The notes beneath the pieces are model-generated. The model was given only the letters and a program-made list of their open reading frames with translations, searched no databases and was not told the DNA's origin. DNA of 64,000 nucleotides from Anaerolineae bacterium. GTDB lineage: Bacteria > Chloroflexota > Anaerolineae > Epilineales > JAHCIE01. Shown in pieces: positions 1 to 64,000 of this stretch. Within the stretch, counting starts at the first letter, position 1. Every line of letters begins with the position of its first letter. The position numbers and the translations under genes were made by a program. The stretch covers positions 87,800 through 151,799 of the forward strand of contig JAXLWJ010000004.1 of assembly GCA_046328535.1 (NCBI GenBank). Reading direction: 5' to 3'.

Positions 1-95
1 CTGGGAGCGGAGACGCTACTGGGAGTTGCCGCTTCCAAAGAAGGACCGGAAACGGGTGAGTCTGTCGCAATCGTCAATGTGTCTCCTCAATACGG

Positions 96-1823
96 TTATG
101 GTAGCCGATACACGGTGATCGTCGGCCCCGGACGCTCGCGCTGCCAGAGACTGACAGCAGGCCCATAGACTTCGTCGAAGACCCACGTCCCCAGACTCAA
201 AGATGAGCTCGGGCGCAACTGTTGGACGAGTCCAAGATCGCTGGCCAGTGGGGCGTAGAAGCGTTGCCGAATCCGGTTCCGCTCCGCGTCTAGGACCGGG
301 ATGTCAGCGATGAAGCTGCTCACGACCAGATAGTCGTACCCTTGCTCACGGTACCAACTCAGCGGATGCTGCGATAGGCCCTCGCCGCCCAATACGGTGA
401 CATTGAACGTCCGCTCCGACGCGGGCTGCAGCTTGTCGTTAGTCGCCAGCGGCGGTCCGTAGAACGGCCAATCCACAGCTATTCTCGCACCCGCAGGAAG
501 GTTGTCTTCTATCCATTGCTTGGCGAGGGTTCGCGTGTCTGTTTGCGTCATCAAGTAATCAAAGCGGATTGAGTTAGCGAGAGGCTGCGACGTCACAAGC
601 ATGGCTATCCCCGCGACAACAGCAGCTTGAGTTCGGCGCTCAGGAAGGACCCTCGCGCATACCACATCGAGAGAGCGAGCCGCCAGTACCAGGATGATGG
701 GAACACACGGCAGTATGAAGCGGGCGAAGTACATCTGCTGGCGGCCAAGCAGGAGATAGAAGGTTACGGGCAAAGACAGGAGTACAACGTCGCCGGGCGA
801 ATGTCGCCATAGCGCCAGCGCCCATCCCGCCAACGTCAGGAAACACAGCCCCCAACCAAGCCCCCAGATCAATGTCCTGGCATAGAAGACATAACCGCCA
901 GCCGAATCAATCTGCCAGCCGTCGAATCCTTGCTGGGCGGCAAGGTAGAGACCCTGGTACGTATCATGGATAACGTTGCCGGGCCGCAGGATGAAGTACG
1001 GCGACACAATGACGGCAGTCAGGCCAGCAACAGCAGGGCTTACGATCAGGCGCGACAGGTTTGGCTTGGCGAGCCTAGACTGACTGGCTGACGGCGACAC
1101 GAAGTGGGCGACCACGATAGGGACGAGGGTGAAAATCGCCGAATACTTGGTAGCGAAGCCAAGCCCCAATGTTATTCCGGCGAGCACGTACCACCTGATC
1201 TTGCCTTCCACAGCAATCAGAATCGCGAACAGCATGGTTAGCGTCACAAGGAATGTCGTGGCGACGTCGTTGACGGCGAAGTGGGACTCCCGAACGTGGA
1301 AAAACGCTGTCGCCAGGAACCAGGCAGCTAGTAGGCCAACCCGCCGGTTGTAAGCGACCTCAGCGATCACAAACACAACGGCGATTGTCGCTGCGCCAAG
1401 CAGGGCGCTTGTACCGCGACCGAGGAGGTATAACGCAGTTGGGTCCAGCGTATTTGCCGCGCCAAATTCGGCGGTCGATCTATACCAACCTAACAGCTTG
1501 CCAACAAGAAAGAGGACACCGTACTCACCGAACAAGAGATACTTGAACAGTGGCGGGTTGCCCCACCCGGTCGGTTCGAGTCCATGCGTCCCCATGCTTG
1601 CGCCCTGACGAACGTATTGCACTTCGTCCACATGGTATTCGTAGGGCAGACCAAACCCAATGCCCCATAGCCGTAGCCCCAAGGCAAGGGCAAAAACGGC
1701 TGCAACCGCTGTCCTCGGACTAGTGAGAACGCGGAACCACAACGAAGGCAACTCGGCGGCTCTCGTCGTAGTAGAATCGAAAGTTCCCGCCGAAGATTTG
1801 TGAGTGATCGGTTCGACACTCAT
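96..1823 (-). CDS. Polytopic membrane glycosyltransferase of the GT-C fold (ArnT/PMT-like, GT39/GT83-type) with a large C-terminal soluble domain
   Basis: 575 aa. N-terminal half has multiple hydrophobic helices and a first-loop YEYHVDEVQY (DE) motif typical of GT-C enzymes (ArnT/PMT). ATG at 1821-1823. Last gene of the minus-strand glycan operon. Confidence 0.65.
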   Translation of the reverse strand: MSVEPITHKSSAGTFDSTTTRAAELPSLWFRVLTSPRTAVAAVFALALGLRLWGIGFGLPYEYHVDEVQYVRQGASMGTHGLEPTGWGNPPLFKYLLFGEYGVLFLVGKLLGWYRSTAEFGAANTLDPTALYLLGRGTSALLGAATIAVVFVIAEVAYNRRVGLLAAWFLATAFFHVRESHFAVNDVATTFLVTLTMLFAILIAVEGKIRWYVLAGITLGLGFATKYSAIFTLVPIVVAHFVSPSASQSRLAKPNLSRLIVSPAVAGLTAVIVSPYFILRPGNVIHDTYQGLYLAAQQGFDGWQIDSAGGYVFYARTLIWGLGWGLCFLTLAGWALALWRHSPGDVVLLSLPVTFYLLLGRQQMYFARFILPCVPIILVLAARSLDVVCARVLPERRTQAAVVAGIAMLVTSQPLANSIRFDYLMTQTDTRTLAKQWIEDNLPAGARIAVDWPFYGPPLATNDKLQPASERTFNVTVLGGEGLSQHPLSWYREQGYDYLVVSSFIADIPVLDAERNRIRQRFYAPLASDLGLVQQLRPSSSLSLGTWVFDEVYGPAVSLWQRERPGPTITVYRLP

Positions 1824-1827
1824 GCTA

Positions 1828-1871
1828 CTTCAGTACCCAGCGCAGGTGTTCCAGGCCGACACGGACGGCGC
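1828..1871. repeat. 44-bp near-duplicate (40/44) of the 3' end of the radical SAM gene (4875-4918), lying in the CgeB-like/GT-C intergenic spacer
   Basis: Read directly. In gene orientation the fragment encodes ...RAVRVGLEHLRWVLK*, versus the radical SAM C-terminus ...RAVRVGLEHLRWALKP*. Confidence 0.5.
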
Positions 1872-1914
1872 GTGATGGCGGCGGGGTCGCCCGCAAGCAG
1901 CGTGGCATGGCTTG

Positions 1915-2931
1915 TTACTGGCCTCGGGCGGCGTTCACAATAGTGAGCAACCCATTCTTCATTGTCAACTCTGTTGTGGTCAATTGACAAGCGTTGTCCG
2001 CTATCTGACGCCGTTCGTCCTCGTGAGATAGATAATGGCAAATGGTGTCAGCGAGCTGTTCTATGGGCGCTTCGACGAAATGCACGCCGGGTACGAACGG
2101 CGTGTGGGGCAGCGTCGGCTCGGTCACGATAAGGCTGCGACAGGGGGCCGCCAGGTAATAGCGCATTGAGTTATCATCCCACTGTTCCCGAAGCAAATTG
2201 AGCGTAACCTTCGTCCGGTTAAACAACACGTTCCTATCCTCACCAAATACGTAAGGATGCTCTACCCCGTCAATCACCATGATCTCGATATCGCGCCCAG
2301 CGAGTTGATCCCTCATGCGCTTCAGCAGCGTCCCACGGCGAGATGTGGCGATCTTGCCCAGCCACAGCACCGGTATGTCGCGGTCGAGGTTCAACGGATA
2401 ACTCCACCGATTGGACGCCCCCATGTAGGCGACCGTGGGGCGAAATCCTCTTCTCTCGAGAAGATCCGCCGTCCACAAAGAGCCGATCGCCAGCACATCC
2501 GGGAGGCCGTGCGATTTGAGCCAGTGCAAGTCACCATAGTATCTGAAACGAGACAGGCCCCGCGTTGCAAATCCAAACATGGGGCGGCTAGACCAGACGC
2601 GGGAAGGTGTCTCGGCTGTGACGAGCCTTTCGATTGCCGAACGTGTCGTGCCAACAGATCGCCACAACCACTCCGGCAGCGAAGGATCGGGGAACTGCTC
2701 TGTCATCCAAAATGCGAACAGTGGGCGTTGAGCTACGGGCAGAGCCAGCAACTGCTTGACCACAGGGACCACACTCCCAAACGGCCCATAGACAAGCACG
2801 AGTTCGACATCGCCGGGCAACGGGCCATAGCAGTCGAACCCTACTCCCTCGTGCCCCAATTCGGCCAAGGTGGCGACAATCTCTGTCGCGATACCATCAC
2901 CGTTTTGCCAGAACCCTACGCCTATTCTCAC
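1915..2931 (-). CDS. Glycosyltransferase, CgeB/GT1-like (Glyco_trans_1_2-type C-terminal domain)
   Basis: 338 aa continuous ORF. GTG start at 2929-2931 (ORF track renders it as M). C-terminal KIATSRRG...VIDGVEHPYVFGEDRNVLFNRTKV pattern resembles CgeB-like glycosyltransferases. Product assignment is moderate. Confidence 0.5.
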   Translation of the reverse strand: MRIGVGFWQNGDGIATEIVATLAELGHEGVGFDCYGPLPGDVELVLVYGPFGSVVPVVKQLLALPVAQRPLFAFWMTEQFPDPSLPEWLWRSVGTTRSAIERLVTAETPSRVWSSRPMFGFATRGLSRFRYYGDLHWLKSHGLPDVLAIGSLWTADLLERRGFRPTVAYMGASNRWSYPLNLDRDIPVLWLGKIATSRRGTLLKRMRDQLAGRDIEIMVIDGVEHPYVFGEDRNVLFNRTKVTLNLLREQWDDNSMRYYLAAPCRSLIVTEPTLPHTPFVPGVHFVEAPIEQLADTICHYLSHEDERRQIADNACQLTTTELTMKNGLLTIVNAARGQ

Positions 2932-2951
2932 AAGGTCTCCACGGCTTCGAG

Positions 2952-4178
2952 TCAGTGAACGGGAACCATGTCAGCCGACGGTATCGCCAGCCTCTGTCGG
3001 ACTTGCCCACCATTCTCAATCACAAACCGAATGATCTGGCAGATCGCGGCAACGTCACGGGTGGTCACGGCGGTGCCGGTCGGTAGCGACAACGCCCGAC
3101 AGCACAGCCGCTCGGTCTCTGGGAGGAGCAGCCCCGCGTGGGGGAAGTACGAGCGATACGGCTCCATCTGGTGGACACCGGGATAGAAATAGCGCCGCGC
3201 CAGCACATTCTCCGCGTGCAGAATCTCCACCATCTGGTCCCGCGTCACGCCCGTGACCGCTTCGTCAATTTCCAGGATGATGTATTGGTAATTGTTCCGC
3301 TCGTCCTCGTCGTACTGTGCCAGGCTCACCCCTGGCACATCGGCCAAGTCCGACTTGTAACGTAGATAGTTGTGGTGGTTCGTGGCAACGAAGTCGTCCA
3401 TACTCTCCAAACTCGTTAGCCCCATCGCCGCGCACACCTCGTTCATCTTGCCGTTCGTGCCGACATACAGCACCGTGTCATACCCCGCGAAGCCGAAGTT
3501 GCGCATATAGCGGATGCGCTCGGCCAGATCGTCGTCATTGGTGACCACCGCGCCGCCCTCAAACGTGTTCAGGAACTTCGTCGCGTGGAAGCTCAACACC
3601 TCAGCATCGCCAAACCCGCCGATCAGACGGCCTTTGTAGGAGCAGCCAAACGCGTGCGCCGCATCGAACAACAGCCGCAAGCGGCGGCGCTCCGCCATCT
3701 CCGTGAGGGCGTCAATGTCGCACGGCCTTCCCCAGACATGGACGCCGACAATGCCCGTCGTGCGGGGCGTAATCATCATCTCCACGCGCTGCGGGTCAAT
3801 GGAGTGCGTCCCCGGCTTGATGTCGGCGAAGACCGGCGTGATCTCCTGCCATTGGAGAGCATGGGCCGTCGCCACGAATGTGAAAGATGGCACGATGACC
3901 TCGCCCGTCATGCCGAGGGCGCGGATCGCGATCTCCAGGGCAATGGTGGCGTTGCACATCGCAACACAGTGCCGGACGCCGAGGAACTGGGCGATCGCCG
4001 CCTCGAACTCCAGCACGAATGGCCCATTGTTGGTCAGCCAGCGGCGATCGAGCATGTCATCGAGGCGTTCCATGAGCCGCCGCCGATCACCGATGTTGGG
4101 GCGGCCGACGTGGAGCGGCTGCTCGAACGCGACTTCGCCGTCGAAAACGGCCAGGTCAGTGAGCTTCGTCTTGCTCAT
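2952..4178 (-). CDS. DegT/DnrJ/EryC1/StrS-family PLP-dependent sugar aminotransferase
   Basis: 408 aa. Family-typical motifs: NGPFVLEFE, VAMCNATIALEIA, IVPSFTFVATA, SFHATKFLNTFEGGAVV, and MNEVCAAMGL. ATG at 4176-4178. Confidence 0.85.
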   Translation of the reverse strand: MSKTKLTDLAVFDGEVAFEQPLHVGRPNIGDRRRLMERLDDMLDRRWLTNNGPFVLEFEAAIAQFLGVRHCVAMCNATIALEIAIRALGMTGEVIVPSFTFVATAHALQWQEITPVFADIKPGTHSIDPQRVEMMITPRTTGIVGVHVWGRPCDIDALTEMAERRRLRLLFDAAHAFGCSYKGRLIGGFGDAEVLSFHATKFLNTFEGGAVVTNDDDLAERIRYMRNFGFAGYDTVLYVGTNGKMNEVCAAMGLTSLESMDDFVATNHHNYLRYKSDLADVPGVSLAQYDEDERNNYQYIILEIDEAVTGVTRDQMVEILHAENVLARRYFYPGVHQMEPYRSYFPHAGLLLPETERLCCRALSLPTGTAVTTRDVAAICQIIRFVIENGGQVRQRLAIPSADMVPVH

Positions 4179-4845
4179 GCAGATGCCATCCGCTTTCTCT
4201 CGTCTTCACGACGCGGCCCGGCACACCGACCACAGTGCTATTAGGCAGAACGTTTCGGATGACAGTACAGCCAGCCCCAATCACCGACCATCGTCCCACC
4301 TCGATTCGCTGGATGATGCTAGCACCAGTTCCGACATAACAGCCCTCTTGAAGTACGACGTTGCCCGATACGCAAACGCCCGGCCCCAAGGCTGCGAAGT
4401 CCGCAAACATCGTGTCATGACCTATCGTGCAGGCCGGGTTGATGTGGACATGCGCGCCTATATTGACATGATTGCTTAGCGTACAGCTTGCCGCAATGAC
4501 GGAACCCTCCCCTATCTCAACCCACCGCGTCACAATCACCGACGGATGAACAACGCTGCAGAAGTGACATCCCAGTTCGCGCGCGCGGGCCACCAGCCGT
4601 CTACGGTATTCTGGAGCGCCGACACCGCATATCACCTTCACGTGGTCCGCCAGGTCTCGGAGGCGGTCGAAGCCGCCCAGAATCGGCTTGTCGTTGACGA
4701 GAGTCCCCGGCGCGCCGTATTGAGGGTCTACGATGAAACCGAGGACATCATAGCGCGGGGTGTCCTGGTTGCACGCCTCGAAAACGTCCAACACTTCGCG
4801 CGCGAATCCCCCTGCCCCGATGATTACGACCCTTGTCATGTTCAT
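4156..4845 (-). CDS. NeuD/PglD-like hexapeptide-repeat sugar N-acetyltransferase
   Basis: The ORF track extends to 5106 with an Arg/Gly-rich spurious N-terminus. The real start is probably ATG at 4843-4845 (MNMTRVVIIGAGGFAREVLD Rossmann-like N-terminus), followed by left-handed beta-helix hexapeptide repeats (IGHDTMFADFAALGPGVCVSGNV...). It overlaps the aminotransferase start by 23 bp. Confidence 0.65.
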   Translation of the reverse strand: MNMTRVVIIGAGGFAREVLDVFEACNQDTPRYDVLGFIVDPQYGAPGTLVNDKPILGGFDRLRDLADHVKVICGVGAPEYRRRLVARARELGCHFCSVVHPSVIVTRWVEIGEGSVIAASCTLSNHVNIGAHVHINPACTIGHDTMFADFAALGPGVCVSGNVVLQEGCYVGTGASIIQRIEVGRWSVIGAGCTVIRNVLPNSTVVGVPGRVVKTRESGWHLHEQDEAH

Positions 4846-4868
4846 TAAGAATAGATCCGAAGTTGTTG

Positions 4869-6587
4869 TTACGGCTTCAGCGCCCAGCGTAGGTGTTCCA
4901 GGCCGACGCGGACGGCGCGTTTGAAGGTGGACGGGTCGCTGACCAGCATCTTGGCGTACGTCATCGCCGGGCCGGGCCGCAGCGCCCACTCCCGAAACGC
5001 GCGCTTCTGCCAGTACATCAGGTCCTCCGCCGAGAGGTTGTCGTATTGGAGGACGGTACCCTTGTCCATGTCCACCTCCTCCCACTTCGTCCCCGGCTTG
5101 AACCACCCCTTCTCCACCACCTCGAAGAAGAACGGCGTCCCCGGGTACGGCGCGGCGATGTGGAACAGCGCGATCTCCAGCGGCAGGCTCTTCGCGAAGT
5201 CAATCGTCTGGCGGATCGTCTCCACCGTCTCCCCCGGCAGCCCGATGATGAAGTAGCCCCAGTTCTTGATGCCCGCCTGCCGCGCCCACGTCAGCGCCTG
5301 CTGCGCCTTCTTCGGGTCCGCCCCCTTCGCCGCCCGCTTCAGAATCTGCTCGTTCCCACTCTCGATGCCCCACGAGATCATCCAGCAGCCGGCGCGGCCC
5401 ATCAGCCGCAGCATCTCCTCGTCCACGTAGTCCACGCGGCTGTTGCACGTCCACTTCACCTTCAGCCCCTCGTCAATGATGAGCTGGCACAGCTTTACCA
5501 CCTGCTCGCGGTTGATCGTGAACAGGTCGGCGTACATGTGGATGTTGTGGATGCCCAGGTCGTTCAGCAGCCACATCTCCTGCACGATGCGTTCTGGCGA
5601 GTGCAGCCGCACCGACCACTGGTACGTCACGTGCTTGATGCAGTACTTGCAGCCCGCCGTGCAGCCGCGGCTCGTCACCATGAACACGAACGGCCCCTTC
5701 ATCAAGGGCATGCGGTACTGGTCCAGCGGCAGGAGGTGGTACAGCGGGATCGGCAGGTCGTCGAGGACGGGGATGAAGGGGCGCGGCGGGTTCATGGTGA
5801 TCTCGCCGTTCTTGCGCCACACCAGCCCCTTGATTTTAGATAAGTCCGGCGGCACACCGTTCTTTGGCTTGTCGGGCGCCGTCGCCTCCCAGCGCGGGTC
5901 CGTCTTCGCTAGCAGCGTCTCCACCCACGCCGAGCGGTTCGACTCGCGGCCCTCCAGCACGTCAATCAGCTCGCGGAACGTCAGCTCCGGCTCGCCGCGC
6001 AGCACGTAGTCCAGGCCGGGGTAGTCGCGCAGTGTCTCCGTCGGCATCGCCGTCACGTGCGTCCCGAACGCGATCGTCACCGCCCCCAGCGCCTTCGCGA
6101 ACATCACCCCGTACATGTCGTTCGTCAGCGTCGGCGCGGTCACCTGGGTGAAGTAGTACTTCGGCGCCTTCTCCTGCACGATCTTCTCGAACTGCGGCCA
6201 CGTCATGCGCTCGGCGATCGCGTCCACGATATGCAGCGTGTAGTCCGGGTGGAGCATCGCCGCGTGCTGCGCCAGGGAGCACTGCGGCCACACCATCTCC
6301 TCGCGGCTGCGGCGGCCGACGCGGTGCTGCGTGCGGATCCAGATGCCGCCGTCCGGCGACGGCGGGTTCACCAGCATCACGTCCACCGCGCCCGGCGGCC
6401 GCGCCTTGATGAGGTCCCGCACCGCCGCGCCCGCGTCCGGGTACTGCGGTGGCCGGATCGGCTTCACCGCCCGCGTTCCCAGGTTATGCTTCAAGTCCTC
6501 CCGCGTCCCCACGTCCTCGACCTTGATGACGTCGTCGGGCAGCGTCGTTGTCGTCGGTTGTGTCGGCTGTATCCCGTTCGCGCTCAT
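4869..6587 (-). CDS. Cobalamin(B12)-binding radical SAM enzyme (class B radical SAM, methyltransferase-like)
   Basis: CxxxCxxC cluster motif SRGCTAGCKYC with an upstream B12-binding-like domain. True start is ATG 6585-6587, forming an ATGA 4-nt overlap with the upstream GT2 gene stop. The ORF-track N-terminal extension to 7469 is Arg-rich out-of-frame noise. Confidence 0.85.
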   Translation of the reverse strand: MSANGIQPTQPTTTTLPDDVIKVEDVGTREDLKHNLGTRAVKPIRPPQYPDAGAAVRDLIKARPPGAVDVMLVNPPSPDGGIWIRTQHRVGRRSREEMVWPQCSLAQHAAMLHPDYTLHIVDAIAERMTWPQFEKIVQEKAPKYYFTQVTAPTLTNDMYGVMFAKALGAVTIAFGTHVTAMPTETLRDYPGLDYVLRGEPELTFRELIDVLEGRESNRSAWVETLLAKTDPRWEATAPDKPKNGVPPDLSKIKGLVWRKNGEITMNPPRPFIPVLDDLPIPLYHLLPLDQYRMPLMKGPFVFMVTSRGCTAGCKYCIKHVTYQWSVRLHSPERIVQEMWLLNDLGIHNIHMYADLFTINREQVVKLCQLIIDEGLKVKWTCNSRVDYVDEEMLRLMGRAGCWMISWGIESGNEQILKRAAKGADPKKAQQALTWARQAGIKNWGYFIIGLPGETVETIRQTIDFAKSLPLEIALFHIAAPYPGTPFFFEVVEKGWFKPGTKWEEVDMDKGTVLQYDNLSAEDLMYWQKRAFREWALRPGPAMTYAKMLVSDPSTFKRAVRVGLEHLRWALKP

Positions 6588-7852
6588 CCCGCTCCCCCCA
6601 TTTCCCGGCTCACCTCCGCCTCGCGCTCGCTCAACGCCTCCAGCACCCGCATCACGATCCACGAGATGAACAGCTGCACCCCGATGAGCACCAGCAGCGC
6701 GCTCGCCAGCAGCCAGAACCACAGCCGCTGCATCTCCCACCCGGTCAGTCCCATCCCCAGCGCCCCGACCCCCACCACCGTCCCCGCCGCCACCGCCAGC
6801 AGCCCGATCCACCAGAACTGCCTGTCGAGGGGCTGGGCGAACAGCGGCTTGCCGAACAGCCCCTGGCGCACCGGCGCCTTGCGGAACAGGGACACCAGGT
6901 AGTTGAAGGTCGCGCCCAGGGTGAACAGGCTCACCCCCGCCACCCCTAACACCATCGCCGCGTAGACGCTGAACACGCCCCACGGCCCGAGCTGGGTGAT
7001 GCCCTGCGCCCGCATCCCGGCGATCACGACGGCGACGGCGACGGCGATAGTCATCGCCGCGACGCCAATCGCGCCGAGCAGCCGCGCCGGGTTGTACTCC
7101 AGCGAGGTCCACAGGATGGTGTAGAGGAACTTCGTCCCGTCGCGCACGACGCTCAGCTTGGAGCGGCCGACGCGCTCCTGGTAGGCGATGGGTACCTCGG
7201 CGACGCGCAGGCTCTCGTGGACGGCGCGCGTGCTCATGACCGGGGTGAAGTTGAGGCCGTCGGGCAGCGGGTAGAGCTGCGCCAGGGCCGCGCGTCGCAG
7301 GACGCGCATCCCGCTGGCCGGGTCGGCGACGCGCTGATTGCCGATCATGCTGACGAGGTTCGACCACATGAAGTTGCCGACCTGCCGCACCATCGGCATG
7401 TGGCTCTCGGCCCCGGACCGCCGCGACCCGACCGCCACGTCGGCGTCGTGGTCGAGGATGGCGCGGCACAGGGCGGGAAAGGCTTCCGGCGGGTACGTCC
7501 CGTCGGCGTCGGTGAAGGCCAGGAGCTGGCCGCGCGCCGCGTTGAAGCCGGTCTTGATGGCCGCGCCGTAGCCGCGATTGACGGGGTGGCGGATGAGGCG
7601 CGCCTGCGGGAGACCCTCGACGATCTCGGCGGTGCGGTCCGTTGAGCCGTCGTCCACGACGAGAATCTCCAGCCGCTCGACGCCGGCGGCCGTCAGCGCC
7701 GGCCCGACGGCGGCGATGCGGCGCACGATGTCGGCGATGCCGTCCTCCTCGTTCAGCGCCGGGATGACCACCGAGAGCATCACCGGCGCGGCGATGGTCC
7801 GGTCAATCGCTCGTCCAAGCTCTAGCGGATAGAGTGCGCTGTCTACGGTCAT
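6584..7852 (-). CDS. GT2-family polyprenyl-phosphate glycosyltransferase (DPM1/ArnC/GtrB-like) with C-terminal transmembrane helices
   Basis: 422 aa. VVIPALNEE, LVVDDGSTDRT, TDADGTYPPE and GSRR are typical GT2-A motifs. Hydrophobic C-terminal 150 aa. ATG 7850-7852. Confidence 0.85.
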   Translation of the reverse strand: MTVDSALYPLELGRAIDRTIAAPVMLSVVIPALNEEDGIADIVRRIAAVGPALTAAGVERLEILVVDDGSTDRTAEIVEGLPQARLIRHPVNRGYGAAIKTGFNAARGQLLAFTDADGTYPPEAFPALCRAILDHDADVAVGSRRSGAESHMPMVRQVGNFMWSNLVSMIGNQRVADPASGMRVLRRAALAQLYPLPDGLNFTPVMSTRAVHESLRVAEVPIAYQERVGRSKLSVVRDGTKFLYTILWTSLEYNPARLLGAIGVAAMTIAVAVAVVIAGMRAQGITQLGPWGVFSVYAAMVLGVAGVSLFTLGATFNYLVSLFRKAPVRQGLFGKPLFAQPLDRQFWWIGLLAVAAGTVVGVGALGMGLTGWEMQRLWFWLLASALLVLIGVQLFISWIVMRVLEALSEREAEVSREMGGAG

Positions 7853-7865
7853 CTCGCCCCCCTGT

Positions 7866-8519
7866 TTACGCGAAGAAGACCTGCCGTTGCGGCGTCGCGC
7901 CGTTGGCGTCCACCGTCTTGATCACCCGCGCCGGAACCCCCGCTACCACCGTATGCGGCGGCACATCGTTCGTGACGACCGCGCCCGCCGCGACCACCGC
8001 CCCCCGGCCGACGCGGACGCCGTCGGTGAGGATCGCCCCGCCGCCGATCCACACGTCGTCCTCGACCACGATGCCGTCGGCGGTGATGCCCTGCTCGATG
8101 AACGGGCGGTGGGGGTCGCTGTAGACGTGGTTGACGGCCAGCATCTGCACCAGCGGCGAGGTATAGACCCGGTCGCCGATGGTGATGCCCCCCTGGCCGC
8201 GCAGGACGTTGTACTCACCGATGAGGCTGTCGCGTCCGATGCGGATGCCCGAGTGGGGCAGGCCGCGGAAGTTGTAGACGTGGAGGATAGCGCCGTGCAT
8301 CACCAGGGTGTTCGCCCCAATGTCAATGCCGTTGGGGCAGGCGTGCAGGTAGACGCCGTGGTCGAGGTATGCGCCGCGGCCGAGGCGGATGTTGCCGGCG
8401 AACCGCAGCCGCACGCCGTTCTCGATGGCCGCCGCGCCGTCCATACGCAGGATGAGCGGGTAGAGGAGGGCGCGCGCGCCGATGCCGACGACCGTCGGCA
8501 TCCAGCCGACGAGGGCCAT
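7866..8519 (-). CDS. Hexapeptide-repeat (LbH) O-acetyltransferase with N-terminal hydrophobic anchor
   Basis: Hexapeptide repeats ([49 protein letters not shown]) follow an N-terminal hydrophobic stretch. Start is ambiguous: ATG at 8517-8519 is chosen, with GTG at 8592-8594 as alternative. The ORF-track start at 8855 is Arg-rich noise overlapping gmhB. Confidence 0.6.
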
Positions 8520-8566
8520 GATGACTTGCTCGAACGTATAGCGCGGCAGGCTCGCCGCCTGGCGGC

Positions 8567-9214
8567 TCAGGTAGAGTCGGAGTTGGTCAACCACGGTTGT
8601 GTCAGCCTGGCTTGCGGGGCGTTCGGCAGGGGCCAGCGCGGGAAGAGGCGCTGGCGGAGGGCGCGGCGGCGCTCGGCCCAGATGAGCCAGCTCACGGCGT
8701 TCGGCAGATCGGGCGCGACCTGATAGCGCCTGAACTCGTGCGCCGCCGGCGAGGCGAGCTGCTGCCGCCCGCGGCCCGTCCGCACCAGCACGGTCGCGCA
8801 GCCGGCGGCCTGCCCGGCGGCGATGTCGCTGAAGGCGTCGCCGACGAGGTAGCACTCGCTCAGGCGGAGGTTGAACGACTGCGCGGCCTGGATGAGCAGG
8901 CCCGGCTTCGGCTTGCGGCAGTCGCAGCCCTCGGCGGGGTCGTGGGGGCAGTACAGGACGGCGTCAATGGCCCCACCAGCCGTCTCGACGGTCGCCAGCA
9001 TGCGCCCGTTGATGTCTTCGACCACGGCTTGCGGCACGATGTGGCGGTGAATGATAGCCTGGTTGGTCACGACGATGACCCGCCAGCCGGCGGCGCGCAG
9101 GCGGCGCAGCGAGGCCAGGGCGCCCGGCAGGAAGACGAACTCATCCCACGACTTGACATGATCGGCCCGGTTCTCGTTGATGACGCCATCGCGGTCGAGG
9201 AACACGGTTTTCAT
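8567..9214 (-). CDS. gmhB: HAD-IIIA family D-glycero-D-manno-heptose 1,7-bisphosphate phosphatase
   Basis: 215 aa. N-terminal DRDGVIN HAD motif I and the VVTNQ motif. [18 protein letters not shown] Zn-finger-like insert and a GDAFSD motif IV are characteristic of GmhB/histidinol-phosphatase-type HAD-IIIA enzymes. ATG 9212-9214. Confidence 0.75.
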
Positions 9215-9229
9215 GGTCAGGGCCTTGTG

Positions 9230-10306
9230 TTAGGCGCGGAGAACGACGCCGTTGATCGAGCGCCACGCCGGATGAACGTGGTAGCCATTTTTGCGCGGGA
9301 GGGTGTTGAGCACGACCGTCGTGCCCTGGTAGTCGAAGACGAAGTTCATCCGCACCAGCCCTGCGCCTTCCAGCGCCCTGGTCACGTCCGCCTGCCGCTC
9401 CGCTGGACAGTACAGCATCAGGAAGCCGCCGCCGCCTGCCCCGGTCACCTTGCCGCCGACGGCGCCGTGCGCCCGCGCCAGGGCGTAGTAGCCGTCAATC
9501 GCGGTGTTGCTGATGTTGGGCGCGAGGCGCTTCTTCTGCTGCCACCCCTCGTCCATCAGGCCCCCGAAGCCGTCCACGTCGCCCGCCTCCAGGCACTCCC
9601 GCATCCCCTCGGCCAGCGCCTTGATGGCGTGCAGCGCCTCGACAACGGGGCCGCGCCTGGCTTCGCTGGCGCGCTTCTGCTCGCGCAGGATGTTGGAGGA
9701 CTCGCGGGCGCTGCCGGTGAAGAAGAGGAGAAGGCGCGCTTCGAGCTGCCGCAGGGTCTCGTCGCTCGCCCCGAGCGGCTCGACCGTGACGCCATCGGCG
9801 CTAAAGCGGATGACGTTCACCCCGCCGAAGGCCGCGATGTACTGGTCCTGCTTGCCGACCGGCAGCCCGAGCTTCTCGATCTCGATGTGGGCCGCCGTCT
9901 CCGCGATCTCGTGGCGGGACAGCGGGATGTCGCACAGGGTGCTGAGGGCGCGAACGAGGGTCACGGCCACGCTGCCGGATGATCCCAGGCCAGTGCCGGG
10001 CGGCACTTCCGAGGCGAGGAACACGTTGTACTCGCGCTCCACGCCGAAGTGGCTCAGCGCGGCGCGGGGCAGCTCCAGGCCTGCCTTCCAGAACGTCGGC
10101 TGGTCCGGGTCGTGGCGGTAGAACGTGTGGTAGTCGGACGACACGATCTGGACGCCATCGCCGGCGCGGGCAGCGGAGATCATCGTGTAGAAGTATTTGT
10201 TGATGGCCGCGCTCACCACGAGGCCCCCGTAGGGCTGGTAGTAAGCTGCGAGGTCGGTCCCGCCGCCGCCGAAGCTGATGCGAACCGGGGCCCGCGCGAT
10301 CAACAT
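9230..10306 (-). CDS. hddA: GHMP-family sugar kinase, D-glycero-D-manno-heptose 7-phosphate kinase-like
   Basis: 358 aa. N-terminus RAPVRISFGGGGTD, GHMP ATP-binding motif PPGTGLGSSGSVAV, and C-terminal GAGGGGF. It is adjacent to gmhB, implying an NDP-heptose pathway. ATG 10304-10306. Confidence 0.7.
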   Translation of the reverse strand: MLIARAPVRISFGGGGTDLAAYYQPYGGLVVSAAINKYFYTMISAARAGDGVQIVSSDYHTFYRHDPDQPTFWKAGLELPRAALSHFGVEREYNVFLASEVPPGTGLGSSGSVAVTLVRALSTLCDIPLSRHEIAETAAHIEIEKLGLPVGKQDQYIAAFGGVNVIRFSADGVTVEPLGASDETLRQLEARLLLFFTGSARESSNILREQKRASEARRGPVVEALHAIKALAEGMRECLEAGDVDGFGGLMDEGWQQKKRLAPNISNTAIDGYYALARAHGAVGGKVTGAGGGGFLMLYCPAERQADVTRALEGAGLVRMNFVFDYQGTTVVLNTLPRKNGYHVHPAWRSINGVVLRA

Positions 10307-10355
10307 GATCGCTCCTGTAGGTTATGCTTGGGAGGGGTGAGTAGCGCGCGAGACC

Positions 10356-10410
10356 GTAGTAACGACTTGAGTCGTTTCTCAGGCCGCAGAACGACTGAAG
10401 TCGTTACTAC
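10356..10410. repeat. Double-hairpin element A (aacgacttgagtcgtt ... aacgactgaagtcgtt, flanked by gtagta/tactac)
   Basis: Read directly: two CGACT-loop-AGTCG hairpins in an inverted-repeat frame, located in the 133-bp gap between the NusG-like gene and the kinase. Confidence 0.5.
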
Positions 10411-10439
10411 AAAATACGTAACTTATGTATGACGAACCT

Positions 10440-10976
10440 CTAGAACCGCTCGAGGATCTCGGTGTTGACGTCGCAGCGCGTGAACCGGCCCATGACCTCG
10501 ACGAGGATCTGGGCGCGCTCGAAGCCGCTCAGGTGGCCTTCGAACACGGCCTCCAGGTCCTTGAGTGGGCCAGCCGTAATCCGCACCCGGTCGCCGCTCC
10601 GCAGCACGTTCTGCGGCGTGCCGGTCATCTGCCGCACGCGGCGGCGAATGTGCTCGATCATGTCTTGCGGCAGCGGTGTCGGCTCGCCGCCGAAGCTCAC
10701 CACAGTCCGCAGGCCGGGCAGCCACGTCACCTGGGAGATGCCAACTTCGTCGAGGTCGAGGTGGACGAAGCTGTAGCATGCAAACAGCGGCTCTTCCTCC
10801 ATGCGGCGGCGCCGCGCCCGCCACACGGGCATCAGGGGCAGGTAGCTCTCGTGGCCGCGCGCCGCGAGCGCTTCGCTCACCTGGCGCTCAGCGTGGGGCT
10901 TGGTGTAGAGGGCGTACCAGGCGCACTTCGTCGGTTGGGGTTCGGTGGGCCGCGTGATGGCGCGTGCTTGACTCAT
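10440..10976 (-). CDS. NusG-family transcription antitermination paralog (NGN + KOW; LoaP/UpxY/RfaH-like), first gene of the glycan operon
   Basis: NGN domain WYALYTKPHAERQVSEAL...LFACYSFV, and KOW GDRVRITAGPLKDLEAVFEG. The start taken is ATG at 10974-10976 (MSQARAITRP...); the ORF-track start at 11042 is a 22-aa upstream extension. Confidence 0.75.
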   Translation of the reverse strand: MSQARAITRPTEPQPTKCAWYALYTKPHAERQVSEALAARGHESYLPLMPVWRARRRRMEEEPLFACYSFVHLDLDEVGISQVTWLPGLRTVVSFGGEPTPLPQDMIEHIRRRVRQMTGTPQNVLRSGDRVRITAGPLKDLEAVFEGHLSGFERAQILVEVMGRFTRCDVNTEILERF

Positions 10977-11403
10977 GGCCTCTATTCCTACGGCGGTGAG
11001 GAAGGTGGGCGTCGGCGGACCAGGCTCCGCCGATCTGTGCACGAGTGTGTCCAGGTCGGTGCTTCAGTATGGGAGTGGCTCACGGCCACCGCGCTGAACG
11101 ATGCCGGAATGTACGCGAGAACGAAGTCCAACACGCAACTAACAATCAGGCCGAACACTCGGGCAATAACCGGAACTAACGATAGTTAGGGATGGGAACA
11201 GCAGCGCCTCGAGGGGCAGGGGGGATGCCTCTCCGCAATCATTGACGCGGCTGAGTTGCTCTACGTTGGGGGGTTAGAGCGTGCGATTCAGACGGAGGGG
11301 GCGTCGTTTGGACGACGCTGTCCAGGAGTCGGTTAAGCCAAATAGACGTATTGGGTAACTGGCGCTCCCCTCCAGCGCCAGACCCCTTATCGGCGTTCTG
11401 TCC

Positions 11404-11778
11404 TTAACACAGCTTTAAGGACACAATCATAAGTATAGCTCCTGACGCTTTATGAATCGCTTTATGAATCGCTTTAGGTGGCGTGAATACACCTGTGGGG
11501 CTGCAATTGTTGCCTGAGTGTACTGACGGATTGAGCATTTCATACCACCGGGCATAATCCAGGCCACCTCTAAATGTTGTAACCTCTGACGGCGTCTCGC
11601 CCCGCAGTCGGGCCATCGTCTCCCGGTACGCTTCGAGTACTTCAACGTCATACCCATAGGAAATGTTACGGTTGAAGGCGACCGGTTTCATCCACCACAC
11701 GCACGAAGTCCACCCAACACCGCTGGGTGGACTTCGTGGGGAAACGGGACCTGAACCTGGCTGTGGCGCGTCGGCCAT
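11404..11778 (-). CDS. Hypothetical small protein in a low-GC spacer (doubtful)
   Basis: 124-aa ORF in an approximately 50% GC intergenic stretch between copy 1 and the NusG-like gene. It contains a 13-bp tandem repeat (tttatgaatcgc x2, giving KAIHKAIHKA) and is hairpin-rich. It may be non-coding. Confidence 0.2.
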   Translation of the reverse strand: MADAPQPGSGPVSPRSPPSGVGWTSCVWWMKPVAFNRNISYGYDVEVLEAYRETMARLRGETPSEVTTFRGGLDYARWYEMLNPSVHSGNNCSPTGVFTPPKAIHKAIHKASGAILMIVSLKLC

Positions 11779-11811
11779 CGCGCCGCGTATGAAACAACCT
11801 CTGGCTGCTGC

Positions 11812-14800
11812 CTACGGTCGTCTTGCGCCCCTCGCGCCCTGGCCGTCTACCTCAACCGCTTGACCGTGTCCCAGCCCCACCGAATCACGCGCCACATACG
11901 GGAAGTAGAGGCTGTAGCTCTTCTGACCCGGCGTGGTGAGACTCTGCACGCGCAGCGGCGTCTTCAGCGCCTCGACGTTGCCGGCCTTGTCAATGGCGCG
12001 GCTGCGTAGCGCGACCGCGCCGCGCGGGGCGCTGACAGTCGCGGCCCACAGCGTGCCGGCGCCGCCGGTGGTGTCCGCCTTGGCGTCGTCAGGACACAGC
12101 GCGCCGGCCAGCAGGGCCGCCGCCGCCGCGCCGGTCGTGGCGTCCGTCCACGTCTGCCCACCGTCCACGCTGACCTGCGCCTGGGCGATGCCCCAGCCGT
12201 CGGTGGCGTAGCCCCAGGCGAGAATCTGGTCGGGGGCCAGCCCCTGGCACGCCTGGGGAACTGTCGCGCCGGGACGGGGGTAGACGATGTCCGACACGGG
12301 CGCGATGCTGTCCACGGTGACTGTGACCGGCGCGGACGGGGCGCTCACGTTGCCCGCCGCGTCGGTGGCCCGCGCGCGGATCGTGTGCTGGACGCCCTCC
12401 TCAGTGGGCAAGGGCCAGTTGTAGCGCCAGACACGCGGCGCGCCCGGCCGGGGCAGTAGCCCCACGGGCAGGTACGGTCCGGCGACGACCTGCCACGGCC
12501 CGCCGTCTATCGCCACCTCCACCCGCTCGATACCGCCGCGAACGCTCAGCGGCGCCGGATCGTAGGCGCTGCCGCTGATGGTGGCGATCCGGCCCTTGAG
12601 CGCCGCGAAGTCGTCGAGCGCCACGGTGGCCTGCGGCGGCGTATTGTCCACGGTGACGGTCGCCGACACCGGCGCGCTCACCTGGCCGAAGATGTCGTGG
12701 CCGCGCGCCTGGACGACGAACTCGCCGCTGGCCGGTACATCAATCCCCACCTGCCAGCCCAGGTTGGTGAAGATGCCGCCGACCTGGGAGGGTGTCACCA
12801 CCCACGGCCCGTCGTTCACCCGGACTTCGACGAAGCCGAGGCCGGTCTGGTCACTCGCCGTGCCGGTCACCGTTTGCCGCCCGCTACGCATCGTCGCGCC
12901 GACGGGCAGGGCAATGGCAACGCGCGGCGGCTGGTTGTCCACCGCGCGCGTGGCGCTGGATTGGGCCAGGCTGACATCGCCGCTCGCTGTCGCGCTCTTC
13001 ACCGCGGCCGTGACCGTGACCGCCTTGATGCCGGCGACGTTGGCGCCGAGGCCCGCCGTGACGGTGATCGGTGTCTGGGGGCCGGGGGCGAGGTTGCCCA
13101 ATGGAATGAGCCAGCGGCTCGCGGGCGCCTGGGGGGGCAGGCCGTGGATGGACTGGAGGGTTGCGCCGTCGCTGGCGGTGATCTCCAGCGTCAGGTCGGT
13201 CACTGGCACGCGGTCCACGTTGGTCAGACTGAGGCTCCACGGCGCGGCGCTGTTTGGCCCAAGGATGCGGCTCGACCCGCGAGGATTCTGGACACTCAGC
13301 GTCACGTGGCGGCCCTGCGGCTGGCCCGCGTTCGGCGCCGTCGTCGGCGTGATGCTCGTCCAGTGGTAGGCGCTGGTCCACGGGCCGAGCACCGATTGGG
13401 CCGTCGGGAAGACGCTGGCGACGCGGCCGCCGGCGTCGTTGAAGGCCAGCATCCGCACGTCCACGGCCGGGAGCGCGACGCCGAGGTCGCGCCACGGCAG
13501 GGCGATCTCGGTGTCACCCTCCGCGCCCGTTCGCGCCGCGCCGAAGTCGTGCTGCTCCCAGGCGCGGCCGGTCCAGTGGTACACGGCGTTGCCCGAGCCG
13601 CGCAGGGCGACGGCAAAGTCGGCGTTGAACGGTAGGGTCTGGGCCTGGGGGGCGCTCGCCCACAGTTGCGTTGTGCCGCCCGCCCTGGTGTCCAGGTAAA
13701 TGTAGCCCACGCCGTTGACGCCCCACGCCGCGCCGCGCCAGCCGATATACAGGTTGGTCGCGTCGAAGCTGGCCCACAGACCCTGGGACTGCGTCGGACG
13801 CGGGTCCACGTCGAGGCGCTCCGACGCGAGCTTCCACTCGCCGCGCGCCACGTCCATAAAACCGTTGACCTGGATGGACGACTGCCACGCGCCGTCGGCG
13901 TCCTTGGCCGCGCCGCCACCGCTGGCGCCGACGAGCCACGGGCCGAAGTGGCGCACCGTGGTGTTGCCGACCCTGTCCCTGGCGGCCAGGTGGACGTACC
14001 ACGTCCCCGCGCTCGTCAGCTGCGCGGTGTAGCTGGCGCCCGTCACGGCGTCGCCCGTCGTCGGGTTGGTGTCGCTCGTCTGGTCCACTACGGCGATGAC
14101 GGACACCTGCCCACTACCGTCGGTCAGCGGCGGCCACGTCAGGCCCACCGAGGCGGGCGCTGTCAGGTGAGCGCCGGGGCTGGGCTGGAGCTGGGCCTGG
14201 AAGGGCGTCGGCCCCAGGTTATCGGCGACGAAGACGACCGGCTGCACGGTCGCGTTCCCCGCGCGGTCCGTGGCTCGGATGCGGGCCGGGAAGGACGCGG
14301 AATCCGCGCCGCTCGGGACCGTGTAAGCCCACGTCCACGTGTTAGCGGTAAGCGTCGCCGCCGTCCACGTCTTCCCGCCGTCCGCGCTGCCCTCGACCAG
14401 GACCACGCCACTGGTCGCGTCGCCCGTCGTACCCGCGAGGGTGAGCGCGCTCGTGATCACGCCCGTCGGTGGGACGATGGTCACGGTCGGCGCGGCGCTG
14501 TCCTTGATGAGCGTGAGAACCGTGTCACCCGGCGCGCTGCTGCCGGCGGTGCGGCTGGCGCGGAGCGTTATGCTGTGGGAGCCATCGGCGCTGAGCGTGA
14601 TTGGCGCGCTCCAGCGGGTCGCCTGAGCCGTCGGGTTGGCGAGCGTCGCCTTGCCCTGACTGACGCCGTCAACCAGCACCTCGACCTGTCCCTGCCCGTC
14701 GGTGGCGGCGAAGTGAACCGCGCCCGCCAGCGTCAGCGTACCCGACACGACCGCCGCGCCCGGCGTGGGCGACAGCAGGGCCGCCTCGTTGCGCGTCGTG

Positions 14801-17800
14801 GCGATAGTGACCGACGACGGGGCGCTCTGGCCGACGTTGCCCGCGCCGTCCACCGCGACCGCCTGCACGGAATGCGTCCCGTCGGCCAGCGGCACGGCGG
14901 CGTTGTACTGCGGAGCGCCCAGGGCGCGCGTCGCCGTCACGACCTGCCCGTCCACCAGGAAGTAGACGCGGGCCACGTTCCACTGGCTCGCGCTGCCGAC
15001 GGGGACGACGTCGCTGACGCTGGCCTGGAGCGGCAGCACGGGGGCGCTCGATTGCAGCCCCGTCGTGGGAGTAATCAGCCCCGTCGTGGGCGGCGTGCCG
15101 TCGCCGATGAAGCTGGCGCGGAACGTCGCCGTGCCGCTGATAGTGTTGCCGCTGGCGTCGGCCGGCCGCGTGTACAGGCGATACAGGCCGTCGCCCTGGA
15201 AGCCGTTGTAGGGCAGGCTCCAGTACGAGCCGGCCTGGCCGGCCGACGCCAGTGTCGCCGGCGTCCACGTCGTCGGCAGGGTGCTCGACGGCGGTTGGCT
15301 CGGATCGCCCACCTTCGTGACGCCGACCTGCACCGACGCCACGCCCGCCGCGCCGGCGGCGCACGTCGCCCCCTGCTTGCCGAACAGCAGCGTGACCGGC
15401 GTCGCCAGCAGCTCCTTGTAGCCGAGGTCCGCCTGGCCGCCGCCGCCGAGCGGCACGGGCTGGAAGATCGCGGCCGGGATGCGGTTCACGGCCGGCGACG
15501 TCAATTGCAGCGAGTAGTCGGGCGGGCCGTTCGGGTCGGGGTTGTTGAACTGCGGGTCCACGCTGACCAGGTCCGTCGGGTCCGGGGTGAAGCCGGACGT
15601 GTTGGACGAGCCGTTCTGGTAGAACAGGTTGTAGCTGTCGAACACCTGCGCGCCGCCGCCCGCCGCCACACCCGAGCCGTTGTCGGCGAAGATGTTGAAG
15701 CGCGTCTGGAGCCAGGTGTTCTGGCCCGCCACAGTCAGGGCCGCGCCCGTGTTGTTGGCGATGGTGTTGAAGGCGAACACGCCGCTGGACGCGCCGTCGA
15801 AGCCCGCCGCCAGGCCGTTGTTGGCCTGGAAAACGTTGTGAGTCACGGTGATGGCGTTCGACGCGCCCGTCACCACCAGGCCACCCGCCCCACTGCCGCT
15901 GCCCGCGTTCTGGACGGTGAAGCCGGTGACTTCGACGTTGGTCACGCCGTTGAGGCTGAGCGCCGCGCCGCTGCCGCCCGCGTCAATGATCGTCTGGTCC
16001 GCGCCGCTGCCGACGAGCCGGACGCCGCTGCGCAGCGTGACGTTCTCCTGGTAGGGCTGCGTCGGGTCGGCGTTGGCGGCCACGCCCACGGTCCAGACGC
16101 CCGGAATCGGCGGCACGTGAGCGATGCCGTCGCCAATCGTGTTGAAAGCGTCCACCTGCCACTCCAGGCCGTCGTTGAGGCACTGGGCGCAGTAGCTCTG
16201 GGAGACGTAGACCGCGGCCTGGGCCGACTGGGCATAGCCGATGTCCACGCGCAGCCCGGCGCCGGGCGGCGACGGGTCGCCCGGGTCGCCCGCGTCCACC
16301 AGGGGCGAGTCGGCCTGGGGCCGGTAGTCTTGCTGGCTCGGCGCGACGAAGCGGGGGTCGGCGAAGACCTCGCCTGGGCCTGGGCTGTTCTGGACGACAC
16401 CGTCTATCATCAGATCCTGGGGCTGCCCCGGCGGCCCGTTGCGCCAGAAGCCGTTGAACGTATGCAAGGCGGTCGTCGCCGCCGACTGGTAGCTCAGGGC
16501 GGCGCCGTTGTTGAAGGCGAACACGGTGTTGCGGACGTCAATATTGCCGTTGTTCGTGGCGGCGATACCGTTGTCGTTGGCGACGATGGTGGTGTTAACG
16601 AGCAGCGCCTTTGCGCCGCCGTTCGCGCCGTCAACGCCGACCGCCGTCTTGGTGTTGCGGACGATGCTGCGGGTGACGCTGATCGCGCCGCCCGCGTCAA
16701 TCTTGACGCCGTCCACGCGGCTGTCGCCCGTCAGGCTGATCAGGGCCAGGCTGGCCGCGCGCACGCCCTCGGCCCCGACGACGGCGCCCGAAGCGTTTTG
16801 CGGCGGCGCAATGACGGTGAGGGCCGCGCCACTGCCGAAGACTCGCACGCCGTTGACCAGGTAGACGCTCTGGCGGTACAGGCCCGGGTTGACGAGGACT
16901 CGCTGCGCGCCGCTGGCGATGGCCGACTGCACGTCGGCGAAAGCGGCCACGTTCCAGGTGTGGCCGCTGTTGGCGCACTTCTCGCAGTAGCCGGGGTCAA
17001 CGTAGACCGTACCGCGATACTGATAGTAGCCCAGGTCCGCGCCCCCGTTGGCCTTGCCGCGCGCCGCGGAGGCGGCGAGCAGGCGGAAGACGCCCTGGGG
17101 CGCGCTGTAGAAGGCGGCCTGGACGAGGGTCATCGCCGTCGAGGCGACGCCGGGCGGCGCCGACAGCCAATCCCCCGCCGCGCCGTTGGCGCTGGCGTAG
17201 CCGTTGTGGTTGATGTCGGCCACCGTGCCGACGCCGTTGTCCTCCCAGACGCGGGGGAGGGGGGCGGCGTTGGGCAGCGCCGCGAACAGGTTGTTGCGGA
17301 TGAAGATGCCCTGGGCGACGGCGGAGGTATGCTTCACCCCGACGACGCTGGAACTGTTGCTGACGAACGTGTTGTGGTTGACGTCCACGCTGGACGTGCG
17401 GCTGTCCACACCAATGCTGCCCGGCCGGTCGAGGCTGAACACCACCTGCCGGATGGTGATGATCTGCGCGTTCAGGTCCGTCGCGCCGGGGGTCCCGCCA
17501 AAGGCGATTTGGACGCCGGTCTGGGCGTCGCGGATGGTCAGGCCCTGGATCGTCACACCGAGGATGCCCGGCGCGCTCGGCGTCTGGTCGCTCGGCGGGA
17601 ACACCTGGACGCCAACGCCACCGTTGGCGTCAATGAACACGGCGTCGGGGTTCACGCCCTGGATGGTCACGTAGTCCTTGCCGCCGTGGACGACGGCCGG
17701 TGCGTAGGCGCCGGGGCCGACGAGGATGGTGTCGCCGGAGGCCGCCGCGTCGAGCGCCGCCTGGATGGTGGCGAAGGCCGTTGTCCCCCAGGCGTGGCCG

Positions 17801-20800
17801 TCGTTGCCGCACGTCGCGCAGTAGTCGTCGTCCACGAAGCGGGTGACGGGCGCCGCCGTCGGCGCGAGGGCCTTGAGGGTAGGGGCGGCGCTGCGGGTCG
17901 TGCGGCCCCCTTCGCTCCACCCGCCGCTCTCGCTCGTCGGCAGCTTGCCCAGGGGAACCGGCGCCGCCGCCGGGCCGAGGTCAAGCTCGCGGCGCATGGC
18001 CCGCTTCGTCTCGCGCGTCTCGGCCGTCTTCGCGGCCGTCTGCGCGCCCAGAGGAACAATGAGCAGGTCCGACGAGCGGTCGCAGTTCACGTCCGCGCCA
18101 GCGGCGAAGGGCGCCGAGGCCGCCGCGCCGACGTTCGAGAGCTGCGCCTGGACCGGCTGGTTGGTCGCCAGGTCGGCGCGACCCAGCACGAGGTAGGCGC
18201 GGCCGCTCAGCGTGCCGAGCAGCAGGTCGTTCTTGCCGTCGTTGTCCACGTCGCCCACGCCGGCGATGAGGCCGTTGGGCGCGGGGGTGTAGCCGCTGAA
18301 CGTCACGTCGGGCGCTAAGGCGGGCTTCCAGCCGCTCGCGCGGCCGTAGGCGACGTGGGGTGTCGCGCCGTCGTTGTAGGCGAAGTCGGGCAGGCCGTCG
18401 CCGTTGACGTCGCCCAGTGGGACGACCTGGCTGCCGACGCCCGCCGGGCCACTGAAGCTGCCACTGGCGGCGGTCTTGAGGCTCGCCGGCGCGGCGACGC
18501 GCTTCGCCGCGTAGGCCGGGCCGCCGAGGAAGACGTACACGGCGGGGCCGCCGCCCGCGCTGTTGTTCGGGTCGGCGATGACGAAGTCGGCGTACTGGTC
18601 GTTATTCAGGTCGCCGACGCCCACGGCGGCCGCGCCCGCGCCGTCGGTGGCGAAAGCGCCGCCCAGGATGGGGCGCGTCCCGGTCAGGCCGTCCAGGGCG
18701 AAGCTCTGCGCCTGGCCGAGCGGCCCGGTGGCCGGGTTGCTGCCGAGGACGAGATACACCTCGCCCTTGCCGCCGGGCAGGTCGGTGACGCCGATGAGGA
18801 TGTCGTCGAAGCCGTCGCCGTTGACGTCGCCGGCGGCGGCCAGCCAGCGCCCCACCTGGCCGCTGTTGACGGTGAATATCTTGCCCCGCGTTTTCTCCGC
18901 CGCGCTGACCAGGCGCGTCGGGTCCACCTGGCCCATCGCGCCGACGCGCCCGAAGACGAGATAGACCTGGTTGTTGAGCGGGTCGCCGACGAGGAAGTCG
19001 CTCAGGCCGTCGCCGTTGACGTCGCCCGCCGGGGCCACATACTGCCCCAGGCCCGCGCCGGTCGTGCCGACAAGACTGCTCGGCGCGTCGGCCAGGGCCT
19101 GGGCGTCGGGCTTGACGGCCCAGCCGCCCGCCTTGCCGTACAGGATGGACACGCGGCCCGCGTTGGCCCGGCCGTCTACCGCGCTCGCCGGCGTCCCGAC
19201 GGCGAAGTCGGCGCGGCCGTCGCCGTCCACGTCGCCTAGCCAGGTGACGGTCTTGGTGATGTCCTCGGTCGGGCCGTTTGGCATCAGCCAGACGGTGGCT
19301 TTCTGGATGGGGTCAATGGACGCCGAGGCGACGCCACCCGCCAGCGGCTGCGGCCGCGCTGGCAGCGGGACATTGCCCGTGTCGTCGGCGTGGCCCTCGA
19401 AGGTGAACGGCGCGCTCGTCGAGACCTGGTCCACGGCGTTGGACCAGATGTCGGTCGGCGGCAGGTTATCCACCAGCACCGTGATCCGCTTCGCCGCCCC
19501 GATGTTGCCCACGGCATCCACGGCGCGCACGGCCAGGGTGTGGCTGCCGTACATGCTGGCGTCGAACTGCCAGTTATACTTCCAGGTCGCGGTTTGAGGG
19601 CGCGTCGTGGGGAACTCGCCCACGTTGCGCCACGGGCGGCGGTCAATGCTGAGCTGGACCACCGAGACGCCGGACACCTGCGGCGCGCCCGACGCCAGGT
19701 CGCTCGCGCTGCCCTCGATGGTGAAGGTGTTGAAGCGGACGTCGCTGAGCGCCTGGCCGTCCTGGACATTGGTGAAGGCGGCGGTCGGCGCGGTATTGTC
19801 CACGACCACCTGCGTCGCGGCGGCCGGCGTCTCGACGTTGCCCACGTAGTCGGTGGCGCGGGTCTGGATGCCGTAGGCCCCGTCGGCGGGCAGCGGCCAG
19901 GTGTACGTCCAGGTCTCGACGCCGCCGGCCGTCTGCCAGCCGCTGTCGTAGGCCTGGCCCTGGCCGTTGATGTAGCCCGTACCTGTGACGCGCAGCTCCA
20001 TCTTCACCGGCCAGCTCGTGGGGTCGGTGGCTGTGCCGCCAATCACAAACGACTTGCCCTTGATCGCCTGGCTTGCTTCGGGCGCGGCGACCGTGGACGA
20101 CGGCTGGTCGGCGTCAATCAGCACCTGCTGCGTGGCGGTGATGACCTTCTGCGCCCGGGCGATGGTGTCCGAGTAGGGGACGGTCGCCAGGAGGGTGGCG
20201 CGGGCCGAGGCGGTCAGGCCGCTCTGCGCGCCGCCCTTGATGGTGCTGGTCATGGCCTCGGCCGTCAGCAGCGGTCCCTGGCTGAAGTTCCACGTCAGGC
20301 GGCCCGCGCCCGCGCCCGGCGTCGGCGGCGTGTAGCCGGTCGAGCCGGTCTGCCCGCTGACGGCGAGCGCGCCCAGGGACGCTGCGTCGTAGCCGAGGGT
20401 CATGCTCCCGTTCAGCGGCGCGACGGTGGTGTTGCGGAGGTTAAGCTCCACCTGGAGCGGGTCGCCCGGCTTGAGGACGCTGTAGATCGAGCCGTTGTGG
20501 ACGACCGACGGCGTGACGTTGAAGACCAGGTTGGGCGCGGTGTTGGGCGACCAGGGGCTGGCGCCGGCCTGCTTCTCCTGGGCGTCGGTCAGGCCGTCGC
20601 CGTCCTCGTCGGCTTTGTTCGGGTCCGAGCAGACGTGGTAGACGCCGCCGTTGTCCAGCCGCACATCCCAGCCGCCCGCCAGTGTCCCGTCCGCCTGGAG
20701 GTGGCACACTTCCTGGCCGTCAGGCAGGCCGTCGCCGTCCGTGTCGGCGTTCAGCGGGTCCGTGCCAAGCTCGATCTCCTGGCGGTCGGTGAGGCCGTCG

Positions 20801-23800
20801 CCGTCCGTGTCCGCCCTGGTCGGATCGGTGCGGGATACGTAGACCTCGTCGCCGTCGGAGAGGCCGTCGCCGTCGGTGTCCCACTTCGTCGGGTCCGTCC
20901 CATACGTCGCCTCCTGTTTCTGGGTCAGCAGGTCGGCGTCCTTGTCCACGTTCCAGCCGTCGTAGGTGGTATTACCGACGGGGTCCTTGGCGTCCCAGTT
21001 CCACAGGCTGTCCACGTCGCCGGGCAGCACGTCGAAGGCGATGCTCTGGCGCGCGTTGGCAAAGTCCGTCGGGTCGTCGCTTTGCTGCGGGCCGCGGCTG
21101 TAGTTGGTGTCGGCGCTGCAATTGTAGAAGCCGAAGCCGACGCACTTCTGATAGGCCAGATTCGCCTCGACCTGCTGAAGGAACGGGATGAGGAGGTTGC
21201 GGCCCGGCGCCGTCACCTGGAAGCTCAGCTTCATGGTGTTGTGGCAGAGCTTCTTGCCGTTCGCGTCCACCGTGGCGTCGTCGTCGCAGTTCGTGCCGGG
21301 GACGGTGTTCGCGCCGTTGGTCACCGTCGTATTCTGGACGGTGAAGCCGGACGTGTAGGCCGGCGCCTGGCCGTTGTTGAAGACCGGATCGGTGTCAATC
21401 TCGGCGAACGCCCAACTATTCTTGACGTCGCCGAGGTTGCCCGCGCGGCCGTTGAACCAGGTGTTGCCCGCTTTGAACTGCCTGGTGTTGGTGTTGGCCG
21501 TCAGCGTGGTCGTCGTCGCCGTGGTCATGGCGATCTGCGAGCCGCTGACGATGCCGGTGTTCGAGATGGCGCTGGACTGGCTCACGGTCATGTTGGGCGA
21601 GCCGGCGCTCACGTCCGGCTGGTTGACGAATAAGTCCACGAACAGGACGACCTTGGCGAGCCACTCGGTGAGCTTGCTGTAGGCGTCGAGCGGGTTCCAG
21701 TCGCCGGTGATCGCGCCGACGATGATGTACAGGATCAGGAATAACAGCAGGCCGATGAGCGCGCCGGGTCCCGTACTGAAGATGACGCCGATGATGGTGT
21801 CAATGATGAACTGGAACACCGTCAAGAGGGTCGTGGCGATGGCCTGGGCGAGGAGCGAATCGCGCGCCACACCGGACAGCCCACTGGCGGCCGTCGCGTA
21901 CATGGACCAGGTCGTGATGATGAGAATCGCGCTCACGGCGACGCCGATGACGAAGCCCGAGGTCTTCCAGTACTTAGACTCAGCCTCCACCCGCTCTGTG
22001 ATGCCGGTGATGCCCTCCTCCGATTCGGCGCTTTCCTTGTTGACAATCCCAATGGCGACCAGCCGGCGCTCGTCGGCCCCCGACCAGCCCCCAAAGGCCT
22101 CAGACCAGGCTTCCTGGACGCCATACTTCAAGGCGCGGAGGCGAGTCGGGATGGGCGGCCCTGTGCGCGCGAAAATCGCTTCCCCCGCTTCGTCCTCCCC
22201 CGCCACCTCGAGCGTCGGGAGGCGCCAGACCGAGTAGACGCGCACGACTGTGCTAAAGAACTTGAACACAGGCGCGCCGATGAGGATGGCGACGCGAGAG
22301 TAGAACTGCGATGAGCCGATGGCGCTGTTCCAGGCGCGGAACGCCTCCAGCGTCCCCTTGTTCTGGAGATTGGTGACGAGCGAGTCGAGCTGGTACGCCA
22401 GGCGCACGTACTGGGGCATCGTCGTCGCCGCGGCGGCCGGGCGGTTGAAGTCGAGGAAGGCGGCCGGGTCGGCGTTCGCGGCAGCGTAGGGCAGGAGCTG
22501 CCCATCCATGCTCATCACCCGCGACCGGCCGGTGTAGTAGGAACTGAAGAGGAGTAGCGCCAGGCCGCGATACTGGTCCTGGTCGTTGGCGGGGTAGCGC
22601 CGCGCCATCTCGGCCTGCACCTGGCTCAGGTTCAGCGTCTGCCAGCGCGGCTGCCCGGACACGGCGTCCGTGGCGCACGTGTACTGGCCGAGCTGCACGC
22701 GGCGCATCACCAATGAGGGGGCGTTGCCGAGGGGGAAGCTGAAGCCGATGCCGGCCGCGCTGATGACGCTCGGATCGCCGTTCTTGATGGTCACCAGGGG
22801 GCTGCTCGCCTCGAGGTTGCTGCTCGTCTCCTGGTAGGCCAGCGCGAGGGTCGGCGTCAGGGCGGCGGTAGTGGTCGCGGCGCAGACCCCGTAGTTGTCG
22901 TTGAGCAGCTTGGCCGTCGTGGTCATGTTCGTCGTCGCCAGCGCCTCGTCGCGGCTGCCATAGGTGGCGTAGCTCAGGGCGATCTGCGACGGGTCGAGGC
23001 CCCACGTCGGCGTGTAAGGCGCGCTCGCGCCGCTGGCTTTGAAATTCTGGACGATGGTCGGCAGGTCCGGGTTCTGGTAGCCCAGGAAGCTCGGCGCCAG
23101 GCCCGACATGACGTTCATCATCTGCCGCGCTTCATCGTTGACATTGGGCGTCGGCAGCTCGGGCGCTTTCGGCGCGCCAAACTGGGCGACCCCCACGTTG
23201 CTGGTGGCGGACACGGCGAGGCCGGTGACGCGGAACAGGTCCTCGTAGTACGTGGCGACGATGGACTGCTCGGTGGCGACGCTGCAATTGCTGCTGTCCT
23301 GCGCGCCGTTGGGGTCCTTGCAGTTCGCCCAGCTATCCAGGCTCGCCTGAGTCATCCACTGGATGCGGCCGTTCGTCAGATCGAGGCCCTGGCCCACCTC
23401 GGCCGAGGTGAAGGCCAGCCGCGCGCCAAACGCGCTCACCCCGCCGCCGCTGCCGACAGCGGTGAGCGGGACGAGCAGCGTGAAGCTCGCCTTGTCGGTG
23501 GCCGTGATGGCGGCGATGCCGTACTGCGCGCCGAGGCTTGGCTTGACCGGGCTGCTGATTTCCAGCACGGGAATCAGCAGCACGTCCTGAACCGACTTGT
23601 CTAGGTCCTTGATCTGACCCTGGTTGTCGTCCGGCCAGTCCATGTAGCTGAGACCGTAGCGCAGGTGGGCCGTGTTCTTCGGCTGCACCTGAGCATCAAT
23701 ATAGACCACGCTGTTGGTTATCGGCCCGCCGATCTCGATGTCCAGCGCGGGACGATACGGCGGAATGATGAATTTGGTGGGATCGCTGGGGTTGGGGATG

Positions 23801-25416
23801 CCATAGGGCGTCAGGTCGTCGCTGTTGGGGACGCCGTCACCGTCAATGTCGGCGTCCCACAGGTCGGGGATGCCGTCGCCGTCGGTGTCCTGGCACACCA
23901 GCTTGCCGCTGCTGTCCACGGAACACGCGCCGCCGTCGCTGATGCCGTCGTGGTTGGTGTCGGCCTCCAGCGGGTCGAGCAGCCACTTGTGGCCCTGGGC
24001 GTCGGTGTAGCCGCCGACTTCGAGGGTGTCCGTAATCGTGTCGCCGTCCGTGTCCGCCTGCTTGAAGTCCGTGCCGAGGCACCACTCCGTCGCATTCGAC
24101 AGCCCGTCGTTGTCATCGTCCCCGTTGGGGTCAATGCCCTGGTCGGCGTACAGCACGCGGCAGTCGCGCAGGTCGGCCGTGGGCGTCACGCCGGCCGCGG
24201 CGGGTCGCTGCGGCGTAGTGGGCTGCTGGCCCCAGATCTCGCGGGCGATCTGCTGTGCGAGCTTATCCGGGCCCTGCTCCGGCGCGGCGGTTGCGCCGAT
24301 CGTGGACAGGGCCGTGTCGAGGGTGGCGGCGCTGGCGGCGCGCGTCTTGAACCGCGCGAAGATGTCCGCGTTGAGCAGCGGCGTGCTCAGCATGGAGACG
24401 ATGGTGACGCCCACGATGGCCGTGTACAGGCGGCGGAAGCGGCGCGGCCGCACCAGCGCCAGGACGAACAGGGCGAAGAACAGCGCGACGGCCAGCCCCA
24501 GGCCGATGGACAGGGCTTCGGGGTTGAGGACGGCCTGGAGGTGGGCCAACGCGGCGGTTGACGCAGCGCCGGGCGCGGGCGCGGCCGGGGGCTGCGCCAC
24601 CGTCAGGACGCCGTTCGGGCCGGGCGTGGGGGCGATGATGGGCGGCACGGCGTCGCCAAAACGCGAGAAGTCCACACTCATGCGCGCCTGAGTCGCGGGC
24701 TGGCCCGCGACGGCGGGGAAGCTCAGGTCAATGGTCTGCCGCCGCGCGCGGCCGTCGCCGTCCACCCACAGCTCGCCCTTGCCGGTCATGCCCTCGTAGC
24801 GTGGGCTGCGCGCGAGCTGGACGCCCTGGGGCAGCTGCCCGTCGAGCTGGCGCTGCATGCGCTGGCGCAGGGCCTCGGCGTAGAGCGGGCCGTCAATGTC
24901 GAACGTGTAGCGCTCCAGGTTGCCGGCGGCCGTTTTGACGGCATCGCCCTTCGCCACGTTCGTCACCGCCGCCAGGTAGCCGAGGTAGTCGCCACTCGGC
25001 GCGCCGCCCAGGGACGATTCATCCATGCGCTGCCAGCGGTCGGCCAGGCCGATGTAGGTCTGGCCGGCGACCACGCGCAGCTCGACGCTCGGCGCCTGGG
25101 GCCGGCTGGCGAACACCAGCCGCGTGTCGGGCTGGCCGCCGGAGCCGGCATAGACGACGTCGCCTTCGACACGGAGGGTACTGTCGCCCGCCCCGTTGCT
25201 GACGGCGACCGACGCGCCTGGGGTCAGCGCGGTCTGCTGAACGTCGGCGGTCAGGTGGAAGCTGCCGGCGGCGCGTGTGCGCGCCAGGGCATCGGCGACG
25301 GCCGACGCCGGGGTCGCGTGGCCGGCGGAGAGCAGGCGGTAGCCGCCGAGCATGCCAAAGACAGGCAGGAGGAGCAGGGCGACCAGCAGGACGAGGCGGC
25401 GGCTGACAACTGACAT
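11812..25416 (-). CDS. Giant modular surface protein, paralog 1 (4534 aa, intact)
   Basis: Single uninterrupted ORF. N-terminal signal/anchor and a conserved ~270-aa N-domain. TM hairpin (LGLAVALFFALFVLALV-RPRRFRR-IVGVTIVSML). TSP3 repeats (DTDGDGIPD, DTDGDGLSDGDE). Internal conserved hydrophobic block with a GDWNPL motif. 7 FG-GAP repeats (GDVNGDGLSDFLVGDP...). Three beta-helix modules, each opening with a D/YxxYCxxCxNxGxxWxxxAFxxIQxA motif. Ig-like domains and a C-terminal CBM9/DOMON-like module. RBS GGAG 8 nt upstream of ATG 25414-25416. Confidence 0.9.
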   Translation of the reverse strand: MSVVSRRLVLLVALLLLPVFGMLGGYRLLSAGHATPASAVADALARTRAAGSFHLTADVQQTALTPGASVAVSNGAGDSTLRVEGDVVYAGSGGQPDTRLVFASRPQAPSVELRVVAGQTYIGLADRWQRMDESSLGGAPSGDYLGYLAAVTNVAKGDAVKTAAGNLERYTFDIDGPLYAEALRQRMQRQLDGQLPQGVQLARSPRYEGMTGKGELWVDGDGRARRQTIDLSFPAVAGQPATQARMSVDFSRFGDAVPPIIAPTPGPNGVLTVAQPPAAPAPGAASTAALAHLQAVLNPEALSIGLGLAVALFFALFVLALVRPRRFRRLYTAIVGVTIVSMLSTPLLNADIFARFKTRAASAATLDTALSTIGATAAPEQGPDKLAQQIAREIWGQQPTTPQRPAAAGVTPTADLRDCRVLYADQGIDPNGDDDNDGLSNATEWCLGTDFKQADTDGDTITDTLEVGGYTDAQGHKWLLDPLEADTNHDGISDGGACSVDSSGKLVCQDTDGDGIPDLWDADIDGDGVPNSDDLTPYGIPNPSDPTKFIIPPYRPALDIEIGGPITNSVVYIDAQVQPKNTAHLRYGLSYMDWPDDNQGQIKDLDKSVQDVLLIPVLEISSPVKPSLGAQYGIAAITATDKASFTLLVPLTAVGSGGGVSAFGARLAFTSAEVGQGLDLTNGRIQWMTQASLDSWANCKDPNGAQDSSNCSVATEQSIVATYYEDLFRVTGLAVSATSNVGVAQFGAPKAPELPTPNVNDEARQMMNVMSGLAPSFLGYQNPDLPTIVQNFKASGASAPYTPTWGLDPSQIALSYATYGSRDEALATTNMTTTAKLLNDNYGVCAATTTAALTPTLALAYQETSSNLEASSPLVTIKNGDPSVISAAGIGFSFPLGNAPSLVMRRVQLGQYTCATDAVSGQPRWQTLNLSQVQAEMARRYPANDQDQYRGLALLLFSSYYTGRSRVMSMDGQLLPYAAANADPAAFLDFNRPAAAATTMPQYVRLAYQLDSLVTNLQNKGTLEAFRAWNSAIGSSQFYSRVAILIGAPVFKFFSTVVRVYSVWRLPTLEVAGEDEAGEAIFARTGPPIPTRLRALKYGVQEAWSEAFGGWSGADERRLVAIGIVNKESAESEEGITGITERVEAESKYWKTSGFVIGVAVSAILIITTWSMYATAASGLSGVARDSLLAQAIATTLLTVFQFIIDTIIGVIFSTGPGALIGLLLFLILYIIVGAITGDWNPLDAYSKLTEWLAKVVLFVDLFVNQPDVSAGSPNMTVSQSSAISNTGIVSGSQIAMTTATTTTLTANTNTRQFKAGNTWFNGRAGNLGDVKNSWAFAEIDTDPVFNNGQAPAYTSGFTVQNTTVTNGANTVPGTNCDDDATVDANGKKLCHNTMKLSFQVTAPGRNLLIPFLQQVEANLAYQKCVGFGFYNCSADTNYSRGPQQSDDPTDFANARQSIAFDVLPGDVDSLWNWDAKDPVGNTTYDGWNVDKDADLLTQKQEATYGTDPTKWDTDGDGLSDGDEVYVSRTDPTRADTDGDGLTDRQEIELGTDPLNADTDGDGLPDGQEVCHLQADGTLAGGWDVRLDNGGVYHVCSDPNKADEDGDGLTDAQEKQAGASPWSPNTAPNLVFNVTPSVVHNGSIYSVLKPGDPLQVELNLRNTTVAPLNGSMTLGYDAASLGALAVSGQTGSTGYTPPTPGAGAGRLTWNFSQGPLLTAEAMTSTIKGGAQSGLTASARATLLATVPYSDTIARAQKVITATQQVLIDADQPSSTVAAPEASQAIKGKSFVIGGTATDPTSWPVKMELRVTGTGYINGQGQAYDSGWQTAGGVETWTYTWPLPADGAYGIQTRATDYVGNVETPAAATQVVVDNTAPTAAFTNVQDGQALSDVRFNTFTIEGSASDLASGAPQVSGVSVVQLSIDRRPWRNVGEFPTTRPQTATWKYNWQFDASMYGSHTLAVRAVDAVGNIGAAKRITVLVDNLPPTDIWSNAVDQVSTSAPFTFEGHADDTGNVPLPARPQPLAGGVASASIDPIQKATVWLMPNGPTEDITKTVTWLGDVDGDGRADFAVGTPASAVDGRANAGRVSILYGKAGGWAVKPDAQALADAPSSLVGTTGAGLGQYVAPAGDVNGDGLSDFLVGDPLNNQVYLVFGRVGAMGQVDPTRLVSAAEKTRGKIFTVNSGQVGRWLAAAGDVNGDGFDDILIGVTDLPGGKGEVYLVLGSNPATGPLGQAQSFALDGLTGTRPILGGAFATDGAGAAAVGVGDLNNDQYADFVIADPNNSAGGGPAVYVFLGGPAYAAKRVAAPASLKTAASGSFSGPAGVGSQVVPLGDVNGDGLPDFAYNDGATPHVAYGRASGWKPALAPDVTFSGYTPAPNGLIAGVGDVDNDGKNDLLLGTLSGRAYLVLGRADLATNQPVQAQLSNVGAAASAPFAAGADVNCDRSSDLLIVPLGAQTAAKTAETRETKRAMRRELDLGPAAAPVPLGKLPTSESGGWSEGGRTTRSAAPTLKALAPTAAPVTRFVDDDYCATCGNDGHAWGTTAFATIQAALDAAASGDTILVGPGAYAPAVVHGGKDYVTIQGVNPDAVFIDANGGVGVQVFPPSDQTPSAPGILGVTIQGLTIRDAQTGVQIAFGGTPGATDLNAQIITIRQVVFSLDRPGSIGVDSRTSSVDVNHNTFVSNSSSVVGVKHTSAVAQGIFIRNNLFAALPNAAPLPRVWEDNGVGTVADINHNGYASANGAAGDWLSAPPGVASTAMTLVQAAFYSAPQGVFRLLAASAARGKANGGADLGYYQYRGTVYVDPGYCEKCANSGHTWNVAAFADVQSAIASGAQRVLVNPGLYRQSVYLVNGVRVFGSGAALTVIAPPQNASGAVVGAEGVRAASLALISLTGDSRVDGVKIDAGGAISVTRSIVRNTKTAVGVDGANGGAKALLVNTTIVANDNGIAATNNGNIDVRNTVFAFNNGAALSYQSAATTALHTFNGFWRNGPPGQPQDLMIDGVVQNSPGPGEVFADPRFVAPSQQDYRPQADSPLVDAGDPGDPSPPGAGLRVDIGYAQSAQAAVYVSQSYCAQCLNDGLEWQVDAFNTIGDGIAHVPPIPGVWTVGVAANADPTQPYQENVTLRSGVRLVGSGADQTIIDAGGSGAALSLNGVTNVEVTGFTVQNAGSGSGAGGLVVTGASNAITVTHNVFQANNGLAAGFDGASSGVFAFNTIANNTGAALTVAGQNTWLQTRFNIFADNGSGVAAGGGAQVFDSYNLFYQNGSSNTSGFTPDPTDLVSVDPQFNNPDPNGPPDYSLQLTSPAVNRIPAAIFQPVPLGGGGQADLGYKELLATPVTLLFGKQGATCAAGAAGVASVQVGVTKVGDPSQPPSSTLPTTWTPATLASAGQAGSYWSLPYNGFQGDGLYRLYTRPADASGNTISGTATFRASFIGDGTPPTTGLITPTTGLQSSAPVLPLQASVSDVVPVGSASQWNVARVYFLVDGQVVTATRALGAPQYNAAVPLADGTHSVQAVAVDGAGNVGQSAPSSVTIATTRNEAALLSPTPGAAVVSGTLTLAGAVHFAATDGQGQVEVLVDGVSQGKATLANPTAQATRWSAPITLSADGSHSITLRASRTAGSSAPGDTVLTLIKDSAAPTVTIVPPTGVITSALTLAGTTGDATSGVVLVEGSADGGKTWTAATLTANTWTWAYTVPSGADSASFPARIRATDRAGNATVQPVVFVADNLGPTPFQAQLQPSPGAHLTAPASVGLTWPPLTDGSGQVSVIAVVDQTSDTNPTTGDAVTGASYTAQLTSAGTWYVHLAARDRVGNTTVRHFGPWLVGASGGGAAKDADGAWQSSIQVNGFMDVARGEWKLASERLDVDPRPTQSQGLWASFDATNLYIGWRGAAWGVNGVGYIYLDTRAGGTTQLWASAPQAQTLPFNADFAVALRGSGNAVYHWTGRAWEQHDFGAARTGAEGDTEIALPWRDLGVALPAVDVRMLAFNDAGGRVASVFPTAQSVLGPWTSAYHWTSITPTTAPNAGQPQGRHVTLSVQNPRGSSRILGPNSAAPWSLSLTNVDRVPVTDLTLEITASDGATLQSIHGLPPQAPASRWLIPLGNLAPGPQTPITVTAGLGANVAGIKAVTVTAAVKSATASGDVSLAQSSATRAVDNQPPRVAIALPVGATMRSGRQTVTGTASDQTGLGFVEVRVNDGPWVVTPSQVGGIFTNLGWQVGIDVPASGEFVVQARGHDIFGQVSAPVSATVTVDNTPPQATVALDDFAALKGRIATISGSAYDPAPLSVRGGIERVEVAIDGGPWQVVAGPYLPVGLLPRPGAPRVWRYNWPLPTEEGVQHTIRARATDAAGNVSAPSAPVTVTVDSIAPVSDIVYPRPGATVPQACQGLAPDQILAWGYATDGWGIAQAQVSVDGGQTWTDATTGAAAAALLAGALCPDDAKADTTGGAGTLWAATVSAPRGAVALRSRAIDKAGNVEALKTPLRVQSLTTPGQKSYSLYFPYVARDSVGLGHGQAVEVDGQGARGARRP

Positions 25417-25468
25417 CGGCGTGTCTCCTTCAAAAAGACCTGGCGCTAACGCATCTCAAGACGTGGCT

Positions 25469-25525
25469 CAGTATAACCGTCACGCGTGACAAGCCCGTTT
25501 CAACGGCGCGCGCCACGCGTGACAG
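25469..25525 (-). promoter_or_regulatory. Conserved ~57-bp upstream motif (copy-1 instance), putative promoter/operator shared with the stand-alone module gene
   Basis: About 80% identical to 58580-58637. Contains TGTCACGC direct repeats about 33 bp apart and a TATACT/TATGCT -10-like box downstream in gene orientation. Lies 50-110 bp upstream of the copy-1 start. Confidence 0.45.
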
Positions 25526-25651
25526 ATGCGGACTTTATCTGGTCATCCCCTCCAATAAGAAAGGTTGGTGGTTCATAACGTCTTCCCGCCACTCGTCAGT
25601 CCTCAACTTCCGTGCCTCACGTAATACGTAGGCATATTATGTTGCAATTTG

Positions 25652-25680
25652 TTGCAAATTTTGCATATTTCGTGTAGAAT
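25652..25680 (+). promoter_or_regulatory. Sigma70-type promoter of the AbiL-like operon (TTGCAA-17 bp-TAGAAT); SD GGAGG at 25698-25702
   Basis: Read directly from sequence. AT-rich 190-bp block with a gttgcaa/ttgcaa/ttgcat triple repeat. Canonical hexamers and spacing are unusual for this genome, where other genes lack clear SD or sigma70 boxes. Confidence 0.5.
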
Positions 25681-25709
25681 ATGCCTTAGATTTATGCGGA
25701 GGTATAGCC

Positions 25710-27029
25710 ATGCTCATCGAATTCCAGGTCGCCAACTATAGATCCTTCAAGGAGCGCCAGGTTCTGAGCATGGTTGCCAGCGCCGATCGCTCCCTACCGG
25801 CCAACACATTCGACGTTGCAGGCTTCGGTAAGCGCCGGCTGCTTAAGACCGCTGTGGTATACGGGGCTAACGCGTCGGGGAAGAGCAACTTAATCAACGC
25901 CATAGGATTCGCGAGGGCTTTCATTCAGTCCTCGGCCAATAGAAGGGCAGATGCCGAGATTCGAGTCTCACCATTTCAGTTCGCAGCCGAGACCCGGTCT
26001 GCTCCCTCTGAGTTCGAGTTTAACATCCTGATTGACGGCGTACGCTATCAGTATGGTTTCGCCGTGGATCGCCGCCGGGTACATAGGGAGTGGCTCTTCG
26101 CATATCCTCGTGGCCTGCCCCAGAAGTGGTTCCAGCGTGATTCGCCATCTCCTGACGAAACGGAGTGGTCCTGGGGCGCGCACCTGAAAGGTGACAAGCA
26201 ACGCCTTGCCCGGCTTACACGACCTGACATGCTCTTCCTCTCACAGGCAGCAAATCTTGAGCATGAGCAGTTGGCGCACGTTCACGGCTGGTTTGGCGAC
26301 GAGCTGGGAGTTGTGGATGAAGGCCCAAATGACGCCCCAATGGAGCTTTTCACCTCTCGTGTCCTCATGGAGGATGACCATCTGCAACATGGTGTGGCGG
26401 ATTTGCTGCGCCTGGCCGACCTGGGTATTGATGGTTTTTCCATCAAGCCCGTGAACAGGTCTGACATCACGTTTGACGCTGAAATGCCCGAGGGGCTGAG
26501 AAACGCTCTGGCTGAACTGGTGAAGCAGATGGAGGTCGTGACAGATAGCAGCGATCCCCTACGATTCAACATCACGATGCGGCACAAACTGAAGGGGACA
26601 GATAACGATGTCTATCTGGACTTGGATGACGAATCGCTGGGGACACGTCGTTTGTTCACGCTCAGCGGGCCGCTCTTCCAGACACTCCATCACGGTGGGC
26701 CTCTAGTTGTGGATGAACTGGACAGCAGCCTTCACCCCATCCTGGTGCGGGAGCTTATCCGAATGTTCCACAACCCTGCTACTAATCCTAACAATGCTCA
26801 GCTCATCTTCAACACCCACGATACCACCCTACTCGACCTCGACCTCTTTCGCCGCGATCAAATCTGGTTCGTGGAGAAGGACAGCGCTGGCGCCTCACAC
26901 CTCTACCAGCTGCTAGAATTCAGCCCACGCAAGGGCGAAGCCCTTCAGAAGGGCTACCTCGCCGGCCGCTACGGCGCTATTCCCTTCATAGGCACTCCTG
27001 CGTGGGGCATCGGTCACAATGGGGAATAG
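25710..27029 (+). CDS. AAA_21/ABC-type ATPase, AbiLi/RloC-less OLD-family-like ATPase partner of RloB
   Basis: 439 aa. Walker A GANASGKSN and a D-loop/Walker-B LVVDELDSSLHP characteristic of AAA_21 (pfam13304-type) ATPases. Lower GC than its surroundings. Confidence 0.85.
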   Translation: MLIEFQVANYRSFKERQVLSMVASADRSLPANTFDVAGFGKRRLLKTAVVYGANASGKSNLINAIGFARAFIQSSANRRADAEIRVSPFQFAAETRSAPSEFEFNILIDGVRYQYGFAVDRRRVHREWLFAYPRGLPQKWFQRDSPSPDETEWSWGAHLKGDKQRLARLTRPDMLFLSQAANLEHEQLAHVHGWFGDELGVVDEGPNDAPMELFTSRVLMEDDHLQHGVADLLRLADLGIDGFSIKPVNRSDITFDAEMPEGLRNALAELVKQMEVVTDSSDPLRFNITMRHKLKGTDNDVYLDLDDESLGTRRLFTLSGPLFQTLHHGGPLVVDELDSSLHPILVRELIRMFHNPATNPNNAQLIFNTHDTTLLDLDLFRRDQIWFVEKDSAGASHLYQLLEFSPRKGEALQKGYLAGRYGAIPFIGTPAWGIGHNGE

Positions 27030-27678
27030 CCGCAAAACCCGAAACCGGTCAAGCCGGGGCGACGAGTCAGTCTCGTACACTCGCCCCGGCTACCCCAGCT
27101 TTTCCGATGAGCGCATTTTCATCGTGTGTGAAGGCTCGGTTACGGAGCCGCAGTACTTCCTCGGGCTGCGTCGGTCATGTGACCTGCGCGCGTATCAGGT
27201 CCAGGTCGAAGTAGATGTCCCTAACCCCGTCAAGCTCGTGCAGATTGCACAGAGAGCAGCCCGTTCGCGTCGTGGGCGAACGATAGAATTCAGCCAGGTA
27301 TGGTGCGTCGTGGACGTCGAAGGCCCTGCTCCCACCGCGGAGTTCCATCGGGCCGTTGCGGTTGCCCGAGAGCATAACCTTCACCTTGCCGTCTCCAATC
27401 CATGTTTCGAGTACTGGTATCTGCTCCATTTCCGGGAGACCGATCAGCCGTTCCACAATGCTGAGGAGGTCATCCGCGCCCTTAGGGAACAGAACTGCTT
27501 TCCTGCCTACGACAAAAACTGCAACGCTTTCGAGGCTCTGGCCGACCGCACCGACCTCGCTATCGAACGCGCTGAACGCCTCCTCAAACGCCACGTCGGC
27601 GCCGAAGACTTTCCCAACCCCTCGACCACCGTCTTTCGCCTCGTTCGCAAAATCCAAGACATGTCGAGCGGTCTGTAA
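27019..27678 (+). CDS. RloB-like protein (AbiLii-type partner)
   Basis: 219 aa. IFIVCEGSVTEPQYF (CEG-x-TE-x-YF) and NPCFEYWYLLHF motifs typical of the RloB family. 11-bp overlap with the ATPase gene suggests translational coupling. Confidence 0.8.
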   Translation: MGNSRKTRNRSSRGDESVSYTRPGYPSFSDERIFIVCEGSVTEPQYFLGLRRSCDLRAYQVQVEVDVPNPVKLVQIAQRAARSRRGRTIEFSQVWCVVDVEGPAPTAEFHRAVAVAREHNLHLAVSNPCFEYWYLLHFRETDQPFHNAEEVIRALREQNCFPAYDKNCNAFEALADRTDLAIERAERLLKRHVGAEDFPNPSTTVFRLVRKIQDMSSGL

Positions 27679-27707
27679 TCCGCGAGCTTCAACACCCGTT
27701 CCATCCA

Positions 27708-30700
27708 TCATCTCTGCGCTCCGTACTTGATTGTCGGGAAGTAGAGCGTGTAGGGGCGCGTGGGCGGCGCCGCCGTGTGCTGCACCCGCAGCGGCGGCTG
27801 GAGCGGCGATGGGGCGCCGGCCCGGTCCACCGCCCTGGCCCGTAGCGCGAGCGGGCCATCCGGCGCGGGGACGACGGCGGCCCACAGTGCCGCATTCGCC
27901 TCGGCTTTGGCCGCCGCGCTGCCGCACAACGTGTTCGCCAGCAGCCTGGCCGCCGCCGATCCCACCAGGGCGTCGGTCCACGTCTGCCCGCCGTCCACGC
28001 TGACCTGCACACTGCCGACGCCCCACCCGTCGCGGGCCGTCCCCCACATCAGGATGCTGCCCTGCGGGAAGAGTCCAGGCACGCTTCGGGAACGGTCGCG
28101 CCCGGGCAGAGGGTAATCGAGGGTCGCCGTCGGCGCGACGTTGTCCACCGATCACTGTCTGCCACGCGCTCGGCGCGCCGACACCCGCCGCGTCCGTCGC
28201 GCGGACGCAGGCAGTGCCACGCCCTCCTCCTGCGGCGGACGCCAGGTGAGACGCCACGTTCGTGGGCCAGGCGGCAGCCCGATCATGTGGACGCCAGCGG
28301 GTAAGGCGCTGGGGCGACCCGCCACTCGCCGTCGTCCACCTGCACCTCGGACGCGCCCAATCGCCCCGGCGGTGGGGAACGGGTCCCACCACTGTCCCGA
28401 CCAAGCTCGGCGGACGCGGCGCGCACAGGCGCGGCGGAGGTCAGGGTCGCGGTGGGCGGCGTGTTGTCCACCGTGACCGACGTCGATCCCGGCGCGCTCA
28501 CCTGCCCGAAAACGTCGTAGGCGCGCGCCTGAACGACGAAACTGCCGCTCGCTGGCGCGTCAATGTCAATACCCCAGGCCTGCGACTGGAAGACGCCGCC
28601 GCCGGGTAGCGGGACCGCGCGCCACGCGCCATCCCCCACGCGCGCCTCGACGACGCTCACCCCGACGCATCCCGCGCCGCGTCCCGGTCACTGTCACCGC
28701 CCGCTGCGCACCGTCGCGCCCACCGGCAGGTTGATGCGCACGACCGGCGGGGCGTGGTCAACCGCCACACTCGCCCGCGCCTGCGCGAGGGTCACGTCGC
28801 CGCTCGGCGCGTTCGTCTTCACCGCCGCTGTCAGTGTCACTGCGTCTAGCGGGGCGACACTCGCCGCCACCCGCGCCATCACCGTGATGGGGCGCGCAGT
28901 CCAGGCGGCAGGTCGCCGAGTGGGATCGTCCAGTTCGGGCCGGCGGCTGGCTCGGCGCGCCCTGAACGGGTCGAGCGTCAGGCCCGGCGCTCGCGGCGAT
29001 ATCGAGCGTCACGCCTGTCAGCGGCACGCGGTCGAGGTTGCGGACATCCAGCGTCCAGACGACCCTGGCCCGCCGTGACCAGCGGCGGGGCGGCGCGCGG
29101 GCGGCGCACGCTCACGCTCACGTGGACGCCTTTCGGCTGGCCGTCGTTCGGCGCGGTGGTCGGCGTGATGCCCGCCCGGTGGTAGGCGTCCGTCCACGGG
29201 CCGCGCACCGACTGAGTCGTCGGGAAGACGCTCACCACTCGACCCTGGTCTGCGTCGAACGCCAGGAGGCGGATGTCGGCGGCGGATACGCTCGCGCCGA
29301 GACCGAACCAGGGCAGCGCCGAAGCTCGGTGTCACCGTCCGGCCCGGCGCGCACCGTCCCGGGACTCACGGGCTGCCACGCCGCGCCATCCCACTGCCAC
29401 ACGCCGGGCTGAGGCTGTAGCACGACGACATAGTCGGCGGCAAAGGGCAGTTGCTTGCCCGCGACGGCCTGGGCCGCGCTGCCGTCCGGGCCGGCCCACG
29501 GCGTCGTCGCGCCGCCTGGCCGGGTGTCCAGGTAGACGTAGCCCGTGCCAGCGCCCCAGCGCGCGCCGCGCCAGCCGAGGTAGAACCGCGCCGCGTCGAA
29601 ACTGGCCCCAGGCTCTGGGCGCGGGTCGGGCGCGGGTCACGTCCAGGCGCTCGCTGGCGAGGTCCCACTCGCCGCTGGCGACGTTCATCAGCCCGTCAAC
29701 GATGATAGACGACTGCCAGTCACCTGTTCCCCTTGTAGCGTCCCTTGTAGCCGACCGGCTCTGTGCTGACTGCGCGCTGGTCGGCCCTGCTGACTGCAGC
29801 GCTACGGGTCGCTCCCCTGCTGACTGAAGTCAGCGCTACCTTGAAGTCCTCCTGTGCTCTACGTGGTCTACGCTCTGTGCTGACTGGTCCAGGTATCGCT
29901 TCGGGTATCGCTTCGGACCCGCGCGGCCGTCCCCAGCATGCCACGGCCCGTAGTGGCGCGTCGTCGTGTTGCCGCCGCTGTCCTGCGCCTGGAGGTGGAC
30001 ATACCACGCCCGGCGCCCGGAAGTTGGCGGTGTAGGAGCGGCGGTGAACGCTGCGCCGCCGGCCGGTATCGTGCGGCTGATCTGGTCCACCACGGCGACG
30101 ACCGATGGCTCGCCGCTGCCGTCGTGGAGCGGCGCCCAGGAACAGGCTCGCCGAGGCAGGCGCGGTGGTGGGAGGCGGGGTCGGGCGACGCCGTGGAGAC
30201 GAGGGCGACGGGCCGAGGTTGTCCACCAGGAAGAAGCCGCTCCCGACGAAACGGTTGCCGGCGCGGTCCGTGGCGCGCACCCGCAGCGGGAAGCGCGTGT
30301 AGTCCGCCGAGCGGCGCGTGGTAGACGTAGGTCGGTGTTGTTCACCAGCTCGCTGGCCGGGCCACGTCGCGCCGCCGTCCACGCTGACATCACCGCCGCG
30401 ACCCCGCTCGTCGTGTCGCTGTAGGTCCGTTGAGGATGATCGTGCGCGTGATCGGCTGCGTCGTGGCGCGGATGTCCAGCGTCGGCGGGACATATCTTTG
30501 GTCAGGGTCACGCTGGTGTCCGTCGCCCCGCTAGCGGCGCTGCGGCCGGCTCGCAGGACGATGGTGTGGACGCCCTCGCTCGTCAGCGTGACCCCCTTGC
30601 TCCAGCTCGTGGCCCGCGCCAGCCGTTGTCGAGTGTCGCCATGCCCTGCGAGACGCCGTCCACCGGGACTTCGGCCTGGCCGGCGCCGTCCGTCGCGGCG

Positions 30701-31532
30701 AAGTGAACCGCGCCGGCCAGGGTGAGGGTCGTCGAGACGACGGCGCTGCCCCGGGGGCGGGCGAGGTCAGCGCCGCCTCGTTGCGCGTCGTCGCGACGCT
30801 GACCTGGGCTGTCTGGCTGCGGCCGACGTTGCCGGCGCGGTCCACGGCGATGGCCGTGACGGTGTGCGGGCCGTCGGGGAGGGCGACGGCCTGGCGGTGG
30901 GGTTCGGGCCGAGCGTCTGGGTGGCTGTCACAGCCGCGCCGTCCACGCTGAAGTACACGCGGGCGAGGTTGTTCTGGCTGACGCCGCCCACGGGGATCGT
31001 GTCCGACGCGGCCGCCTCGAGCGCCACGGCCGGCGCGCTCGTGACCAGGCTCGCCGTCGGGGTGATGAGGGTGACCGAGGGCGGTGTGCCGTCGGCGATG
31101 AACGCCGCCCGGAACAGACTCGTCGTCCGCGTGACAGTGTTCCCGACCTCGTCGGCCGGCCGCGTGTACAGGCGGTACAGGCCGTCGCCTGGTAGACGCC
31201 GCCGCCCGCCGCCATGTTCAGCGGCAGTGTCCAGTACGAGCCAACGGCCGGGCGTCGCCGGGGAGGCGTTGCGCCAGGCGGTCGGCGCGGGCATCGTCCT
31301 GGTCGGGCGGAACGCGCTGGCGTCTGGCGCGTAGCTGACGCCGACCTGCACCGCGGCGACGCCGAACTGCCGAGGGCGCACGAGGCGCCCCCCCCTTGCC
31401 GAAGAGCAGGCTCAGCGGCACCGCCAGCAGCCGGCGTAGCCCAGGTCGGCCCGGCCGCCGCCGCCGACGAGACCCGGCTGCCAGTCGCTCGGCGCGACGG
31501 CGTCCGGCGGGCGAGCCTAGAACGGGCTGTAG
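27708..31532 (-). pseudogene. Decayed C-terminal third of giant paralog 2 (Ig-like region plus C-terminal CBM9/DOMON-like module), with 14 or more frameshifts
   Basis: ORF fragments in all three minus frames are homologous in order to the copy-1 C-terminus and, more closely, to the stand-alone module 56085-58238 (e.g. 27708-28148, 28283-28660, 28978-29238, 29332-29688, 30767-31381). Total span 27708-41294 is 13587 bp versus 13605 bp for copy 1. Confidence 0.6.
29723..29916. repeat. 194-bp repeat-rich insertion at the module junction of copy 2, containing hairpin element C
   Basis: It interrupts ...RHYGPWHAGDGRAGP | GDWQSSIIVDG.... It contains tandem 12-13-bp direct repeats (gaagcgataccc x2; gctacaaggggac x2; cagtcagcacagagc x2) and the hairpin gctgactgaagtcagcgctac (29819-29839). 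Its length is not a multiple of 3. Confidence 0.5.
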
Positions 31533-34500
31533 CTAGTCGAGCCGTCGGCAGGGTTCGGGTCCGAACTGCGGGTCCTGGCCCTGGATGCTTGTTGGGTCGA
31601 GCTGGACGGCTCCGCCCGAGTCGCCACCGCTGTTTTGGTAGAACAGGTTGTACGCATTGAAGAGCTGCCCCTGCCCACTGTCTGTGACGCCGACGCCGCC
31701 GTTGTCGGCGAAGATGTTGAAGCGGGCGTGAACCCACGTGCCAGGGTCGGCCAGGATCAGCCCGCCGCCGCTGTTGTTGGCGACGGTGTTGAACAGGAAC
31801 ACGCCGGTCGAGGCGTTGTTGAAGACCGCCGCTGCGCCGCCGCTCGTTTGCAGGATGTTGTGGGTGATGGTGATGGCGTTGGAGTAGCCGGAGACGACGA
31901 CGTTGGCGTTGGCCGCGCCACTGCCCGCGTTTTGCAGCGTGAAGCCCGCGACCTCGACGTTCGTCACGCCGTTGAGGGTCAGGACATTGCCCGCGCCCCC
32001 TGCGTCAATGACGGTCGTCTCAGCGCCCGCGCCCACGAGCCGCACGCCGCTGCGGGGATTGAGCGACTCGGTGTACGTCCCTGGCGCGACGCCGACGGTG
32101 AACACGCCGTCAATCGGCGGGATGTGGTTCACGCCATCCTGGATGGTGGTGAATGCGTCCACGCCCCACTCCAGCCCGTCGTTGAGGCAGGTGGCGCAGT
32201 AGCTTGGCGAGACATACACCGCCGCCTGCGCTGCCTGCACGTAGCCGATGTCTACGCGCGCGCCGGTACCGGGCGGCGTCGGCAGGCTCGGATCGCCCGC
32301 GTCCACCAGCGGCGAGTCGGCCCGGGGGCGGAAGTCGAGGCGGCTGGGGTTCTCGAAGCGCGGGTCGGCGTAGACGTTGCCCTGGCCGGGCGGGTCGTTG
32401 GTCGGCAGCGCCTGGTCCTGGCCGTTGCGCCAGAAGGCGTTGAAGTCGTGGCGGCGGGTCGCCGCGCAGCCCTGGTAACTAAGGGCCGTCCCCGTGTGGT
32501 ACGCGAACACGGTGTCCTCGACGTCGAGGCTGCCGCAGTTGGCCGCCGCCACGCCGTTCACGTTGCTCATGAGGGTGTTGTTGGACAGTGTTGCCAGGGC
32601 GCCGCCCGCCGCGCCGTCAATGGCGACGGCCGTCGCCGTGTTGCGAATGATGGCGCGGGTGATGCTGATCTGCGCGCCCGCGTCAATGCCGAGGCCGTCC
32701 TGGCGGCCGTCGCCGGCCAGGGTGAGCAGCGCCAGGCTCGCGTCCTGCACGCCCTCCGCGCTGACCAGGCTACCGATGGTCGCGGTCGGCGGCGCGAGGA
32801 CTGTCAGGGCTGCGCCACTCCCGAAAATGCGCACGCCGTTGACGAGAGACACGCGCTCGCGGTACAGGCCTGGCTCGACGAGGACGCGCTGCGCGCCGCT
32901 GGCGATGGCCGATTGAATGTCGTTGAACGCCGTCACGTTCCAGGTGTGGCCGTTGTTGGCGCACTTCTCGCAGTAGGTGGGATTGACCCAGACTGGCGGG
33001 TGATACTGGTAGTAGCCCAGGTCGCCGCCGCCGTTGGCCTTGCCGATGGCGGCGGAGCCGGCGGCCAGGCGGAACACCCCGCGCGGCGTGTCGTAGAAGG
33101 CGGCCTGAGTGAGGGTCATGAACGCCGCCGCCGCGCCTGTCGGCGCGCTGGCCCAGTCGGACGCAGCGCCGGCGGGACTGGCGAAGCCGTTGTGGGTATT
33201 GAGGAACACCGTCTGAACGCCGCTGTTCTGCCACCACTGCGGCCGGGGCGCGGCGTTGGGCAGCGCCACCAGCAGGCTATCGCGGAGGTAGACGGCGTTG
33301 ACCAGCGGCGAGGTGTTGCTGAGCAGGCTGATGCCGCCGCCATTGGCGACCAGGGTCGCGTGCCGCACGTCCACGTTGGAGGCGCGCATGTCAATGCCGA
33401 CGCTATTGGGGCGGTCGAGGGACAGCAGGACGTTGTAGATGCGGATGTTGGCCGGGTCGTTGATGTCGGTGGAACCGGGCGCGCCGCCCCCGTTGACCTG
33501 GATAGCGGCGCTGGCGTTGCGGATCGTCAGGCGTTGCACCGTCACGCCCGCGCCGCCCGCGCCGCCGGGCGGGTAGACCTGGAGGCCGACCCCGCCGGCC
33601 GCGTCAATGAACACCGCGTCGGCGTCCGCCCCCTGGAGGGTCAGGTCGTTCTTGCCGGCCGGAATGCTCGCCGGGCCGTAGACGCCAGGGTTGATGTGGA
33701 TCGTGTCGCCCGACATGGCCGCATTCAGGGCGTCCTGGATGGTGGCGAACGCCGTGACGCCCCACATGTAGCCCTCGTTGGGGCAGGTGGCGCAATAGTC
33801 GTCGTCCACCTGGCGCGTGACGACCGCCGCCGCCTTCTGCGCCGCGAGCGGCGCGGCCGTGTTCTCGCCGCGCCCGCTCGTCGGCAGACTTGTCAGCGGG
33901 CGGGGGGCCGTGGCCGGGCCGAGGCTCAGCTCGGCGCGCAAGGCGCGGCGGGCCTCGCGCTTCGCCAGCGAGTCCAGTGCGCCCTGGGCCTGGGACGCGA
34001 TGAGCAGGTCCGATGAGGCGTCGCAGTTGACGTCAGCGCCGGCGGCGAAGGGGGCCGACGCGATCTTGTTGACGCTGGCGAGCTGCGCCTCCACCGGCTG
34101 GTTCTGGGCGAGGTCGGTCGCGCCGAGGACGAGGTAGGCGCGACCGCTGATTGTTCCCAGCACAATATCGTTCTTGCCGTCGGCGTTGACGTCGCCGACG
34201 CCCGCGATGGGGCCATTGGGGGCCGGCGCGGTGTAGGTGAACGTCACGTCCGGCGTCATGTTCGGTCGCCAGCCGGCGGCGCGGCCGTAGGCGATGTGCG
34301 GGGTCGCGCCGTCGCTGTAGGCGAAGTCGGGCAGGCCGTCCCCGTTCACGTCGCCGAGCGGCGCGACTTGCCCCCCAGCGCCGGCCGCGCCGTGGAAGCT
34401 GCCGTTGGCGGCCTGGGTCGGGTTGACGAGCGGCGGCGCCGCATGCGCTCCGTAGGACGGCCCGCCCAGCATGACATAGACGCCGGCCCCGCCGCCGAGG

Positions 34501-37500
34501 GCGTTCGTCGGGTCGGCGATGGCGATGTCGGCGTAGCGGTCGCCGTTGAGGTCGCCGACGCCCACGGCGGGCGCGCCGGCGGGGGGGAAGGCGAACGCAG
34601 CGGCCGCGACCGGGCGGCGGGTGGCGGTGTCGTCGAGGGCGAAGGTCTGGGCCGCGCCGAGGGGGCCGGTCGTGGCGTTGCTGCCGAGAACGAGGTAGAC
34701 AGCGCCCTGGCCGCCGGGTCGGCCGGTGACGCCGATGAGGAGGTCGTCGAAGCCGTCGCCGTTGACGTCGCCCGCCGCCGCCAGCCACTGCCCCACCGCC
34801 CCGCTCTTGACGGTGAACACCTTGCCGCGCTCGCGGTAGGCGGCCTGGGCGAGGGATGCGGGGCCGAGGTCGCCGAGCGGCCCGGTCTGCCCGAAGATAA
34901 GGTAGACGCGGTTGTTGGTCGGGTCACCGACGAGGAAGTCGCTCAGGCCGTCGCCGTTCACGTCGCCCGCCGGGGCAAGGTATGCGCCTAGCCCACCGTT
35001 TGCCGTCTGCCCCAGGACCCGCCCCCCGCCATCATCGAGGGCGAAGGCGGCGGGAACGACCGGCCAGCCGCCCGCCTTGCCGTAGACGATGTCCACCTGC
35101 CCGGCGCCCGCTTTGCCGCTGACAGCGCTGGCCGGCAAGCCGACCGCGAAGTCGGCGCGGCCGTCGCCGTTGATGTCACCGAGCCAGACGACGGTCTGGG
35201 TGATGCTGTCGGTCGGGCCGTGGGGCATCACCCAGGCCGTCGCGGCGGCGTAGGCGTCCAGGGGCGCGCCGGCGTTCGTCGCCAGCGGTTGCGGGCGCGC
35301 TGGCAGCGGCACATAACCCAGGTCGTCGGCGTGGCCCTCGAAGGTGAACACACCCGTGGCGCTCACCTGGTCGGTGGCGTTGGACCACACGTCACCCGGC
35401 GGTAGGAGATCCACGAAGACCGTGACGCGCGCCGCCGCGCCGACCTGCCCCAGCGCGTCCACGGCGCGGACGGCGAGGGTGTGGCCGCCGTACTGGGCGT
35501 CGTCCAGAAGCCAGTCATAGCTCCAGGCGGCGGTTGGCGGCGGGCTGGCGCTAACCTCGGCGACGTTGCGCCAGGGACGGTTGTCTATGCTGAGTTGCAC
35601 GACCGACACGCCCGCCACGGTTGGCGAGCCGGACACGGTATCGCTGGCGACGCCGGTGAGGGTCACGGTATGGTTGCGGATGTTCTGGAGGGCCTGGCCG
35701 TCTTGGACGTTAGCGAAGGCGGCCACCGGCGGCGTGCGATCCACCACGAGGGGCGCGCCCGGCCCCGGCGTCTCGACGTGTCCGACGTAGTCGGTGGCGC
35801 GGGACTGCACCCTGTAGGGGCCGTCGCCCGCCGCGGCCCAGACGTAGCTCCACGTGTCCGCGCCCGCCGCCGTCTGCCAGCCCGTGTCGTAGGCGCTGCC
35901 GCCCGGATACGTCTGCCCCTGGATGCGCGTCTCGACCTTGACCGCCCACGATGTGGGGTCGGCCGCGCCCCCGCCGACGACGAAGCGCGTGGCGCTGATG
36001 ACCTGCCCCGGTGTCGGCGCGTTGATGGTGGACGACGGGGGGTCCGCGTCTACGCGCAGCTCGCGGGTGGTGGAGAGGACGCGCGCGGCGTTGGCGACGG
36101 GGTCGGTGTACGGCACGGTCACTCGCAGCGTCGTCGGCCCGGACTGGCCGATGGACGGGGCGATTGTCCCCTGCATCGTGGCCGTCAGCGCCTCGCCGGG
36201 CAGGAGGGGCTGCCGGGGGAAGGGCCAGGTCAGCCCGGCTGCGCCCGTCGTCGGCGTCGGCGGGGTATAGCCTGCCGAGCCAGTCTGCGTCAGGAGGTTC
36301 AGCGCGCCGAGCGCGGCGGTGTCGTCGCCGAGCGTCATGGGCCGGTCCAGGGCATTGGCGGTGGTGTTGACGACGTTGAGGGTCGCGGTCACGGGGCCGC
36401 CCGGCTTGACGACGGTGACTACCGAGCCGTTGTGGGACGTTGTCGGCGCAACGGCGAGGCTCAGGCCCGGCGCGGTGTTGGGCGCCCACGGGCTTGTCGC
36501 CGCCGCGCGCTCCTGGCTGTCGGTCAGGCCGTCGGCGTCCTCGTCGGCCTTGTTCGGGTCGGAGCAGACGTGGAAGGCGTGGCCGCTGTCGAGGCGAACG
36601 TCCCACCCGCCGACGACCTTGCCTGTCGCGTCGAGGTGGCACACCTCTTCGCCGTCGAGCAGTCCGTCGCCATCGGTATTCTTGTTGCGGGGGTCGAGGC
36701 CGAGGCGCACCTCGTCGCCGTCGCTCAAGCCGTCGCCGTCGGTGTCGGCCTTCGCCGGGTCGGTCTTGGCAATGTAGACCTCGTAGCCGTCGCTGAGGCC
36801 GTCGCCGTCGGTGTCCCACTTCGTCGCGTCAGTTCCGTATTGGGCTTCGAGGGCGTCCGGCAGGCCGTCGCCGTCGCGGTCCGTGTTCCACCCCGCATAG
36901 CCGGCGTTGCTGATAGGGTCCTTGACATCCCAGCCCCACAGCGAGTCCAGGTCGGCGGGCAGGATATCCAGGTAGAGGGTCGAGCGGGCCTGCGCATAGT
37001 CGGCGGGGTTGTCCTGCGGGTTCGGGCCGTAGGTGTAGTTCATGTCGGCGCTACAGTTGTACTTGATGAACCCTTCGCACTTCTGATACGCCAGGTTCGC
37101 CTCGAGCTGGTTGAGGAAGGGCAGCAGCAGGTTGCGGCCGGCCTGGGTCATCTTCATGCTGATGGACAGGGTGTTGGCGCAGTTCTTCGACCCCTTGCCC
37201 GCCACCGTGTCGTCGCTGTCGCAGATGGCGCTGTGATCGGCGGCGGCGCCGGCCGCGATGCTGTTGGTCAGGGAGTAGTTCGCTGTCCAGCTCGGCGACT
37301 GGCCGTTGTTGAAGCCGGGGTCGGTGTCTATGCGGGCGACGGCCCAGCTACTCTTCACGTCGTCAATGGTCCCCTGCCGCCCGTTGCAGAACTGACACCC
37401 CAGGTCCAGGGAACTTGTGTCAACGCTCTTGACGCTCGAGCTGGCGGTCAGGGTGGTGACGGCTGTCATGGTCAGCGCGATGGTCGAGCTGATGAGCGTC

Positions 37501-40500
37501 CCCTGGCTCAACACCGAGCCGTTATCCACGACCATGTGGGGCGGACCCAGGCCCACCGTCGGCTCGTTGACGTAGAGGTCCACGCGGAGAATCATGCTGG
37601 CGAACCACTCGGTGATGTGGGCGATGACGTTGAGGGGGTCCCAGTCGCCAATGGCCGCGCCGATGATGATGTAGATGATGATGAGCAGGATGGCCTCGAC
37701 CAGGAGGCCGACGCCCGAGGCGGCGAACTGGCCCAGGATGACGTCGAAGGCCCACAGGACGATGTTGAGGACGGTGGAGGCGCGCGCCGTGGCGAGGGCG
37801 TCGTCGCGGGCAATGCCGCTCAAGCTCGCCGACTGCTGCCCATACGACTGCCACAGGCTGGCGAGAGAGTAGATGAGCAGGCCGACGCCGACGAGGTCGG
37901 TCAGGCGGTCGAACCACTTAGCCTCGGCGGCCGCGCCCGCCTCGTCTACGATCTCGACGCCGGTCTCGTCCTTGACCGACAGGTTGGCGGCCATTTCGGT
38001 CTCCGCCGCCGATGTCCCGGTCCACGAGCGCCACGAGGCGCGGAACGCCTGGCCGAGCCGTTCGAGGCGCGGCACGTCCTCGAATTCGGACGTGTCGGTG
38101 AGGGCGAAGTAGTCCACCAGCACCCGGCCGGGCAGGGCGCGGTAGACGCGGACGCTGTAGAAGACGAGCTTGAGCAAGGGCATGCCGATCATCGGGCCAA
38201 CGTAGGACCAGAAATCGGACGAGCCGACCTGGTTCTGCCAGGCGTGGTACGCCTCGACAGCGCCGCGCGTGGCGAAGTCGGCGACCAGGGCGTCCAGCCC
38301 ATACGCGGTGCGCACGTAGTCGGGCAACGTCGTCGTCCCGCCGGCCGCCCCATTCCACGTGGCGAACTTGGTGAAGTCGGCCGCCTGGCCCATGTAGGGC
38401 ATGGCGCGGCCGTTGACGCTCACGACGCGGGTCAGGCCCAGGGTCAGCATGCTGTACAGGAGTTGCGTCGGCAGCCAGGTGGGGTCCTGGGCGGCCGCCG
38501 GATAGCGTCGCGCTAGCTCCTTGAGGGATCGGTCAATCGTGAGCGCCTGCCAGGTGGGCTTCTGGGTCGCCGCGTCCAGGATACACGTGTACTGACTCAG
38601 TTGGACGCGGCGGACGGTGCTGAGGCTGGCCTGGCCTAGCGGGACGTTGAAGGTGATGGGGGCCAGGCTCTGGACGGCCGGGTCGCCGTTGCCAATGGTC
38701 ACAAGCGCGCTGCCCATGTCGAGGACGCCGCTCGACTCCTGGTAGGCGACGGCCAGCGTCGGGGTCAGCGCGCCGGTCGTGGCCGCCGAGCAGGGGGCGT
38801 AGGCGGCGCTCAGGAGCTGCTGCGTCGTGGTGGCGCTCGTCGTCGCCAGGGCCTCGTCGCGGTGGGCGTAGGTCTTGTAGGTCGTGGTGATGAGGCTCGG
38901 GTCAATGCCAAACGTGGCGATGTACGGGGCGCTGGCGGGGACGCTGAAGCTCTGCGCCAACTGAGCCAGGGTCGGCTGGCTGTAGCCGAGGTAGGTAGGG
39001 ACCAGGCCGCTCACCAGGCCGAGCATGACGCGGCCCTCGTCCGCCGCGCCGGCGGAGGCGACTTCTGGCGACTTGGGCGCGCCGAACAGGGCGATCTGGG
39101 CGTCGCGGCTCTGGGAAATCTGCATGCCGGTGACGCGGAGCGCGTCATCATAGTACGAGGCGATCACCGACGAGTCCGTCGTCACCTGGCAGTTCTGGGC
39201 ATTCTGGCCGCCGGACGGGTCCTTGCAGGCGCTCCAACTATCCAGGTTGGCCCGCGCCAGCCAGACGATGCGCCCACCGTTGAGGGTGAGGCTCGGCCCC
39301 ACCTCGTCCGAGGTGAGGGCGAAGTGGGCGCTGAAGGCGCTGATCTGCCCGCCGTCGGCGACGGTCTGCAGGGGAACCCACAGCCGGAAATACGTGTCGG
39401 CCGCGCCCGTGACGGTGATGACGCCCACGCCATACTGCGCGGCCAGCCGCGGCTTGACGGTGGTGGTGAACTCCAGCATCGGGACAAGCTGGACGTCCTG
39501 GGTCGAGTTGTCGAGGTCCTGGATCTGGCCCTTGTCGTCGGCGGGCCAGTCCAGCCAGCTGAGGGCATAGCGCAGGTGAGCCGCGTTCTGCGGCTGCACC
39601 TGGAGGTCCACATAGACGACGCTCGCGGTGTACGCGCCGCCGACCGTCAGGTCAATCGCCGGGCGGAAGGGCGGCGTGACTCGCCTGCCGGGGTGGGCCG
39701 GGTCGGGGACGCCAAAGGGCGAGATATCGTAGCGGTTGGGGACGCCGTCGTTGTCAATGTCACCGTCCCAGGCGTCGGGGATGCCGTCGCCATCGGTGTC
39801 GGGACAGACGAGCGTCTTGCCGTCGGCGCTGGCCGAGCAGACTGCGCCGTCGGCGATGCCGTCCTGATTGGTGTCGTCGAGGAGTGGGTCCAGGGGCCAG
39901 ACTTTGCCCTGGGGGTCCGTGTACCCCTGCGTCTCCAGCGTGTCGGTGATGCCGTCGCGGTCGGTGTCGGCCGACGTGTAGCTCGTGCCGAGGCACCACT
40001 CGTCGGCGTTGCTCAGGCCGTCCCCGTCGAGGTCATCGCCCGGCGCGATGCCCTGGTCGGTGTATAGCACGCGGCAGTCGCGCACGTCCGCGGCGGGCTG
40101 GCCCAGCGCGGATCGAGCGGCGGTCGCCGGTGTGGCGCGGTGGGCCAGGTCGGCGCCGAGGGTCACGAGAGGGTCGGCGGCGGGCGGCAGCGCCCCCACG
40201 TCGCCCATCGCTTTCTGGAGCGTCGCCGCCTCGGCGACACGTGTCTGGAAGCGGGCGAACAGGCCGGCGTTGAGCAGTGGCGCGCCGACCATCGAGAGGA
40301 TGGTCACCCCGACGACGGCGGCGTAGACGCGGCGGCGGCGGCGCGGGTCGAGCAGAACGACGGCGAGGGCCGCCAGGAGCAGGGCCACGATGAGCAGCGC
40401 GACATCGGCCGCGGTGGACGACACTCCCGCGTCGTAGGGCGTCGGTGGCGGCGCGGCGTTGGCGGGTGGCAGGGTCAGCGCGCCACCCGGCCCCGCGACA

Positions 40501-41294
40501 GGCGCAACGATGGGGGGCGCGCTGTCGCCGAAGCGCGAGAAGTCCACGACCATGTGCAGCCGGCTGTCGTCCGCGCCGCCCTCGTTGGGCATCGTCAGGT
40601 CGAGAATCTGTCGCCTGGCGCGGCCGGCGCCGTCCACCCACAGCTCGCCCGTGCCGCGCATCGCCGCCAGGCGCGCGCTGCGGCCAATCGTCACGCCCTG
40701 GGGAACCCGGCCGGCCAGGAGCTTCGCCATGCGCGCCTGCTGGTACTCGGCGTAGCGCCCGCCGTCTACCGTGAACGTATAGCGGTCGAGGCTCCCGCCC
40801 GCCGTGCGCACCGGCTCCGCCGGCGTGACATCCACCACGGCGCTGAGGTAGCCGAGATAGTCGCCGTCGGGCAGCGAGCCGTCGAGGGGGTTGTCCACCG
40901 CCTGCCAGCGGTCCTGGTAGCCAACGTAAGCCTTGCCGTCCACGATGCGCACGTCAATCGGGGGTGTCTTCCCGTCGGCGCGCAGGGAGAGGGCGACATT
41001 GGGCGTGTCGTCGCCGCGCCCGCTGCGCGGCACAATATCGCCTTCGACGCGCATGGCCGTCTGGCTGTCGCCGCGCCCAATGTTGGCGGCCGTTGCGCGC
41101 GGAACGAGGGTCTGGCGCACGTCGGCGGTCACGTGATACGGCGCCGCCGCCCGCGTTGCGCGCAGGGCGGCGATGACCCCGGCGTCCGGCGTGTCGCGGT
41201 GACCGTAGGCCACCCCGTAGAATGCCACAGCGGCCAGGAGCGGCGCGAGCAGCAGGCTAACAAGAACGGCGAACCGGCGATATGGGCGTCGCAT
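31533..41294 (-). CDS. Giant modular surface protein, paralog 2 (N-terminal 3253 aa intact; the C-terminal third is decayed, see pseudogene 27708-31532)
   Basis: Continuous ORF with the same domain order as copy 1 through the third beta-helix module. It ends ...DPQFGPEPCRRLD* by frameshift, where copy 1 continues ...DPQFNNPDPNGPPDYSL.... ATG at 41292-41294. Confidence 0.75.
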   Translation of the reverse strand: MRRPYRRFAVLVSLLLAPLLAAVAFYGVAYGHRDTPDAGVIAALRATRAAAPYHVTADVRQTLVPRATAANIGRGDSQTAMRVEGDIVPRSGRGDDTPNVALSLRADGKTPPIDVRIVDGKAYVGYQDRWQAVDNPLDGSLPDGDYLGYLSAVVDVTPAEPVRTAGGSLDRYTFTVDGGRYAEYQQARMAKLLAGRVPQGVTIGRSARLAAMRGTGELWVDGAGRARRQILDLTMPNEGGADDSRLHMVVDFSRFGDSAPPIVAPVAGPGGALTLPPANAAPPPTPYDAGVSSTAADVALLIVALLLAALAVVLLDPRRRRRVYAAVVGVTILSMVGAPLLNAGLFARFQTRVAEAATLQKAMGDVGALPPAADPLVTLGADLAHRATPATAARSALGQPAADVRDCRVLYTDQGIAPGDDLDGDGLSNADEWCLGTSYTSADTDRDGITDTLETQGYTDPQGKVWPLDPLLDDTNQDGIADGAVCSASADGKTLVCPDTDGDGIPDAWDGDIDNDGVPNRYDISPFGVPDPAHPGRRVTPPFRPAIDLTVGGAYTASVVYVDLQVQPQNAAHLRYALSWLDWPADDKGQIQDLDNSTQDVQLVPMLEFTTTVKPRLAAQYGVGVITVTGAADTYFRLWVPLQTVADGGQISAFSAHFALTSDEVGPSLTLNGGRIVWLARANLDSWSACKDPSGGQNAQNCQVTTDSSVIASYYDDALRVTGMQISQSRDAQIALFGAPKSPEVASAGAADEGRVMLGLVSGLVPTYLGYSQPTLAQLAQSFSVPASAPYIATFGIDPSLITTTYKTYAHRDEALATTSATTTQQLLSAAYAPCSAATTGALTPTLAVAYQESSGVLDMGSALVTIGNGDPAVQSLAPITFNVPLGQASLSTVRRVQLSQYTCILDAATQKPTWQALTIDRSLKELARRYPAAAQDPTWLPTQLLYSMLTLGLTRVVSVNGRAMPYMGQAADFTKFATWNGAAGGTTTLPDYVRTAYGLDALVADFATRGAVEAYHAWQNQVGSSDFWSYVGPMIGMPLLKLVFYSVRVYRALPGRVLVDYFALTDTSEFEDVPRLERLGQAFRASWRSWTGTSAAETEMAANLSVKDETGVEIVDEAGAAAEAKWFDRLTDLVGVGLLIYSLASLWQSYGQQSASLSGIARDDALATARASTVLNIVLWAFDVILGQFAASGVGLLVEAILLIIIYIIIGAAIGDWDPLNVIAHITEWFASMILRVDLYVNEPTVGLGPPHMVVDNGSVLSQGTLISSTIALTMTAVTTLTASSSVKSVDTSSLDLGCQFCNGRQGTIDDVKSSWAVARIDTDPGFNNGQSPSWTANYSLTNSIAAGAAADHSAICDSDDTVAGKGSKNCANTLSISMKMTQAGRNLLLPFLNQLEANLAYQKCEGFIKYNCSADMNYTYGPNPQDNPADYAQARSTLYLDILPADLDSLWGWDVKDPISNAGYAGWNTDRDGDGLPDALEAQYGTDATKWDTDGDGLSDGYEVYIAKTDPAKADTDGDGLSDGDEVRLGLDPRNKNTDGDGLLDGEEVCHLDATGKVVGGWDVRLDSGHAFHVCSDPNKADEDADGLTDSQERAAATSPWAPNTAPGLSLAVAPTTSHNGSVVTVVKPGGPVTATLNVVNTTANALDRPMTLGDDTAALGALNLLTQTGSAGYTPPTPTTGAAGLTWPFPRQPLLPGEALTATMQGTIAPSIGQSGPTTLRVTVPYTDPVANAARVLSTTRELRVDADPPSSTINAPTPGQVISATRFVVGGGAADPTSWAVKVETRIQGQTYPGGSAYDTGWQTAAGADTWSYVWAAAGDGPYRVQSRATDYVGHVETPGPGAPLVVDRTPPVAAFANVQDGQALQNIRNHTVTLTGVASDTVSGSPTVAGVSVVQLSIDNRPWRNVAEVSASPPPTAAWSYDWLLDDAQYGGHTLAVRAVDALGQVGAAARVTVFVDLLPPGDVWSNATDQVSATGVFTFEGHADDLGYVPLPARPQPLATNAGAPLDAYAAATAWVMPHGPTDSITQTVVWLGDINGDGRADFAVGLPASAVSGKAGAGQVDIVYGKAGGWPVVPAAFALDDGGGRVLGQTANGGLGAYLAPAGDVNGDGLSDFLVGDPTNNRVYLIFGQTGPLGDLGPASLAQAAYRERGKVFTVKSGAVGQWLAAAGDVNGDGFDDLLIGVTGRPGGQGAVYLVLGSNATTGPLGAAQTFALDDTATRRPVAAAAFAFPPAGAPAVGVGDLNGDRYADIAIADPTNALGGGAGVYVMLGGPSYGAHAAPPLVNPTQAANGSFHGAAGAGGQVAPLGDVNGDGLPDFAYSDGATPHIAYGRAAGWRPNMTPDVTFTYTAPAPNGPIAGVGDVNADGKNDIVLGTISGRAYLVLGATDLAQNQPVEAQLASVNKIASAPFAAGADVNCDASSDLLIASQAQGALDSLAKREARRALRAELSLGPATAPRPLTSLPTSGRGENTAAPLAAQKAAAVVTRQVDDDYCATCPNEGYMWGVTAFATIQDALNAAMSGDTIHINPGVYGPASIPAGKNDLTLQGADADAVFIDAAGGVGLQVYPPGGAGGAGVTVQRLTIRNASAAIQVNGGGAPGSTDINDPANIRIYNVLLSLDRPNSVGIDMRASNVDVRHATLVANGGGISLLSNTSPLVNAVYLRDSLLVALPNAAPRPQWWQNSGVQTVFLNTHNGFASPAGAASDWASAPTGAAAAFMTLTQAAFYDTPRGVFRLAAGSAAIGKANGGGDLGYYQYHPPVWVNPTYCEKCANNGHTWNVTAFNDIQSAIASGAQRVLVEPGLYRERVSLVNGVRIFGSGAALTVLAPPTATIGSLVSAEGVQDASLALLTLAGDGRQDGLGIDAGAQISITRAIIRNTATAVAIDGAAGGALATLSNNTLMSNVNGVAAANCGSLDVEDTVFAYHTGTALSYQGCAATRRHDFNAFWRNGQDQALPTNDPPGQGNVYADPRFENPSRLDFRPRADSPLVDAGDPSLPTPPGTGARVDIGYVQAAQAAVYVSPSYCATCLNDGLEWGVDAFTTIQDGVNHIPPIDGVFTVGVAPGTYTESLNPRSGVRLVGAGAETTVIDAGGAGNVLTLNGVTNVEVAGFTLQNAGSGAANANVVVSGYSNAITITHNILQTSGGAAAVFNNASTGVFLFNTVANNSGGGLILADPGTWVHARFNIFADNGGVGVTDSGQGQLFNAYNLFYQNSGGDSGGAVQLDPTSIQGQDPQFGPEPCRRLD

Positions 41295-41350
41295 CGTAAC
41301 ACTCCCTCGAAAATAAGCCTGGGCTGAAGCGGTGGGGCAAGGTGTTGGAC

Positions 41351-41390
41351 CACGAAAGGCGCGAAAGGGACACGAAAAACGCGAAAAAAG
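41351..41390 (-). promoter_or_regulatory. Four direct repeats TTTCG(C/T)G at about 10-bp periodicity, 57-96 bp upstream of the copy-2 start
   Basis: Plus strand reads cacgaaaggc gcgaaaggga cacgaaaaac gcgaaaaaag. In gene orientation this is TTTCGCG-TTTCGTG-TTTCGCG-TTTCGTG, with offsets of 9-11 bp. Confidence 0.35.
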
Positions 41391-41422
41391 AGTTGCTAGG
41401 CATAACAGCGGGGCGTGAAGTG

Positions 41423-41450
41423 GTAGAGACGCGCTATAGCGCGTCTCTAC
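41423..41450. repeat. Perfect 28-bp palindrome gtagagacgcgc-tata-gcgcgtctctac (12-bp stem), between the IS element and copy 2
   Basis: Read directly. No T-run follows. Could be a terminator-like hairpin or a protein-binding site. Confidence 0.45.
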
Positions 41451-41500
41451 GCTGGTGCCGCCTGCGGCGCATCCTCACGGATGAAAGTCGCGCCCCAGAT

Positions 41501-41559
41501 GCCGACTGAAGTCGGCGCTACACATCCCCCGTCTCCTGTAGCGCCGACTTCCAGTCGGC
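41501..41559. repeat. Double-hairpin element B (gccgactgaagtcggcgctaca ... tgtagcgccgacttccagtcggc)
   Basis: Same architecture as element A: two CGACT/AGTCG hairpins within an inverted-repeat frame, with compensatory stem changes. It abuts the IS630 left end. Confidence 0.5.
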
Positions 41560-41590
41560 TCTCCGCAAGGCACGGCGTCGTCGTGGCCCG

Positions 41591-42756
41591 GCGTCGCCGC
41601 CGATTTATGAACTTTAACAAAATAGGCCAGTCATAGACCGACATAGCGCAGCAAATCCGACGAGGCCTCGGCGTACTGGTCGAGCCAGGCTTGAACCAGG
41701 CTCTGTAGGTCGGGCCAGCGATCCGCCAGATCATGCTGATGCAACAACTCTTGGTACAGCTTGCGCCAGACCTTCTCGATGGGGTTCGTCCACGGCGCGT
41801 ACGTCGGCAAGGGCAGCAACAGGATCTTGGTGTTGACCAACGCCGCCAGCACGTCAGGATGGAAGTGGACGGGCCAATTGTCGAGCACAACGAAGATGAG
41901 GTCAACGTCAGGATACGCCGCGTCCAAGGCCTTGAAGTAGCGGATCAAGGTGTGGCGGTCGAACTTGGCGCGTACCAAGTGAACCGTCGCCCGGTTCGCT
42001 CGCATAGAGGGTGCCAGCGATGCGACGCTTGCGCGTGGAGGCAGACCCTGACGGGCATGCGGCTTGTCGCTGCGGCACGGGCATAGCCCTGAGACGCTGG
42101 GCGCACATAAGTCAACTCGTCTGGTAGAGCAGCGCACGCCCTTGCAGGCTCGGCGTGCGCCAGCGCCCGCGCTTGCCCGATGAGGGCCATCTTCTCGTCG
42201 TAGGCCAGGTCGGGCGAGTGGACGTAGCGGCTGGCCACGTTTGTAGTGCACCGAAGCCGCAGGATCTTGTGCACGCCGGGCAATGACAGCGTCTTCAGCC
42301 AGGGTACAGCCTGGCGCAGGGTGCCACCGCGAACGGGCAGGCCGACCAGGCGCGGCGGGTGGTGGATGATCGTCCCTCAGCCTGGGCCTCTCCGCCGTCG
42401 CGTGCTGAGGGGAAAGCGGGCTTGCGCCCGCGTCCCGCACGAATGCGTAAGCCGTCCAGCCCTTCCGCTAAGTAGTGGATCCAGCCTCGAACCGTGTCTT
42501 TGTCGCGCCGCTTCAGCAGACCGTGGGCGGCGATGTCACGGGTGGATTGGCCGCCGATGGACTTGATGATGGCGGCAGCCTGCTCGCGGACATACGGCAG
42601 CGGATGCGTGTCGCGCGTGCGGCGTAGTTCGTCCAGTTGGGTCTCGCCAAGTCGTACTTGAACTTCTTAGGCATTGTCCTCTCCTGCTCAGACGTATGCC
42701 GTTGAGACCCTAAGTGTACTATGACTGGTCTATTTTGTTAAAGTTCATCAATCGGC
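41591..42756 (-). mobile_element. IS630/Tc1-mariner-family insertion sequence (~1.17 kb) with degenerate multi-frameshifted transposase
   Basis: 38-bp imperfect terminal inverted repeats (gccgatttatgaactttaacaaaataggccagtcatag at 41591-41628; reverse complement at 42719-42756). Minus-strand transposase fragments include an HTH region (...RGRKPAFP...) and a DDE C-terminus with DNWPVH and NPIEKVW motifs, spread across 3 or more frames. Confidence 0.75.
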
Positions 42757-42842
42757 GTCTGGTACGGTCAAGCCCGCTCAAGCAGGCTGGCTATACGACG
42801 TCGTTCCCAACCGAGCCTGCTCAGCAGGCTTCGTCCACTCAG

Positions 42843-42863
42843 CCACCGACTTCGAGTCGGTGG
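42843..42863. repeat. Hairpin element D (ccaccgact-tcg-agtcggtgg) in the 3' flank of truncated copy 3, alongside two other perfect hairpins (agcctgc-tca-gcaggct; ccgggc-cgca-gcccgg)
   Basis: Read directly. Same CGACT/AGTCG core as elements A-C. Confidence 0.4.
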
Positions 42864-42962
42864 CGAAGGCGGACGGCAACGCCCCGGACCGGCTTTCATT
42901 GCAGGCACAAGGCATCCGGGCCGCAGCCCGGACCCCTCGCTCCGTTCGGGGTGACAGCGACA

Positions 42963-45900
42963 TCAGTTGCCCGCGCCGACGTACCACGGCCCGTAGTGGC
43001 GTAGCGTCAGGTTGCCGTAGGCGTCCCGCGCCGCCAGGTGGACGTACCACGTCCCGGCTGTCGGGAAGGTCGCTGTGGTGGTTGTCACGTAAGGCGAACG
43101 GCTCACGACCTGCGTCGGCATGCTGTCGGGCGTCTGATCGGCCAGGGCCAGCATGGACACGCTGCCGCTCCCGTCGCTCGGCGGCGTCCAGGTCACCGTC
43201 ACCTGGGCCGGCGCGGTGAGGTGCTGGCCGACATCGGGCGCGAATTGTGGCGCGAAGCCGCTCGGCCCCCAGTTGTCGGCCAGGATGTACAGCTGCTGCG
43301 TCGTCGCGTGGCCCGCCGCGTCGGTCGCCCGCAACTGACCGAAGTAGTAGCGCGAGTCGGACTTGAGGGGCGGCGTCCAGGTAATGGCCCACGTCGCGCC
43401 GGGCGGGTTGCCCAGCCCTGTCACGCTGGCCGGATACCAGGCCGCCGCCGTCCAGGCTCAAGGCCACCGATGTGAGCAGCACGCCCGGCTGCGCCGCGCG
43501 CCGCCGTTCCAGCGAGCGCCAGCGTTTGCGTCACGACAAACTCACTCGACGCGCTCGGCGACGTGACGGTCAGCTCGGCGGCGCCAGGCTCAAGGTCAGC
43601 CGGGTTCGTCGCGGCCGAGGCCAGCGCGCCCGGCGTCATGCGCTGCGCCACGGCAGCCAGGGTGTAGACGCCCTCGGTGGTCGCGCTGAAAACGGCCGTC
43701 CACTTCGTCAGCGCGCCGAGGGGGGCGGCCAGCGTCGCCACGCCCACGGGCTGGCCGTTGGCGTACAGGGTGACCGCGCCCGGCCCGGTGGCGCTCGTGA
43801 AGCGGGCGTAGCCCTCGACGGTCCACATCCCGGGGCTGCCGGCCGCGCCATCGGCGGGCGAAGTGATAGTGGCGAGGTCCGTCGGCGTCGTGGCCGTGAC
43901 GGTGCGGGCCGGGCTGCGCGTCTCGTTGCCGGCCCTGTCGCGGGCGACCACGATAACCACGTGGCGGCCATCGCTGAGGGGTACGGTGGCGCGATACACG
44001 CGGCCCTGGCCGTCGTCGGCCGCCGCCGGATCGCCGACTGGATCAGCCGCCAGCGGGACGCCGTCTACGAGGAAGCTGACGGCGGCGACGTTGTCGCGCG
44101 TGCCGCGACCCGTGTCGGCATAGTCGCTGACGCGCGCCGCGATGGTGATCGCCGCCGCAGCCGTCACCAGCCCATCGCTCGGCGCGAGCCAGGTGACCTG
44201 GGGCGGGACGCTGTCGGCGATGAGCTCGCTGCGGAACCACTGGCGAGGGTCCGTCACGCGGTTGCCAGCCCCATCCACGCTGCGCGCGTACAGGCGGTAC
44301 AGGCCGTCGCCCGCGCTCGGCGTTAGCGACGCCGACCAGTACGCGCCGACCTGGCCGGGGGCGCTGACGGTCGCTGGGGTCCACGTCAGCGGCAGGGTGG
44401 CCGTGACCGGCTGCGTGCCGTCCACCACGCGGCTCAGGCCCACCTCGACGGACGCAATGCCCGCCGCGCCCGATGCGCACGTCGCGCCCTCCTTGCCGAG
44501 CAGGAGCGTCAGCGGCGCGGCCAGCCGCTCGCTGTAGCCGATGTCCACGCGCTTGCCGCCGCCGATTGGGACAGGCGCGGGCGGATCACCCGCGTCTACG
44601 GCCGGCGAGCCGCGCTGGAGGCGGTAGTCGTTGGCGGCGGGATTGGCGAATTGCGGGTCCTTGCCGACGAGGTCGTGGGGGCCGGGGGCGAGGCCTTGAG
44701 AGTAGTCAACGAGGTTGCCAAAGACGAGGTTGTAGTCGCTGAACAACTGGCTGCCGTCGTTGGTCTGAAGCCCGTTCGCGCCGTTGCGGGCAATGATGTT
44801 GTCGCGGACGTTGAACCACGTCGAGTTGGCGGTGGACGCGATGCCGTCGCCGCCGTTGCCGACGATGGTGTTGTTCAGCAGCAGCCCCGTCGCGCCGGCC
44901 AGCCATAGGCCGTGCCAGTTGTTGCGGATGAGGGCGCCGGTCACCGTAATGAAGTGGGAGCCGTTCCCAATCTCGATGCCCGCCGCCTGTGGGTTGCCTA
45001 GCCCCTGCCCGCTGATGGTCAGGCCGCTGACCTCGACGTGCAGGGCATTGGCGATGCGAATGACGCTTTGTGGGCTGCCCCCCCCATCAATCACGGTCTT
45101 GTCCGCGCCGCTGCCGATGAGGCGCACGTCGCTGGGCAGGCTCACGCTGCCGGCATACACGCCCGGCCCGACGCCGACGGTGAGCGGGAGGCCGCACTGT
45201 TCGCTGCGTTGACAGTTGACGCCGAGGGCGCTCTGGAAGCGGCTCGCGGCGGCGACGGCGTCCTGAATCGTGCCGAAGGCGTCCACGCCCCAGTCCAGGC
45301 CGTCGTTGACGCACGTCGCGCAGTAGCTGTCGTCGGCGTAGAACGACGCCTGGCCTGTCTGCGCGTAGCCAATGTCCACGCGCCCGCCGCTGCCGGGCGG
45401 CGTCGGGTCGTAGGGGTCGCCGGCGTCAATGGCTGGCGAGCCGACCCGGGGCCGATAGTCGTGGCGCGAGAGGTCCTCGAAGCGCGGGTCGGCGAAGACC
45501 TCCCCCGCCCCCGGCTGGCCGACGGCGCTCCCGTCGAGGGCGAGATCGCGGCCGTTGCGCCAGAACAGATTGTAGGTGTGGAGGCGCGTCGCGGCGCAAC
45601 TCTGGAGGTCGAGGGCCGCGCCAGGGTTGAAGGCGAAGACGCTGTTGCGCACCTCGACGGCGCCGCAGCCGGGGTTCACGACACCGTTGGTGTTGTTGAC
45701 CAGGGTATCGTTGACGACGCGCAGCGGGCTGGCCGGGTCGCCACCCTCGACGCGGATGGCGTCCCCCGTCTGGCGGATCACGGCGCGCGCGACGGTGACG
45801 GCGCGAGCATTGTTCTTCAGGTGGACGCCGATGCCGCCACCGCTGCCAGCGACCGTGAGACGCGCCAGGGTCGCGCCGCTGATGCCGTCGGCCTGCACGA

Positions 45901-48900
45901 TGGCGGTGGGCGAGATCGGAGCGCCGCTGACGATGGTCGCGTCCGCGCCAGAACCGATGACCTGCACGCCGCTGACGAGGGAGAACGGCTCCTGGTAGAC
46001 GCCCGGGCCGAGGAGGACCTGCCCGGCGCCGCTGCCGATGGCCGCCTGGATGCTGGCGAAGGCGTCCTGCCCCCAGGTGTAGCCGTCGTTGCGGCACGAG
46101 GCGCAGTAGATGGGCGAGACGTGGGCCGCCGCGCGATAGGTGCGGTAGCCGGCGGTCAGCGCCGACCCCGCGCCGGCGCGGTAGACGCCGTGGACGGGGT
46201 CCACGAAGCGGGCGGCGTCGAACGCGATGGGCGGCTGAGGCGGGGCGGGGGACCATGCCCCACCGCCGACCCACTGGCTGCCCGTCGTGTCGAAGTCACC
46301 GAAACCGGCGGACAGGTTGAGCCACTGCGGGGCGGCGGCCGCCGCCGGAGCGGCGAAGGCGACGTGGTCCAGGGTCAACTGGCGCGGGTAGGCGTTGAGG
46401 GGGCCGTAGCGCATGAAGGCGTTCTGGGGCGCGTCGCCGGGCGTCGCCACGTACAGATAAGCGCCCTGGCGGACGAAGCCGCCCGGCAAGGGCAGAATCG
46501 TGTACGGGATGGCCGTCCACGCGTTGGCCGCGATCGAGTAGGCGAGCAGGCTGGACGAGCCGCTCGTGGCAATGGCCCGCGCGTAGATCGTCCCCGCGCC
46601 ATCCCAGGCCGGCGGGCTGTCGCCCATCGGCAGCGGCGCGTCGGCCAGTTTCTGAAATGCGCTCGTCGCCAGGTTGTAGGCGTACCAGGACTGCTCCTCG
46701 AAGGCGGTTCTGATGTAGATCACGCCGTTGGCCCAGGCGATGGACGACCCGTGGAACAGGTTGAGATAGTCCGGCAGGGTGGTCAGTTTCGTCGCTGCGC
46801 CGGAGGCGATGTCGTAGCGGTACAGGCCGCTGTCTATCGGCGACACGGCATAGAGCGCGTCCGCGCCGTCGCTCGTCAGGGCGGGCGGCACGGCGATGCC
46901 ATCGTTGGGGCTTGGGAAGAGCGCGCCCGACAGCGCCTGCCAGGTGTCCGTCGCCGGCTGGTAGCGGTAGAAGGCCGGCCGCGCCGGGCAGAACGTCTGC
47001 GTGCAGGCCGCGTCCACGCCGACACTGGCGACGTACAGCGCGCCGTCACTCCCGCCCACGGCGCTGTAGCTCAGCGTCGTCCGCCCACCATCCGGCATGG
47101 ACGCCCGCTGGAGCCAGCTATTGGTCAGCACGTCGTAGCGGTACAGCGTGAACGGCGGCGCGGCGCTCGGCAGCGCGTAGATCGCCCCGTCCGCCGCGGC
47201 GATTGTGCCGGCGACGGCCGCCGTCGGCGCGGCGAGCGTCTCCCAGGGGCTGAGCTGGCCGGTCGGCGGCGCTCCCGCTGTGACGGAGATGAGCTGCTGC
47301 GCCCCGACTGCCCCGACGATGGTGCTGTCGCGCAGGGTCAGCGCGCTGAGGGCGTCCATGACGATGCCCTTGCCCGCCCCCTGGATGACAAGGCGGTCGA
47401 GGACCGTGCTGGCGCCGGGCCGGCGGAATTCCTCCTGCCCGGCGTTGTGGAGCCGGACGCCGACGCCCGTCGCGCCGCGCCGGGCGAGGCCGGATAGGCG
47501 CACGCCCACCGAGTCGTGGATCGAGATCTCGGGGTCGCCCTGGACGAACACGGCGTCGGGGTCTATGCCGAGGACGCTGAGGCCGTCCTTGAATTGCCCT
47601 ATCTCGAACGGGCCGTAGACGCCGCTGCCCACGTGGATCGTGGAGCCGGCCTGGGCCGCGCTGACCGCCGACTGAATGTCCCCGAAGGCGTCAACGCCCC
47701 ACGTGTGGCCGTCGTTGGTTCCCGCCGGCCGGTAGTCGTCGTCCACGTACAGGGTTTGCGGGCGGGCGGACAGCCGCACCTCCCAGTTGTTGGCGGCGGT
47801 GACCCAGCGCGCCAGGTCGGCGCGGCCGTCACCGTCGAAGTCGCCCTGGAACCCGATCACACTGGTGTAGAGGGCGTAGCTGTTGTCGAGGTTGTTCCCG
47901 ACGCGCTCGAAGTGCAGGCCGGTCGCCGTCGGCATGGAAATGCGAATGTCCCACGCGCTGATACTGGTGTTGAAGACCGCCAGGTCGGCGCGGCCGTCGC
48001 CGTTGTAGTCTGCCGTCGCCGCTGAGTAGGCGAAGAAGCCCGGCGTCATGGGCAGGTCGCCCAGGTCGCTGCTTACGGCGTCGAAGGTCAGGACGCCGTT
48101 CACCACGCCCCGGGCGAGGCGGAAGTCCCAGGCCGCGTTCTGGTAGCAGACGAGGTCGAGCTTGCCGTCGCCGTCGAAGTCGCCCTGGCCGATGGCGCCG
48201 GCGTTGCCGTTGCAGTACGCCCCCAGGTTGGTGGGCAGCCGCGTGAACTGCACGCGTTCCGGGGACGTCGAGCCGTCGGACTTGTAGAAGAACCACTCCT
48301 CGCCGGCGTAGCTGACAATGTCGGCCTTGTGGTCGCCGTCGAAGTCCCCCGCGATGCTGTACATCGCCGCGTTGTCCTGCGCGGAACCGAGGGTCACGTT
48401 GCTGTAGACGTGGTTGAAGACCAGCTGACCGTTGGAAAGCCCCTGGCCGAGGTAGATATCGTTGTTGCCCTTCACGTTCGCGGCCGCGTCGAGCAGGCCG
48501 TCGCCGTCGAAGTCGCCGCGCAGGTAGCCGAAGACGCCGAACTCGTCCGGCGCGGGCAGCCCCACCGCCACCTGCTCGAAGGCGATGCTGCCGTCGGCCT
48601 GCCGCCCGCGCGACAGCCGCGCATCCCACGCGCCGTTCAGCCCGACCCACAGGTCGGCGCGCCCATCGCCGTCGAGGTCGTTGACATACGCGAAGTGATT
48701 GCTGTCGGTGACGAGGAAGTCCGACAGATTGTGGGGCGTCGGCACGAGCCACGCGCCCGTGAAGGGCGACGGCGGCTCGTCCCCCACCAACCCCGCCTCG
48801 CTGCTCGGCTCCCCTTCCTCCCCCACAAGTGGGGAAGGGGGACAGGTGAAAGGATGGAGGAGGGACGCGCTGCCGCCCTTGAACCTCCCCCCTTTGGGGG

Positions 48901-51900
48901 AGGAAGGGTGGTGGGGATGGAGGAGGGCGCTGTGACCCCAGAAGGGCCCCAACCCTCTCCCACGGGGAGAGGGGGCCAGAAATGGAGCCTGTCCCCACCG
49001 GCAACGCCGCCTCGGGAACATGGGGCGCGCGCCCGAAGCTCGGCTCGCTGGCCTTCGCCGTGGTCGCCGTCGAGGGCAGGACCAGCAGGTCCGACGAGAG
49101 ATCGCAGTTGAGGTCCGCGCCCGCAGCGAACGGCGCGGAGGCCACGCGGCCGACACTGGTGAGGGTGGCGGCGATGTCGGGGGTGGCCGGCAGGCTGGCC
49201 GCGCCGTGGATGACGTAGGCCGTGTTCGCCGACGTACCGAGGACAATGTCGTTGTAGCCGTCGGCGTTGACGTCGCCGGCGGCGGCGATGACGCCAGAGG
49301 GCGGCGGCGTGTAGCCGCTGAACGTGACGCTGGGCGCCCACGCGCCGCTGGCGCGGCCGAGGACCAGGCGCGGGGACGCGCCGCTGCTATAGATGAAGTC
49401 GGCCAGGCCGTCGCGGTTCACGTCGCCGAGCGGCACAACCTGCGCGCCCAGCGGCGCATCGCCAGGCAGGGCCGCCACAGCGCGGCTGCGGTCGAGGGTC
49501 TGGGGTGCGCCGCCGAGGCGCGGCGTCTGGAACGTCGGCGAGCCGAGGAACAGGTAAACGGCCGCCCCGCCGCCCAGGCTGTTGTTCGGGTCGGCGACGG
49601 CGAAGTCGGCCAGCTGGTCGCCGTTGACGTCGCCAACGCCGCTGAAGCCTGCGCCAGCGAGGTTGATGGGCAGCCGCGCCGAGGCATCCGCCGTGACATC
49701 GCGCACCCCACCCGGCCAGCGGCGGCGGCCCTGGATGAGATAGAGGTGGCCCTGGTGGGCCGCGTTGTCTGCGCCGATGAGCAGGTCCCCCACGCCGTCG
49801 CCGTTGACGTCGCCCGCCGCCGCCACGAACGCGCCGAGGCTGTCGCCGCCGATGCCCGTGGTGAACACAACGCCGCGGCTCGATTGAGTGGGCTGTCGGA
49901 GCTGCGCCACGTCCCAATCCTGGCCGAGCGGCCCCGTCTGCCCAAAGACAACGTACACCACGCCGTTGACCCCATCGCCGATGAGGATGTCGGCCAGGCC
50001 GTCGCCGTTGACATCGCCGGCCGGGGCGAGGGTCTGGCCGAAGCCGGTTGTCTGGCTCGCCACGAGGCTGCTCTCGGCGGCGGACAACGCCGCCATCGCC
50101 GGGGGAACCGGCCAGCCGCCCGGCCGCCCGTTGAGGATCACGACGCGCCCGGTCCCGTTGCGCGCGGCGGGCAGGCCGACGGCGGCGTCGGCGAGGCCGT
50201 CGCCGTTGACGTCGCCCAGCCAGACCACCGTCGCGCCGGCCAGGTCGCCCTCGGCGTCCGGCGCGAGTTGGACCGTGGCGCTCAGGACGGCGTCCACCGT
50301 GCCTTCCAGGGGCGCGGGGCGCGCGGGCAGCGGAACGTAGCCGGTGTCGTCGGCGTGACCGAGGAGGGCGATGGGCTGGCCGGTCTGGACATCGGTCACG
50401 CTGTTGGCGATGTTGACGGCGGGCGGCACAAGGTCAACGATGACGCTGCGCGTTTGCGCCTGGCCCACCTGCCCCAGGCCGTCTACGGCGCGCACGGCCA
50501 GGCTGTGCCGGCCGCTGGCTTTGGCGTCGAGCTTCCACGTCCACGACCAGTTCACGGTCTGCGGGTACGGCGCGCGCTTTTCGAGAACGGTCTGCCACGG
50601 GCGGCCGTCAATGGTCAACTCCACCGCCTGAACGCCGGCCACCGCCGACGCGCCGGACAGCAGGTCGGTCGCGCTCCCCTGGAGGCTCACGCTCGCCCCG
50701 CCGAGGCTGTCCTTGACCAGGCCGTTGATGACCTGGCCGTCCGTCAGGCCGCTGAAACTCGCGCCCGGCGCGGTGTTGTCAACGATGACGGCGGCCGTGG
50801 CGTCGGCGGACTCGTTGCCGACAGCGTCGAGGGCGTGGGCGCGCAGGGTGTACGCGCCGTCCTTCGGCAGAGGCGACCACGTCCAGGCCCAGCTTTCGGC
50901 GCCGTCGGCGGTTTGCCAGGGCGCGACGCCGTCCACGCTCACCTGCACCTGCGATATCCAGGTGATGTCGTCCCTGGCCCCGCCCCCGACGACGTATGAA
51001 GTCCCCTTGATGGCGGTGTTGGCAATCGGCGCAGCGATGGTGATTGTTGGCGCGACAGCGTCTATGACGACCGGCAGGGTCCGGCTGATGGCTTTGGTAG
51101 AGCCGTCGGTGGGATCGGTGTAGGGCATGGTGAGGCTGAGTGCGCTCGGCCGCGAGCCGCCGCCGAGCGCCGCCGCCTGCCACGTGACGGTCATCGCCTC
51201 GCCCGAGTAGAGCGGCTTCTGGCTCAAGTCCCACACGCTACACGTCTGCCCGCCGACCGTCCCCGCCGTCGGCGTCGGCGGCGTGTAGCCGGCGCTGGGC
51301 TGCGTGGCCGTCAGCGTCGGCGCGGCGAAGTCCGCGTTGGGCAGGCACAGTTGGAGCGGCTTGTCCAGGGCGCCGGCCGTCTGGTCGGCCAGTTGGAACT
51401 GGGCGGTGAGCGCCTGGCCCGGCTTGAGCAGCGTGAGGGTCGCGCCGGCGTGCTGAGTCGTCGGCTGCTGGATGGCGGCGCGCAGGCGCGGCGCGGTGTT
51501 CGCGCCGAAGGGACTCAGGCCGAAGGCGCGCTCCTGGCTGTCTTGCAGCTCGTCGGAGTCGGCGTCGGGGTCCAGCGGGTTCGAGCAGATGCGATATCCC
51601 TGGCCCTGCCGCTTGCCGGGTGGGCTGACGAACCACCCGCCGACGAGGCGCGGCGTTGGCCCGCTCGTATCCACGTGGCAGACCTCCTCGCCGTCGAGCA
51701 GGCCGTCCTTGTCGCTGTCGGCGACGGCGACCGACGTGCCGAGAATGATCTCCTCGCGGTCCGTCAGCCCGTCGCCGTCGGTGTCGGCCTTCGTGGGGTC
51801 CGTCCCCAGCGCGGCGCGGTTCTGCACCTCCCAGCCGTCGCTCAGGCCGTCGCCGTCCGTGTCCCACTTCGTCGGGTCGAGGCCGAGCGCCGCCTCCTGG

Positions 51901-54900
51901 GCGTCGGGAATGCCGTCGCCGTCCTTGTCCGGGTTGGTGATCTGGTCCCAGTTCCACAGCCCATCCACCGTATTGGGCAACACGTCGAGGGTGAGCGGCT
52001 GCGTCGCCTGCGCCCAGGCGTCGGCGTCGTCGGACTTGGGGCTAGAGTCGACCGTCGAGTCGGCGCTGCACACGCGCACCAGGACGGCCCACCAGCACTT
52101 CTGGTAGCGCAGCGAGAAGTTGACAAAGCTCGTGACGTGGATGGCCGTGTTGCGGGCCGCCTGGGCCGGCGTGAAGCGGGCCGTGACCGCGCTGCCGCAC
52201 TTCTTCGACGTGCCGTCCATCACGCAGGCGCCCTGGCCGTAGGTCGCCTGGGCGTCGCCTGACGCCCACTCGGCGTAGGCATAGCTCTGGGCCACGTCGT
52301 CGGCGCTGCCGGCGCGCGAGTACACCCAGTTCCACTCGTCGTCGCCCGGCCCGACCTCGACCGTCGTCGTCAGCGATGCCCCGAAGGTGACAGAGTTGCT
52401 GACAACGGTCCCCTGGTTCTGGTCGCCCAGCGTCAGCGTCAGCGGCCCACTCTGGACGGCGTTGCTGCTCGGCAGCTGGGAGTAGAAGGCGAACTGCACC
52501 AGGAAGTCGGCCAGCCACGACCCCAGGTAGTTGTAGGTGTGCAGCGGGTTCCAGTCGCCGGTAATCAGGGCAACGATGAGGTAGAGCAGCACGGCCAAAA
52601 TGACCTCGACCAGCAGGCCGACGCCTGTGTCGGCCACGGCAATCAGCACGAGCGCCAGGACAAGCTGCAACACCGCGATAATCGTGGCGGCGATGTCATT
52701 GGACAGCTCGACGTCCGTCTGCATGTGGGACACGTCGTCGCTGTAGCCGTGGAAACTCGTCCAGATTGTGACAAGCTCGACGACGGTGGCGAGGACGGCG
52801 ATGGCGACGGCGATGCGGCCCAGCGCCTTGGCGCTCGACGCCACGGCCTCGGCGGCTTCCTCACCGGCCCCGGTCGTCTCGGCGGCGACCTCGGCCGCCT
52901 CGGTGAGATTGCTGGCGGCGGCGCGCGCGGCCCAGCGGATGCCTTGCGGGATGAAGCGCAGGTAGGGCAGCGCCATGGTCGCCACGCCGCCGAAGGCGTG
53001 GACAATGGGAACTGCGCCCGCGCTCAAAGCGGGCGACTGGCCCCACGTCGTCGCTTCCCACTGCTGGAAGCCCGCCGTCGCGCCCTGCTGGTCCACGTCG
53101 GCGGCCAGTTCGTCCAGGGCGTAGGCGGCGGCGAGATAGCCGGGCAGCGTCGTCTGCTGCGGGCGGTTCAACTGAGTAAAGATGGCGGTGTCGTCGGCCT
53201 GGGGCTGGAGGAGGGGCTTGCCGTTCACGGCGACGATCTTCACCAGGCCAGCGTACCACGTTAGGAACAGGGCCTTGATGTAGCGTTCGGCGTCCTTCGC
53301 AGCGTCGAAGCTCCCATAGCGGCGGTCCAGCTCGGCCAGCGCCCCGTTCATGGTCAGCGCGCGCCAGGCGGGGCCGCCCGCGCCGGCCTGGCCCTGGTGA
53401 TACATCTGCACCCCCACCTGGCGTACCGTCGCCAGGGCGTTGTAGCTCAACGCCATGTCCAGGCCCAGGCTGTCGCCGCTGTCGGTGATCGTCACGCCGC
53501 CGGCCGGCCCGGCCTCCATGCTGAGGCTGCCGGCCGTCTCTTGGTAGGCGACGACCAGGGTCGGGGTGAGGGTCGCGCCGTAGTTCGCGCTCAGGAAGCT
53601 CTGCGTCGTGGTCATGGTCGTCGCGGCCAGCGCCTCATCGCGGTGGGCATAGGTGTTGTAGGCGACCTTGACGGGCGCGGCGACGCCCCACGTCTCGGTG
53701 ACCGGCGTTGTCGAGGCGGTGAACCGCCCGACGACCGCCGACAGGTCGGGCTGGAGCGCAGCCAGGTAGGACATGCCCAGGCCCGACACAAGGTTGAAGA
53801 CCTCCCGCGCCTCGTCCGGCGCGCTCGCGCTGATCTCGGGCGCGCTCGGCACGCCGAACAGCGCCACCTGGACGTTAGCGCTCTCGCCGACGGTCATGCC
53901 GGTGACGCGGAAGCTCGGCTCGACGTAGGACACGACGATGGACTGCGTCGTGTCCACGCCCCACGTCGCGCACGTCGTGCCACTGTAGGCGACACACTTC
54001 TGTTGGTCGAGCTTCGCCTGCGTCAGCCAGCCCAGGCGCATGTCGGAGAGTTGCAGCGGCGTCGCGCTCTCGGCCGGGGTGAAGGCGAGGCGCGCCTCGA
54101 ACGCGCTGACTGCGCCGTTGCTCTCCACGGTGGACAGCGGCACGAGGTAGCGGAAGGAGCCGTCCGCGTTGGCTTTGGCCGTCACGCCGTACTGGGCCGC
54201 CAGGCTCAGGCTCGTCGTGCTGCTCAGGTCGAGCACCGGGATGAGCTTGATATCATCGATGGAGTTGTCCAGGTCCTGGATCTGCGCCTGGTTGTCGTAG
54301 GGCCAGTCGAGGTACGTCGTGGTGTAGCGCAGGTGGGACACGTCTTGCGGCTGTACCTGCACGTCCAGGTAGACGTAGGTGTCATTGTGAGCCGCGTCGC
54401 CGGGTTTAGAGATGCTGATCCCATAAGCCGGGCGGTAGGGGAGCGCCTTGTACGGCGACAGGTCGGGGCCGTCCGGCACGCCGTCATTGTCGTTGTCCTC
54501 GTCCCAGGCGTTCGGGATGCCGTCGCCGTCAGAGTCGAGGCCCGCCGGGTCAGCGGCGAGCCACTTCGCGTTCCACTCCTGACCGTCGTCAATGCCGTCG
54601 TGGTTGGAGTCGCGCTGGAGCGGGTCCGTGGTCCAGGTCTGCGTCACGCCGTTGGCGGTGATCGGGAAGCCTTGCAGCTCCAGGGTGTCAGTGATGCCGT
54701 CGCCGTCGGTGTCGGCCAGGCGGTAGTCGGTACCGAGGCAGCGCTCGGTCTTGTTGCTCAGCCCGTCGCCATCGTCGTCGCCATTGGGGTCAACGCCGTC
54801 AGGCAGGCTGCCGCAGTCGGCGACCGCGTCCGTTAGGGTTGGCGTGTTGGCGCTGGCGGGCGCGGGGCGCGGGGCGGCGAACTCGGCGGCCAGGGCGGCG

Positions 54901-56066
54901 ACGCGATCCGGCTCGCGCGGCGAATCGGTCAAGCCCAGGGCTGATAGCGCAGACGGGAGTGTCTCGCGCGATTCGCTACGCTCCCGGAAACGGACGATCT
55001 GGCTCGCCTGCGCCAGCGGTGTTCCGATCATGGAGGCGATGACTGTGACGACGACGACCGCGTAGAGGGCGTGACGACGGCGGCGGAAGGCCCACACCAC
55101 CAGGACCGACGCAAGGGCGGCCGCGCCAGCGGCGAGGGTCGCCGCATCAAAGGGGACCGGAATCGCGGGCAGCCCGACGCGGCCCCCCCCATTGGCCGAC
55201 GGCGCCGCCCGCCCGGCGACAGCCACCCCGGCCGGGGCGTCAATCGGCGCGACCGCCGCGCCAAAGTCGCGGTAGTCTACCTGGGCCTGCACGCGGGCGT
55301 CGTTCGTGGCGCTGATTTGCGGCAGGGTCAGGTCAACGACGACGCGGCGCGGCAGGCCGTCGCCGTCTATCCAGACCTCGCCCGCGCCGCTCATCTTCTG
55401 GTAGACGGCGGGCGCCTGGACTTCGACGCCGGGCGGCAGCTCGCGCTGGGCGAGGGTCTGGAGGCGCTCGCGCTGGATCTCGGCGTAGCGCGCCCCGTCG
55501 AGGGTGAAACGGTAGTGGCTGAACCCGGCCGGGGCCGCCATTGCTTCCACGTCCCGCGCCACGCTCAACAGGCTCAGGGCGTCGGCGGCCGGCGCGGCCG
55601 CGCCCAGCGGGTTTTGAACGACGCGCCACTGGCCCGCGTGGCCGACATACGCCGCGTCGCCGACCATCACCAGTTGCACCACCCCCGCGCCCTGGCCGGA
55701 CCACGCCGCCCCGGCCGCGCCCGCCTCTGGCGTTAGACGGCCGACGGCGAGCGTCAGCCGCGCCCGGTCCGGCAGGGCGGCCTCGCCCTCGATGCGCAGG
55801 CGGGCGTGGCTGTCGCCGCGCCCCACGTTGGCAGGGAGGGCGCGCGGCGTGAGGGTCTGCTGCACGTCGGAGGTCAGCCGATACGTGCCGGCCTCCTGGG
55901 CGCGCTGCCAGGCGCGCGCGACGGCGGCCGATGGCTCGGAGGGGTGCGGCAGCCCGAGCGCCAGGTTCACGGTGGGCCGCACAAGGGCCGCGAGGGCAAG
56001 GGTGACGAGAATGAGGGCGGGCAGCAGCGTGGTGAGGCAGCGGATTATGCGAGGCTGGTTGCGCAT
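42963..56066 (-). pseudogene. Giant modular surface protein, paralog 3: two frameshifts, a copy-specific extra propeller insertion, and truncation at the C-module boundary next to the IS630 element (possibly functional as a truncated variant if the frameshifts are assembly errors)
   Basis: Three ORF pieces in different frames (47829-56066, 43421-49246, 42963-43424) together reproduce the copy-1 domain order. The frame switches lie at about 48800-48990 (G/C-tract hairpin cluster) and about 43425-43480. It ends ...HYGPWYVGAGN* where copy 1 continues into the C-terminal module. SD-like GGAG lies 9 nt upstream of ATG 56064-56066. Only 18 bp separate it from the upstream stand-alone module gene. 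Confidence 0.55.
48811..48980. repeat. Intragenic G/C-tract hairpin cluster (cctcccccctttgggggagg; ccctctcccacggggagaggg; ccccacaagtgggg) at the copy-3 frameshift
   Basis: Three perfect hairpins built from G- and C-homopolymer runs lie within a linker that is short and hairpin-free in copies 1 and 2. All three minus frames are open here. Confidence 0.4.
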
Positions 56067-56084
56067 CGTCAGGAACTCCTGGCT

Positions 56085-58238
56085 CTACTGCGGACCGCGA
56101 TGCGGATCGGCGCGCTGCGCGGCAAAGGGCAGGTACAGGCGATAGGGAGGCGCGGGCGGCGCGCCACCGTGCTGCACCCGCAGCGGCGGCTTCAGGCTCT
56201 CCGCGTTGCCCGCCCTGTCTACGGCGCGGCTCCGCAGCGCCAGCTCGCCGGCGGGGGCCGGCAGGCTCGCGGCCCACAGCGTCGCTTCCCCTTTCTCAGC
56301 GATCGCGCCGGCGCATAGAACACGGGCCAGGAAGGCTGCCGCCTCGGGGCCAGTCAGCGCCGCCGTCCACGTCTGCCCGCCGTCCACGCTTGCCTGGACG
56401 CCCGCCAGCGACCAGCCGTCCCGCGCCGTCCCCCACATCAGGATGTGGCCCGCCGGCAGCGTCAGGCACGCCTCCGGAACGACGCCGCCCGCGCTGGGAT
56501 AGGCGATGGTAGAGGTGGGGCGGACGGTATCCACAGTGAACGCGGTCCACGCGCTGGCGGGGCCGACGTTGCCGGCGGCGTCCGTGGCGCGCGTCCGCAC
56601 GCGGTGCGGCACGCCCTCCTCGGTCGGGACGCGCCACGCATAGCGCCACAGCCGCGCGCCCAACGGCGGTAGCGGCGGGATCGCTGGCAGGAAGAGGTAT
56701 GGTGGCGGGGCAAGCTGCCAGGGGCCATCGTCCACCTGCGCCTCGACGCGCGCGATGCTGCCGAGCGCGGGGAAGGGATCCACTACTGTCCCCGACACGA
56801 TAAGCGTCGAGTCCTTGACGACATTGCGGCTGAGGCTGATACTAGCAATGGGTGGGACGTTATCCACGAGCACGGCCGCTGACACCGGCGCGCTCGTCTG
56901 GCCGAAGATGTCATGCCCACGCGCCTGCACGACGAAGCTGCCGCCCGACGGCGCATCAATGCCGATGCTCCACCCAAGGCGCGTGAAGATGCCGCCGACG
57001 CTGGTTGGCGGCTGCCGCCACGGCCCGTCCCCCACCCGCACCTCGACGAAGCCGATGCCGGAGCCGTCGCTCGCCGTCCCTGACACGGTCGCCGGGCCGC
57101 TGCGCATCGTCGCGCCGGCCGGCAGGGCGATCTTCACGACCGGCGGCGCATTGTCCACCGTCAGACTCGCCTGCGACTGCGCGAGGGTCACAGGGCCGCT
57201 GGGCGCGTTCGCCTTCACCTGCGCCGTGACCGTCACCGCGTCTATGGCGGCGACAGAGGCGGCGACGCGCGCGGTGACGGTGATGGGCGAGCGGGCGCCG
57301 GGCGCGAGATCGCCAAGCGGGATCGTCCAGCGTCCTGCCGCCGCCGGCCCCGCCGCGCCCTGGATCGCCTCGAGGGTCAGGCCGGGGCTGGCGCCGACGT
57401 CCAGCGTCACGTCTGTCACCGGGACGCGGTCCAGGTTGCGTATGGTCAGCAGCCACAGCGACGCGCCGCCAGGGCCGACGACGCGGGCCGCGCCGCGCGG
57501 GGTGGCGACGTTGAGGCTGACGTGATTGCCCGTGGGCTGGCCGGCGTTGGGGACCGTCGTCGGCGCGAGGTTCGTCCAGTGGTAGGCGCTCGCCCACGGG
57601 CCGAGCACCGACTGGTTGGTGGGGAAGACGCTGATGATGCGGCCGTGGTCGTCGTCGAAGGCCAGCAGGCGCAGGTCAACCGCGCCAACGCTCGCTCCCA
57701 GGTCGGCCCACGGCAGCCGGAGTTCGGTGTCGCCGTTCGGCCCGTTCACACCGTCTACCGCGCCACCATCGCGCCACGCCGCGCCATCCCAGCGCATCGC
57801 GCGGGCGCGGGGGCCAGTCAGGTAGACAAGGTAGCCGGCGGGGAAGGGCAGCGACTTGCCCTTGACCGCCGCCGCGCCGTCGGGGCCGCTCCAGGGCGTC
57901 GTCGTGCCGCCGGGGCTTACGCCGATATAGATGTAGCCGGCGCCGTTGACACCCCAGTTCGCGCCGCGCCAGCCCAGGTAGAGGTTGGCGGCGTCGAAGC
58001 TGGCCCACAGACTCTGGGAGGTGGTCGGGCGGGGGTCTACGTCGAGCCGCTCGCTCGCCAACCGCCACTCGCCGCGCTCGACATCCAGCTTGCCGTCTAC
58101 GATGATGGACGACTGCCAGCCGTCGGCCGTCGTCCAGGCGGGGCGGGCCGCCTGCGCACCCTGGGCGCGGCCCAACGACAGCAGCGCGGTGAGCAGCAGG
58201 GCGACAACCAGGCGCAGGCGAACGGTTCGACTCGTCAT
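56085..58238 (-). CDS. Secreted stand-alone homolog of the giant-protein C-terminal module (CBM9/DOMON-like plus Ig-like domains), 717 aa with its own signal peptide
   Basis: True start is ATG at 58236-58238 (MTSRTVRLRLVVALLLTALLSLGRAQGAQA, an AxA-type signal), with AGGGAG 4 nt upstream. The ORF-track 78-aa extension to 58472 is Arg-rich noise. The mature N-terminus AARPAWTTADGWQSSIIVDG aligns with the exact junction ...GGGAAKDADGAWQSSIQVNG in copy 1. The C-terminus aligns with the copy-1 C-terminus. Confidence 0.8.
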   Translation of the reverse strand: MTSRTVRLRLVVALLLTALLSLGRAQGAQAARPAWTTADGWQSSIIVDGKLDVERGEWRLASERLDVDPRPTTSQSLWASFDAANLYLGWRGANWGVNGAGYIYIGVSPGGTTTPWSGPDGAAAVKGKSLPFPAGYLVYLTGPRARAMRWDGAAWRDGGAVDGVNGPNGDTELRLPWADLGASVGAVDLRLLAFDDDHGRIISVFPTNQSVLGPWASAYHWTNLAPTTVPNAGQPTGNHVSLNVATPRGAARVVGPGGASLWLLTIRNLDRVPVTDVTLDVGASPGLTLEAIQGAAGPAAAGRWTIPLGDLAPGARSPITVTARVAASVAAIDAVTVTAQVKANAPSGPVTLAQSQASLTVDNAPPVVKIALPAGATMRSGPATVSGTASDGSGIGFVEVRVGDGPWRQPPTSVGGIFTRLGWSIGIDAPSGGSFVVQARGHDIFGQTSAPVSAAVLVDNVPPIASISLSRNVVKDSTLIVSGTVVDPFPALGSIARVEAQVDDGPWQLAPPPYLFLPAIPPLPPLGARLWRYAWRVPTEEGVPHRVRTRATDAAGNVGPASAWTAFTVDTVRPTSTIAYPSAGGVVPEACLTLPAGHILMWGTARDGWSLAGVQASVDGGQTWTAALTGPEAAAFLARVLCAGAIAEKGEATLWAASLPAPAGELALRSRAVDRAGNAESLKPPLRVQHGGAPPAPPYRLYLPFAAQRADPHRGPQ

Positions 58239-58321
58239 CAACTCCCTATCCTCACGGCCCACCGGCCGCCTGGCCCGCGCCCGGTGAGCCAGGCGGCGCT
58301 GGAATGGCAGGGCAACGGCGC

Positions 58322-58534
58322 TTACTCCGTCCCGGAGGCGGCATCGAGGGGGACGCCGAGCCGCTCCGCGAGGTAGGCAAACATGGCCTCGACGCTGGCA
58401 AAGCGCAGGGTATCCCCCGTTTGGACGCAGTGAGCCGAGGCGCGCCACGGCCCCCCGGCGCCGTCCTGCCACAGCCTCACGAGAAATGAGTGGTAGCGTG
58501 CGGGTGACTGAAGATGGTCAGACGGTGCAGGCAT
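58322..58534 (-). CDS. Small hypothetical protein (~70 aa) in the leader between the conserved promoter motif and the stand-alone module gene
   Basis: ORF encoding ...SPARYHSFLVRLWQDGAGGPWRASAHCVQTGDTLRFASVEAMFAYLAERLG..., with non-random, protein-like composition. Alternative start is ATG 58589-58591. It may instead be an untranslated leader. Confidence 0.3.
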   Translation of the reverse strand: MPAPSDHLQSPARYHSFLVRLWQDGAGGPWRASAHCVQTGDTLRFASVEAMFAYLAERLGVPLDAASGTE

Positions 58535-58579
58535 TCGTGGTCCGCTTCTGGGAAGGCTGGAGACTGGCGTCGCCGCTTT

Positions 58580-58637
58580 CCTAGCATACACACTGCGCGT
58601 GACAACTCCGTTTCAAGGCGGCGCATCAAGCGTGACA
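58580..58637 (-). promoter_or_regulatory. Conserved ~57-bp upstream motif (stand-alone/leader instance), paired with 25469-25525
   Basis: In gene orientation it aligns with the copy-1 instance: CTGTCACGC-N-TTGAAACGG-N-TTGTCACGCG followed by TATGCT (versus TATACT in copy 1). It lies immediately upstream of the small ORF and about 340 bp upstream of the stand-alone gene start. Confidence 0.45.
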
Positions 58638-58738
58638 GCGCCCCCGGCGGCGTTCAATAGCGAGCCGTCTTTGACCCAGCCGACGCCGTATCTATAATTT
58701 GCACACCATTCGCCCAAGGAATTCTCGGCGGTCTATGT

Positions 58739-58895
58739 TTGCACTTTGTGTCTGGTGGGGAGGCTTGGAGGGCGCAGCCCTCCAAACTAGCCCCTTCCCT
58801 TTCTGCAGTGGGGACTGCGCCCCTGAGCGAGGCGGGGGAGAGCGGGTTCGTGGGGGCCTGCGGCCCCTACACCCCCGCTGCACAGCAAAGTGCAA
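58739..58895. repeat. MITE-like 157-bp element bounded by 10-bp inverted repeats (ttgcactttg ... caaagtgcaa), carrying G/C-tract hairpins (ggagggc-gca-gccctcc; gggggcc-tgc-ggcccc)
   Basis: Read directly. Lies in the divergent region between the SARP regulator gene and the minus-strand leader. A partial extra copy of the IR (tttgcacacc) is at 58698-58707. Hairpin style resembles the cluster at 48811-48980. Confidence 0.35.
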
Positions 58896-58957
58896 GGATA
58901 GAGCTCGGATATCCGTTGGCCGAGTTGTGACGTTGCCCCCGCCATTGGGCATGAACT

Positions 58958-61900
58958 ATGCACACGATCGCGATCACGTGCCTCGGTGAGTTTGAGGTCG
59001 TCGTTGCTGGCCGCAGCGCGGCGCACTTCCCGACCGACAAAGTCCGCGCGCTCCTGGTGTACCTGGCGCTCGAGGCGGATCGTCCCCACAGCCGCCAGGT
59101 CTTGACGGGCCTCCTGTGGCCCGATCAACCCCAGGACCGGGCGTTCAGTAACCTGCGCACCACACTGCGCCGCCTGCGCCAGGCCCTGGATGCAGCGGCG
59201 CCGTCCGTTGCCGACGCAGCCCTCATCACGACACGCCAGACCCTGCGCGCGCACCCGGAGGCGTTCAGCGTGGACGTCCTCACCATTGCTGACCTGAGCG
59301 CCGCCTGCGCGGGCCACGATCACGCCGATCTGACGACCTGCGCCCCCTGCCTGATGCGTCTCGAGCAGGTCGCGACGTTGTACCAGGGCCACCTGCTCGC
59401 CGGCTTCTCACTCCCCGATGCGGCCCCCTTCGAGGAGTGGCTGGTCATTCGCCGCGAGATGGTCGAGCAGCAAGCCCTGGCCGCTTTGCAGACCCTGGCA
59501 GAGGCGCACCTGATGCAGGGCCAGTACGATCAGGCGCTCGCCTACGCCACACGTCAGCTCACCCTCGACCCCTACCGCGAACACGCCTATCGCCAGGCGA
59601 TGCGCGCCCTGGCCTCGACGAGCCAGCGGGCTTCGGCGCTGGCGCACTACGAACGGTGGGCGGAGGCGCTACGCAACGAGCTAGGGGTGGAGCCGGACGC
59701 GGAGACCACCGCCCTCGCCGAACAGATACGCAGCGGACGCTTCCGCCCCCCCGTCGCCCCTGTGAACGCGCTCGCCCTCGCTGACCCGCTTCTCGCGCCC
59801 CCGGCGACGCTGCCGGCCTACGTCGGCGCGTTTGTCGGGCGCGAGCAGAATGTGGCCGAGCTTATGGCTCTGCTGGAGCAGCCCGAGGTGCGGCTGCTGA
59901 CCATCGTGGGCGCGGGCGGCATGGGCAAGACACGCCTGGCCGCGGAAGTGGCCCGCCTCCAGCAGCGTCGCCACCCCGACGGCGTCGTGTTCGTTCCGCT
60001 GGCCTCGGTGACGCAGCCGACGGCCATCGCCAACACCCTGGCCGCCGCCCTGGGGGTGACGGGGCGCGGCATAGCCCCGCACCTGGCGGTGACTCAGGCG
60101 CTGCGGCACAGACGCACGCTCATCGTTCTGGACAACTTCGAGCATGTCCTGGACGGAAGCGATGTCGTCGTCGAGCTGCTAGAGTCGGCCCCTCACACCC
60201 AGGTCATTGTCACCTCGCGCGAGCGCCTCAACGTGCGCGGCGAGTACGTCTATCCCATGCGGGGCATGGAGTATGACCTTGCCGCGCCACTGGCGGCAGC
60301 GGCGGCCTTGCCCGCTGTGCGTTTGTTCGCGCAGTGTGCGCGACGCATCCGCCCCGACTTCGAGCTGAACGCGGCGACTCTGCCGCATGTGCTGCGCATC
60401 TGCCACCTTGTGCAGGGGATGCCGCTCGGCCTCGAACTGGCGGCGGCCTGGGTCGAGACCCTCAGCGTGGCGGAGATTGCCGCCGAGATCGAGGCGAACG
60501 CCGATTTCCTGGCCCACGACTGGCGGGACGCGCCGGCACGGCAACGCAGCCTGCGGGCGGTGTTCGACTGGTCATGGCGGTTGTTGACCGACACCGAGCA
60601 GAGCGCCCTCCGCCATCTCTCGGTATTTCGCGGTGGCTTCACCCGCGACGCCGCCCGCGTTGTGGTGGGGGCATCGCTGCGCGTCCTGACCGACCTGGTC
60701 CGCAAGTCGCTGCTCCAGCGCGGCGAGACCGGGGCCGCGGTGGGCCGCTATGAAATGCACGAGCTGGTGCGCCAGTTCGCCGCCGAGCGAAACGCGGCGG
60801 GCGACGCGACCGAGGCGGTGGCCGCCCGCCACGCCGACTACTACGCGGCCTTCCTCCAGGAGAACGAGGCGGCCCTCGCCGGCGCTGGACAGAGCGTGGC
60901 CCTCAATGCCATCGGCGCGGAGATAGACAACGTCCGCGCCGCCTGGCGCTGGCACGTCGCCCAGGGTCAGGTGGCGGGCATCGCGCAGGCCGTCGAAGCC
61001 TACAGTCTGTTCTGCGAGCTGCGCAGCTGGCGGCAGGAAGGCGACGACGCCCTACGCAGCGCGTTTGAGCGCCTGGCTCCGCCGCCCGGCGCCGCCCTCC
61101 CGGAGCCGACGCGCCTCACCCTGAGCCGCCTGCTCGCCTGGCGCGGGCGATTCGCCCAGTTCTTGGGGCGGAATGAACAGTCCGAGGCGATGTTGGCCCA
61201 GAGCCTGGCGCTCGCCGCCGGCCTGGACGACAAGCGTCTGACCGCCTTCTGCCTCGCCAGCCGGGGGATCAACGCCAACATTCGCGGTGACTACCTTGAG
61301 TCGAGCCGGCTGGAGCAGGAAGCGATCACGCTCTACCGGGCGGTGGGGGACGTGTCCGGCATGGCGGAGACGCTCAACCGCCTGGGCGGTAACTACTACG
61401 ACATGGGCGCGTTCCCCGAGGCAAAGCGCTGCTGGCAGGAGAGTTACGCGCTGTTCAGGAGCGTTGGCGACCGCAGTGGCATGGCGCGCGGGTTGAGCAA
61501 CCTGGGGGAAGTGGCGCGCCACCTGGGTGACTACGCCACATCGCGGCAGCAGGCCGAGGAGAGCCTGGCCCTCCTCCACGAGATCGGCCACGGCTGGCAG
61601 GCTATCCACCCGCTGAACAACCTGGGCATACTCGCTCATTTTGCCGGCCGATACGACGAGGCGCGGCGTCTCCACCGCGAGTGCCTGACAATCGCGCAAG
61701 ACATCTGCGACCAGCGCCTGATCGCCACCTCACAGTTGAGGTTGGCGGCTGTGTCAATGGAGAGCGGCGCGCTTCAGGAAGCCCACGAGTTGCACGCCGC
61801 GAGTCTGGCCCACTATCGCCAGATCGGCCACCTTCGCGGCATCGTCGCCTGCCTGACGAGCATGGGGCAGTTGGCTATCCGCCGCGGTGATCACGCGGCA

Positions 61901-62398
61901 GCCCCGCGCCTGTTCGAGGCGAGCCTGGAGATTGCCCAGGTCATTGGCGACCGGCTGGCGGTGAGCAGGGCGCTGAGCGGCCTCGGCTGGTCGCTGGCGC
62001 TCGTCGGCGACGAAGCGCTGGCGGGGCGCGCGCTCAGCATCGCGTTCGATACGTTCACCGAGATCCAGGCCATGCCCGATGCCCTGCAAGTCCTCGCCAT
62101 GACGGCGGCGCTCCTGGTGCGGGCGGGGGGTGGTGACGTCGGCGTGGCGGACGCGCCGACTCGTTCTCAGCACGCCCGGCGCCTGCTGGCGTTGGTGCAG
62201 AGCCACCCGGCCGCGTGGGAGAGCACACGGGCATGGGCGGCGCGTTTGCAGGCAGAACTCGCCAGCCCGCTCTCTGAAGCGGTTATGCAGCCGCCCCACG
62301 CAACGACGCGGATGATCGGCGGGGCAGATCTGGCGCAAATCCTATCATGCTACGGCCGTGAAGTAGCCGAGCCGCAGCCCAGACCTCTCACGGAGTGA
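58958..62398 (+). CDS. SARP/AfsR-family transcriptional regulator (OmpR-type winged helix + BTAD + NB-ARC P-loop ATPase + TPR repeats)
   Basis: 1146 aa. N-terminal LGEFEVVVAGRSAAHFPTDKVRALLVYLAL...LLWPD...NLRTTLRRLRQAL (SARP DNA-binding domain); BTAD region; Walker A GAGGMGKTRLAAEVA; extensive C-terminal TPR-like repeats. ATG 58958. Confidence 0.9.
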   Translation: MHTIAITCLGEFEVVVAGRSAAHFPTDKVRALLVYLALEADRPHSRQVLTGLLWPDQPQDRAFSNLRTTLRRLRQALDAAAPSVADAALITTRQTLRAHPEAFSVDVLTIADLSAACAGHDHADLTTCAPCLMRLEQVATLYQGHLLAGFSLPDAAPFEEWLVIRREMVEQQALAALQTLAEAHLMQGQYDQALAYATRQLTLDPYREHAYRQAMRALASTSQRASALAHYERWAEALRNELGVEPDAETTALAEQIRSGRFRPPVAPVNALALADPLLAPPATLPAYVGAFVGREQNVAELMALLEQPEVRLLTIVGAGGMGKTRLAAEVARLQQRRHPDGVVFVPLASVTQPTAIANTLAAALGVTGRGIAPHLAVTQALRHRRTLIVLDNFEHVLDGSDVVVELLESAPHTQVIVTSRERLNVRGEYVYPMRGMEYDLAAPLAAAAALPAVRLFAQCARRIRPDFELNAATLPHVLRICHLVQGMPLGLELAAAWVETLSVAEIAAEIEANADFLAHDWRDAPARQRSLRAVFDWSWRLLTDTEQSALRHLSVFRGGFTRDAARVVVGASLRVLTDLVRKSLLQRGETGAAVGRYEMHELVRQFAAERNAAGDATEAVAARHADYYAAFLQENEAALAGAGQSVALNAIGAEIDNVRAAWRWHVAQGQVAGIAQAVEAYSLFCELRSWRQEGDDALRSAFERLAPPPGAALPEPTRLTLSRLLAWRGRFAQFLGRNEQSEAMLAQSLALAAGLDDKRLTAFCLASRGINANIRGDYLESSRLEQEAITLYRAVGDVSGMAETLNRLGGNYYDMGAFPEAKRCWQESYALFRSVGDRSGMARGLSNLGEVARHLGDYATSRQQAEESLALLHEIGHGWQAIHPLNNLGILAHFAGRYDEARRLHRECLTIAQDICDQRLIATSQLRLAAVSMESGALQEAHELHAASLAHYRQIGHLRGIVACLTSMGQLAIRRGDHAAAPRLFEASLEIAQVIGDRLAVSRALSGLGWSLALVGDEALAGRALSIAFDTFTEIQAMPDALQVLAMTAALLVRAGGGDVGVADAPTRSQHARRLLALVQSHPAAWESTRAWAARLQAELASPLSEAVMQPPHATTRMIGGADLAQILSCYGREVAEPQPRPLTE

Positions 62399-62416
62399 GG
62401 GGGGAGAGGTGGAACG

Positions 62417-62806
62417 ATGACTGATAACGTTGCCGAGGACAGGCTGACGAACAACACGCTGGACACGGTCCGACGATTCAACGACGCCGTCAATCGCCAC
62501 GACATAGCCGCGGTCATGGCGGCCATGACCGCGGACTGCGTGTTCGAGAATACGTACCCGCCGCCAGACGGCGAGCGTTACGTCGGACAGGCCGCTGTTC
62601 GCGCCTTCTGGGAGGGGTTCTTTGCCTCCTCGCCCCACGCGATTTTTGAAACCGAGGACATCTTCGCGGCCGGCGACCGCTGCGCGGTGTGCTGGCTTTA
62701 CCGCTGGAGCGACGAGGCGGGGCAGCCAGGACACGTGCGCGGCGTGGATGTGTTTCGCGTGCGCGATGGCAAGGTGGCCGAGAAACTGGCCTACGTCAAG
62801 GGCTGA
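62417..62806 (+). CDS. SnoaL-like/NTF2-fold small protein
   Basis: 129 aa. ...RFNDAVNRHDIAAVMAAMTADCVFENT... is typical of SnoaL/ketosteroid-isomerase-like proteins. Strong SD GGAGAGGTGG lies upstream. Confidence 0.7.
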   Translation: MTDNVAEDRLTNNTLDTVRRFNDAVNRHDIAAVMAAMTADCVFENTYPPPDGERYVGQAAVRAFWEGFFASSPHAIFETEDIFAAGDRCAVCWLYRWSDEAGQPGHVRGVDVFRVRDGKVAEKLAYVKG

Positions 62807-62867
62807 TTGCGGCACCGCTCTTGTGTCGTGCGACGGCCGCGCCCAATGGCCCGCTTGTTATTGTGGC

Positions 62868-63692
62868 CTACACGCCGCTGAAGGCGCTGAACCCGCCGTC
62901 CACGGGGACGACGATGCCGTTAACGAAGCTCGCGCCCGGGCTGCACAGCCAGATGAGCGTGCTAATCAGCTCGTCCGGCTCGCCGAAGCGGCCGGCCGGC
63001 GTGTGGTCAATGATCGTCTGGCCGCGCGCCGTGAGGGCGCCGTCCTCGTTGAGCAGCAGGCTGCGGTTCTGCTCGCCGATGAAAAAGCCCGGCGCGATGG
63101 CGTTGACGCGAATGCCGCCGCCGAAGGAGCGCGCCAGCTCGACGGCCAGCCAGCGCGTTGCGTTGTCCACCGCCGCCTTCGCCACGCCGTAGCCGACGAC
63201 GCGCGTCAGCGCCCGCTGCGCCGCCATCGAAGAGACGTTGACGATGCTGCCCCTCTTCGCCTGCGCCATCGCCTCGCCGAAGACCTGGATCGGCAGGAGC
63301 GTGCCGTTCAGGTTCAAGGCGATGACCGGCTGCATGCCCTCGACCGGCAGGGTGAAGAAGGATTGGCCCGGCGGGAGGGTGGCCGATGGCATGTTCCCGC
63401 CCGCCGCGTTGACCAGGATATCGAGCCGCCCCCACTGCGCCAGCGCCGCGTAGCGGGCCGCTTCGAGCTGCTGGCGGTCGAGGACGTCGGCGGGCAGCGC
63501 CACCGCCTCACCGCCCAGGCGCTCGATGTCGGCGGCAACCGCCTCAGCCTGCTCGCGGCGGCGGCCCAGGACACCGACCCTGGCGCCAGCCTGCGCCAGC
63601 CCGCGCGCCATAGCGCCGCCCAGCACACCCGTGCCGCCGGTGATGACCGCAACCTGGCCGTCGAGACCGAACAGATGATGAAGTGTGTCCAT
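62868..63692 (-). CDS. SDR-family short-chain dehydrogenase/reductase
   Basis: Probable start is ATG 63690-63692 (MDTLHHLFGLDGQVAVITGGTGVLG, Rossmann TGxxxGxG). The ORF track begins at a TTG 30 nt upstream. Contains NAAG and YGVAKAA (YxxxK) catalytic motifs. Confidence 0.85.
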   Translation of the reverse strand: MDTLHHLFGLDGQVAVITGGTGVLGGAMARGLAQAGARVGVLGRRREQAEAVAADIERLGGEAVALPADVLDRQQLEAARYAALAQWGRLDILVNAAGGNMPSATLPPGQSFFTLPVEGMQPVIALNLNGTLLPIQVFGEAMAQAKRGSIVNVSSMAAQRALTRVVGYGVAKAAVDNATRWLAVELARSFGGGIRVNAIAPGFFIGEQNRSLLLNEDGALTARGQTIIDHTPAGRFGEPDELISTLIWLCSPGASFVNGIVVPVDGGFSAFSGV

Positions 63693-64000
63693 GTGGTGTC
63701 CCCGCTTGTTGTAAATTGACAAAGGAGGTGACGATGTCCTACAGTTAGCGCGCCGAACCCGTTCCGAGAACGGGAGCTAACTCATGGTGGACAGCGACAC
63801 CTTCCCACTGGAATTGTACGTCATGGCCGATGCCTTCGTCAAAGCCCGGTTGAGCGACGACGCCCTGTCGAGCGGTTGAACTAATTGTTGCCGTTATCGC
63901 GCTGGCGGTGGAGAGCCACCTCCAGCGCCTCCAAGGGGCGGCGGAGTTGTCACTCCACCGCCAGCGGGGGATGGGTAGCGGCACTATTTCGTTCCCGCAG

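Follow-up and report, generated by a model that had tools for sequence, protein, structure and literature searches.

Operon architecture

A glycan operon lying beside an array of giant surface-protein genes raises the question of whether its product is destined for those proteins or for another part of the cell surface. The locus lies within a 64,000-nt stretch of DNA (the window) from an Anaerolineae (Chloroflexota) metagenome-assembled genome. The initial annotation had read it as a glycan operon with a NusG paralog at its head and as a candidate system dedicated to glycosylating the neighboring giant proteins. The first part of this interpretation is supported by the gene families and by an ops-like element in the leader; the dedication to the giant proteins found no support.

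All ten co-oriented minus-strand genes described for positions 96–10976 were present, and family scans bore out the families assigned to them. The ATGA overlap between the GT2 and radical SAM genes and the 23-bp overlap of the acetyltransferase and DegT genes are real, and the remaining intergenic gaps span 13–133 nt. The operon consists of two modules, a native cassette (4869–11042) and a foreign-looking tail (96–4845). Third-position GC (GC3) of the cassette is 0.89–0.95, the same as the genome, versus 0.66–0.81 for the tail (acetyltransferase 0.66, DegT aminotransferase 0.81, CgeB-like gene 0.66). Block edges are sharp: DNA homology to the related locus L083, whose radical SAM enzyme is 98% identical to that of the window, begins exactly at 11042 and stops at 4875. 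The radical SAM gene is the end of the conserved block. Past the last tail gene, encoding a GT-C enzyme, the operon probably continues beyond the window edge.

A NusG paralog and its leader

The first gene encodes a NusG paralog (10440–10976; PF02357) with NGN and KOW domains. Its best NCBIfam match was RfaH (103.6 bits, under the 144.5 cut-off), with 69.4 bits against the UpxY model (cut-off 100), and its best PDB matches were also RfaH. It represents a specialised, RfaH-like but distinct subfamily. The RfaH T6-pocket residues H20, R23, Q24 and R73 are replaced by A, A, R and P, and the AF2 model (pLDDT 89.6) shows the KOW domain as a β-barrel, in contrast to the autoinhibitory α-hairpin of RfaH.

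A candidate for the antitermination element suspected in the initial annotation was found as a newly noticed DNA signal at the operon head. The ops-like core GGCGGAGCCTG (11021–11031) forms part of the minus-strand element GTGCACAGATC-GGCGGAGCCTG (11021–11042), which lies 45 nt ahead of the NusG start codon and precedes an inverted repeat, CGGCGGA/TCCGCCG. The element is invariant among the leaders of the window, L083, L087, L003 and L004. Across 82 related loci, GGCGGAGCNTG occurred in 20 copies on the coding strand versus one on the opposite strand (~3.9 expected per strand), 18 of the 20 being upstream of cassette genes. A position weight matrix run over the 64-kb window returned one strong match, at the operon head (25.3; runner-up 12.2). 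Motif carriers comprised 16 of the 82 loci, all from Chloroflexota; the motif was absent from the acidobacterial loci with a NusG paralog in this set. Compared with E. coli ops12, GGCGGTAGCGTG (PMC5995543), GGCGGAGCNTG differs solely by the missing T6 and keeps the terminal pause-inducing TG. It shares the register GCG-N-AGC with the Bacteroides opsX elements of PSA, ccgcgtagcgca, and PSE, CTGCGAAGCATA (PMC11685472), and is compatible with the G-10/Y-1/G+1 pause pattern. Homology and motif conservation together suggest that the NusG paralog acts at this motif.

The arrangement resembles proteobacterial RfaH/ops, which controls LPS, capsule and adhesin operons, in its RfaH-related regulator, in the short conserved non-template-strand element inside a long leader and in its long surface-glycan target operon. 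It differs in that the window paralog scores below the RfaH cut-off and opens its own operon, whereas RfaH acts in trans from a gene at another site. That position, and the recruitment or pause element in the leader, are shared with UpxY/opsX of Bacteroides capsule loci, where a locus-specific NusG paralog likewise opens the polysaccharide operon. Here, however, no UpxZ-like second gene is present in the operon, the UpxY cut-off is not reached, and several related loci carry the element downstream, not upstream, of the paralog gene.

Further upstream, a candidate promoter/operator (11431–11487, minus strand) comprises TTCACGC..TAAAGCG, two tandem copies of the 12-nt repeat ATTCATAAAGCG (11446–11469) and TATACT (11432–11437). 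The window holds two copies of this repeat, with 0.01 expected. This promoter-like island is conserved across the leaders of the window, L087 and L083, which are elsewhere just 64% identical.

Putative heptose genes and the conserved core

Downstream of the NusG gene lie an HddA-like GHMP kinase (9230–10306) and a GmhB of the HAD-IIIA heptose bisphosphate phosphatase type (8567–9214; NF006506, 180.5 bits, cut-off 178). The kinase resembles D-glycero-D-manno-heptose-7-phosphate 1-kinases (PDB WcbL 4usk, E 5.5e-59; HddA 3k85 and 4n3o) and matches NF049969 over its full length at 180.7 bits, well below the equivalog cut-off of 600. The adjacent pair recalls the GDP-D-glycero-α-D-manno-heptose pathway (GmhA, HddA, GmhB, HddC), and a SIS-domain protein is encoded between HddA and GmhB in L084. 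The window operon differs from that pathway in encoding neither GmhA nor the nucleotidyltransferase HddC. Neither gene is a fixed part of the core cassette: they accompany it in only about 20–25 of 82 loci. The nusG–hddA spacer contains a lineage-specific insert of about 90 nt with a minus-strand hairpin (10356–10410; 21-nt arms, 95% complementary) that is unique within the window and missing in L083, L003 and L087.

The core itself comprises a WcaF-like hexapeptide acyltransferase (7866–8594; PF00132, WcaF family 66.7 bits), a GT2 of the polyprenyl-phosphate type (6584–7852; PF00535, 114.7 bits) and a radical SAM enzyme (4869–6587; PF04055, 98 bits). The GT2 has 422 residues with four C-terminal transmembrane helices; its top NCBIfam matches were AglJ, ArnC and DPM-type models, and its PDB matches included ArnC (9.5e-23), DPMS (5mlz) and GtrB (5eke). 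Of the B12-radical-SAM assignment made initially, the radical SAM family stood, but the B12-binding match (23.6 bits) fell below the Pfam cut-off of 32.1. The enzyme's best relatives nonetheless all belong to the class-B type, led by HpnJ in NCBIfam (222 bits, cut-off 577.6) and AprD4 among solved structures (6fd2, 1.4e-27). Judged by sequence, the enzyme belongs to an unnamed class-B-type family nearest to HpnJ and AprD4.

More than 5345 relatives of the radical SAM enzyme were collected. The core was found in about 300 genomes (304 genomic relatives) from Chloroflexota, Acidobacteriota and Acidimicrobiia, with 64–84% radical SAM identity across the three phyla. GT2 adjoins the radical SAM gene in 67 of 78 loci and the acyltransferase is next to this pair in 56; the core is a widespread, unstudied enzyme trio. 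Its conserved surroundings are exopolysaccharide genes: WbaP-like phosphoglycosyltransferase (29 loci), epimerase (24) and GT4 (20); Wzz/BY-kinase (24) and Wzy_C (19 + 15), which follows the radical SAM gene in 34 loci; and Wzm/Wzt (13/12), a small EamA-like transporter (13) and another PMT_2 GT-C (15).

The pairing of an ArnC/DPMS/GtrB-type GT2, expected to form a polyprenyl-phosphate monosaccharide, with a GT-C enzyme parallels three-component extracytoplasmic glycosylation (GtrA/GtrB/Gtr, ArnC/ArnEF/ArnT, CsbB/GtcA/YfhO and GacI/GacL), as does the EamA-type membrane protein of 13 related loci. The window operon differs in lacking a flippase gene, in a membrane partner that changes from genome to genome and in coupling GT2 to a radical SAM enzyme and an acyltransferase; we know of no three-component system described with this coupling. 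The hopanoid side-chain enzymes HpnI/HpnK/HpnJ offer a second parallel, in which a membrane-lipid-linked sugar is worked on by a GT2 together with an HpnJ-type radical SAM enzyme and an enzyme that handles acetyl groups. Here, however, the radical SAM score is far under the HpnJ cut-off, the GT2 is DPMS/ArnC-like rather than HpnI-like, an acyltransferase takes the place of the deacetylase, and polysaccharide rather than hopanoid genes form the context.

The tail and its GT-C enzyme

The tail starts with an acetyltransferase of the NeuD/PglD/VioB amino-sugar N-acetyltransferase family (4156–4845; TIGR03570, 199.7 bits, cut-off 160.8; PglD_N), followed by the DegT aminotransferase (2952–4178). 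The latter scored 562 bits against TIGR04427 (cut-off 650) and matched DesI (PDB 2po3) at E 4.6e-137, with ArnB at just ~1e-49; it is predicted to be a DesI-like NDP-4-keto-6-deoxyhexose 4-aminotransferase, not an ArnB-like one. A CgeB-like glycosyltransferase (1915–2931; Glyco_trans_1_2, PF13524, 47.4 bits) precedes the GT-C membrane glycosyltransferase (96–1823).

The GT-C enzyme exceeded the Pfam cut-offs for PF13231 (PMT_2, 53.1 bits) and PF02366 (PMT, 52.8 bits). Its loop motif D66-E67 is invariant, and its C-terminal domain is soluble. A Foldseek search with its AF2 model (pLDDT 90.1) returned the GT-C fold, nearest to STT3/AglB, ALG9/12, ArnT and Pmt4 at 12–15% identity. When its family profile was compared with solved structures, Pmt4 alone was matched (E 1.6e-4), with the DE motifs aligned. 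An origin in the lipid A-modifying ArnT clade alongside an Ara4N pathway is not what was found: the enzyme falls outside this clade by sequence, and the aminotransferase is DesI-like. GT39 protein O-mannosyltransferases (eukaryotic PMT; actinobacterial Pmt with Ppm1) share its Pfam membership, the DE of the first outer loop and the Pmt4 match. It differs from them in being only 12–21% identical to any solved PMT, in a fold as near to OST, ALG and ArnT enzymes, and in a different C-terminal α/β domain in place of a MIR domain. Its genomic partners also differ: relatives adjoin Wzm/Wzt polysaccharide genes (with Wzt_C) in L002, L093, L094 and L095. In L093 and L094, the radical SAM gene of the cassette lies 6–7 kb upstream of the GT-C relative, and in L095 a NusG paralog abuts the GT-C relative.

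Proposed pathway

We consider it moderately likely that the operon is a two-module cell-surface polysaccharide (exopolysaccharide or wall-glycan) pathway under processive antitermination, with an extracytoplasmic GT-C step. Counting against this reading are the absence of HddC, GmhA and flippase genes from the window operon, the patchy co-occurrence of HddA and GmhB with the core, and the restriction of the ops-like motif to part of the Chloroflexota loci. Known Wzy_C relatives also include protein O-oligosaccharyltransferases.

The promoter with its tandem repeats, originally served by an adjacent BTAD regulator since deleted, would start a leader of about 400 nt. RNA polymerase reaching the non-template GGCGGAGCCTG would be loaded with the operon's own NusG paralog, as homology and motif conservation suggest, allowing read-through of the ~11-kb unit. 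The HddA-like kinase and GmhB would supply a heptose-1-phosphate-type precursor. The ArnC/DPMS-type GT2 would place a sugar on polyprenyl phosphate, and the WcaF-like acyltransferase and HpnJ/AprD4-like radical SAM enzyme would tailor this lipid-linked sugar; C-methylation, deoxygenation and ring rearrangement are candidates for the radical SAM chemistry. The tail, presumably acquired horizontally, would add a CgeB-like glycosyltransferase and, through its aminotransferase and VioB/PglD-like acetyltransferase, an NDP-4-acetamido-4,6-dideoxyhexose. On the extracytoplasmic side of the membrane, the GT-C enzyme may transfer the lipid-phosphate-linked sugar to the exported polymer.

The giant genes and alternative readings

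Adjacency of the operon to the giant genes was traced to a deletion. In L087, the closest relative with context (NusG 86% identical), four genes, three on the opposite strand, stand between the cassette and the orthologous giant gene. The window has lost about 6.3 kb relative to L087 and keeps minus-strand remnants of a BTAD/TPR (SARP-like) regulator gene at the junction (11540–11710). By blastn, L087 8900–9012, within its regulator gene, corresponds to window 11710–11597, and the final codons and stop of the regulator align near 11570–11590; a 124-aa ORF at 11404–11778 had no Pfam match. The giant gene thus adjoins the operon because of a lineage-specific deletion. BTAD regulators occur upstream of the cassette in L083 and L087–L089, the gene being intact and directly upstream in relatives.

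Dedicated glycosylation of the giant proteins, in which GT2 would charge the lipid carrier and a PMT-like GT-C would O-glycosylate its neighbors by analogy with actinobacterial Ppm1/Pmt or the Streptococcus mutans Pgf system, is consistent with the Pfam thresholds, the DE motif and the Pmt4 match. A PgfS-type model was also among the GT2 matches (3.8e-17), and a 1706-aa surface protein is encoded near the GT-C relative in L095. Orthologues of the giant genes are likewise found no more than about 7.5 kb from the cassette in L087, and right beside it in the window. Chloroflexota are, to our knowledge, regarded as lacking lipid A, so that an ArnT role is unlikely. Against this stand the deletion origin of the adjacency and the ~5.4 kb of upstream sequence retrieved for the L083 cassette, which holds no giant gene; among 51 long loci, just 3 have an ORF of at least 1200 aa no farther than 10 kb from the cassette. 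Contrary to what had been claimed, the giant proteins are also not rich in Ser/Thr/Pro linkers (S 6–7.6%, T 6.5–8.7%, P 6.6–7.3%): no genuine giant ORF contains a 30-residue stretch in which S, T and P together make up 60% or more. In addition, no strong ops-like site precedes the giant genes within the 64 kb. Given also the polysaccharide context of the core and of the GT-C relatives and the equal nearness of the GT-C fold to OST, ALG, ArnT and PMT enzymes, we regard this reading as quite unlikely. The PMT-family signatures, DE motif included, do leave room for a protein acceptor. Another acceptor, such as an S-layer protein, would receive a lipid-carrier glycan exported by Wzm/Wzt encoded beyond the window and ligated by a membrane transferase, as in Geobacillus and Paenibacillus S-layer glycan loci. 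Monoderm S-layer glycan loci are typified by pathways for heptose and 4-amino-4,6-dideoxyhexose, export through an ABC transporter and ligases of the Wzy_C type; the predicted heptose and amino-sugar genes of the operon fit this pattern, as do Wzy_C after the radical SAM gene and Wzm/Wzt beside GT-C relatives. The window, however, yielded neither an S-layer gene nor a protein with an SLH domain; Wzy_C is equally typical of polymerases and lipid ligases, and the Wzz/BY-kinase and WbaP-like neighbors suggest free or capsular polysaccharide. We rate this possibility as low.

Compared with the favored surface-polysaccharide pathway, a role in making a glycosylated natural product is highly improbable. 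Antibiotic clusters are known with SARP-type regulators, NusG paralogs of the LoaP/TaA kind, AprD4-like radical SAM enzymes, DesI-like aminotransferases and heptose enzymes; AprD4 and DesI are the nearest solved structures to the radical SAM enzyme and the aminotransferase here, and BTAD regulators precede the cassette in L083 and L087–L089. Yet GT2 and GT-C are membrane enzymes, the former acting on polyprenyl phosphate and the latter polytopic, and the neighborhoods contain envelope-polysaccharide genes and lack PKS, NRPS and aglycone genes. Loss of the cognate regulator might leave the operon poorly expressed and, with foreign genes joined, the cassette may have ceased to be a single expression unit. 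The regulator remnants, the hairpin insert in the spacer and the atypical tail composition fit such a decaying or silent locus, to which we assign a slim chance: none of the ten closely coupled reading frames is disrupted, the promoter-like island and ops-like element are conserved, and the window encodes a paralogous BTAD regulator at 58958–62398.

Results and Discussion

Gene content of the operon

The ten minus-strand genes at 96–10976 are all intact, and the locus is best read as a NusG-paralog-controlled polysaccharide operon. Family scans and comparison with solved structures confirmed each family name given by the initial annotation, and the tight packing that it described is real. The glycosyltransferase (GT2) and radical SAM (rSAM) genes overlap by ATGA, the PglD-like acetyltransferase and DegT aminotransferase genes overlap by 23 bp, and the remaining intergenic gaps are 13–133 nt.

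The HddA-like GHMP kinase scores below its family cut-off and matches WcbL among solved structures (4usk, 5.5e-59); GmhB lies just above its own cut-off. From a complete GDP-heptose set (GmhA, HddA, GmhB and HddC) the operon holds the HddA-like and GmhB members only, and a SIS-domain protein accompanies heptose-type genes in just one related locus, L084. The hexapeptide acyltransferase upstream of GT2 is WcaF-like. GT2 matches PF00535 (114.7 bits) and, among solved members, ArnC (9.5e-23, residues 25–330), DPMS (2.5e-17) and GtrB (1.3e-08). Four C-terminal transmembrane helices are predicted at 255–392. Its predicted arrangement, a GT-A domain followed by interface and transmembrane helices, is that of a polyprenyl-phosphate glycosyltransferase of the ArnC/DPMS/GtrB type. 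Among the four tail genes (96–4845), the NeuD/PglD/VioB acetyltransferase is above its family cut-off, the aminotransferase is DesI-like by solved-structure comparison (4.6e-137 for DesI versus ~1e-49 for ArnB), and the CgeB-like gene encodes a Glyco_trans_1_2 protein. The fourth encodes a GT-C membrane enzyme.

A widespread radical SAM cassette

The rSAM enzyme is nearest to HpnJ (TIGR03471) and AprD4 (1.4e-27). Its HpnJ score of 222.3 bits is below the equivalog cut-off of 577.6, and no hopanoid genes were found in the loci examined around the cassette. The radical SAM domain scores 98 bits, with a CxxxCxxC-type cluster motif present as CTAGCKYC. A match to the B12-binding domain (23.6 bits) falls under the 32.1 cut-off; AprD4, the nearest solved relative, is not known to be cobalamin-dependent. 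A species-representative genome collection contains 304 relatives (64–84% identical), carried by Chloroflexota, Acidobacteriota and Acidimicrobiia. The protein database holds more than 5345 (over 5000 sequence clusters), none with a functional name.

When the ten window proteins were compared with 80 loci by tblastn, the acyltransferase–GT2–rSAM trio was almost invariant; a NusG paralog often came before it, HddA and GmhB sometimes did, and the four tail genes were not conserved in these loci. By ORF clustering, GT2 adjoins rSAM in 67 loci, with the acyltransferase alongside in 56. In locus L088, whose genome encodes a NusG paralog with 86% identity to that of the window, a 524-aa gene without a Pfam match (6836–8410) separates the cassette HddA-like and GmhB genes. 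Literature searches on the rSAM cassette, from both heptose/GHMP and polyprenyl phosphate/GT-C angles, returned nothing relevant. This very widespread, unnamed cassette is one of two parts of the locus that merit follow-up. It is found among the exopolysaccharide genes of bacteria that abound in soil, sludge and sediment and that shape flocs and biofilms through their surface polymers. The cassette product, once known, would extend bacterial glycobiology by a new sugar modification.

The operon is a mosaic. DNA homology with L083, the locus with a 98% identical rSAM enzyme, is confined to positions 11042 to 4875, the exact span between the leader element and the rSAM stop codon. GC3 (the GC content of third codon positions) in the six cassette genes is 0.89–0.95, matching the giant surface-protein genes that adjoin the operon (0.91–0.92). 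The tail genes look horizontally acquired, since their GC3 is only 0.66–0.81. To count cassette neighbours, all ORFs of 83 loci were clustered, representatives were annotated with Pfam and annotated contexts were added. Recurrent ones were a WbaP-type phosphoglycosyltransferase (29 loci), Wzz/BY-kinase and an epimerase (24 each) and GT4 (20). Wzy_C proteins lie directly after rSAM in 19+15 loci; a second PMT_2-type GT-C occurs in 15, a small EamA-type membrane protein in 13, and Wzm and Wzt in 13 and 12, respectively. These are the parts lists of surface-polysaccharide pathways.

The NusG paralog and an ops-like leader element

RfaH (TIGR01955) is the top NusG-type model for the first gene product, yet its score of 103.6 bits is short of the 144.5 cut-off. 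UpxY (NF033644) gives 69.4 bits against a cut-off of 100. As in UpxY operons the paralog is the first gene, but the second gene here encodes a GHMP kinase rather than UpxZ. In a HMMER alignment with E. coli RfaH, the ops contacts H20, R23, Q24 and R73 correspond to A36, A39, R40 and a proline, with RfaH K10 kept; the paralog differs from RfaH at the site where RfaH reads T6. Whereas the KOW domain of RfaH is autoinhibited and α-helical, that of the paralog is predicted to form a five-stranded β-barrel (residues 130–177; AlphaFold2 pLDDT 89.6). The close family is small, comprising 56 sequence clusters, and carries the JGI label RfaH. NusG genes identical to that of the window are present in sequencing runs SRR14234083-86. 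A literature search on NusG paralogs in Chloroflexi found nothing relevant. The subfamily alignment also shows a conserved, strongly basic motif, VWRARRRRxE, at window residues 51–60 in the position of the NusG β-hairpin loop; it may contact upstream DNA or RNA.

The ops element that RfaH recognizes, GGCGGTAGnnTG, is 12 nt long and lies on the non-template strand of target leaders. An ops-like element, which the initial annotation had suggested looking for upstream of the operon, was found at 11021–11031: GGCGGAGCCTG, equivalent to ops without T6, conserved and strand-biased. Alignment of the leaders of the window, L083, L003, L004 and L087 (a locus with an 86% identical NusG paralog) revealed an invariant island, GCACrGATsGGCGGAGCCTG, between diverged flanks. 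In 82 loci the coding strand holds 20 occurrences of GGCGGAGCNTG and the opposite strand one, with ~3.9 expected per strand from composition. Eighteen of the 20 coding-strand sites precede cassette genes and are situated either ahead of the NusG gene or in the interval separating it from the gene that follows. A 29-nt weight matrix returned 23 coding-strand sites scoring >16 versus one on the opposite strand. Within the 64-kb window it gave a single strong match (25.3 at 11015–11043), the runner-up scoring 12.2.

The Anaerolineales consensus of the element is ATGTCGGAAGGGCGGAGC(N)TG. In the E. coli ops12 element, GGCGGTAGCGTG, T6 is the base read by RfaH (PMC5995543), and the Bacteroides opsX elements are ccgcgtagcgca and CTGCGAAGCATA (PMC11685472). 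The Chloroflexota element has GCG-N-AGC-N-TG in common with both, and shares with the consensus pause a G at −10 and TG at −1/+1. No comparable leader motif was detected in Acidobacteriota loci by k-mer sharing, and an Rfam scan of window positions 1–12500 gave no match. Control by a NusG paralog and ops has been worked out for Proteobacteria and Bacteroides, and LoaP of Bacillus differs in mode. The literature searched held no description of an ops-like element in Chloroflexota, and this element is the second part that merits follow-up. Its retention of GCG-N-AGC-N-TG would make non-template-strand read-out far older or more convergent than thought, and it offers a ready test substrate.

The spacer between the NusG-paralog and HddA-like genes carries a ~90-nt AT-rich insert that contains, at 10356–10410, a hairpin whose 21-nt arms are 95% complementary. 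The hairpin sequence has no second copy in the window and no counterpart in L083, L003 or L087; a small mobile element and an RNA structure are both possible explanations.

Loss of an upstream regulator

A second island, some 400 nt further upstream than the ops-like site, is conserved in the window, L087 and L083 and consists, in this order, of TTCACGC..TAAAGCG, two copies of ATTCATAAAGCG (11446–11469) and TATACT. A scan for consensus promoters and terminators gave nothing above shuffled expectation. In L083 and L087–L089 an intact BTAD/TPR regulator gene ends just upstream of the island. The order in L087 is giant-protein orthologue, GH127, a 158-aa gene, RibD_C, regulator and NusG cassette, with GH127, the 158-aa gene and RibD_C on the opposite strand. 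The L087 orthologue (4517 aa) has 81% DNA identity to the 4534-aa gene of the window. The window lacks L087 positions ~2585–8900 (~6.3 kb: GH127, the 158-aa gene, RibD_C and most of the regulator) and keeps minus-strand regulator fragments at 11597–11710 and ~11540–11600. A lineage-specific deletion has therefore brought giant gene and operon into direct contact, and it also removed the presumed cognate activator.

A 124-aa ORF at 11404–11778 was rejected as a gene, as it consists of regulator remnant and promoter repeats. The BTAD regulator of the window (58958–62398) was likewise rejected as an orthologue of the cassette-adjacent regulator of L083; it is a paralogue, with 31% identity and a different domain order. 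A perfect 15-nt inverted repeat with a 7-nt loop (11702–11738) lies ~75 nt past the stop codon of the 4534-aa gene. No T-run follows; the repeat may act as a terminator between the giant gene and the operon.

The GT-C enzyme and its likely acceptor

The GT-C enzyme matches PF02366 (PMT) at 52.8 bits (cut-off 22.7) and also PMT_2. Exact look-ups gave no identical entry on record, and a single-sequence search of the PDB gave no match. Its family profile, searched against solved sequences, matched only Pmt4 (E 1.6e-4), and D66-E67, invariant in 36 homologues, aligns with the Pmt4 DE motif in the first luminal/outer loop; by signature the enzyme is thus PMT-like, with no close characterized relative. 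An AlphaFold2 model from the 36-sequence alignment (pLDDT 90.1) was compared by Foldseek. The model has a GT-C fold about equally distant from STT3/AglB, ALG9/12, ArnT, Pmt4 and PglB (TM-scores ~0.45–0.57, query-length normalized; 12–15% identity), and STT3/AglB, ALG9/12 and ArnT rank ahead of Pmt4, the PMT (GT39) representative. Likeness to the oligosaccharyltransferases (GT66) is in fold only: PF02516 is not matched, the WWD motif of the WWDYG signature is missing, and the archaeo_STT3 model gives 19 bits versus a cut-off of 450. The initial annotation had named an ArnT-clade GT-C with an Ara4N pathway as one outcome that would overturn its proposal. We rejected this reading because the enzyme has no PDB sequence match to ArnT (GT83) and the aminotransferase is DesI-like, not ArnB-like; the operon also lacks ArnA and ArnD homologues. 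The enzyme showed no homology to the L024 PMT_2 protein or to the 558-aa, 9-TM protein of L083, which are membrane partners of the cassette in those loci.

Five contexts of GT-C homologues (40–62% identical) were examined besides the window, and all proved to be glycan loci. L001 has GT2, a BNR protein, GT4s and a sulfatase; in L002 and L093–L095 the companions are Wzm/Wzt, including a Wzt_C domain, together with BNR proteins and AsnB-like genes. The GT-C clade and the cassette super-locus are repeatedly linked, since the cassette rSAM lies 6–7 kb upstream of the GT-C relative in L093 and L094 and a NusG paralog abuts it in L095. The GT-C enzyme probably consumes the lipid-linked product of the cassette, and its genomic context argues for a polysaccharide rather than a Ser/Thr protein acceptor.

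Several gene types recur beside the GT-C clade: BNR-repeat (sialidase-like β-propeller) proteins in L001 and L093–L095, and likewise AsnB-like amidotransferases, sulfatase/sulfotransferase genes and Wzt with Wzt_C. These neighbours suggest an amidated or sulfated ABC-exported polymer. By analogy with L002 and L093–L095, the contig would be expected to carry a BNR-repeat protein, Wzm/Wzt and an AsnB-like gene beyond window position 1. Inspection by eye showed a C-terminal membrane anchor solely in BNR-type representatives of cassette loci (L051 and L026).

The initial annotation had proposed that the operon glycosylates the neighbouring giant surface proteins through a PMT-like GT-C. Its NusG-paralog-headed glycan operon with an ops-like element stands; its dedicated glycosylation system is set back by the deletion-born adjacency and by the polysaccharide genes that surround the cassette and the GT-C clade alike, and we consider it very unlikely. 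The PMT signatures favour it, as do precedents from streptococci and Actinobacteria, the presence of giant secreted proteins close by in two related genomes, and the lack of a known lipid A target in Chloroflexota. Such neighbours are, however, wanting elsewhere: ORFs of at least 1200 codons occur in 3 of 51 cassette loci of at least 15 kb, and of at least 1500 codons in none. No ops-like site precedes the giant genes, and the Ser/Thr/Pro-rich linkers ascribed to their products were not found. Adjacency to giant adhesin genes can be an accident of rearrangement. Glycosylation of another protein is possible, for instance of an S-layer protein via Wzm/Wzt and a Wzy_C ligase.

The analysis establishes gene content, conservation, motif statistics and genome rearrangement; the chemistry and the acceptor in the following scheme for a polysaccharide operon are inferred. 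Transcription would start at an activator-dependent promoter, and RNA polymerase would pause at the ops-like site, where the operon-encoded NusG paralog would be loaded for processive transcription of the ~11-kb unit. A polyprenyl-phosphate sugar, possibly heptose-derived, would be made and then remodeled by the WcaF-like acyltransferase and the radical SAM enzyme, with synthesis of an NDP-4-acetamido-4,6-dideoxyhexose in parallel. The GT-C enzyme would move the sugar, outside the membrane, onto an exported polymer. More broadly, and only tentatively, the trio may make an undescribed lipid-linked donor, a polyprenyl-phosphate sugar, possibly heptose-derived, that is radical-remodeled at the membrane. 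Interchangeable transferases (GT-C, Wzy_C and others) would install its sugar on surface polymers in Chloroflexota, Acidobacteriota and Acidimicrobiia. In Chloroflexota, a NusG-paralog/ops system would license the pathway; it would be the third such system, would have diverged independently and would use a DNA element nearly the same as that of E. coli.

Other features of the giant-gene region

The minus strand at 27780–30412 has 67–68% DNA identity to the last 2.5 kb of the L087 giant orthologue in broken reading frames only, and probably represents the degenerate remains of a duplicated 3′ end of a giant gene. Two minus-strand ORFs, 43421–49246 and 47829–56066, overlap by 1.4 kb in different frames, and the shorter one has, in translation, a low-complexity N-terminal part rich in Arg and Pro; 43421–56066 is probably a single ~4200-codon gene interrupted by a frameshift or an assembly error. 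Between two giant genes, a low-GC island at 25710–28400 (0.60 versus ~0.70) carries a plus-strand AAA_21 (AbiEii-like) ATPase gene and is possibly a defence or mobile insert.

What the first reader, a model, noticed from the sequence alone, without database searches (positions are those of the whole stretch)
10356..42863. Covarying CGACT-loop-AGTCG hairpin element family at gene and module junctions
At least four instances: A 10356-10410, B 41501-41559, C 29819-29839, D 42843-42863. A and B share one architecture: flank, hairpin 1, spacer, hairpin 2, reverse-complement flank. Their outer stem and flank bases differ (aacgact/agtcgtt with gtagta versus gccgact/agtcggc with gctaca), but the changes are compensatory and preserve pairing. 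That covariation is the signature of a selected secondary structure in RNA or cruciform DNA. All instances sit at operon or module boundaries: after the NusG-like gene, between the IS and copy 2, inside the copy-2 junction insertion, and after the copy-3 stop. Candidate roles are a factor-dependent terminator, an antitermination target, or a REP-like recombination substrate. This is a candidate for a previously undescribed element.
Basis: seen in the sequence. Interest (0 to 1): 0.65.

Follow-up and report, generated by a model that had tools for sequence, protein, structure and literature searches.

The report
GTAG-tagged REP elements in Anaerolineae
The hairpins are real and they covary, but they are ordinary GTAG-tagged repetitive extragenic palindromes (REPs), a known class of small mobile DNA linked to RAYT transposases, seen here in an Anaerolineae genome where this class has hardly been described.

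Summary
CGACT-N2-4-AGTCG occurs 5 times against 0.19 expected, and the window has six 7-10 bp GACT/AGTC hairpins.

Five of the six hairpins (A1, A2, B1, B2, C) carry an unpaired GTAG one base from the stem foot. That is the signature of GTAG-tagged REPs.
- A is a 55-nt inverted dimer with the tags outside.
- B is an inverted dimer with the tags inside, so A and B do not share one architecture.
- C is one intact unit in a degenerate REP cluster. In a sister strain that site holds a clean dimer lying in frame in a giant-gene linker.
- D has no tag. It belongs to a different three-hairpin dispersed repeat.

The same units are multi-copy in related Anaerolineae MAGs and several other phyla, and they are mostly extragenic. 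The three outer stem pairs covary. The 21-nt B1 sequence flanks RAYT (Y1 transposase) genes in three other contigs. Orthologous NusG-GHMP spacers in three relatives lack A, so it is an insertion, not an operon-specific regulatory site.

No RAYT lies in the window. The source genome could not be scanned.

Verdict: a new member of a known kind, of low interest.

The parts
10356..10410 (.). Element A. A REP dimer with the GTAG tags outside ('HH' in Di Nocera's terms, REPIN-like). It consists of GTAG-T-AACGACT-TG-AGTCGTT (10356-10376, + strand), the spacer TCTCAGGCCGCAG, and GTAG-T-AACGACT-TC-AGTCGTT (10410-10390, - strand).
   Evidence: The sequence and scans are. It folds as one 20-bp hairpin at -33.6 kcal/mol, z -5.0. 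A near-identical 55-nt copy, spacer included, lies at L063:6210-6264 of Anaerolineae MAG STL-CHL21 with unrelated flanks. It is absent from the orthologous spacer in L235, L236 and L237. Short-read contigs of the same organism start 1 nt or 14 nt inside its outer end.
41501..41559 (.). Element B. A REP dimer with the GTAG tags inside ('TT'). B1 is GTAG-C-GCCGACT-TC-AGTCGGC (41521-41501, - strand). B2 is GTAG-C-GCCGACT-TCC-AGTCGGC (41538-41559, + strand).
   Evidence: The sequence and scans are. It folds as one long hairpin at -47.3 kcal/mol, z -6.7. B1 is identical over 21 of 21 nt to a REP flanking a RAYT gene in L074.
29819..29839 (-). Element C. An intact REP unit, GTAG-C-GCTGACT-TC-AGTCAGC.
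   Evidence: The sequence and scans are. The same unit is present in sister-strain contigs L001 and L002.
29747..29893 (-). A degenerate REP-derived cluster around C. Fragments lie at 29747-29759, 29765-29785, 29789-29805 and 29879-29893. The cluster sits in the linker between the main body and the C-terminal module of giant gene copy 2.
   Evidence: Copy 2 carries about 175 extra nt here relative to copy 1 13887-13935. In L001 and L002 the site holds a compact tags-outside heterodimer, which is read in frame as ...VALTSVSTEPTKVGAT....
41423..41450 (.). A second GTAG-tagged palindrome class with a tag at both ends: GTAG-AGACGCGCT-AT-AGCGCGTCT-CTAC.
   Evidence: It was found and folds at -23.7 kcal/mol, z -5.1. 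Relatives lie at L056:3538-3565 and L031:3678 in STL-CHL21. In L056 it again sits next to a GCCGACT unit.
42842..42864 (-). Element D. A 10-bp hairpin, GCCACCGACT-TCG-AGTCGGTGGC, with no GTAG tag. It is not a member of the REP family.
   Evidence: The sequence and scans are. It folds at -29.4 kcal/mol, z -5.5.
42766..42885 (-). A three-hairpin composite dispersed repeat that contains D, together with AGCCTGCT..AGCAGGCT (42814-42830) and AGCCCGCT..AGCAGGCT (42771-42788).
   Evidence: It is 86% identical over 71 nt to L032:4850-4919 (STL-CHL21). There it also follows a stop codon, of an unrelated gene whose product resembles a CoA-transferase by my reading, not by a family scan.
41598..42757 (-). 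An IS630-family insertion sequence lying between the D composite and dimer B. It is context for the finding, not part of the family.
   Evidence: It has 39-nt terminal inverted repeats that are 95% complementary. Its ORF 41631-42440 matches the DDE_3 domain.

Best explanation
A, B and C are GTAG-tagged repetitive extragenic palindromes (REPs). The unit is 21-22 nt: an unpaired GTAG, one free base, a 7-bp stem with an invariant GACT/AGTC inner half and three freely covarying outer pairs, and a 2-3 nt loop that is mostly TC or TT.

The units occur singly or as inverted dimers. A has its tags outside and is REPIN-like. B has its tags inside. Each dimer can fold into one long hairpin.

By analogy with characterised REP systems, the hairpin plus GTAG on single-stranded DNA is the recognition and cleavage site of a RAYT (an HUH/Y1 tyrosine transposase). 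The RAYT is encoded elsewhere in the genome and itself sits between two such REPs. The dispersed copies are non-autonomous elements mobilised in trans. Stem covariation reflects subfamilies that must keep the hairpin.

Shown here: the anatomy, the tag, the dimer types, the covariation, dispersal in relatives and other phyla, the extragenic bias, the association of the identical REP with RAYT genes, and presence/absence at orthologous sites.

Inferred: that a RAYT exists and acts in this genome, and any secondary effect on transcripts, such as 3'-end protection or attenuation.

D is a separate untagged hairpin within another dispersed composite repeat. It sits after stop codons and may act like a terminator, but that is not shown.
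For: The tag:
- GTAG lies one base from the stem foot in 5 of 6 hairpins.

Copy number in other genomes:
These include 14 loci of Anaerolineae MAG STL-CHL21, 16 loci of Anaerolineales MAG binchicken_co60_4, many Verrucomicrobiota MAGs, Stenotrophomonas and Neolewinella.
- The A-type GTAGTAACGACT-N2-3-AGTCGTT gave at least 120 metagenome stretches.
- Among neighbouring units there, 25 pairs have tags outside, 2 have tags inside and 7 are tandem. Twelve of the 25 are single hairpins tagged at both ends.

Relationship to STL-CHL21:
- It is a close relative of the source. Its GHMP kinase is 91% identical and part of the gene order is shared.
- It carries the 55-nt A dimer at another locus.

Covariation:
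- Of 52 units not fixed by the search patterns, 25 are fully Watson-Crick in the three free pairs, against 1 in 64 expected. There are eight complementary stem types.
- In the pair count, 95.8% of cells are paired and 0 of 500 shuffles reach the observed score.

Extragenic bias:
- Only 3 of 22 and 6 of 16 units lie in coding-like frames, although those frames cover 84% and 81% of the bases.

RAYT association (REPtrons):
- A Y1_Tnp ORF (Pfam 30.3 bits; best NCBIfam match REP_Tyr_transpos) is flanked by inverted GTAGCGCCGACTT(C/T)AGTCGGC in L074 and L234. In L233 the downstream flank is cut off by the contig end.
- A covarying GCCGGCT variant flanks the homologues in L111 and L112.

Empty sites and strain variation:
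- L235, L236 and L237 lack A.
- Element C differs between strains.

Literature:
- The definitions of the class match.
Against: - No RAYT gene lies in the 64-kb window.
- None was found in the 30 Anaerolineae loci or in the 120 metagenome loci, 675 kb in total.
- The source genome could not be scanned, so neither its copy number nor a cognate RAYT is established.
- 42 kb of relatives' DNA chosen through a protein, not through the repeat, holds no unit. Copy numbers may therefore be tens, not hundreds.
- The RAYT loci found are in a MAG labelled Planctomycetota and in contigs of unknown taxonomy, not in Anaerolineae.
- The inner four stem pairs were fixed by my search patterns, so they say nothing about covariation.
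Confidence: 0.9

Rival explanations
1. The hairpins are operon-specific RNA regulatory elements. They would be terminators, attenuators, or targets of the NusG paralogue, controlling the polysaccharide operon and the giant surface-protein genes.
For: - A lies between the NusG-like gene and the downstream operon.
- The dimers form very stable hairpins on the transcribed strand.
- G-U pairs are commoner on the tagged strand: 15 against 3.
- The literature reports that REPs can stabilise or end transcripts.
Against: - A is missing from the orthologous spacer in three relatives that keep the NusG-GHMP gene pair.
- The same 55-nt dimer and the same units occur next to unrelated genes and in other phyla.
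- There is no T run after any stem, and no terminator-like site in 10200-11900.
- There is no Rfam match.
- At most this is a secondary effect of a REP.
Confidence: 0.05
2. The elements are MITEs or remnants of a conventional insertion sequence, for instance debris of the neighbouring IS630 or the ends of an IS200/IS605 element.
For: - An IS630 element lies 38 nt from B and next to the D composite.
- IS200/IS605 ends also carry subterminal hairpins recognised by Y1 transposases (established knowledge; PMC6006769 is listed).
Against: - The IS630 terminal repeats (CGCCGATTTATGAAC...) are unrelated to the hairpins.
- No target-site duplication flanks A or B.
- The units are 21-22 nt, far shorter than MITEs.
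- The associated gene is RAYT-type and is flanked by REPs, not a TnpA/TnpB unit.
Confidence: 0.03
3. The palindromes are chance or compositional products of a 70% GC genome, or arise from a restriction-modification word bias.
For: The genome is GC-rich and contains many palindromes.
Against: - There are 5 matches against 0.19 expected.
- The GTAG tag sits at a fixed offset in 5 of 6 hairpins.
- Units are identical across genomes.
- Covariation exceeds all shuffles.
Confidence: 0.01

Closest known systems
GTAG-tagged REP super-family (Di Nocera, De Gregorio & Rocco 2013, PMC3733652), including the S. maltophilia SMAG repeats
   Same: - An unpaired GTAG at one end, a 6-9 bp stem and a 2-3 nt loop fitting TY.
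- Subfamilies with complementary stem changes.
- HH dimers (tags outside), often with conserved spacers, and TT dimers (tags inside).
- Dimers that fold into one large stem-loop.
- A mostly intergenic position after coding regions.
- Occasional in-frame intragenic dimers encoding 20-30 aa.
- RAYT genes flanked by the repeats.
   Different: In Chloroflexi that survey names only Thermomicrobium roseum GTAG-23, which is clustered in a few blocks. Here the host is an Anaerolineae MAG and the copies are dispersed. I could not see the paper's Figure 1, so I cannot assign the units to one of its 24 numbered families.
Stenotrophomonas REP class SM6, GGTAGAGTCGACTGTTAGTCGACT (Nunvar et al. 2013, PMC3686654)
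   Same: A GTAG tag, one free base, and a 7-bp stem ending in CGACT/AGTCG. Stenotrophomonas genomes also hold GTAGCGCCGACTGTTAGTCGGC, which has the same tag and stem as B.
   Different: The loop is GTT rather than TC/TT, the outer stem is GTC rather than GCC, AAC or GCT, and the host is a gammaproteobacterium.
REPINs (REP doublets forming hairpins) and their RAYTs, as described for Pseudomonas fluorescens; E. coli BIMEs and TnpA-REP
   Same: Two inverted REPs with a short spacer behave as one unit. The A dimer, spacer included, recurs in another genome at another locus. The RAYT sits between inverted REPs.
   Different: No RAYT has been found in this genome. The REPtrons found here carry an extra inner hairpin (GCGGACT-TC-AGTCCGC) that is not dispersed. 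The units are shorter than E. coli REPs.

Membership tests
GTAG-tagged REP / RAYT system | Short palindromic stem-loop of 20-40 bp, with a 6-9 bp stem and a short loop | tested here: met
   The stems are 7 bp and the loops 2-3 nt, giving units of 21-22 nt.
GTAG-tagged REP / RAYT system | Unpaired GTAG (or a close variant) at one end of the palindrome | tested here: met
   A1, A2, B1, B2 and C all have GTAG one base from the stem foot. D does not, so D is excluded.
GTAG-tagged REP / RAYT system | Many dispersed copies per genome | tested here: inconclusive
   - The source genome was not available.
- There are 5 units in 64 kb.
- Short-read contigs of the organism break at A.
- 42 kb of relatives' DNA chosen without regard to the repeat holds none.
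GTAG-tagged REP / RAYT system | Predominantly extragenic | tested here: met
   Only 3 of 22 and 6 of 16 units lie in coding-like frames, which cover 84% and 81% of the bases. A and B are intergenic in the window. C is a linker insertion.
GTAG-tagged REP / RAYT system | Inverted dimers (HH/TT) that can fold into a larger hairpin | tested here: met
   A has its tags outside and B has them inside. Both fold as a single long hairpin. In metagenome loci, 25 pairs have tags outside and 2 have them inside.
GTAG-tagged REP / RAYT system | Subfamilies that differ by complementary stem changes | tested here: met
   There are eight complementary outer-stem types. In the pair count, 95.8% of cells are paired, 3 pairs change on both sides, and 0 of 500 shuffles reach the observed score.
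GTAG-tagged REP / RAYT system | A RAYT gene flanked by the same REPs (REPtron) in the same genome | not testable with these tools
   - This is met in other genomes. L074 and L234 carry the identical REP on both sides of a Y1_Tnp/RayT homologue, and L233 shows it upstream before its contig ends.
- L111 and L112 carry a covarying variant.
- There is no RAYT in the window or in the Anaerolineae loci held.
- The whole source genome could not be searched.
GTAG-tagged REP / RAYT system | Mobility, shown as presence/absence at orthologous sites | tested here: met
   A is absent from the NusG-GHMP spacer of L235, L236 and L237. The C site differs between the window and strains L001 and L002.
Intrinsic (Rho-independent) terminator | GC-rich hairpin followed directly by a T/U run | tested here: not met
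   There is no terminator-like site in 10200-11900. No T run follows A, B, C or D on either strand.
MITE | Terminal inverted repeats matching an IS, with target-site duplications | tested here: not met
   The IS630 terminal repeats are unrelated to the hairpins. No direct repeats flank A or B.
Any curated Rfam RNA family | A covariance-model match at the gathering score | tested here: not met
   There are no matches anywhere in the window.

The most novel reading that the evidence does not exclude
The identical tag-plus-stem GTAG-C-GCCGACT...AGTCGGC, and a clade of RAYTs flanked by it, appear in genomes labelled as five or more phyla: Chloroflexota, Planctomycetota, Verrucomicrobiota, Bacteroidota, Ignavibacteria and Gammaproteobacteria. 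The unit is multi-copy in several of them. This could mean horizontal spread of REPtrons, which would run against my recollection (not checked here) that RAYTs are mostly inherited vertically.

In this lineage, REP dimers also insert in frame into the linker of giant surface-protein genes, at the very point where the paralogues differ. Copy 1 is fused there. Copy 2 is interrupted by REPs. Copy 3 ends there and is followed by hairpin repeats and an IS. REPs may therefore serve as breakpoints for module shuffling or gene fission.
Probability: 0.2. Interest if true: 0.45.

Novelty: new member of a known kind. Interest (0 to 1): 0.18.

Why it matters
- It removes a false 'new element' lead. It also explains several oddities of the window: hairpins at gene junctions, the insertion in copy 2, and short-read contigs that break at A.
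- It adds Anaerolineae to the hosts of GTAG REPs. It shows two stem subfamilies, and a second tagged palindrome class, coexisting in one lineage.
- The wider value is limited. Two points could interest people who work on REP/RAYT evolution: the cross-phylum identity of the unit, and the in-frame REP dimer in a giant adhesin-like gene.

Tried and rejected
- **Exact-protein look-up of the NusG-like ORF.** It found nothing, probably because the called start differs.
- **RAYT search.** A regex and tblastn for RAYT in the window, in 110 genome and assembly loci and in 120 metagenome loci found only the L074 copy. I therefore could not link a RAYT to the Anaerolineae hosts or to the A-type (AAC) stem.
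- **Treating D as a degenerate family member.** I rejected this. D has no GTAG. Its CCAC/GTGG lies inside the stem and in the wrong polarity. It also travels with two other hairpins as a separate composite.
- **Treating the REPtron inner hairpin GCGGACT-TC-AGTCCGC as part of the dispersed unit.** I rejected this. It occurs only at RAYT flanks.
- **Rfam** gave no match.
- **Whole-genome copy counts** were not possible.
Full report
**1. The observation**

The four sites are as described. CGACT-N2-4-AGTCG occurs 5 times in 64 kb against 0.19 expected, and 0 of 100 dinucleotide shuffles reach 5. Extending stems around GACT...AGTC gives six hairpins of 7-10 bp:

| Hairpin | Coordinates | Sequence |
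|---|---|---|
| A1 | 10361-10376 | AACGACT-TG-AGTCGTT |
| A2 | 10390-10405 | AACGACT-GA-AGTCGTT |
| C | 29819-29834 | GCTGACT-GA-AGTCAGC |
| B1 | 41501-41516 | GCCGACT-GA-AGTCGGC |
| B2 | 41543-41559 | GCCGACT-TCC-AGTCGGC |
| D | 42842-42864 | GCCACCGACT-TCG-AGTCGGTGGC |

C is TGACT/AGTCA, not CGACT/AGTCG.

**2.

Read with the tag at the 5' end, five of the six hairpins are GTAG, one free base, a 7-bp stem, a 2-3 nt loop, then the returning stem.

- In A the two tags face outwards.
- In B the two tags face inwards.
- A and B are therefore two different dimer types, not one architecture.
- D has no tag.

As single strands, A and B fold best as one long hairpin each (-33.6 and -47.3 kcal/mol on the minus strand, z -5.0 and -6.7). 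D folds into an extended imperfect hairpin (-29.4 kcal/mol). No stem is followed by a T run. Rfam has no match.

**3. Gene context**

Almost all genes in the window are on the minus strand.

- A lies 30 nt after the stop of a NusG-like gene (10440-11042) and 50 nt before a GHMP kinase gene that opens a sugar and polysaccharide operon.
- B lies in the spacer before giant gene copy 2. It is 38 nt from an IS630-family element (41598-42757) that has 39-nt terminal repeats.
- The three giant paralogues encode surface-type proteins. Copy 1 shows Big_13, TSP3, FG-GAP and beta-helix domains.
- C lies in a roughly 175-nt insertion of copy 2 relative to copy 1 13887-13935. This is the linker before the C-terminal module.
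- Copy 3 stops at the same linker, and D follows 98 nt later.

**4. Copies elsewhere**

It found repeated hits within single genomes: 14 loci of Anaerolineae MAG STL-CHL21, 16 loci of Anaerolineales MAG binchicken_co60_4, several Verrucomicrobiota MAGs, Stenotrophomonas species and Neolewinella.
- STL-CHL21 also holds the AAC-stem type. At L063:6210-6264 it has a 55-nt tags-outside dimer almost identical to A, spacer included, with unrelated flanks.
There, 25 neighbouring pairs have tags outside, 2 have tags inside and 7 are tandem. Twelve of the 25 are single hairpins tagged at both ends.
- STL-CHL21 is a close relative of the source. Its GHMP kinase is 91% identical and part of the gene order is shared. 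The 100% identical protein is annotated in an NCBI Anaerolineae MAG.

**5. Covariation**

- Among 52 units not fixed by my search patterns, 25 are fully Watson-Crick in the three free outer pairs, against 1 in 64 expected. There are eight complementary stem types.
- On 27 distinct units, 95.8% of cells pair, three pairs change on both sides, and no shuffle or slid control comes close.
- The inner four pairs were fixed by the pattern and carry no information.
- G-T pairs are commoner on the tagged strand (15) than on the opposite strand (3). This fits folding of that strand, although related copies may inflate the count.

**6. Extragenic bias and mobility**

- In the two Anaerolineae MAGs only 3 of 22 and 6 of 16 units lie in coding-like open frames, which cover 84% and 81% of the bases.
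- The orthologous NusG-GHMP spacer in STL-CHL21 (L236), a Logan contig (L237) and a third MAG (L235) lacks A altogether.
- Short-read contigs of the window's own organism start 1 nt (L238, L239) or 14 nt (L240) inside the outer end of A, as expected at a repeat.
- At C, sister-strain contigs L001 and L002 carry a clean 47-nt tags-outside heterodimer: GTAG-C-GCCGACT-TT-AGTCGGC, then tctgt, then GCTGACT-GA-AGTCAGC-G-CTAC. It is read in frame within an uninterrupted ORF of at least 1367 aa.
- The window has an expanded, partly degenerate cluster at the same place.

**7. Link to a transposase**

- In L074, a MAG labelled Planctomycetota, a 200-aa ORF lies between ileS and gatC. It matches Y1_Tnp at 30.3 bits against a cut-off of 23.
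- Its best NCBIfam match is REP_Tyr_transpos at 77.4 bits against a cut-off of 80, so it falls just short.
- It has 957 homologues, many named RayT.
- It is flanked by inverted GTAGCGCCGACTTCAGTCGGC, identical to B1. Each flank also carries an inner untagged hairpin, GCGGACT-TC-AGTCCGC.
- Homologues at 73% and 61% identity (L233, L234) have the same flanks, though the L233 contig ends before the downstream outer unit. Homologues at 64% and 54% (L111, L112) have a covarying GCCGGCT version.
- The inner hairpin occurs only at these genes.
- No RAYT is in the window or in the Anaerolineae loci held.

**8. Comparison with the literature**

Di Nocera et al. 2013 define GTAG-tagged REPs by these features:

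- 6-9 bp stems and 2-3 nt loops, often TY;
- subfamilies with complementary stem changes;
- HH dimers (tags outside, spacers often conserved) and TT dimers (tags inside);
- dimers that fold as one stem-loop;
- a position mainly after coding regions;
- occasional in-frame intragenic dimers encoding 20-30 aa;
- RAYT genes flanked by the repeats.

The only Chloroflexi host they name is T. roseum. Nunvar et al. 2013 list the Stenotrophomonas class SM6, GGTAGAGTCGACTGTTAGTCGACT. Every feature I could test fits. The one I could not test is a RAYT in the same genome.

**9. Element D**

D is not tagged. It is the first of three hairpins in a roughly 110-120 nt composite (42766-42885). The composite recurs, 86% identical over 71 nt, at L032:4850-4919 in STL-CHL21. 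There it again lies just after a stop codon, of an unrelated gene whose product looks like a CoA-transferase by my reading, not by a family scan. It is a separate dispersed repeat. A terminator-like role is possible but not shown.

**10. Verdict**

A, B and C are ordinary GTAG-tagged REPs: one tags-outside dimer, one tags-inside dimer, and one unit in a cluster. They are new members of a known kind, found in Anaerolineae. The covariation is real, and it is the usual REP subfamily pattern. The operon-specific regulatory readings are not supported. Interest is low. The residual points of interest are the cross-phylum identity of the unit with its RAYT clade, and the REP dimer sitting in frame at the module linker of the giant genes.

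Noticed in passing
window 25710-27678 (+): A two-gene AbiL-type defence pair sits between giant gene copies 1 and 2, in a stretch of lower GC (about 60% against about 70%). It comprises AbiLi (AAA_21 ATPase, PADLOC E = 4e-103) and AbiLii (RloB-like, E = 2e-29), as shown.
   Followed up: partly
window 41423-41450; L056:3538-3565; L031:3678: A second GTAG-tagged palindrome class, tagged at both ends: GTAG-AGACGCGCT-AT-AGCGCGTCT-CTAC. In both the window and STL-CHL21 it lies next to a GCCGACT unit. STL-CHL21 also has a third class, GTAG-GGGCAGGTT-TGA-AACCTGCCC-CTAC.
   Followed up: partly
window 42766-42885; L032:4850-4976: A three-hairpin composite repeat of about 110-120 nt contains D. It occurs after the stop codons of unrelated genes in two related genomes. 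The IS630 element abuts it in the window.
   Followed up: partly
window 22382-31881 versus L001; window 58854-63116 versus L005: The window differs from short-read contigs of the same or a sister strain by 60 indels, mostly of 1-2 nt, in 9.4 kb of the giant-gene region. Of these, 44 lie in homopolymer context. There are no indels in 4.3 kb outside the paralogues. L001 has an intact ORF where the window is frameshifted. The fragmented ORFs of copies 2 and 3 may therefore be assembly errors rather than pseudogenes.
   Followed up: partly
L001:7371-7417 (corresponds to window about 29750-29840): In the sister strain a REP heterodimer lies in frame inside the giant gene, within an insert that reads ...TAARSEAIPEAIPVALTSVSTEPTKVGATRDATRGTG... 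in place of copy 1's ASGGGAAKDADGA linker. Copy 3 ends with a stop codon at the same linker.
   Followed up: partly
window 11812-58472 (-): Three tandem paralogous giant genes encode surface-type proteins; copy 1 (4534 aa) has Big_13, TSP3, FG-GAP and beta-helix domains. The C-terminal module of about 650 aa is fused in copy 1 and separated by REPs in copy 2. For copy 3 it is present as a separate ORF upstream of the gene (56085-58472), as shown.
   Followed up: partly
window 41598-42757: An IS630-family element has 39-nt terminal inverted repeats. Its longest ORF (269 aa) matches only the C-terminal DDE_3 part, so the transposase may be frameshifted or decayed.
   Followed up: no
L074:5976-6681; L233; L234: REPtrons of this family have a two-hairpin flank on each side: the outer GTAG-tagged unit and an inner untagged GCGGACT-TC-AGTCCGC. 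The inner hairpin is not dispersed with the REPs. In L074 and L111 the REPtron sits directly after ileS.
   Followed up: partly
window 1-6000: The GC content is lower (58-62%) over a block of glycosylation genes: PMT-like mannosyltransferase, glycosyltransferase, DegT aminotransferase and PglD-like acetyltransferase. This looks like a variable part of the polysaccharide locus.
   Followed up: no
L236 (STL-CHL21) versus the window: The gene order around the NusG-like gene differs between the relatives. In STL-CHL21 a BTAD/TPR regulator lies directly upstream of NusG on the same strand. In the window its counterpart (58958-62398) lies beyond the three giant genes and on the opposite strand.
   Followed up: no

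Follow-up and report, generated by a model that had tools for sequence, protein, structure and literature searches.

In an uncultured Anaerolineae bacterium, three giant genes and the gene for a 717-aa protein make up a set of four that is ancient and conserved. They lie in a 64,000-nucleotide stretch (the window) of a 180-kb contig from a metagenome-assembled genome deposited at NCBI, as four neighbouring minus-strand genes of which three encode giants and one a small secreted protein. Taken as a whole, the locus probably encodes a conserved set of giant envelope proteins that have a structural or adhesive role and are kept by purifying selection. An earlier sequence-only reading of this DNA had described three co-oriented minus-strand giant genes, and the lengths it gave were exactly reproduced. 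The array and its surroundings were mapped as follows.

96-10306, minus strand: sugar-activation/glycosylation cluster, downstream of the array
11812-25416, minus strand: copy 1, 13,605 bp, 4534 aa, one ORF
25710-27678, plus strand: AbiLi/AbiLii (AAA_21 ATPase and RloB) defence cassette of about 60% GC that separates copy 2 from copy 1
27708-41294, minus strand: copy 2, 13,587 bp
41598-42757, minus strand: IS630-family element (DDE_3), bounded by 39-nt terminal inverted repeats, in the gap between copies 3 and 2
42966-56066, minus strand: copy 3, 13,101 bp
48780-49000, minus strand: GC-rich palindromic REP-like insertion in copy 3, in the linker that joins the 7-blade propeller to the domain after it
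56085-58238, minus strand: stand-alone C-module gene encoding a 717-aa protein with a Sec signal peptide
58958-62398, plus strand: BTAD/NB-ARC/TPR (SARP/AfsR-like) regulator, divergent from the array and conserved beside it

Parts of the locus are shared by three sister genomes (STL-CHL21, STL-CHL22 and JBDHWS01). Contigs of STL-CHL21 and STL-CHL22 together give the full order of regulator, C-module gene, copy 3 (without a C-module), copy 2 and copy 1, and JBDHWS01 shows the part with the regulator, the C-module gene and copy 3; an 836-kb contig is among the evidence for this order. Sister species have a one-to-one orthologue for each of the four genes, and the giant genes there are uninterrupted ORFs wherever sequence is covered, except for copy 3 of STL-CHL21, which is interrupted by an IS. 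Copy 1 orthologues in STL-CHL21 and STL-CHL22 are single ORFs with 81-83% amino acid identity, those of copy 2 each run as one open frame from stop to stop (4496 and 4529 codons), and the uninterrupted orthologues of copy 3 have 4314 and 4321 aa. Orthologues of the C-module gene are exactly 717 aa long, with 77-79% identity, in at least four other assemblies (at least five in all).

Copy 1 (NCBI MFN8496872.1, locus U0641_03380) is intact, and its residues were assigned as follows.

8-26: TM
About 30-300: N-domain
304-348: TM hairpin
430-540: weak TSP3/Ca cluster
560-1040: family core domain, no Pfam
1042-1245: TM block and GDWNPL
1500-1620: four TSP3_bac repeats
1780-2000: Ig
2040-2460: 7-blade FG-GAP
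2527-3345: three beta-helix modules
3345-3835: Ig stalk
3838-4534: C-module

The TSP3 repeats, the 7-bladed FG-GAP propeller, the three CxxC beta-helix modules, the Ig-like domains, the TM hairpin and GDWNPL had all been named in the sequence-only reading, and all were recovered. The first TSP3 cluster of copy 1 is weak and the second is strong (TSP3_bac, E 2e-28). The FG-GAP match (E 2.7e-26) contains seven D-x-[DN]-x-D-G calcium loops and therefore seven propeller blades, the beta-helix region matches Beta_helix/NosD, and the Ig-like domains match Big_13, Big_7 and Big_3_3. The motif C-x-x-C-x-N-x-G-x-x-W-x-x-x-A-F occurs three times in each of the three copies, with the first beta-helix module of copy 3 lacking the CxxC, and G-D-W-x-P-L, which follows the last TM segment, is invariant. 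A CBM9/DOMON assignment in the C-module was not borne out, as there was no Pfam match at E<=10 and no PDB profile match, and the AF2 model of that sub-domain has low confidence (pLDDT 30-69). Neither the core domain nor the first C-module sub-domain matched a named family, and the AF2 model of the core is weak (pLDDT 61). Foldseek matches to the C-module were SiiE, the Ig domains of PrgB, GhpA and a haloarchaeal S-layer protein, all with a low TM-score.

A single domain order and 50-60% amino acid identity had been proposed for all three giants. Both hold for copies 1 and 2, which share one architecture at 54-55% identity, but not for copy 3, a divergent paralog with 38-42% identity to copy 1. 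Copy 3 has an extra FG-GAP_3 propeller at about 47.8-48.7 kb (E 3.6e-22) and a Kelch-like propeller at about 46.3-47.0 kb (Kelch_3, E 1.4e-6, above Pfam's cut-off). It is without any C-terminal module and ends in GPWYVGAGN, just short of where the C-module begins in copies 1 and 2. The stand-alone gene encodes MFN8496886.1, whose Sec signal peptide ends in SLGRAQGAQA and is followed by the C-module, consisting of an unclassified domain of about 200 aa and Ig-like domains; the C-terminal motif is YRLYLPFA. This gene lies 18 nt upstream of copy 3, with identical 18-nt spacing in L017 and L019, and an AGGAG stands 8 nt upstream of the copy 3 ATG.

The sequence-only reading also held that only copy 1 is intact, and this is true of the deposited letters only. 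In the window, copy 2 is an intact 3253-aa ORF (31533-41294, MFN8496882.1) followed by an indel-laden tail, with about 65 small frame-breaking indels over 28.0-31.56 kb in a sharply bounded block starting at 31,561. However, these indels are absent from two independent Logan short-read contigs of the same population (L013 and L014), in which the tail reads through without a break for 1367 aa and stops at window position 27708. Where it overlaps the copy 2 ORF of the window, this tail matches it at 100% identity, and its identity to the orthologue is 79%. When the window was compared with these two contigs, 9 SNPs and no indels were found over 22.4-28.0 kb, and 244 differing positions, of which about 170 are gap columns, over 28.0-31.6 kb. 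Substitutions per site in the tail were 0.084 for the window lineage and 0.078 for STL-CHL21, which is almost no excess. In natural decay the ratio of indels to substitutions is the reverse, and an indel-rich, substitution-poor pattern is typical of an unpolished consensus. Because the short-read contigs encode the intact tail, the decay of copy 2 is a consensus artefact of the deposited sequence; the true gene has about 4505 aa, and the picture of one live copy with decayed copies is largely an artefact.

Copy 3 has two frame changes in the window, near 48.98 kb and near 43.44-43.49 kb. The REP-like insertion, within which the reading frame shifts, exceeds the corresponding stretch of the orthologues by about 125 nt, and its 28-nt hairpin has an exact match in 46 unrelated metagenome contigs. 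Both frame changes may be genuine, and copy 3 would then be a pseudogene or split gene in this strain; it may also be dispensable, because copy 3 of STL-CHL21 carries an IS. It is unlikely that copies 2 and 3 are both real pseudogenes here, the deposited consensus being a real haplotype and the short-read contigs coming from a co-existing intact strain. The sharp boundary of the indel block would fit this, as would the share of window-specific substitutions at third codon positions (44% in the tail against 55% in the head), the REP-like insertion as a natural kind of event, and the broken reading frame of the IS630 transposase. However, the many indels of the tail come with only about 20 excess substitutions, the flanks match the short-read contigs almost exactly (9 SNPs over 5.6 kb) and the switch is abrupt, the same intact tail was obtained from two independent runs, and dN/dS is still 0.27 in the part of copy 3 that the window shows out of frame.

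Diversifying selection, with antigenic or host-range variation, had been suggested for the array. Between species, dN/dS was 0.14-0.27 in each of the four genes, copy 3 included (0.2 in copy 1 and 0.21 in the C-module gene), and none of the 250-400-codon windows across the genes exceeded 0.5. No gene-conversion tracts were found between the paralogs, whose nucleotide identity is at most 78% in any stretch of at least 100 nt. Low dN/dS and the lack of such tracts therefore do not support diversifying selection, and all paralogs are maintained by purifying selection, with no sign of a fast-changing antigen array. This largely refutes a contingency or variation locus, in which one expressed giant adhesin or S-layer-like gene would be accompanied by decaying or silent paralogs under diversifying selection, and we regard such a locus as very improbable. 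It would suit the tandem, diverged surface-protein paralogs, the frame disruptions in the deposited copies 2 and 3, the REP-like insertion, the IS630 element and AbiL cassette inside the array here, and the IS in STL-CHL21 copy 3. However, gene conversion or cassette exchange would be expected to leave paralog-paralog tracts above the 78% ceiling, one-to-one orthology extends to all four genes, the frameshifts of copy 2 are missing from short-read assemblies of the same population, and the sister genomes have intact copies 2 and 3. That assembly collapsed or duplicated the repeat of a single giant gene is refuted and has next to no probability, despite the near-identical gene lengths and a demonstrably low-quality stretch in the contig, since the paralogs are too diverged (64-70% DNA identity), the domains of copy 3 differ, the order recurs in separate sister assemblies, and short-read contigs run from copy 1 across the AbiL cassette into copy 2; the tandem array of paralogous giant cell-surface or envelope genes is thus supported.

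The giants, which are about 4,300-4,530 aa long, are best read as specialised envelope or adhesion proteins, duplicated long ago, from a Chloroflexota family that is uncharacterised. The N-terminal third of each would be a cytoplasmic-membrane anchor, with a signal-anchor TM first, then a TM hairpin and last a block of 3-4 TM segments that closes with GDWNPL, and the TM segments would bracket a conserved ectodomain without a named family. The remaining residues, about 3,300, would project outward as Ca-binding TSP3 repeats, an integrin-like 7-blade FG-GAP propeller, three PbH1-type beta-helix modules, an Ig stalk and, in copies 1 and 2, the C-module. This predicted topology was drawn from a hydropathy scan only; an outside position for the C-terminal 3,300 residues depends on a weak TM segment (copy 1 residues 1042-1060) that is not clear in copies 2 and 3. 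The paralogs would be specialised rather than interchangeable, copy 3 with its two extra propellers, and they most likely serve a structural or adhesive role in a filamentous Chloroflexota, either in its cell envelope or sheath or where cells touch each other or a substrate. The 717-aa secreted protein is a free-standing form of the C-module, present in cis in copies 1 and 2 and missing from copy 3. A distal anchoring or sorting function is possible for the C-module with its terminal Y-x-L-Y-[LF]-P motif, and copy 3 may obtain this piece in trans. The 717-aa protein may instead be an independent secreted protein and not a partner of copy 3, because it resembles the copy 1 and copy 2 modules more (58-62%) than the copy 3 stalk resembles their stalks (39-42%).

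A profile of the core domain found 622 clusters at 50% identity, most of them proteins of 3,000-5,800 aa with the core at residues about 500-1300, and the named proteins among its matches are Chloroflexota. Tandem copies of the family also occur in Caldilineae, Caldilineales and 'Chloroflexia' MAGs, and a terminal [YFWL][LFIVM]P motif is found in 23 of 67 full-length representatives compared with 0.37% of internal windows. By the same profile, Chloroflexi MAG proteins called 'tandem-95 repeat protein' or 'FG-GAP-like repeat-containing protein' (KAA3664489.1, 5528 aa, and MFN8496882.1) belong here, although these names cover repeat content only, and no name or model exists for the N-terminal core and TM architecture that define the family. 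'Giant genes' in the sense of Reva & Tümmler 2008 are among the nearest comparisons. Anaerolineae are enriched in giant genes, which often encode surface proteins (PMC10608941).

With SiiE and LapA/MpIBP-type RTX adhesins the window giants share a length of 4-5 thousand residues, strings of Ig-like domains, Ca-binding repeats and a presumed extracellular location. However, they have no RTX/T1SS C-terminal signal, LPXTG or outer-membrane anchor, their apparent anchor is a polytopic membrane region at the N-terminus that carries a conserved ectodomain without a name, and they are tandem paralogs under purifying selection. Seven blades and D-x-[DN]-x-D-G loops are shared with bacterial integrin-alpha-type FG-GAP proteins (PMC3192720), to which copy 3 adds a VCBS-type propeller, but the propeller is about 10% of a giant, and an integrin-like partner subunit is absent, as is any sign of heterodimer signalling. 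S-layer and surface glycoproteins with glycosylation clusters are comparable in the Ig-like domains of the C-module and in the sugar cluster directly downstream (a PMT-like glycosyltransferase, GT, DegT aminotransferase, PglD-like acetyltransferase, B12-radical-SAM, GT2, hexapeptide transferase, HAD phosphatase and GHMP kinase); unlike them, the giants lack an SLH domain, and the likeness is drawn from genes in one genome. An example of such a cluster is the GDP-glycero-manno-heptose pathway of Aneurinibacillus (HddA/GmhB/HddC). The adjacent cluster may glycosylate the giants, and its modification of them is a possibility suggested by association, the linkage being seen in this window only.

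The IS630 element is a lineage-specific insertion, as only about 310 nt separate copy 3 from copy 2 in a sister genome. Likewise, the AbiL cassette, which is present in the short-read contigs, is an insertion and does not belong to the array; the sister genomes have about 650 nt from the copy 2 stop to the copy 1 start, with no room for it. At the other end of the array, the regulator has an orthologue at the same position in STL-CHL21 (75% identical) and also in STL-CHL22 and JBDHWS01.

The array comprises three giant paralogs (copies 1 to 3) and a separate C-module gene next to copy 3, whose product corresponds to the C-terminal part of copies 1 and 2 (the C-module, copy 1 residues 3838-4534). 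The features of the locus are as follows.

11812-25416, minus strand: copy 1, a single ORF of 4534 aa (13,605 bp)
27708-41294, minus strand: copy 2, a full-length homologue by translated search with copy 1 (13,587 bp)
42966-56066, minus strand: copy 3, a third homologue by translated search with copy 1 (~13,100 bp)
56085-58238, minus strand: C-module gene, matching only copy 1 residues 3840-4510 (57.5% identity)
~11,880-11,910 (copy 1), ~27,710-27,750 (copy 2) and ~56,090-56,150 (C-module gene), minus strand: C-terminal motif at the ends of the proteins
96-10306, minus strand: sugar-activation/glycosylation cluster downstream of the array
25,710-27,678, plus strand: AbiLi/AbiLii abortive-infection cassette (AAA_21 ATPase and RloB) between copies 2 and 1
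41,598-42,757, in the interval between copies 3 and 2: IS630-family element of 1,160 bp, bounded by 39-nt inverted repeats, its transposase frame disrupted

The lengths of the three giant genes had been noticed from the sequence alone and proved exact for these intervals. The label of a surface-protein paralog array is kept, as that observation was largely right, and most of the domain order proposed with it was recovered when copy 1 was scanned against Pfam, as a whole protein and then in ten pieces. FG-GAP scored 91.4 bits (cut-off 22.1) and FG-GAP_3 63.8 bits over residues 2020-2530, above cut-off, and this region carries seven evenly spaced calcium-binding D-x-[DN]-x-D-G loops (residues 2062, 2132, 2197, 2269, 2336, 2389 and 2442), which indicates a propeller of seven blades. 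TSP3_bac reached 98.3 bits (cut-off 25) in four stretches within residues 1480-1800, while a first TSP3 cluster at residues 430-540 stayed under cut-off (TSP_3 20.1, TSP3_bac 14.5). Two stretches matched Beta_helix at 43.7 bits (cut-off 25.9), a right-handed beta-helix of PbH1 type, and NosD fell slightly below its cut-off (23.3 against 23.6 bits). Three beta-helix modules are bounded by a Y-C-x-x-C-x-N-x-G-x-x-W-x-x-x-A-F motif found three times per copy; modules 2 and 3 are 28% identical over 289 columns (E 3e-17), and module 1 aligns to them across the motif only. Ig-like domains were recovered above cut-off as Big_13 (76.5 bits) and Big_7 (43.3 bits) in the whole protein, along with Big_3_3, and the final Ig domain of copy 1 has a weak Mo-co_dimer-like match. 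The TM hairpin and the GDWNPL block were likewise recovered.

The CBM9/DOMON label that had been given to the C-terminal module was not recovered, because the C-module has no match in Pfam, NCBIfam or PDB over its first 200 residues, and the same is true of the N-domain and of the 480-aa core (residues 560-1040), an unnamed N-terminal ectodomain. Among five homologous first C-module sub-domains (residues 3838-4040 in copy 1) no Pfam family was found at E<=10, and PDB profiles gave a single chance match (E 0.19). The AF2 pLDDT over this sub-domain was 30-69, too poor for a meaningful fold comparison, and it may still have a fold-level resemblance to CBM9/DOMON. The Ig-like part of the C-module was modelled as strings of beta-sandwiches with pLDDT 80-90, and a Foldseek search with the C-module model returned generic Ig-string matches only. 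Profile searches of PDB with the core and the C-module gave at best a weak E-set/Mo-co-dimer-like Ig resemblance.

The locus is a new, uncharacterised member of the giant surface/envelope proteins, and it matched neither the RTX/T1SS giant adhesins nor proteins with sortase- or exosortase-type C-terminal sorting signals. Pfam and NCBIfam scans of copy 1 found no HemolysinCabind/RTX match as in RTX/T1SS giant adhesins, and no adjacent ABC/MFP/TolC genes of a T1SS lie within the window. No sorting signal of the LPXTG, PEP-CTERM or MYXO-CTERM type was detected (the best NCBIfam score was MXAN_2561, 16.8 bits against a cut-off of 150), and a hydropathy scan of copy 1 showed no C-terminal TM segment. 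The same scan gave an N-terminal TM, a hairpin around an RPRRFRRL loop, and a block made up of three strong TM segments and a weak one. The TM block is closed by G-D-W-x-P-L, in which G679, D680, W681, P683 and L684 are invariant in an alignment of copies 1-3 and the homologous protein P0003. Core ectodomain and GDWNPL TM block together form an N-terminal polytopic module for which there is no existing family model. Because the hairpin loop follows the positive-inside pattern and the domains are of extracellular type, this module would be an N-in, C-out anchor from which about 3,300 residues extend outward from the membrane. Ca-binding TSP3 repeats, integrin-type propellers, PbH1 beta-helices and Ig stalks are usual parts of adhesive or structural envelope proteins.

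An exhaustive search with a core profile found 622 clusters at E<=1e-3, 123 of them at E<=1e-30, whereas a word-based search with the core gave only 3 matches and badly under-reported the family. Most of the profile clusters represent proteins 3,000-5,800 aa long in which the core occupies residues ~500-1300, and the few named members are from Chloroflexota. All three copies at this locus have the core at ~500-1050, a TM block ending in G-D-W-x-P-L and a length of more than 3,000 aa. The C-termini of the family share a second feature. A [YFWL][LFIVM]P[..][LIVMA] motif (e.g. IYLPLLLRNH) lies in the last 16 residues of 23 of the 67 full-length representatives, compared with only 0.37% of internal windows, and 7 other full-length representatives end in a TM-like anchor. 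The consensus among representatives P0142-P0289 is Y-L-P-L-V-x-R. At this locus the motif takes the form Y-x-L-Y-[FL]-P in copy 1 (YSLYFPYV), copy 2 (YTLYFPTI) and the C-module gene (YRLYLPFA), and is missing from copy 3. No literature was found on this motif, nor on the MAG names and run accessions used in this study. The motif could be a new signal for envelope sorting or anchoring in Chloroflexota.

The sequence-only reading had taken the size of the array as a sign of diversifying selection and antigenic variation, which fails on two grounds. First, dN/dS (Nei-Gojobori, window against sister species) was low in all four genes, within 0.14-0.27: ~0.2 for copy 1, with all 250-codon windows at 0.12-0.46; 0.17 for the head and 0.20 for the tail of copy 2, the tail sequence being taken from a short-read contig; 0.14-0.27 for copy 3; and 0.21-0.22 for the C-module gene. 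Second, no stretch of at least 100 nt exceeds 78% identity between the copies, which excludes recent gene conversion and also assembly duplication, an artefact that had been raised as a possible source of the array. Low dN/dS and the lack of paralog exchange mean that these are old, individually conserved paralogs; judged from these comparisons, the array is no variation locus of the diversifying or cassette type. With orthologues of its four genes in several species and purifying selection on each of them, the locus offers a clean comparative handle on giant genes.

It had also been claimed that only copy 1 is intact. Compared with its orthologues in the sister genomes, copy 2 has zero frame-breaking indels over 9.7 kb and then ~65 small indels from 31,561 to the end of the gene, mostly of 1-2 nt and outside homopolymers. 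In a three-way comparison, lineage-specific substitutions per site in this tail were 0.084 in the window and 0.078 in the sister MAG STL-CHL21, against 0.069 and 0.068 in the head. Such a ratio of indels to substitutions would be odd for natural decay. As a same-strain check, the window was compared with the Logan assemblies of short reads from SRR14234082 and SRR14234083. Between 22.4 and 28.0 kb there were 9 SNPs and 0 indels, and between 28.0 and 31.6 kb there were 244 differing positions, ~170 of them gap columns. The short-read contigs encode an unbroken 1367-aa tail ending at window position 27708. This tail has 79% identity with the STL-CHL21 orthologue and matches the window's 3253-aa ORF at 100% where the two overlap, so copy 2 is intact at ~4505 aa. 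Long-term natural decay of the tail is rejected, given the near absence of a substitution excess and the intact short-read contigs. The claim that only copy 1 is intact thus does not stand, as the indels of copy 2 are absent from both independent assemblies. What looks like decay in copy 2 is therefore an error of the deposited consensus; a minor haplotype is much less likely. The 28,000-31,561 patch is sharply bounded, with flanks near-identical to the two short-read contigs (L013 and L014), and it resembles consensus sequence that was left unpolished beside strain-variable insertions. Other suspect patches are 43,440-43,604 and possibly the IS630 element. Pseudogene calls on this deposited contig are unsafe, and the 3.6-kb stretch, whose dozens of spurious indels would read as gene decay, shows that such calls need care in MAGs.

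Copy 3 is more divergent (38-42% identity to copy 1). Two further propellers are found in this copy alone, one of FG-GAP_3 type (E 3.6e-22) and one that is Kelch-like (Kelch_3 E 1.4e-6), and beta-helix module 1 of copy 3 has lost the motif cysteines. A protein search with its unique region returned mostly generic FG-GAP/VCBS proteins, which confirms the repeat type. Its reading frame changes twice. The first change lies inside a GC-rich palindromic insertion (48,780-49,000) in the linker past the seven-blade propeller, which makes this linker ~125 nt longer than the orthologous one. Exact matches to a 28-nt hairpin of the insertion, CCCCTCTCCCCGTGGGAGAGGGTTGGGG, are present in 46 unrelated metagenome contigs (L020-L065). 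This points to a REP-like repeat of wide distribution that was inserted naturally. This hairpin is sometimes in tandem with a spacing of ~107 nt (L060), and a similar hairpin is also present at window positions 41,423-41,450. In STL-CHL21 the same linker holds a different hairpin repeat (GAGACGCCCCATGGGGCGTCTC), in frame. An exact 27-nt pattern beside the copy 3 lesion designated A was absent from JGI/ENA metagenome contigs. The second change consists of four indels of 1-2 nt at 43,440-43,604, after which the original frame is restored; this cluster looks like the artefact patch of copy 2. The intervening 5.5 kb has a dN/dS of 0.27 against the orthologue, so any inactivation of copy 3 is recent or spurious. 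The copy 3 orthologue of STL-CHL21 has an insertion of ~1.05 kb with a DDE-type transposase near the TM hairpin (L010, 7,653-8,732), and mobile elements have therefore hit copy 3 in more than one lineage.

Copy 3 terminates in 'GPWYVGAGN*', at the very point at which copies 1 and 2 continue into the C-module. That the IS630 element cut off the C-module and so shortened copy 3 is rejected, because ~210 nt separate the element from the copy 3 stop, and the sister genomes, which lack the element, have the same copy 3 endpoint. When genomes were scanned with the core domain, the locus turned up in STL-CHL21 and STL-CHL22, and tandem copies in Caldilineae, Caldilineales, Anaerolineales and 'Chloroflexia' MAGs. 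Copies 1 and 2 are single unbroken ORFs in both STL-CHL21 and STL-CHL22. STL-CHL22 and JBDHWS01 have, in order, the regulator found upstream of the array, a C-module gene of 717 aa and, after a gap of 18 nt, an unbroken copy 3 orthologue (4314 or 4321 aa); regulator, C-module gene and copy 3 are likewise present in STL-CHL21. Orthologues of the C-module gene are exactly 717 aa in at least 4 other assemblies, with 77-79% identity. Because it is shared by the sister genomes, the combination of a free C-module with a C-module-less copy 3 is ancestral. In more distant MAGs (Caldilineales ABC2.10, Caldilineae HK-STAS-CHLO-19 and 'Chloroflexia' MFD09779; L001/L008, L009 and L012) the tandem giants, too, are apparently broken into several frames.

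In the window the C-module gene also ends 18 nt before the ATG of copy 3, with an AGGAG 8 nt upstream of that ATG, and its product begins with a canonical Sec signal peptide (MTSRTVRLRLVVALLLTALLSLGRAQGAQA). This conserved, translationally close pairing with a C-module-less copy 3 suggests that the secreted C-module could act in trans. Alternatively, the free module may have arisen later by partial duplication and have a role of its own: it shares 58-62% identity with the modules in copies 1 and 2, whereas the copy 3 stalk is only 39-42% identical to theirs. The boldest reading of these data, which is put forward tentatively and with rather low confidence, is of an unnamed Chloroflexota family of at least 622 clusters with two undescribed features, the N-terminal membrane module and the C-terminal motif signal, in which a free C-module may complete copy 3 in trans. 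The leads from this locus are the unnamed but well-defined N-terminal membrane module, which lacks a family model, and the C-terminal motif; the separately encoded C-terminal module is a natural experiment. Anaerolineae and other Chloroflexota are dominant in many sludge, sediment and mat communities and form adhesive filaments. To our knowledge, their giant genes have been noted yet remain unstudied. A review of Chloroflexota genomes describes giant genes, often for surface proteins, as enriched in Anaerolineae (PMC10608941).

The array lies among regulatory, defense and sugar genes. Upstream and divergent is a BTAD/NB-ARC/TPR regulator. PADLOC identified the abortive-infection cassette (AbiLi E 4e-103, AbiLii E 2e-29), which has 60% GC against ~70% in the giant genes and is present in the population's short-read contigs, and the sister genomes have only ~650 nt at the site. 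Judged by intergenic spacing, this cassette and the IS630 element are lineage-specific insertions. The downstream cluster encodes a PMT-like transferase, glycosyltransferases (including GT2), DegT, PglD-like, B12-radical-SAM, a hexapeptide transferase, a HAD phosphatase and a GHMP kinase, the last three resembling the GDP-glycero-manno-heptose route for S-layer glycans, and it may serve to glycosylate the giants. The first 6 kb of this cluster are of lower GC (58-62%).

Follow-up and report, generated by a model that had tools for sequence, protein, structure and literature searches.

A conserved promoter motif with SARP/OmpR-type phased repeats upstream of giant secreted protein genes in an Anaerolineae bacterium

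Two intergenic regions in a 64,000-nucleotide stretch of an Anaerolineae genome (the window, i.e., the whole stretch of DNA that was analysed) share a short motif in front of genes for giant secreted proteins. Is this motif a promoter, and which regulator would bind it? The initial annotation had placed a common promoter/operator of direct repeats at 25469-25525 and 58580-58637. The motif is present at both positions, but the second interval is one base off and spans 58 nt; in the register of the common motif, 25470-25525 pairs with 58583-58638 on the minus strand (gene orientation). The elements of the two sites, together with the gene behind the first of them, are as follows.

25515..25525, minus strand: copy-1 unit A CTGTCACGCGT (distal), at about -62 to -52; positions 2-8 (TGTCACG) invariant in nine instances
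25504..25514, minus strand: copy-1 unit B, a non-conserved 11-bp spacer that keeps A and C 22 bp apart; identity 0.44
25493..25503, minus strand: copy-1 unit C TTGAAACGGGC, a variant repeat at about -40 to -30; first 8 bp 92% identical
25482..25492, minus strand: copy-1 unit D TTGTCACGCGT (proximal), at about -29 to -19; first 8 bp 97% identical
25470..25475, minus strand: putative copy-1 -10 hexamer TATACT; TAT.CT invariant in nine instances; predicted start at about 25463
11812..25416, minus strand: giant secreted protein copy 1, the gene of the copy-1 promoter; 4534 aa with Ig-like, TSP3, FG-GAP and beta-helix domains
58628..58638, minus strand: copy-3 unit A CTGTCACGCTT, from the nine-instance alignment
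58606..58616, minus strand: copy-3 unit C TTGAAACGGAG, from the nine-instance alignment
58595..58605, minus strand: copy-3 unit D TTGTCACGCGC, from the nine-instance alignment
58583..58588, minus strand: putative -10 hexamer TATGCT of the copy-3 unit; predicted start at about 58576

The element consists of four 11-bp units, A, B, C and D, of which B is not conserved. Its general layout is YTGTCACG-N3, 11 variable bp, TTGAAACG-N3, YTGTCACG-N3, 6 bp, TATRCT, and the window's two sites read CTGTCACGnnn, 11 bp, TTGAAACGnnn, TTGTCACGnnn, 6 bp, followed by TATACT or TATGCT. The TGTCACGC copies are exactly 33 bp apart at both sites, as the initial annotation had it (about 33 bp), but the proximal TGTCACGC copy is preceded, at a distance of 11 bp, by TTGAAACG, and the true repeat period is therefore 11 bp (A-(B)-C-D). 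TTGAAACG is a third, variant repeat rather than a separate element. The claimed identity of ~80% applies to the repeat core, i.e., the four 11-bp units (35/44, 80%); over the originally proposed 57-bp span it drops to 41/57 (72%), and for the units plus the -10 it is 41/56.

When the two intergenic regions were Markov-shuffled 200 times, the best ungapped 57-mer alignment averaged 28.1 ± 1.2 matches and never exceeded 32, short of the observed 41. Furthermore, the 21-mer TTGAAACGGNNTTGTCACGCG has exactly two copies in the window and none in 100 shuffles. The bare octamer TGTCACGC is not enriched in the window (7 observed vs 4.3 expected), so that the signal resides in the arrangement and not in the octamer count. 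A position weight matrix (PWM) scan of the 64-kb window retrieved only the two known sites, and a dimer PWM applied to the window and ~60 kb of related loci retrieved only motif sites, scoring 26-29 bits (null: maximum of 18.9 bits, 0.3 hits per 64 kb). A literature search with the octamers returned primer sequences only, and no part of the window matched Rfam at gathering score.

The -10-like box (TATACT/TATGCT) that had been noticed earlier starts 6 bp past the end of unit D at both sites, and TAT.CT is invariant in nine instances. Its assignment as a -10 is suggested by this conservation, and transcription is accordingly predicted to start at about 25463 and 58576. TTGAAA is found 22 bp and TTGTCA 11 bp upstream of the -10, and no TTGACA-like -35 was detected 16-18 bp upstream of it at either site. 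A consensus scan of the gene strand likewise revealed no sigma-70-type promoter in either region. The conserved part of the motif lies upstream of the predicted transcription start. Two other readings of the element were discarded: an ECF-sigma promoter (TGAAAC-N16-CGT), as no CGT is conserved at the required distance and TATNCT never varies, and an inverted-repeat operator built on the CACGCGTG palindromes of copy 1, as these are not conserved in other instances.

The motif is not restricted to the window. At least nine distinct instances were found in at least six Anaerolineae assemblies, and in 9/9 of them three YTGNNACG units stand on the gene strand in the same direction as transcription, with C and D always 11 bp and A and C always 22 bp apart. 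Identity reaches 88-97% in the three boxes and the -10 (mean pairwise identity of 0.92 for A1-8, 0.92 for C1-8, 0.97 for D1-8 and 0.88 for the -10 hexamer), whereas spacers and flanks are at the random level of 29-44% (0.29-0.32 for the 30-bp flanks, 0.44 for unit B, 0.36 for the 6-bp gap); positions 9-11 of the units are at 0.32-0.60. The eighth base, G, is invariant in 27/27 units, and unit C deviates from its neighbours in every instance, being TTGAAACG, TTGCAACG or GTGAAACG. It could be argued that the similarity carries no regulatory meaning and is either accidental or a duplication relic, since the giant genes downstream of the copy-1 and copy-3 units are paralogues and their upstream regions would share ancestry. 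However, the shuffles never come near the observed match, the diverged flanks exclude recent copies, and across the nine instances identity has fallen to the random level of 0.29-0.44 in flanks and spacers but is 0.92-0.97 in the boxes. Conservation of the boxes only excludes chance and a mere relic, and we regard such an explanation as extremely improbable. The proposal of a promoter/operator of direct repeats is thus borne out by nine instances with box-only conservation.

Copy-1-type promoters are also present in STL-CHL21 (L053) and STL-CHL22 (L118). In L118, the promoter is followed by the same ribosome-binding site, GAAGGAGAC, and then by a homologous signal peptide; in L053, the gene starts further downstream. 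Another instance (L125) precedes a fragment of a giant protein with 45% identity. The motif is absent from the homologous Caldilineae cluster (L151).

For the 58.6-kb site, orthologous loci could be compared in STL-CHL21 (L001), STL-CHL22 (L004), GCA_039810265.1 (L146) and an ENA assembly (L150), besides a Logan assembly (L149) that is identical to the window. What follows the motif here needs correcting: the first gene is a 70-aa ORF, then comes a 717-aa gene, and not a 795-aa ORF. The genes around this site are the following.

58322..58534, minus strand: 70-aa ORF, first gene of the copy-3 unit; conserved in L001, L004, L146, L149 and L150
56085..58238, minus strand: 717-aa Ig-like (Big_7) secreted protein; true start ATG at 58238, not GTG at 58472
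43421..56066, minus strand: giant protein copy 3, divided between two overlapping ORFs, 47829-56066 and 43421-49246
58671..58698, plus strand: SARP-gene promoter, TTGACC-16 bp-TATAAT with 11/12 consensus positions, facing away from the adjacent repeat promoter; predicted start at about 58705
58958..62398, plus strand: AfsR-like large SARP, candidate activator; 1146 aa with OmpR-type DNA-binding, BTAD, NB-ARC and TPR parts

The order of divergent SARP gene, motif, small ORF, 717-aa protein and giant gene is the same in the window and in L001, L004, L146, L149 and L150. The 717-aa protein is 77% identical over 713 aa to its STL-CHL21 orthologue P0126, and the orthologues of giant copy 3 are single genes of 4314-4321 aa. 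Pfam searches characterise the downstream proteins as giant secreted proteins with Ig-like, TSP3, FG-GAP and beta-helix domains. The 70-aa ORF has no matches in Pfam or NCBIfam; its family, which bears the signature 'YxxFLxRLW...WRAS...FASxEALFAYL', is uncharacterised and large, with 798 representatives at E <= 0.001. Sugar and protein-glycosylation genes are located at 96-10306 of the window.

Within the orthologous intergenic regions, strong conservation is confined to the hexamers of the SARP promoter (both kept in L001, L146 and L150), the three boxes and the -10; partial conservation is seen in a weak TGAAC ~20 bp upstream of unit A and in portions of the leader. The consensus scan that detected no promoter on the gene strand did detect the TTGACC-16-TATAAT promoter of the SARP gene. 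Canonical promoters are therefore in use in this organism, and the giant-gene promoters, which have no -35, look activator-dependent.

The SARP gene is transcribed away from the motif and is divergent in all five orthologous loci; the SARPs of L001 and L004 are 70-75% identical to that of the window, and an Anaerolineae MAG encodes a protein 100% identical to the latter. A more distant SARP (P0010, 49% identity) occurs in an unrelated context (MFS transporter) where the motif is absent. That a SARP is encoded at 58958-62398 was confirmed: Pfam finds BTAD (5.3e-26), NB-ARC and TPR_12, with Trans_reg_C below threshold (22.8 bits), and residues 9-258 match the SARP domain structures of AfsR (8hvr, 5.6e-9) and EmbR (2fez, 3.6e-8). 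The protein thus has an N-terminal OmpR-type winged helix followed by BTAD, as in the SARP family. AfsR residues W74, R87, T88, R92 and R94, which contact DNA, align with W54, R67, T68, R72 and R74 of the window protein. With the AfsR equivalog NF053617 (NCBIfam), it scores 145.6 bits at a cut-off of 1430 and is therefore AfsR-like in architecture, not an AfsR orthologue.

Does this particular protein bind the motif? The recognition helix, NLR[TQ]TLxRLR, is common to the whole Chloroflexota SARP clan with its thousands of paralogues, and a comparison of motif-adjacent SARPs with other SARPs revealed no discrimination in it, so the helix does not single out the neighbouring gene as the binder. 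The motif could then be read by a paralogous SARP or by a different OmpR-family/winged-helix regulator encoded elsewhere, and the neighbouring SARP would have another target. Indeed, L146 possesses a second large SARP 7 kb away, and giant copy 1 is located 33 kb from the SARP gene, so that action in trans is needed in any case. Yet the five orthologous loci keep the same SARP back to back with the motif, and, apart from the weak TGAAC and the leader parts, no further conserved intergenic block is available as an operator for the SARP. We therefore consider a binder other than the neighbouring protein improbable.

Independent evidence for the association comes from metagenomes. A first, strict pattern had no matches, but a relaxed pattern, TTGNNACG-N4-TGTCACG-N9-TATRCT, retrieved 20 loci from JGI metagenomes, 14 of them independent. 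The free NN is TC in 11 of these 14, which results in a TTGTCACG direct repeat before TATACT, i.e., a two-box relative of the motif (TTGTCACG x2, N9, TATACT). In three of the 14 loci (L130, L138, L129/L139), a profile of the SARP domain detects a SARP gene within 1 kb of the motif, and the small-ORF family is present in two of these three. L130 has the order divergent large SARP, motif, small-ORF homologue, small SARP and second small-ORF homologue; L138 contains a divergent SARP and a small-ORF homologue, with the motif in front of a giant secreted FG-GAP protein. The contigs of the other 11 loci carry no SARP gene, five of them being shorter than 2.5 kb. No phosphate-related genes were found downstream of the 14 loci. 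Judging from the synteny and from this co-occurrence, an OmpR/SARP-type activator appears to be the best-fitting binder, as the initial annotation had suggested.

The absence of phosphate genes is of interest, as the units resemble Pho boxes. The E. coli core is CTGTCAT, and a PHO box is composed of two or more 11-nt direct repeats (PMC4415409); CTGTCAC/TTGTCAC heptads with an 11-bp period are just what the motif contains. In addition, AfsR and PhoP bind overlapping sites in Streptomyces (PMC10936776). A PhoB-type regulator, absent from the initial annotation, was retained as a rival on these grounds: the motif would be a Pho box, bound by a PhoB/PhoP-type regulator alone or in competition with the SARP, as PhoP and AfsR compete at afsS, and phosphate limitation would induce the giant surface-protein operons. 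In our first collection scan, TTGTCAC was allowed in the middle unit, which brought in many loci of other phyla, long 11-bp tandem arrays and true Pho boxes. Among the matches listed, genuine Pho boxes precede pstS, pstC or porin genes in Proteobacteria, Acidobacteriota, Omnitrophota, Bacteroidota and Verrucomicrobiota. TGTCAC-N15-TTGWMAC-N5-TGTCAC precedes PstS or PstC in L005, L012, L022, L068 and L115, and pstS/porin in L095 (again among the matches listed); in L022, PstC follows a TTGTCACATTT x4 array, and L068 even has an identical layout of A, degenerate B, TTGTAAC and D, then a -10. However, a phosphate gene adjoins the motif in 0/9 Anaerolineae instances and 0/14 related metagenome loci, and no homologues of PstS, PstC or porin were found in the window or the related loci by the same searches that find them in other phyla. 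The eighth base, invariant in the motif units, is variable in verified Pho boxes. Furthermore, a SARP gene adjoins the motif in five orthologous and three independent metagenome loci but never adjoins verified Pho boxes; no SARP appeared among the matches listed for ~100 other-phyla loci with TGTCAC repeats. No response-regulator gene was seen among the annotated ORFs of the cluster, and no description of a Chloroflexota Pho box was found in the literature searched. A Pho box is thus unlikely here.

In contrast to copies 1 and 3, giant copy 2 lacks the motif, as the initial annotation had stated and as the PWM scan of the window, with its two known sites only, shows. When the copy-2 upstream region was aligned locally with seven motif promoters, no score rose above those of shuffles; the single suggestive stretch, TCACGCCCCGCTGTTAT(GCC), resembles unit D plus the -10, and no decayed site is claimed from it. 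The TTTCG(C/T)G array reported for this region is real, with four copies in 40 bp on the minus strand (starts at 41351, 41360, 41371 and 41380; never reached in 200 shuffles, maximum of 2), but the 10-bp spacing is not: the distances are 9/11/9, i.e., a 20-bp unit present twice, and irregular. The array was not reported by Tandem Repeats Finder, and it is located downstream of the region's only -10-like candidate. The start codon of copy 2 is preceded, at 304 bp, by an IS630-like element (41598-42757, 39-bp inverted ends, DDE_3 transposase). The suggestion that copy 2 answers to a different input is not supported on this evidence. Homologues of the copy-2 N-terminus amounted to three fragments only, among them L125 with the motif and L124 without it.

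Taken together, a conserved, activator-dependent promoter with phased repeats of the SARP/OmpR type is well supported. More specifically, we propose that the motif is the core of an activator-dependent promoter of the housekeeping sigma factor, probably bound by the adjacent AfsR-like SARP. The proposal that SARP binding and activation occur here rests on association, i.e., on the divergent SARP synteny and the independent co-occurrence; both the identity of the binder as the 58958-62398 product and the direction of regulation, activation, are inferred. The promoter shows a good -10 sequence (TATRCT) but lacks a suitably spaced -35, and the two 11-bp units at about -40 to -19 would stand in for the latter. 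By analogy to the AfsR-afsS complex, a side-by-side (head-to-tail) dimer of the SARP OmpR-type DNA-binding domains may sit on the two proximal units and contact sigma region 4 and the RNA polymerase core, replacing the missing -35. The distal unit A, two helical turns further upstream (about -62 to -52), could be an extra docking site on the same face. On the model of AfsR, the binding of ATP or a signal would release the SARP domain from inhibition by the NB-ARC/TPR part. One regulator could in this way switch on two units, one with the small ORF, the 717-aa gene and giant copy 3, the other with giant copy 1.

It is also conceivable, though we put this forward only tentatively, that the window is one case of a wider, undescribed module of Chloroflexota-like bacteria, composed of SARP-NB-ARC-TPR regulators, TTGTCACG repeats, the ~70-aa family and surface-protein outputs. 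In such a module, NLR/STAND-type SARPs would recognise 11-bp-phased TTGTCACG repeats 6 bp before TATACT and would be genetically coupled to the large ~70-aa family ('LRLW...WRAS...FAS.EALF'), and giant cell-surface proteins, not antibiotics, would be among the outputs. The ~70-aa family may be a functional analogue of AfsS, although the 70-aa ORF is not known to be related to it. The Pho-box-like core could reflect cross-talk with the phosphate response, comparable to AfsR and PhoP in Streptomyces.

The locus offers a testable operator and target set for a SARP outside Actinobacteria, a family that a 2024 review regards as exclusive to actinobacteria (PMC10972967). What would be new here is the phylum and the target class of such a promoter: the targets would be giant surface proteins linked to a glycosylation cluster in an uncultured filamentous lineage, not antibiotic pathways. 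Chloroflexota possess thousands of such regulators without known targets. The TTGTCACG code, the link to NB-ARC/TPR SARPs and the small-protein family could aid regulon annotation in Chloroflexota metagenomes.

How does the element compare with known systems? With Pho boxes it shares CTGTCAC heptads repeated directly every 11 bp and a distance of 10 bp from the end of the last heptad to the -10, as well as the replacement of the -35 by the box and the occurrence of up to four units per promoter (PMC4415409). It differs in the invariant eighth base, in the middle unit, which is always a variant (TTGMAACG or GTGAAACG), and in its linkage to a SARP gene instead of phoBR or pst, with no phosphate gene near.

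The promoters of small SARPs (ActII-ORF4, DnrI, PimR) have two to three direct repeats with 4-bp spacers (11-bp period) that overlap the -35, and their regulator is encoded in the cluster, as here (PMC10972967). In contrast, the window encodes a large NB-ARC/TPR SARP, the 8-bp core has another sequence, and the regulated cluster is not a biosynthetic gene cluster. In SARP promoters in general, direct repeats follow each other at 11 or 22 bp, the 3' one being near the -10 (PMC10936776); the repeat orientation, the 11/22-bp spacing, the 3' repeat near the -10 and the replaced -35 were all found in the motif.

The closest likeness is to AfsR and the afs box. The latter has 22 bp with two 11-bp repeats at -40 to -19, the first 8 bp of each repeat being conserved and contacted and the last 3 not (PMC10936776). 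The -35 of afsS is at -38 to -33 with a 20-bp spacer (PMC11301090), which places the -10 at -12 to -7 and leaves a 6-bp gap after the box. The motif likewise has two 11-bp direct repeats at about -40 to -19, 8 conserved and 3 free bases per unit and a 6-bp gap, and neither promoter has a usable, properly spaced -35 (TTGAAA at 22 bp in the motif, TTCAGC at 20 bp in afsS). As this geometry is identical to that of the solved AfsR-afsS complex, the mechanism and its mutational predictions should be transferable. The window SARP has the same domain order as AfsR and keeps the residues for base and backbone contacts; moreover, its gene adjoins that of a small protein, the would-be target, and afsS also encodes a small protein. 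The systems differ in the repeat sequence (CGTTCA-type in afsS, YTGTCACG/TTGAAACG here), in the third unit 22 bp upstream that the motif possesses, and in the host phylum, Chloroflexota, where the predicted targets are giant Ig/FG-GAP/TSP3 surface proteins.

The first gene past the motif upstream of the copy-3 unit encodes a member of an uncharacterised small-protein family with the signature 'YHSFLVRLW..PWRAS....G....FASVEA(L/M)FAYL', which comprises 798 representatives (E<=0.001) and is matched by no model in Pfam or NCBIfam. SARP genes adjoin members of this family in two unrelated metagenome loci, L130 (members at 1221-1433 and 2568-2855) and L138 (2633-2893). The 795-aa ORF 56085-58472 (minus strand) is over-extended; the conserved gene is of 717 aa and starts at ATG 58238, preceded by the ribosome-binding site GGATAGGGAG. 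Giant copy 3 consists of two ORFs in different frames that overlap by 1.4 kb. Because its orthologues are unsplit (one gene each, 4314-4321 aa), the split represents a frameshift, meaning that copy 3 is a pseudogene or else that the assembly contains an error here.

58322-58534, minus strand: 70-aa ORF, first gene past the motif
43421-56066, minus strand: giant copy 3, in two ORFs (47829-56066 and 43421-49246)

The leader of the divergent SARP gene (58705-58957, plus strand) is ~250 nt long in the window versus ~75 nt in the orthologous loci of STL-CHL21, STL-CHL22 and GCA_039810265.1. The difference is due to a GC-rich insertion of ~180 bp in the window, with short inverted repeats (GGAGGGCGCAGCCCTCC) inside. 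STL-CHL22 (L004, 9880-9935) has a compressed SARP promoter, with 16 bp between its TATAAT and unit A of the motif and with GTGACA, the reverse complement of that unit, positioned as a -35 at 17 bp from the same TATAAT. Occupancy of unit A by a protein would therefore occlude this promoter, which makes autoregulation possible, in that genome only.

At copy 1, an insertion is found directly upstream of the promoter, at a position that is occupied in the relatives by the end of another giant gene. The region 25560-27678 (plus strand) comprises an AT-rich part and, after it, genes for an AAA_21 ATPase and an RloB-like protein, which form the inserted two-gene module, of a type known from phage-defence or abortive-infection systems. 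Copy 1 is directly followed downstream by a cluster of genes for glycosylation and sugar modification, encoding a PMT-type mannosyltransferase, a glycosyltransferase, a DegT aminotransferase, PglD-like acetyltransferases, a B12/radical-SAM enzyme and a GHMP kinase, whose products may modify the giant proteins.

25710-27029, plus strand: AAA_21 ATPase gene
27019-27678, plus strand: RloB-like gene
96-10306, minus strand: glycosylation and sugar-modification gene block

An IS630-like element with 39-bp terminal inverted repeats (95% complementary) is located between copies 3 and 2, and copy 2 starts 304 bp downstream of it. The copy-2 leader contains a repeat array, a palindrome and a hairpin. 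In the Caldilineae locus L151, similar CGCGAAG-type repeats (12458-12704) precede a giant gene.

41598-42757: IS630-like insertion element
41631-42440, minus strand: its DDE_3 transposase ORF
41351-41386, minus strand: four TTTCGYG repeats, spacing 9/11/9
41423-41450: perfect 14+14 palindrome, GTAGAGACGCGCTA/TAGCGCGTCTCTAC
41508-41551: hairpin with a 15-bp stem

The 11-bp unit TTGTCACnnnn also occurs in long tandem arrays (5 to >9 copies) in Planctomycetota, Acidobacteriota, Verrucomicrobiota, Actinomycetota and Bacteroidota (loci L009, L059, L070, L093, L121, L051, L074, L079 and many Bacteroidales RUI194 contigs). The genes 3' of these arrays are mixed, with sulfatase-like (judged by eye), oxidoreductase-like and transposase-like proteins among their products; some or all of the arrays may be extended Pho boxes. 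Furthermore, classical four-unit Pho boxes (TTGTCAC heptads with an 11-bp period) precede pstS or pstC in five phyla (loci L005, L012, L022, L068, L115, L095), which shows that conservation of the CTGTCAY code is broad.
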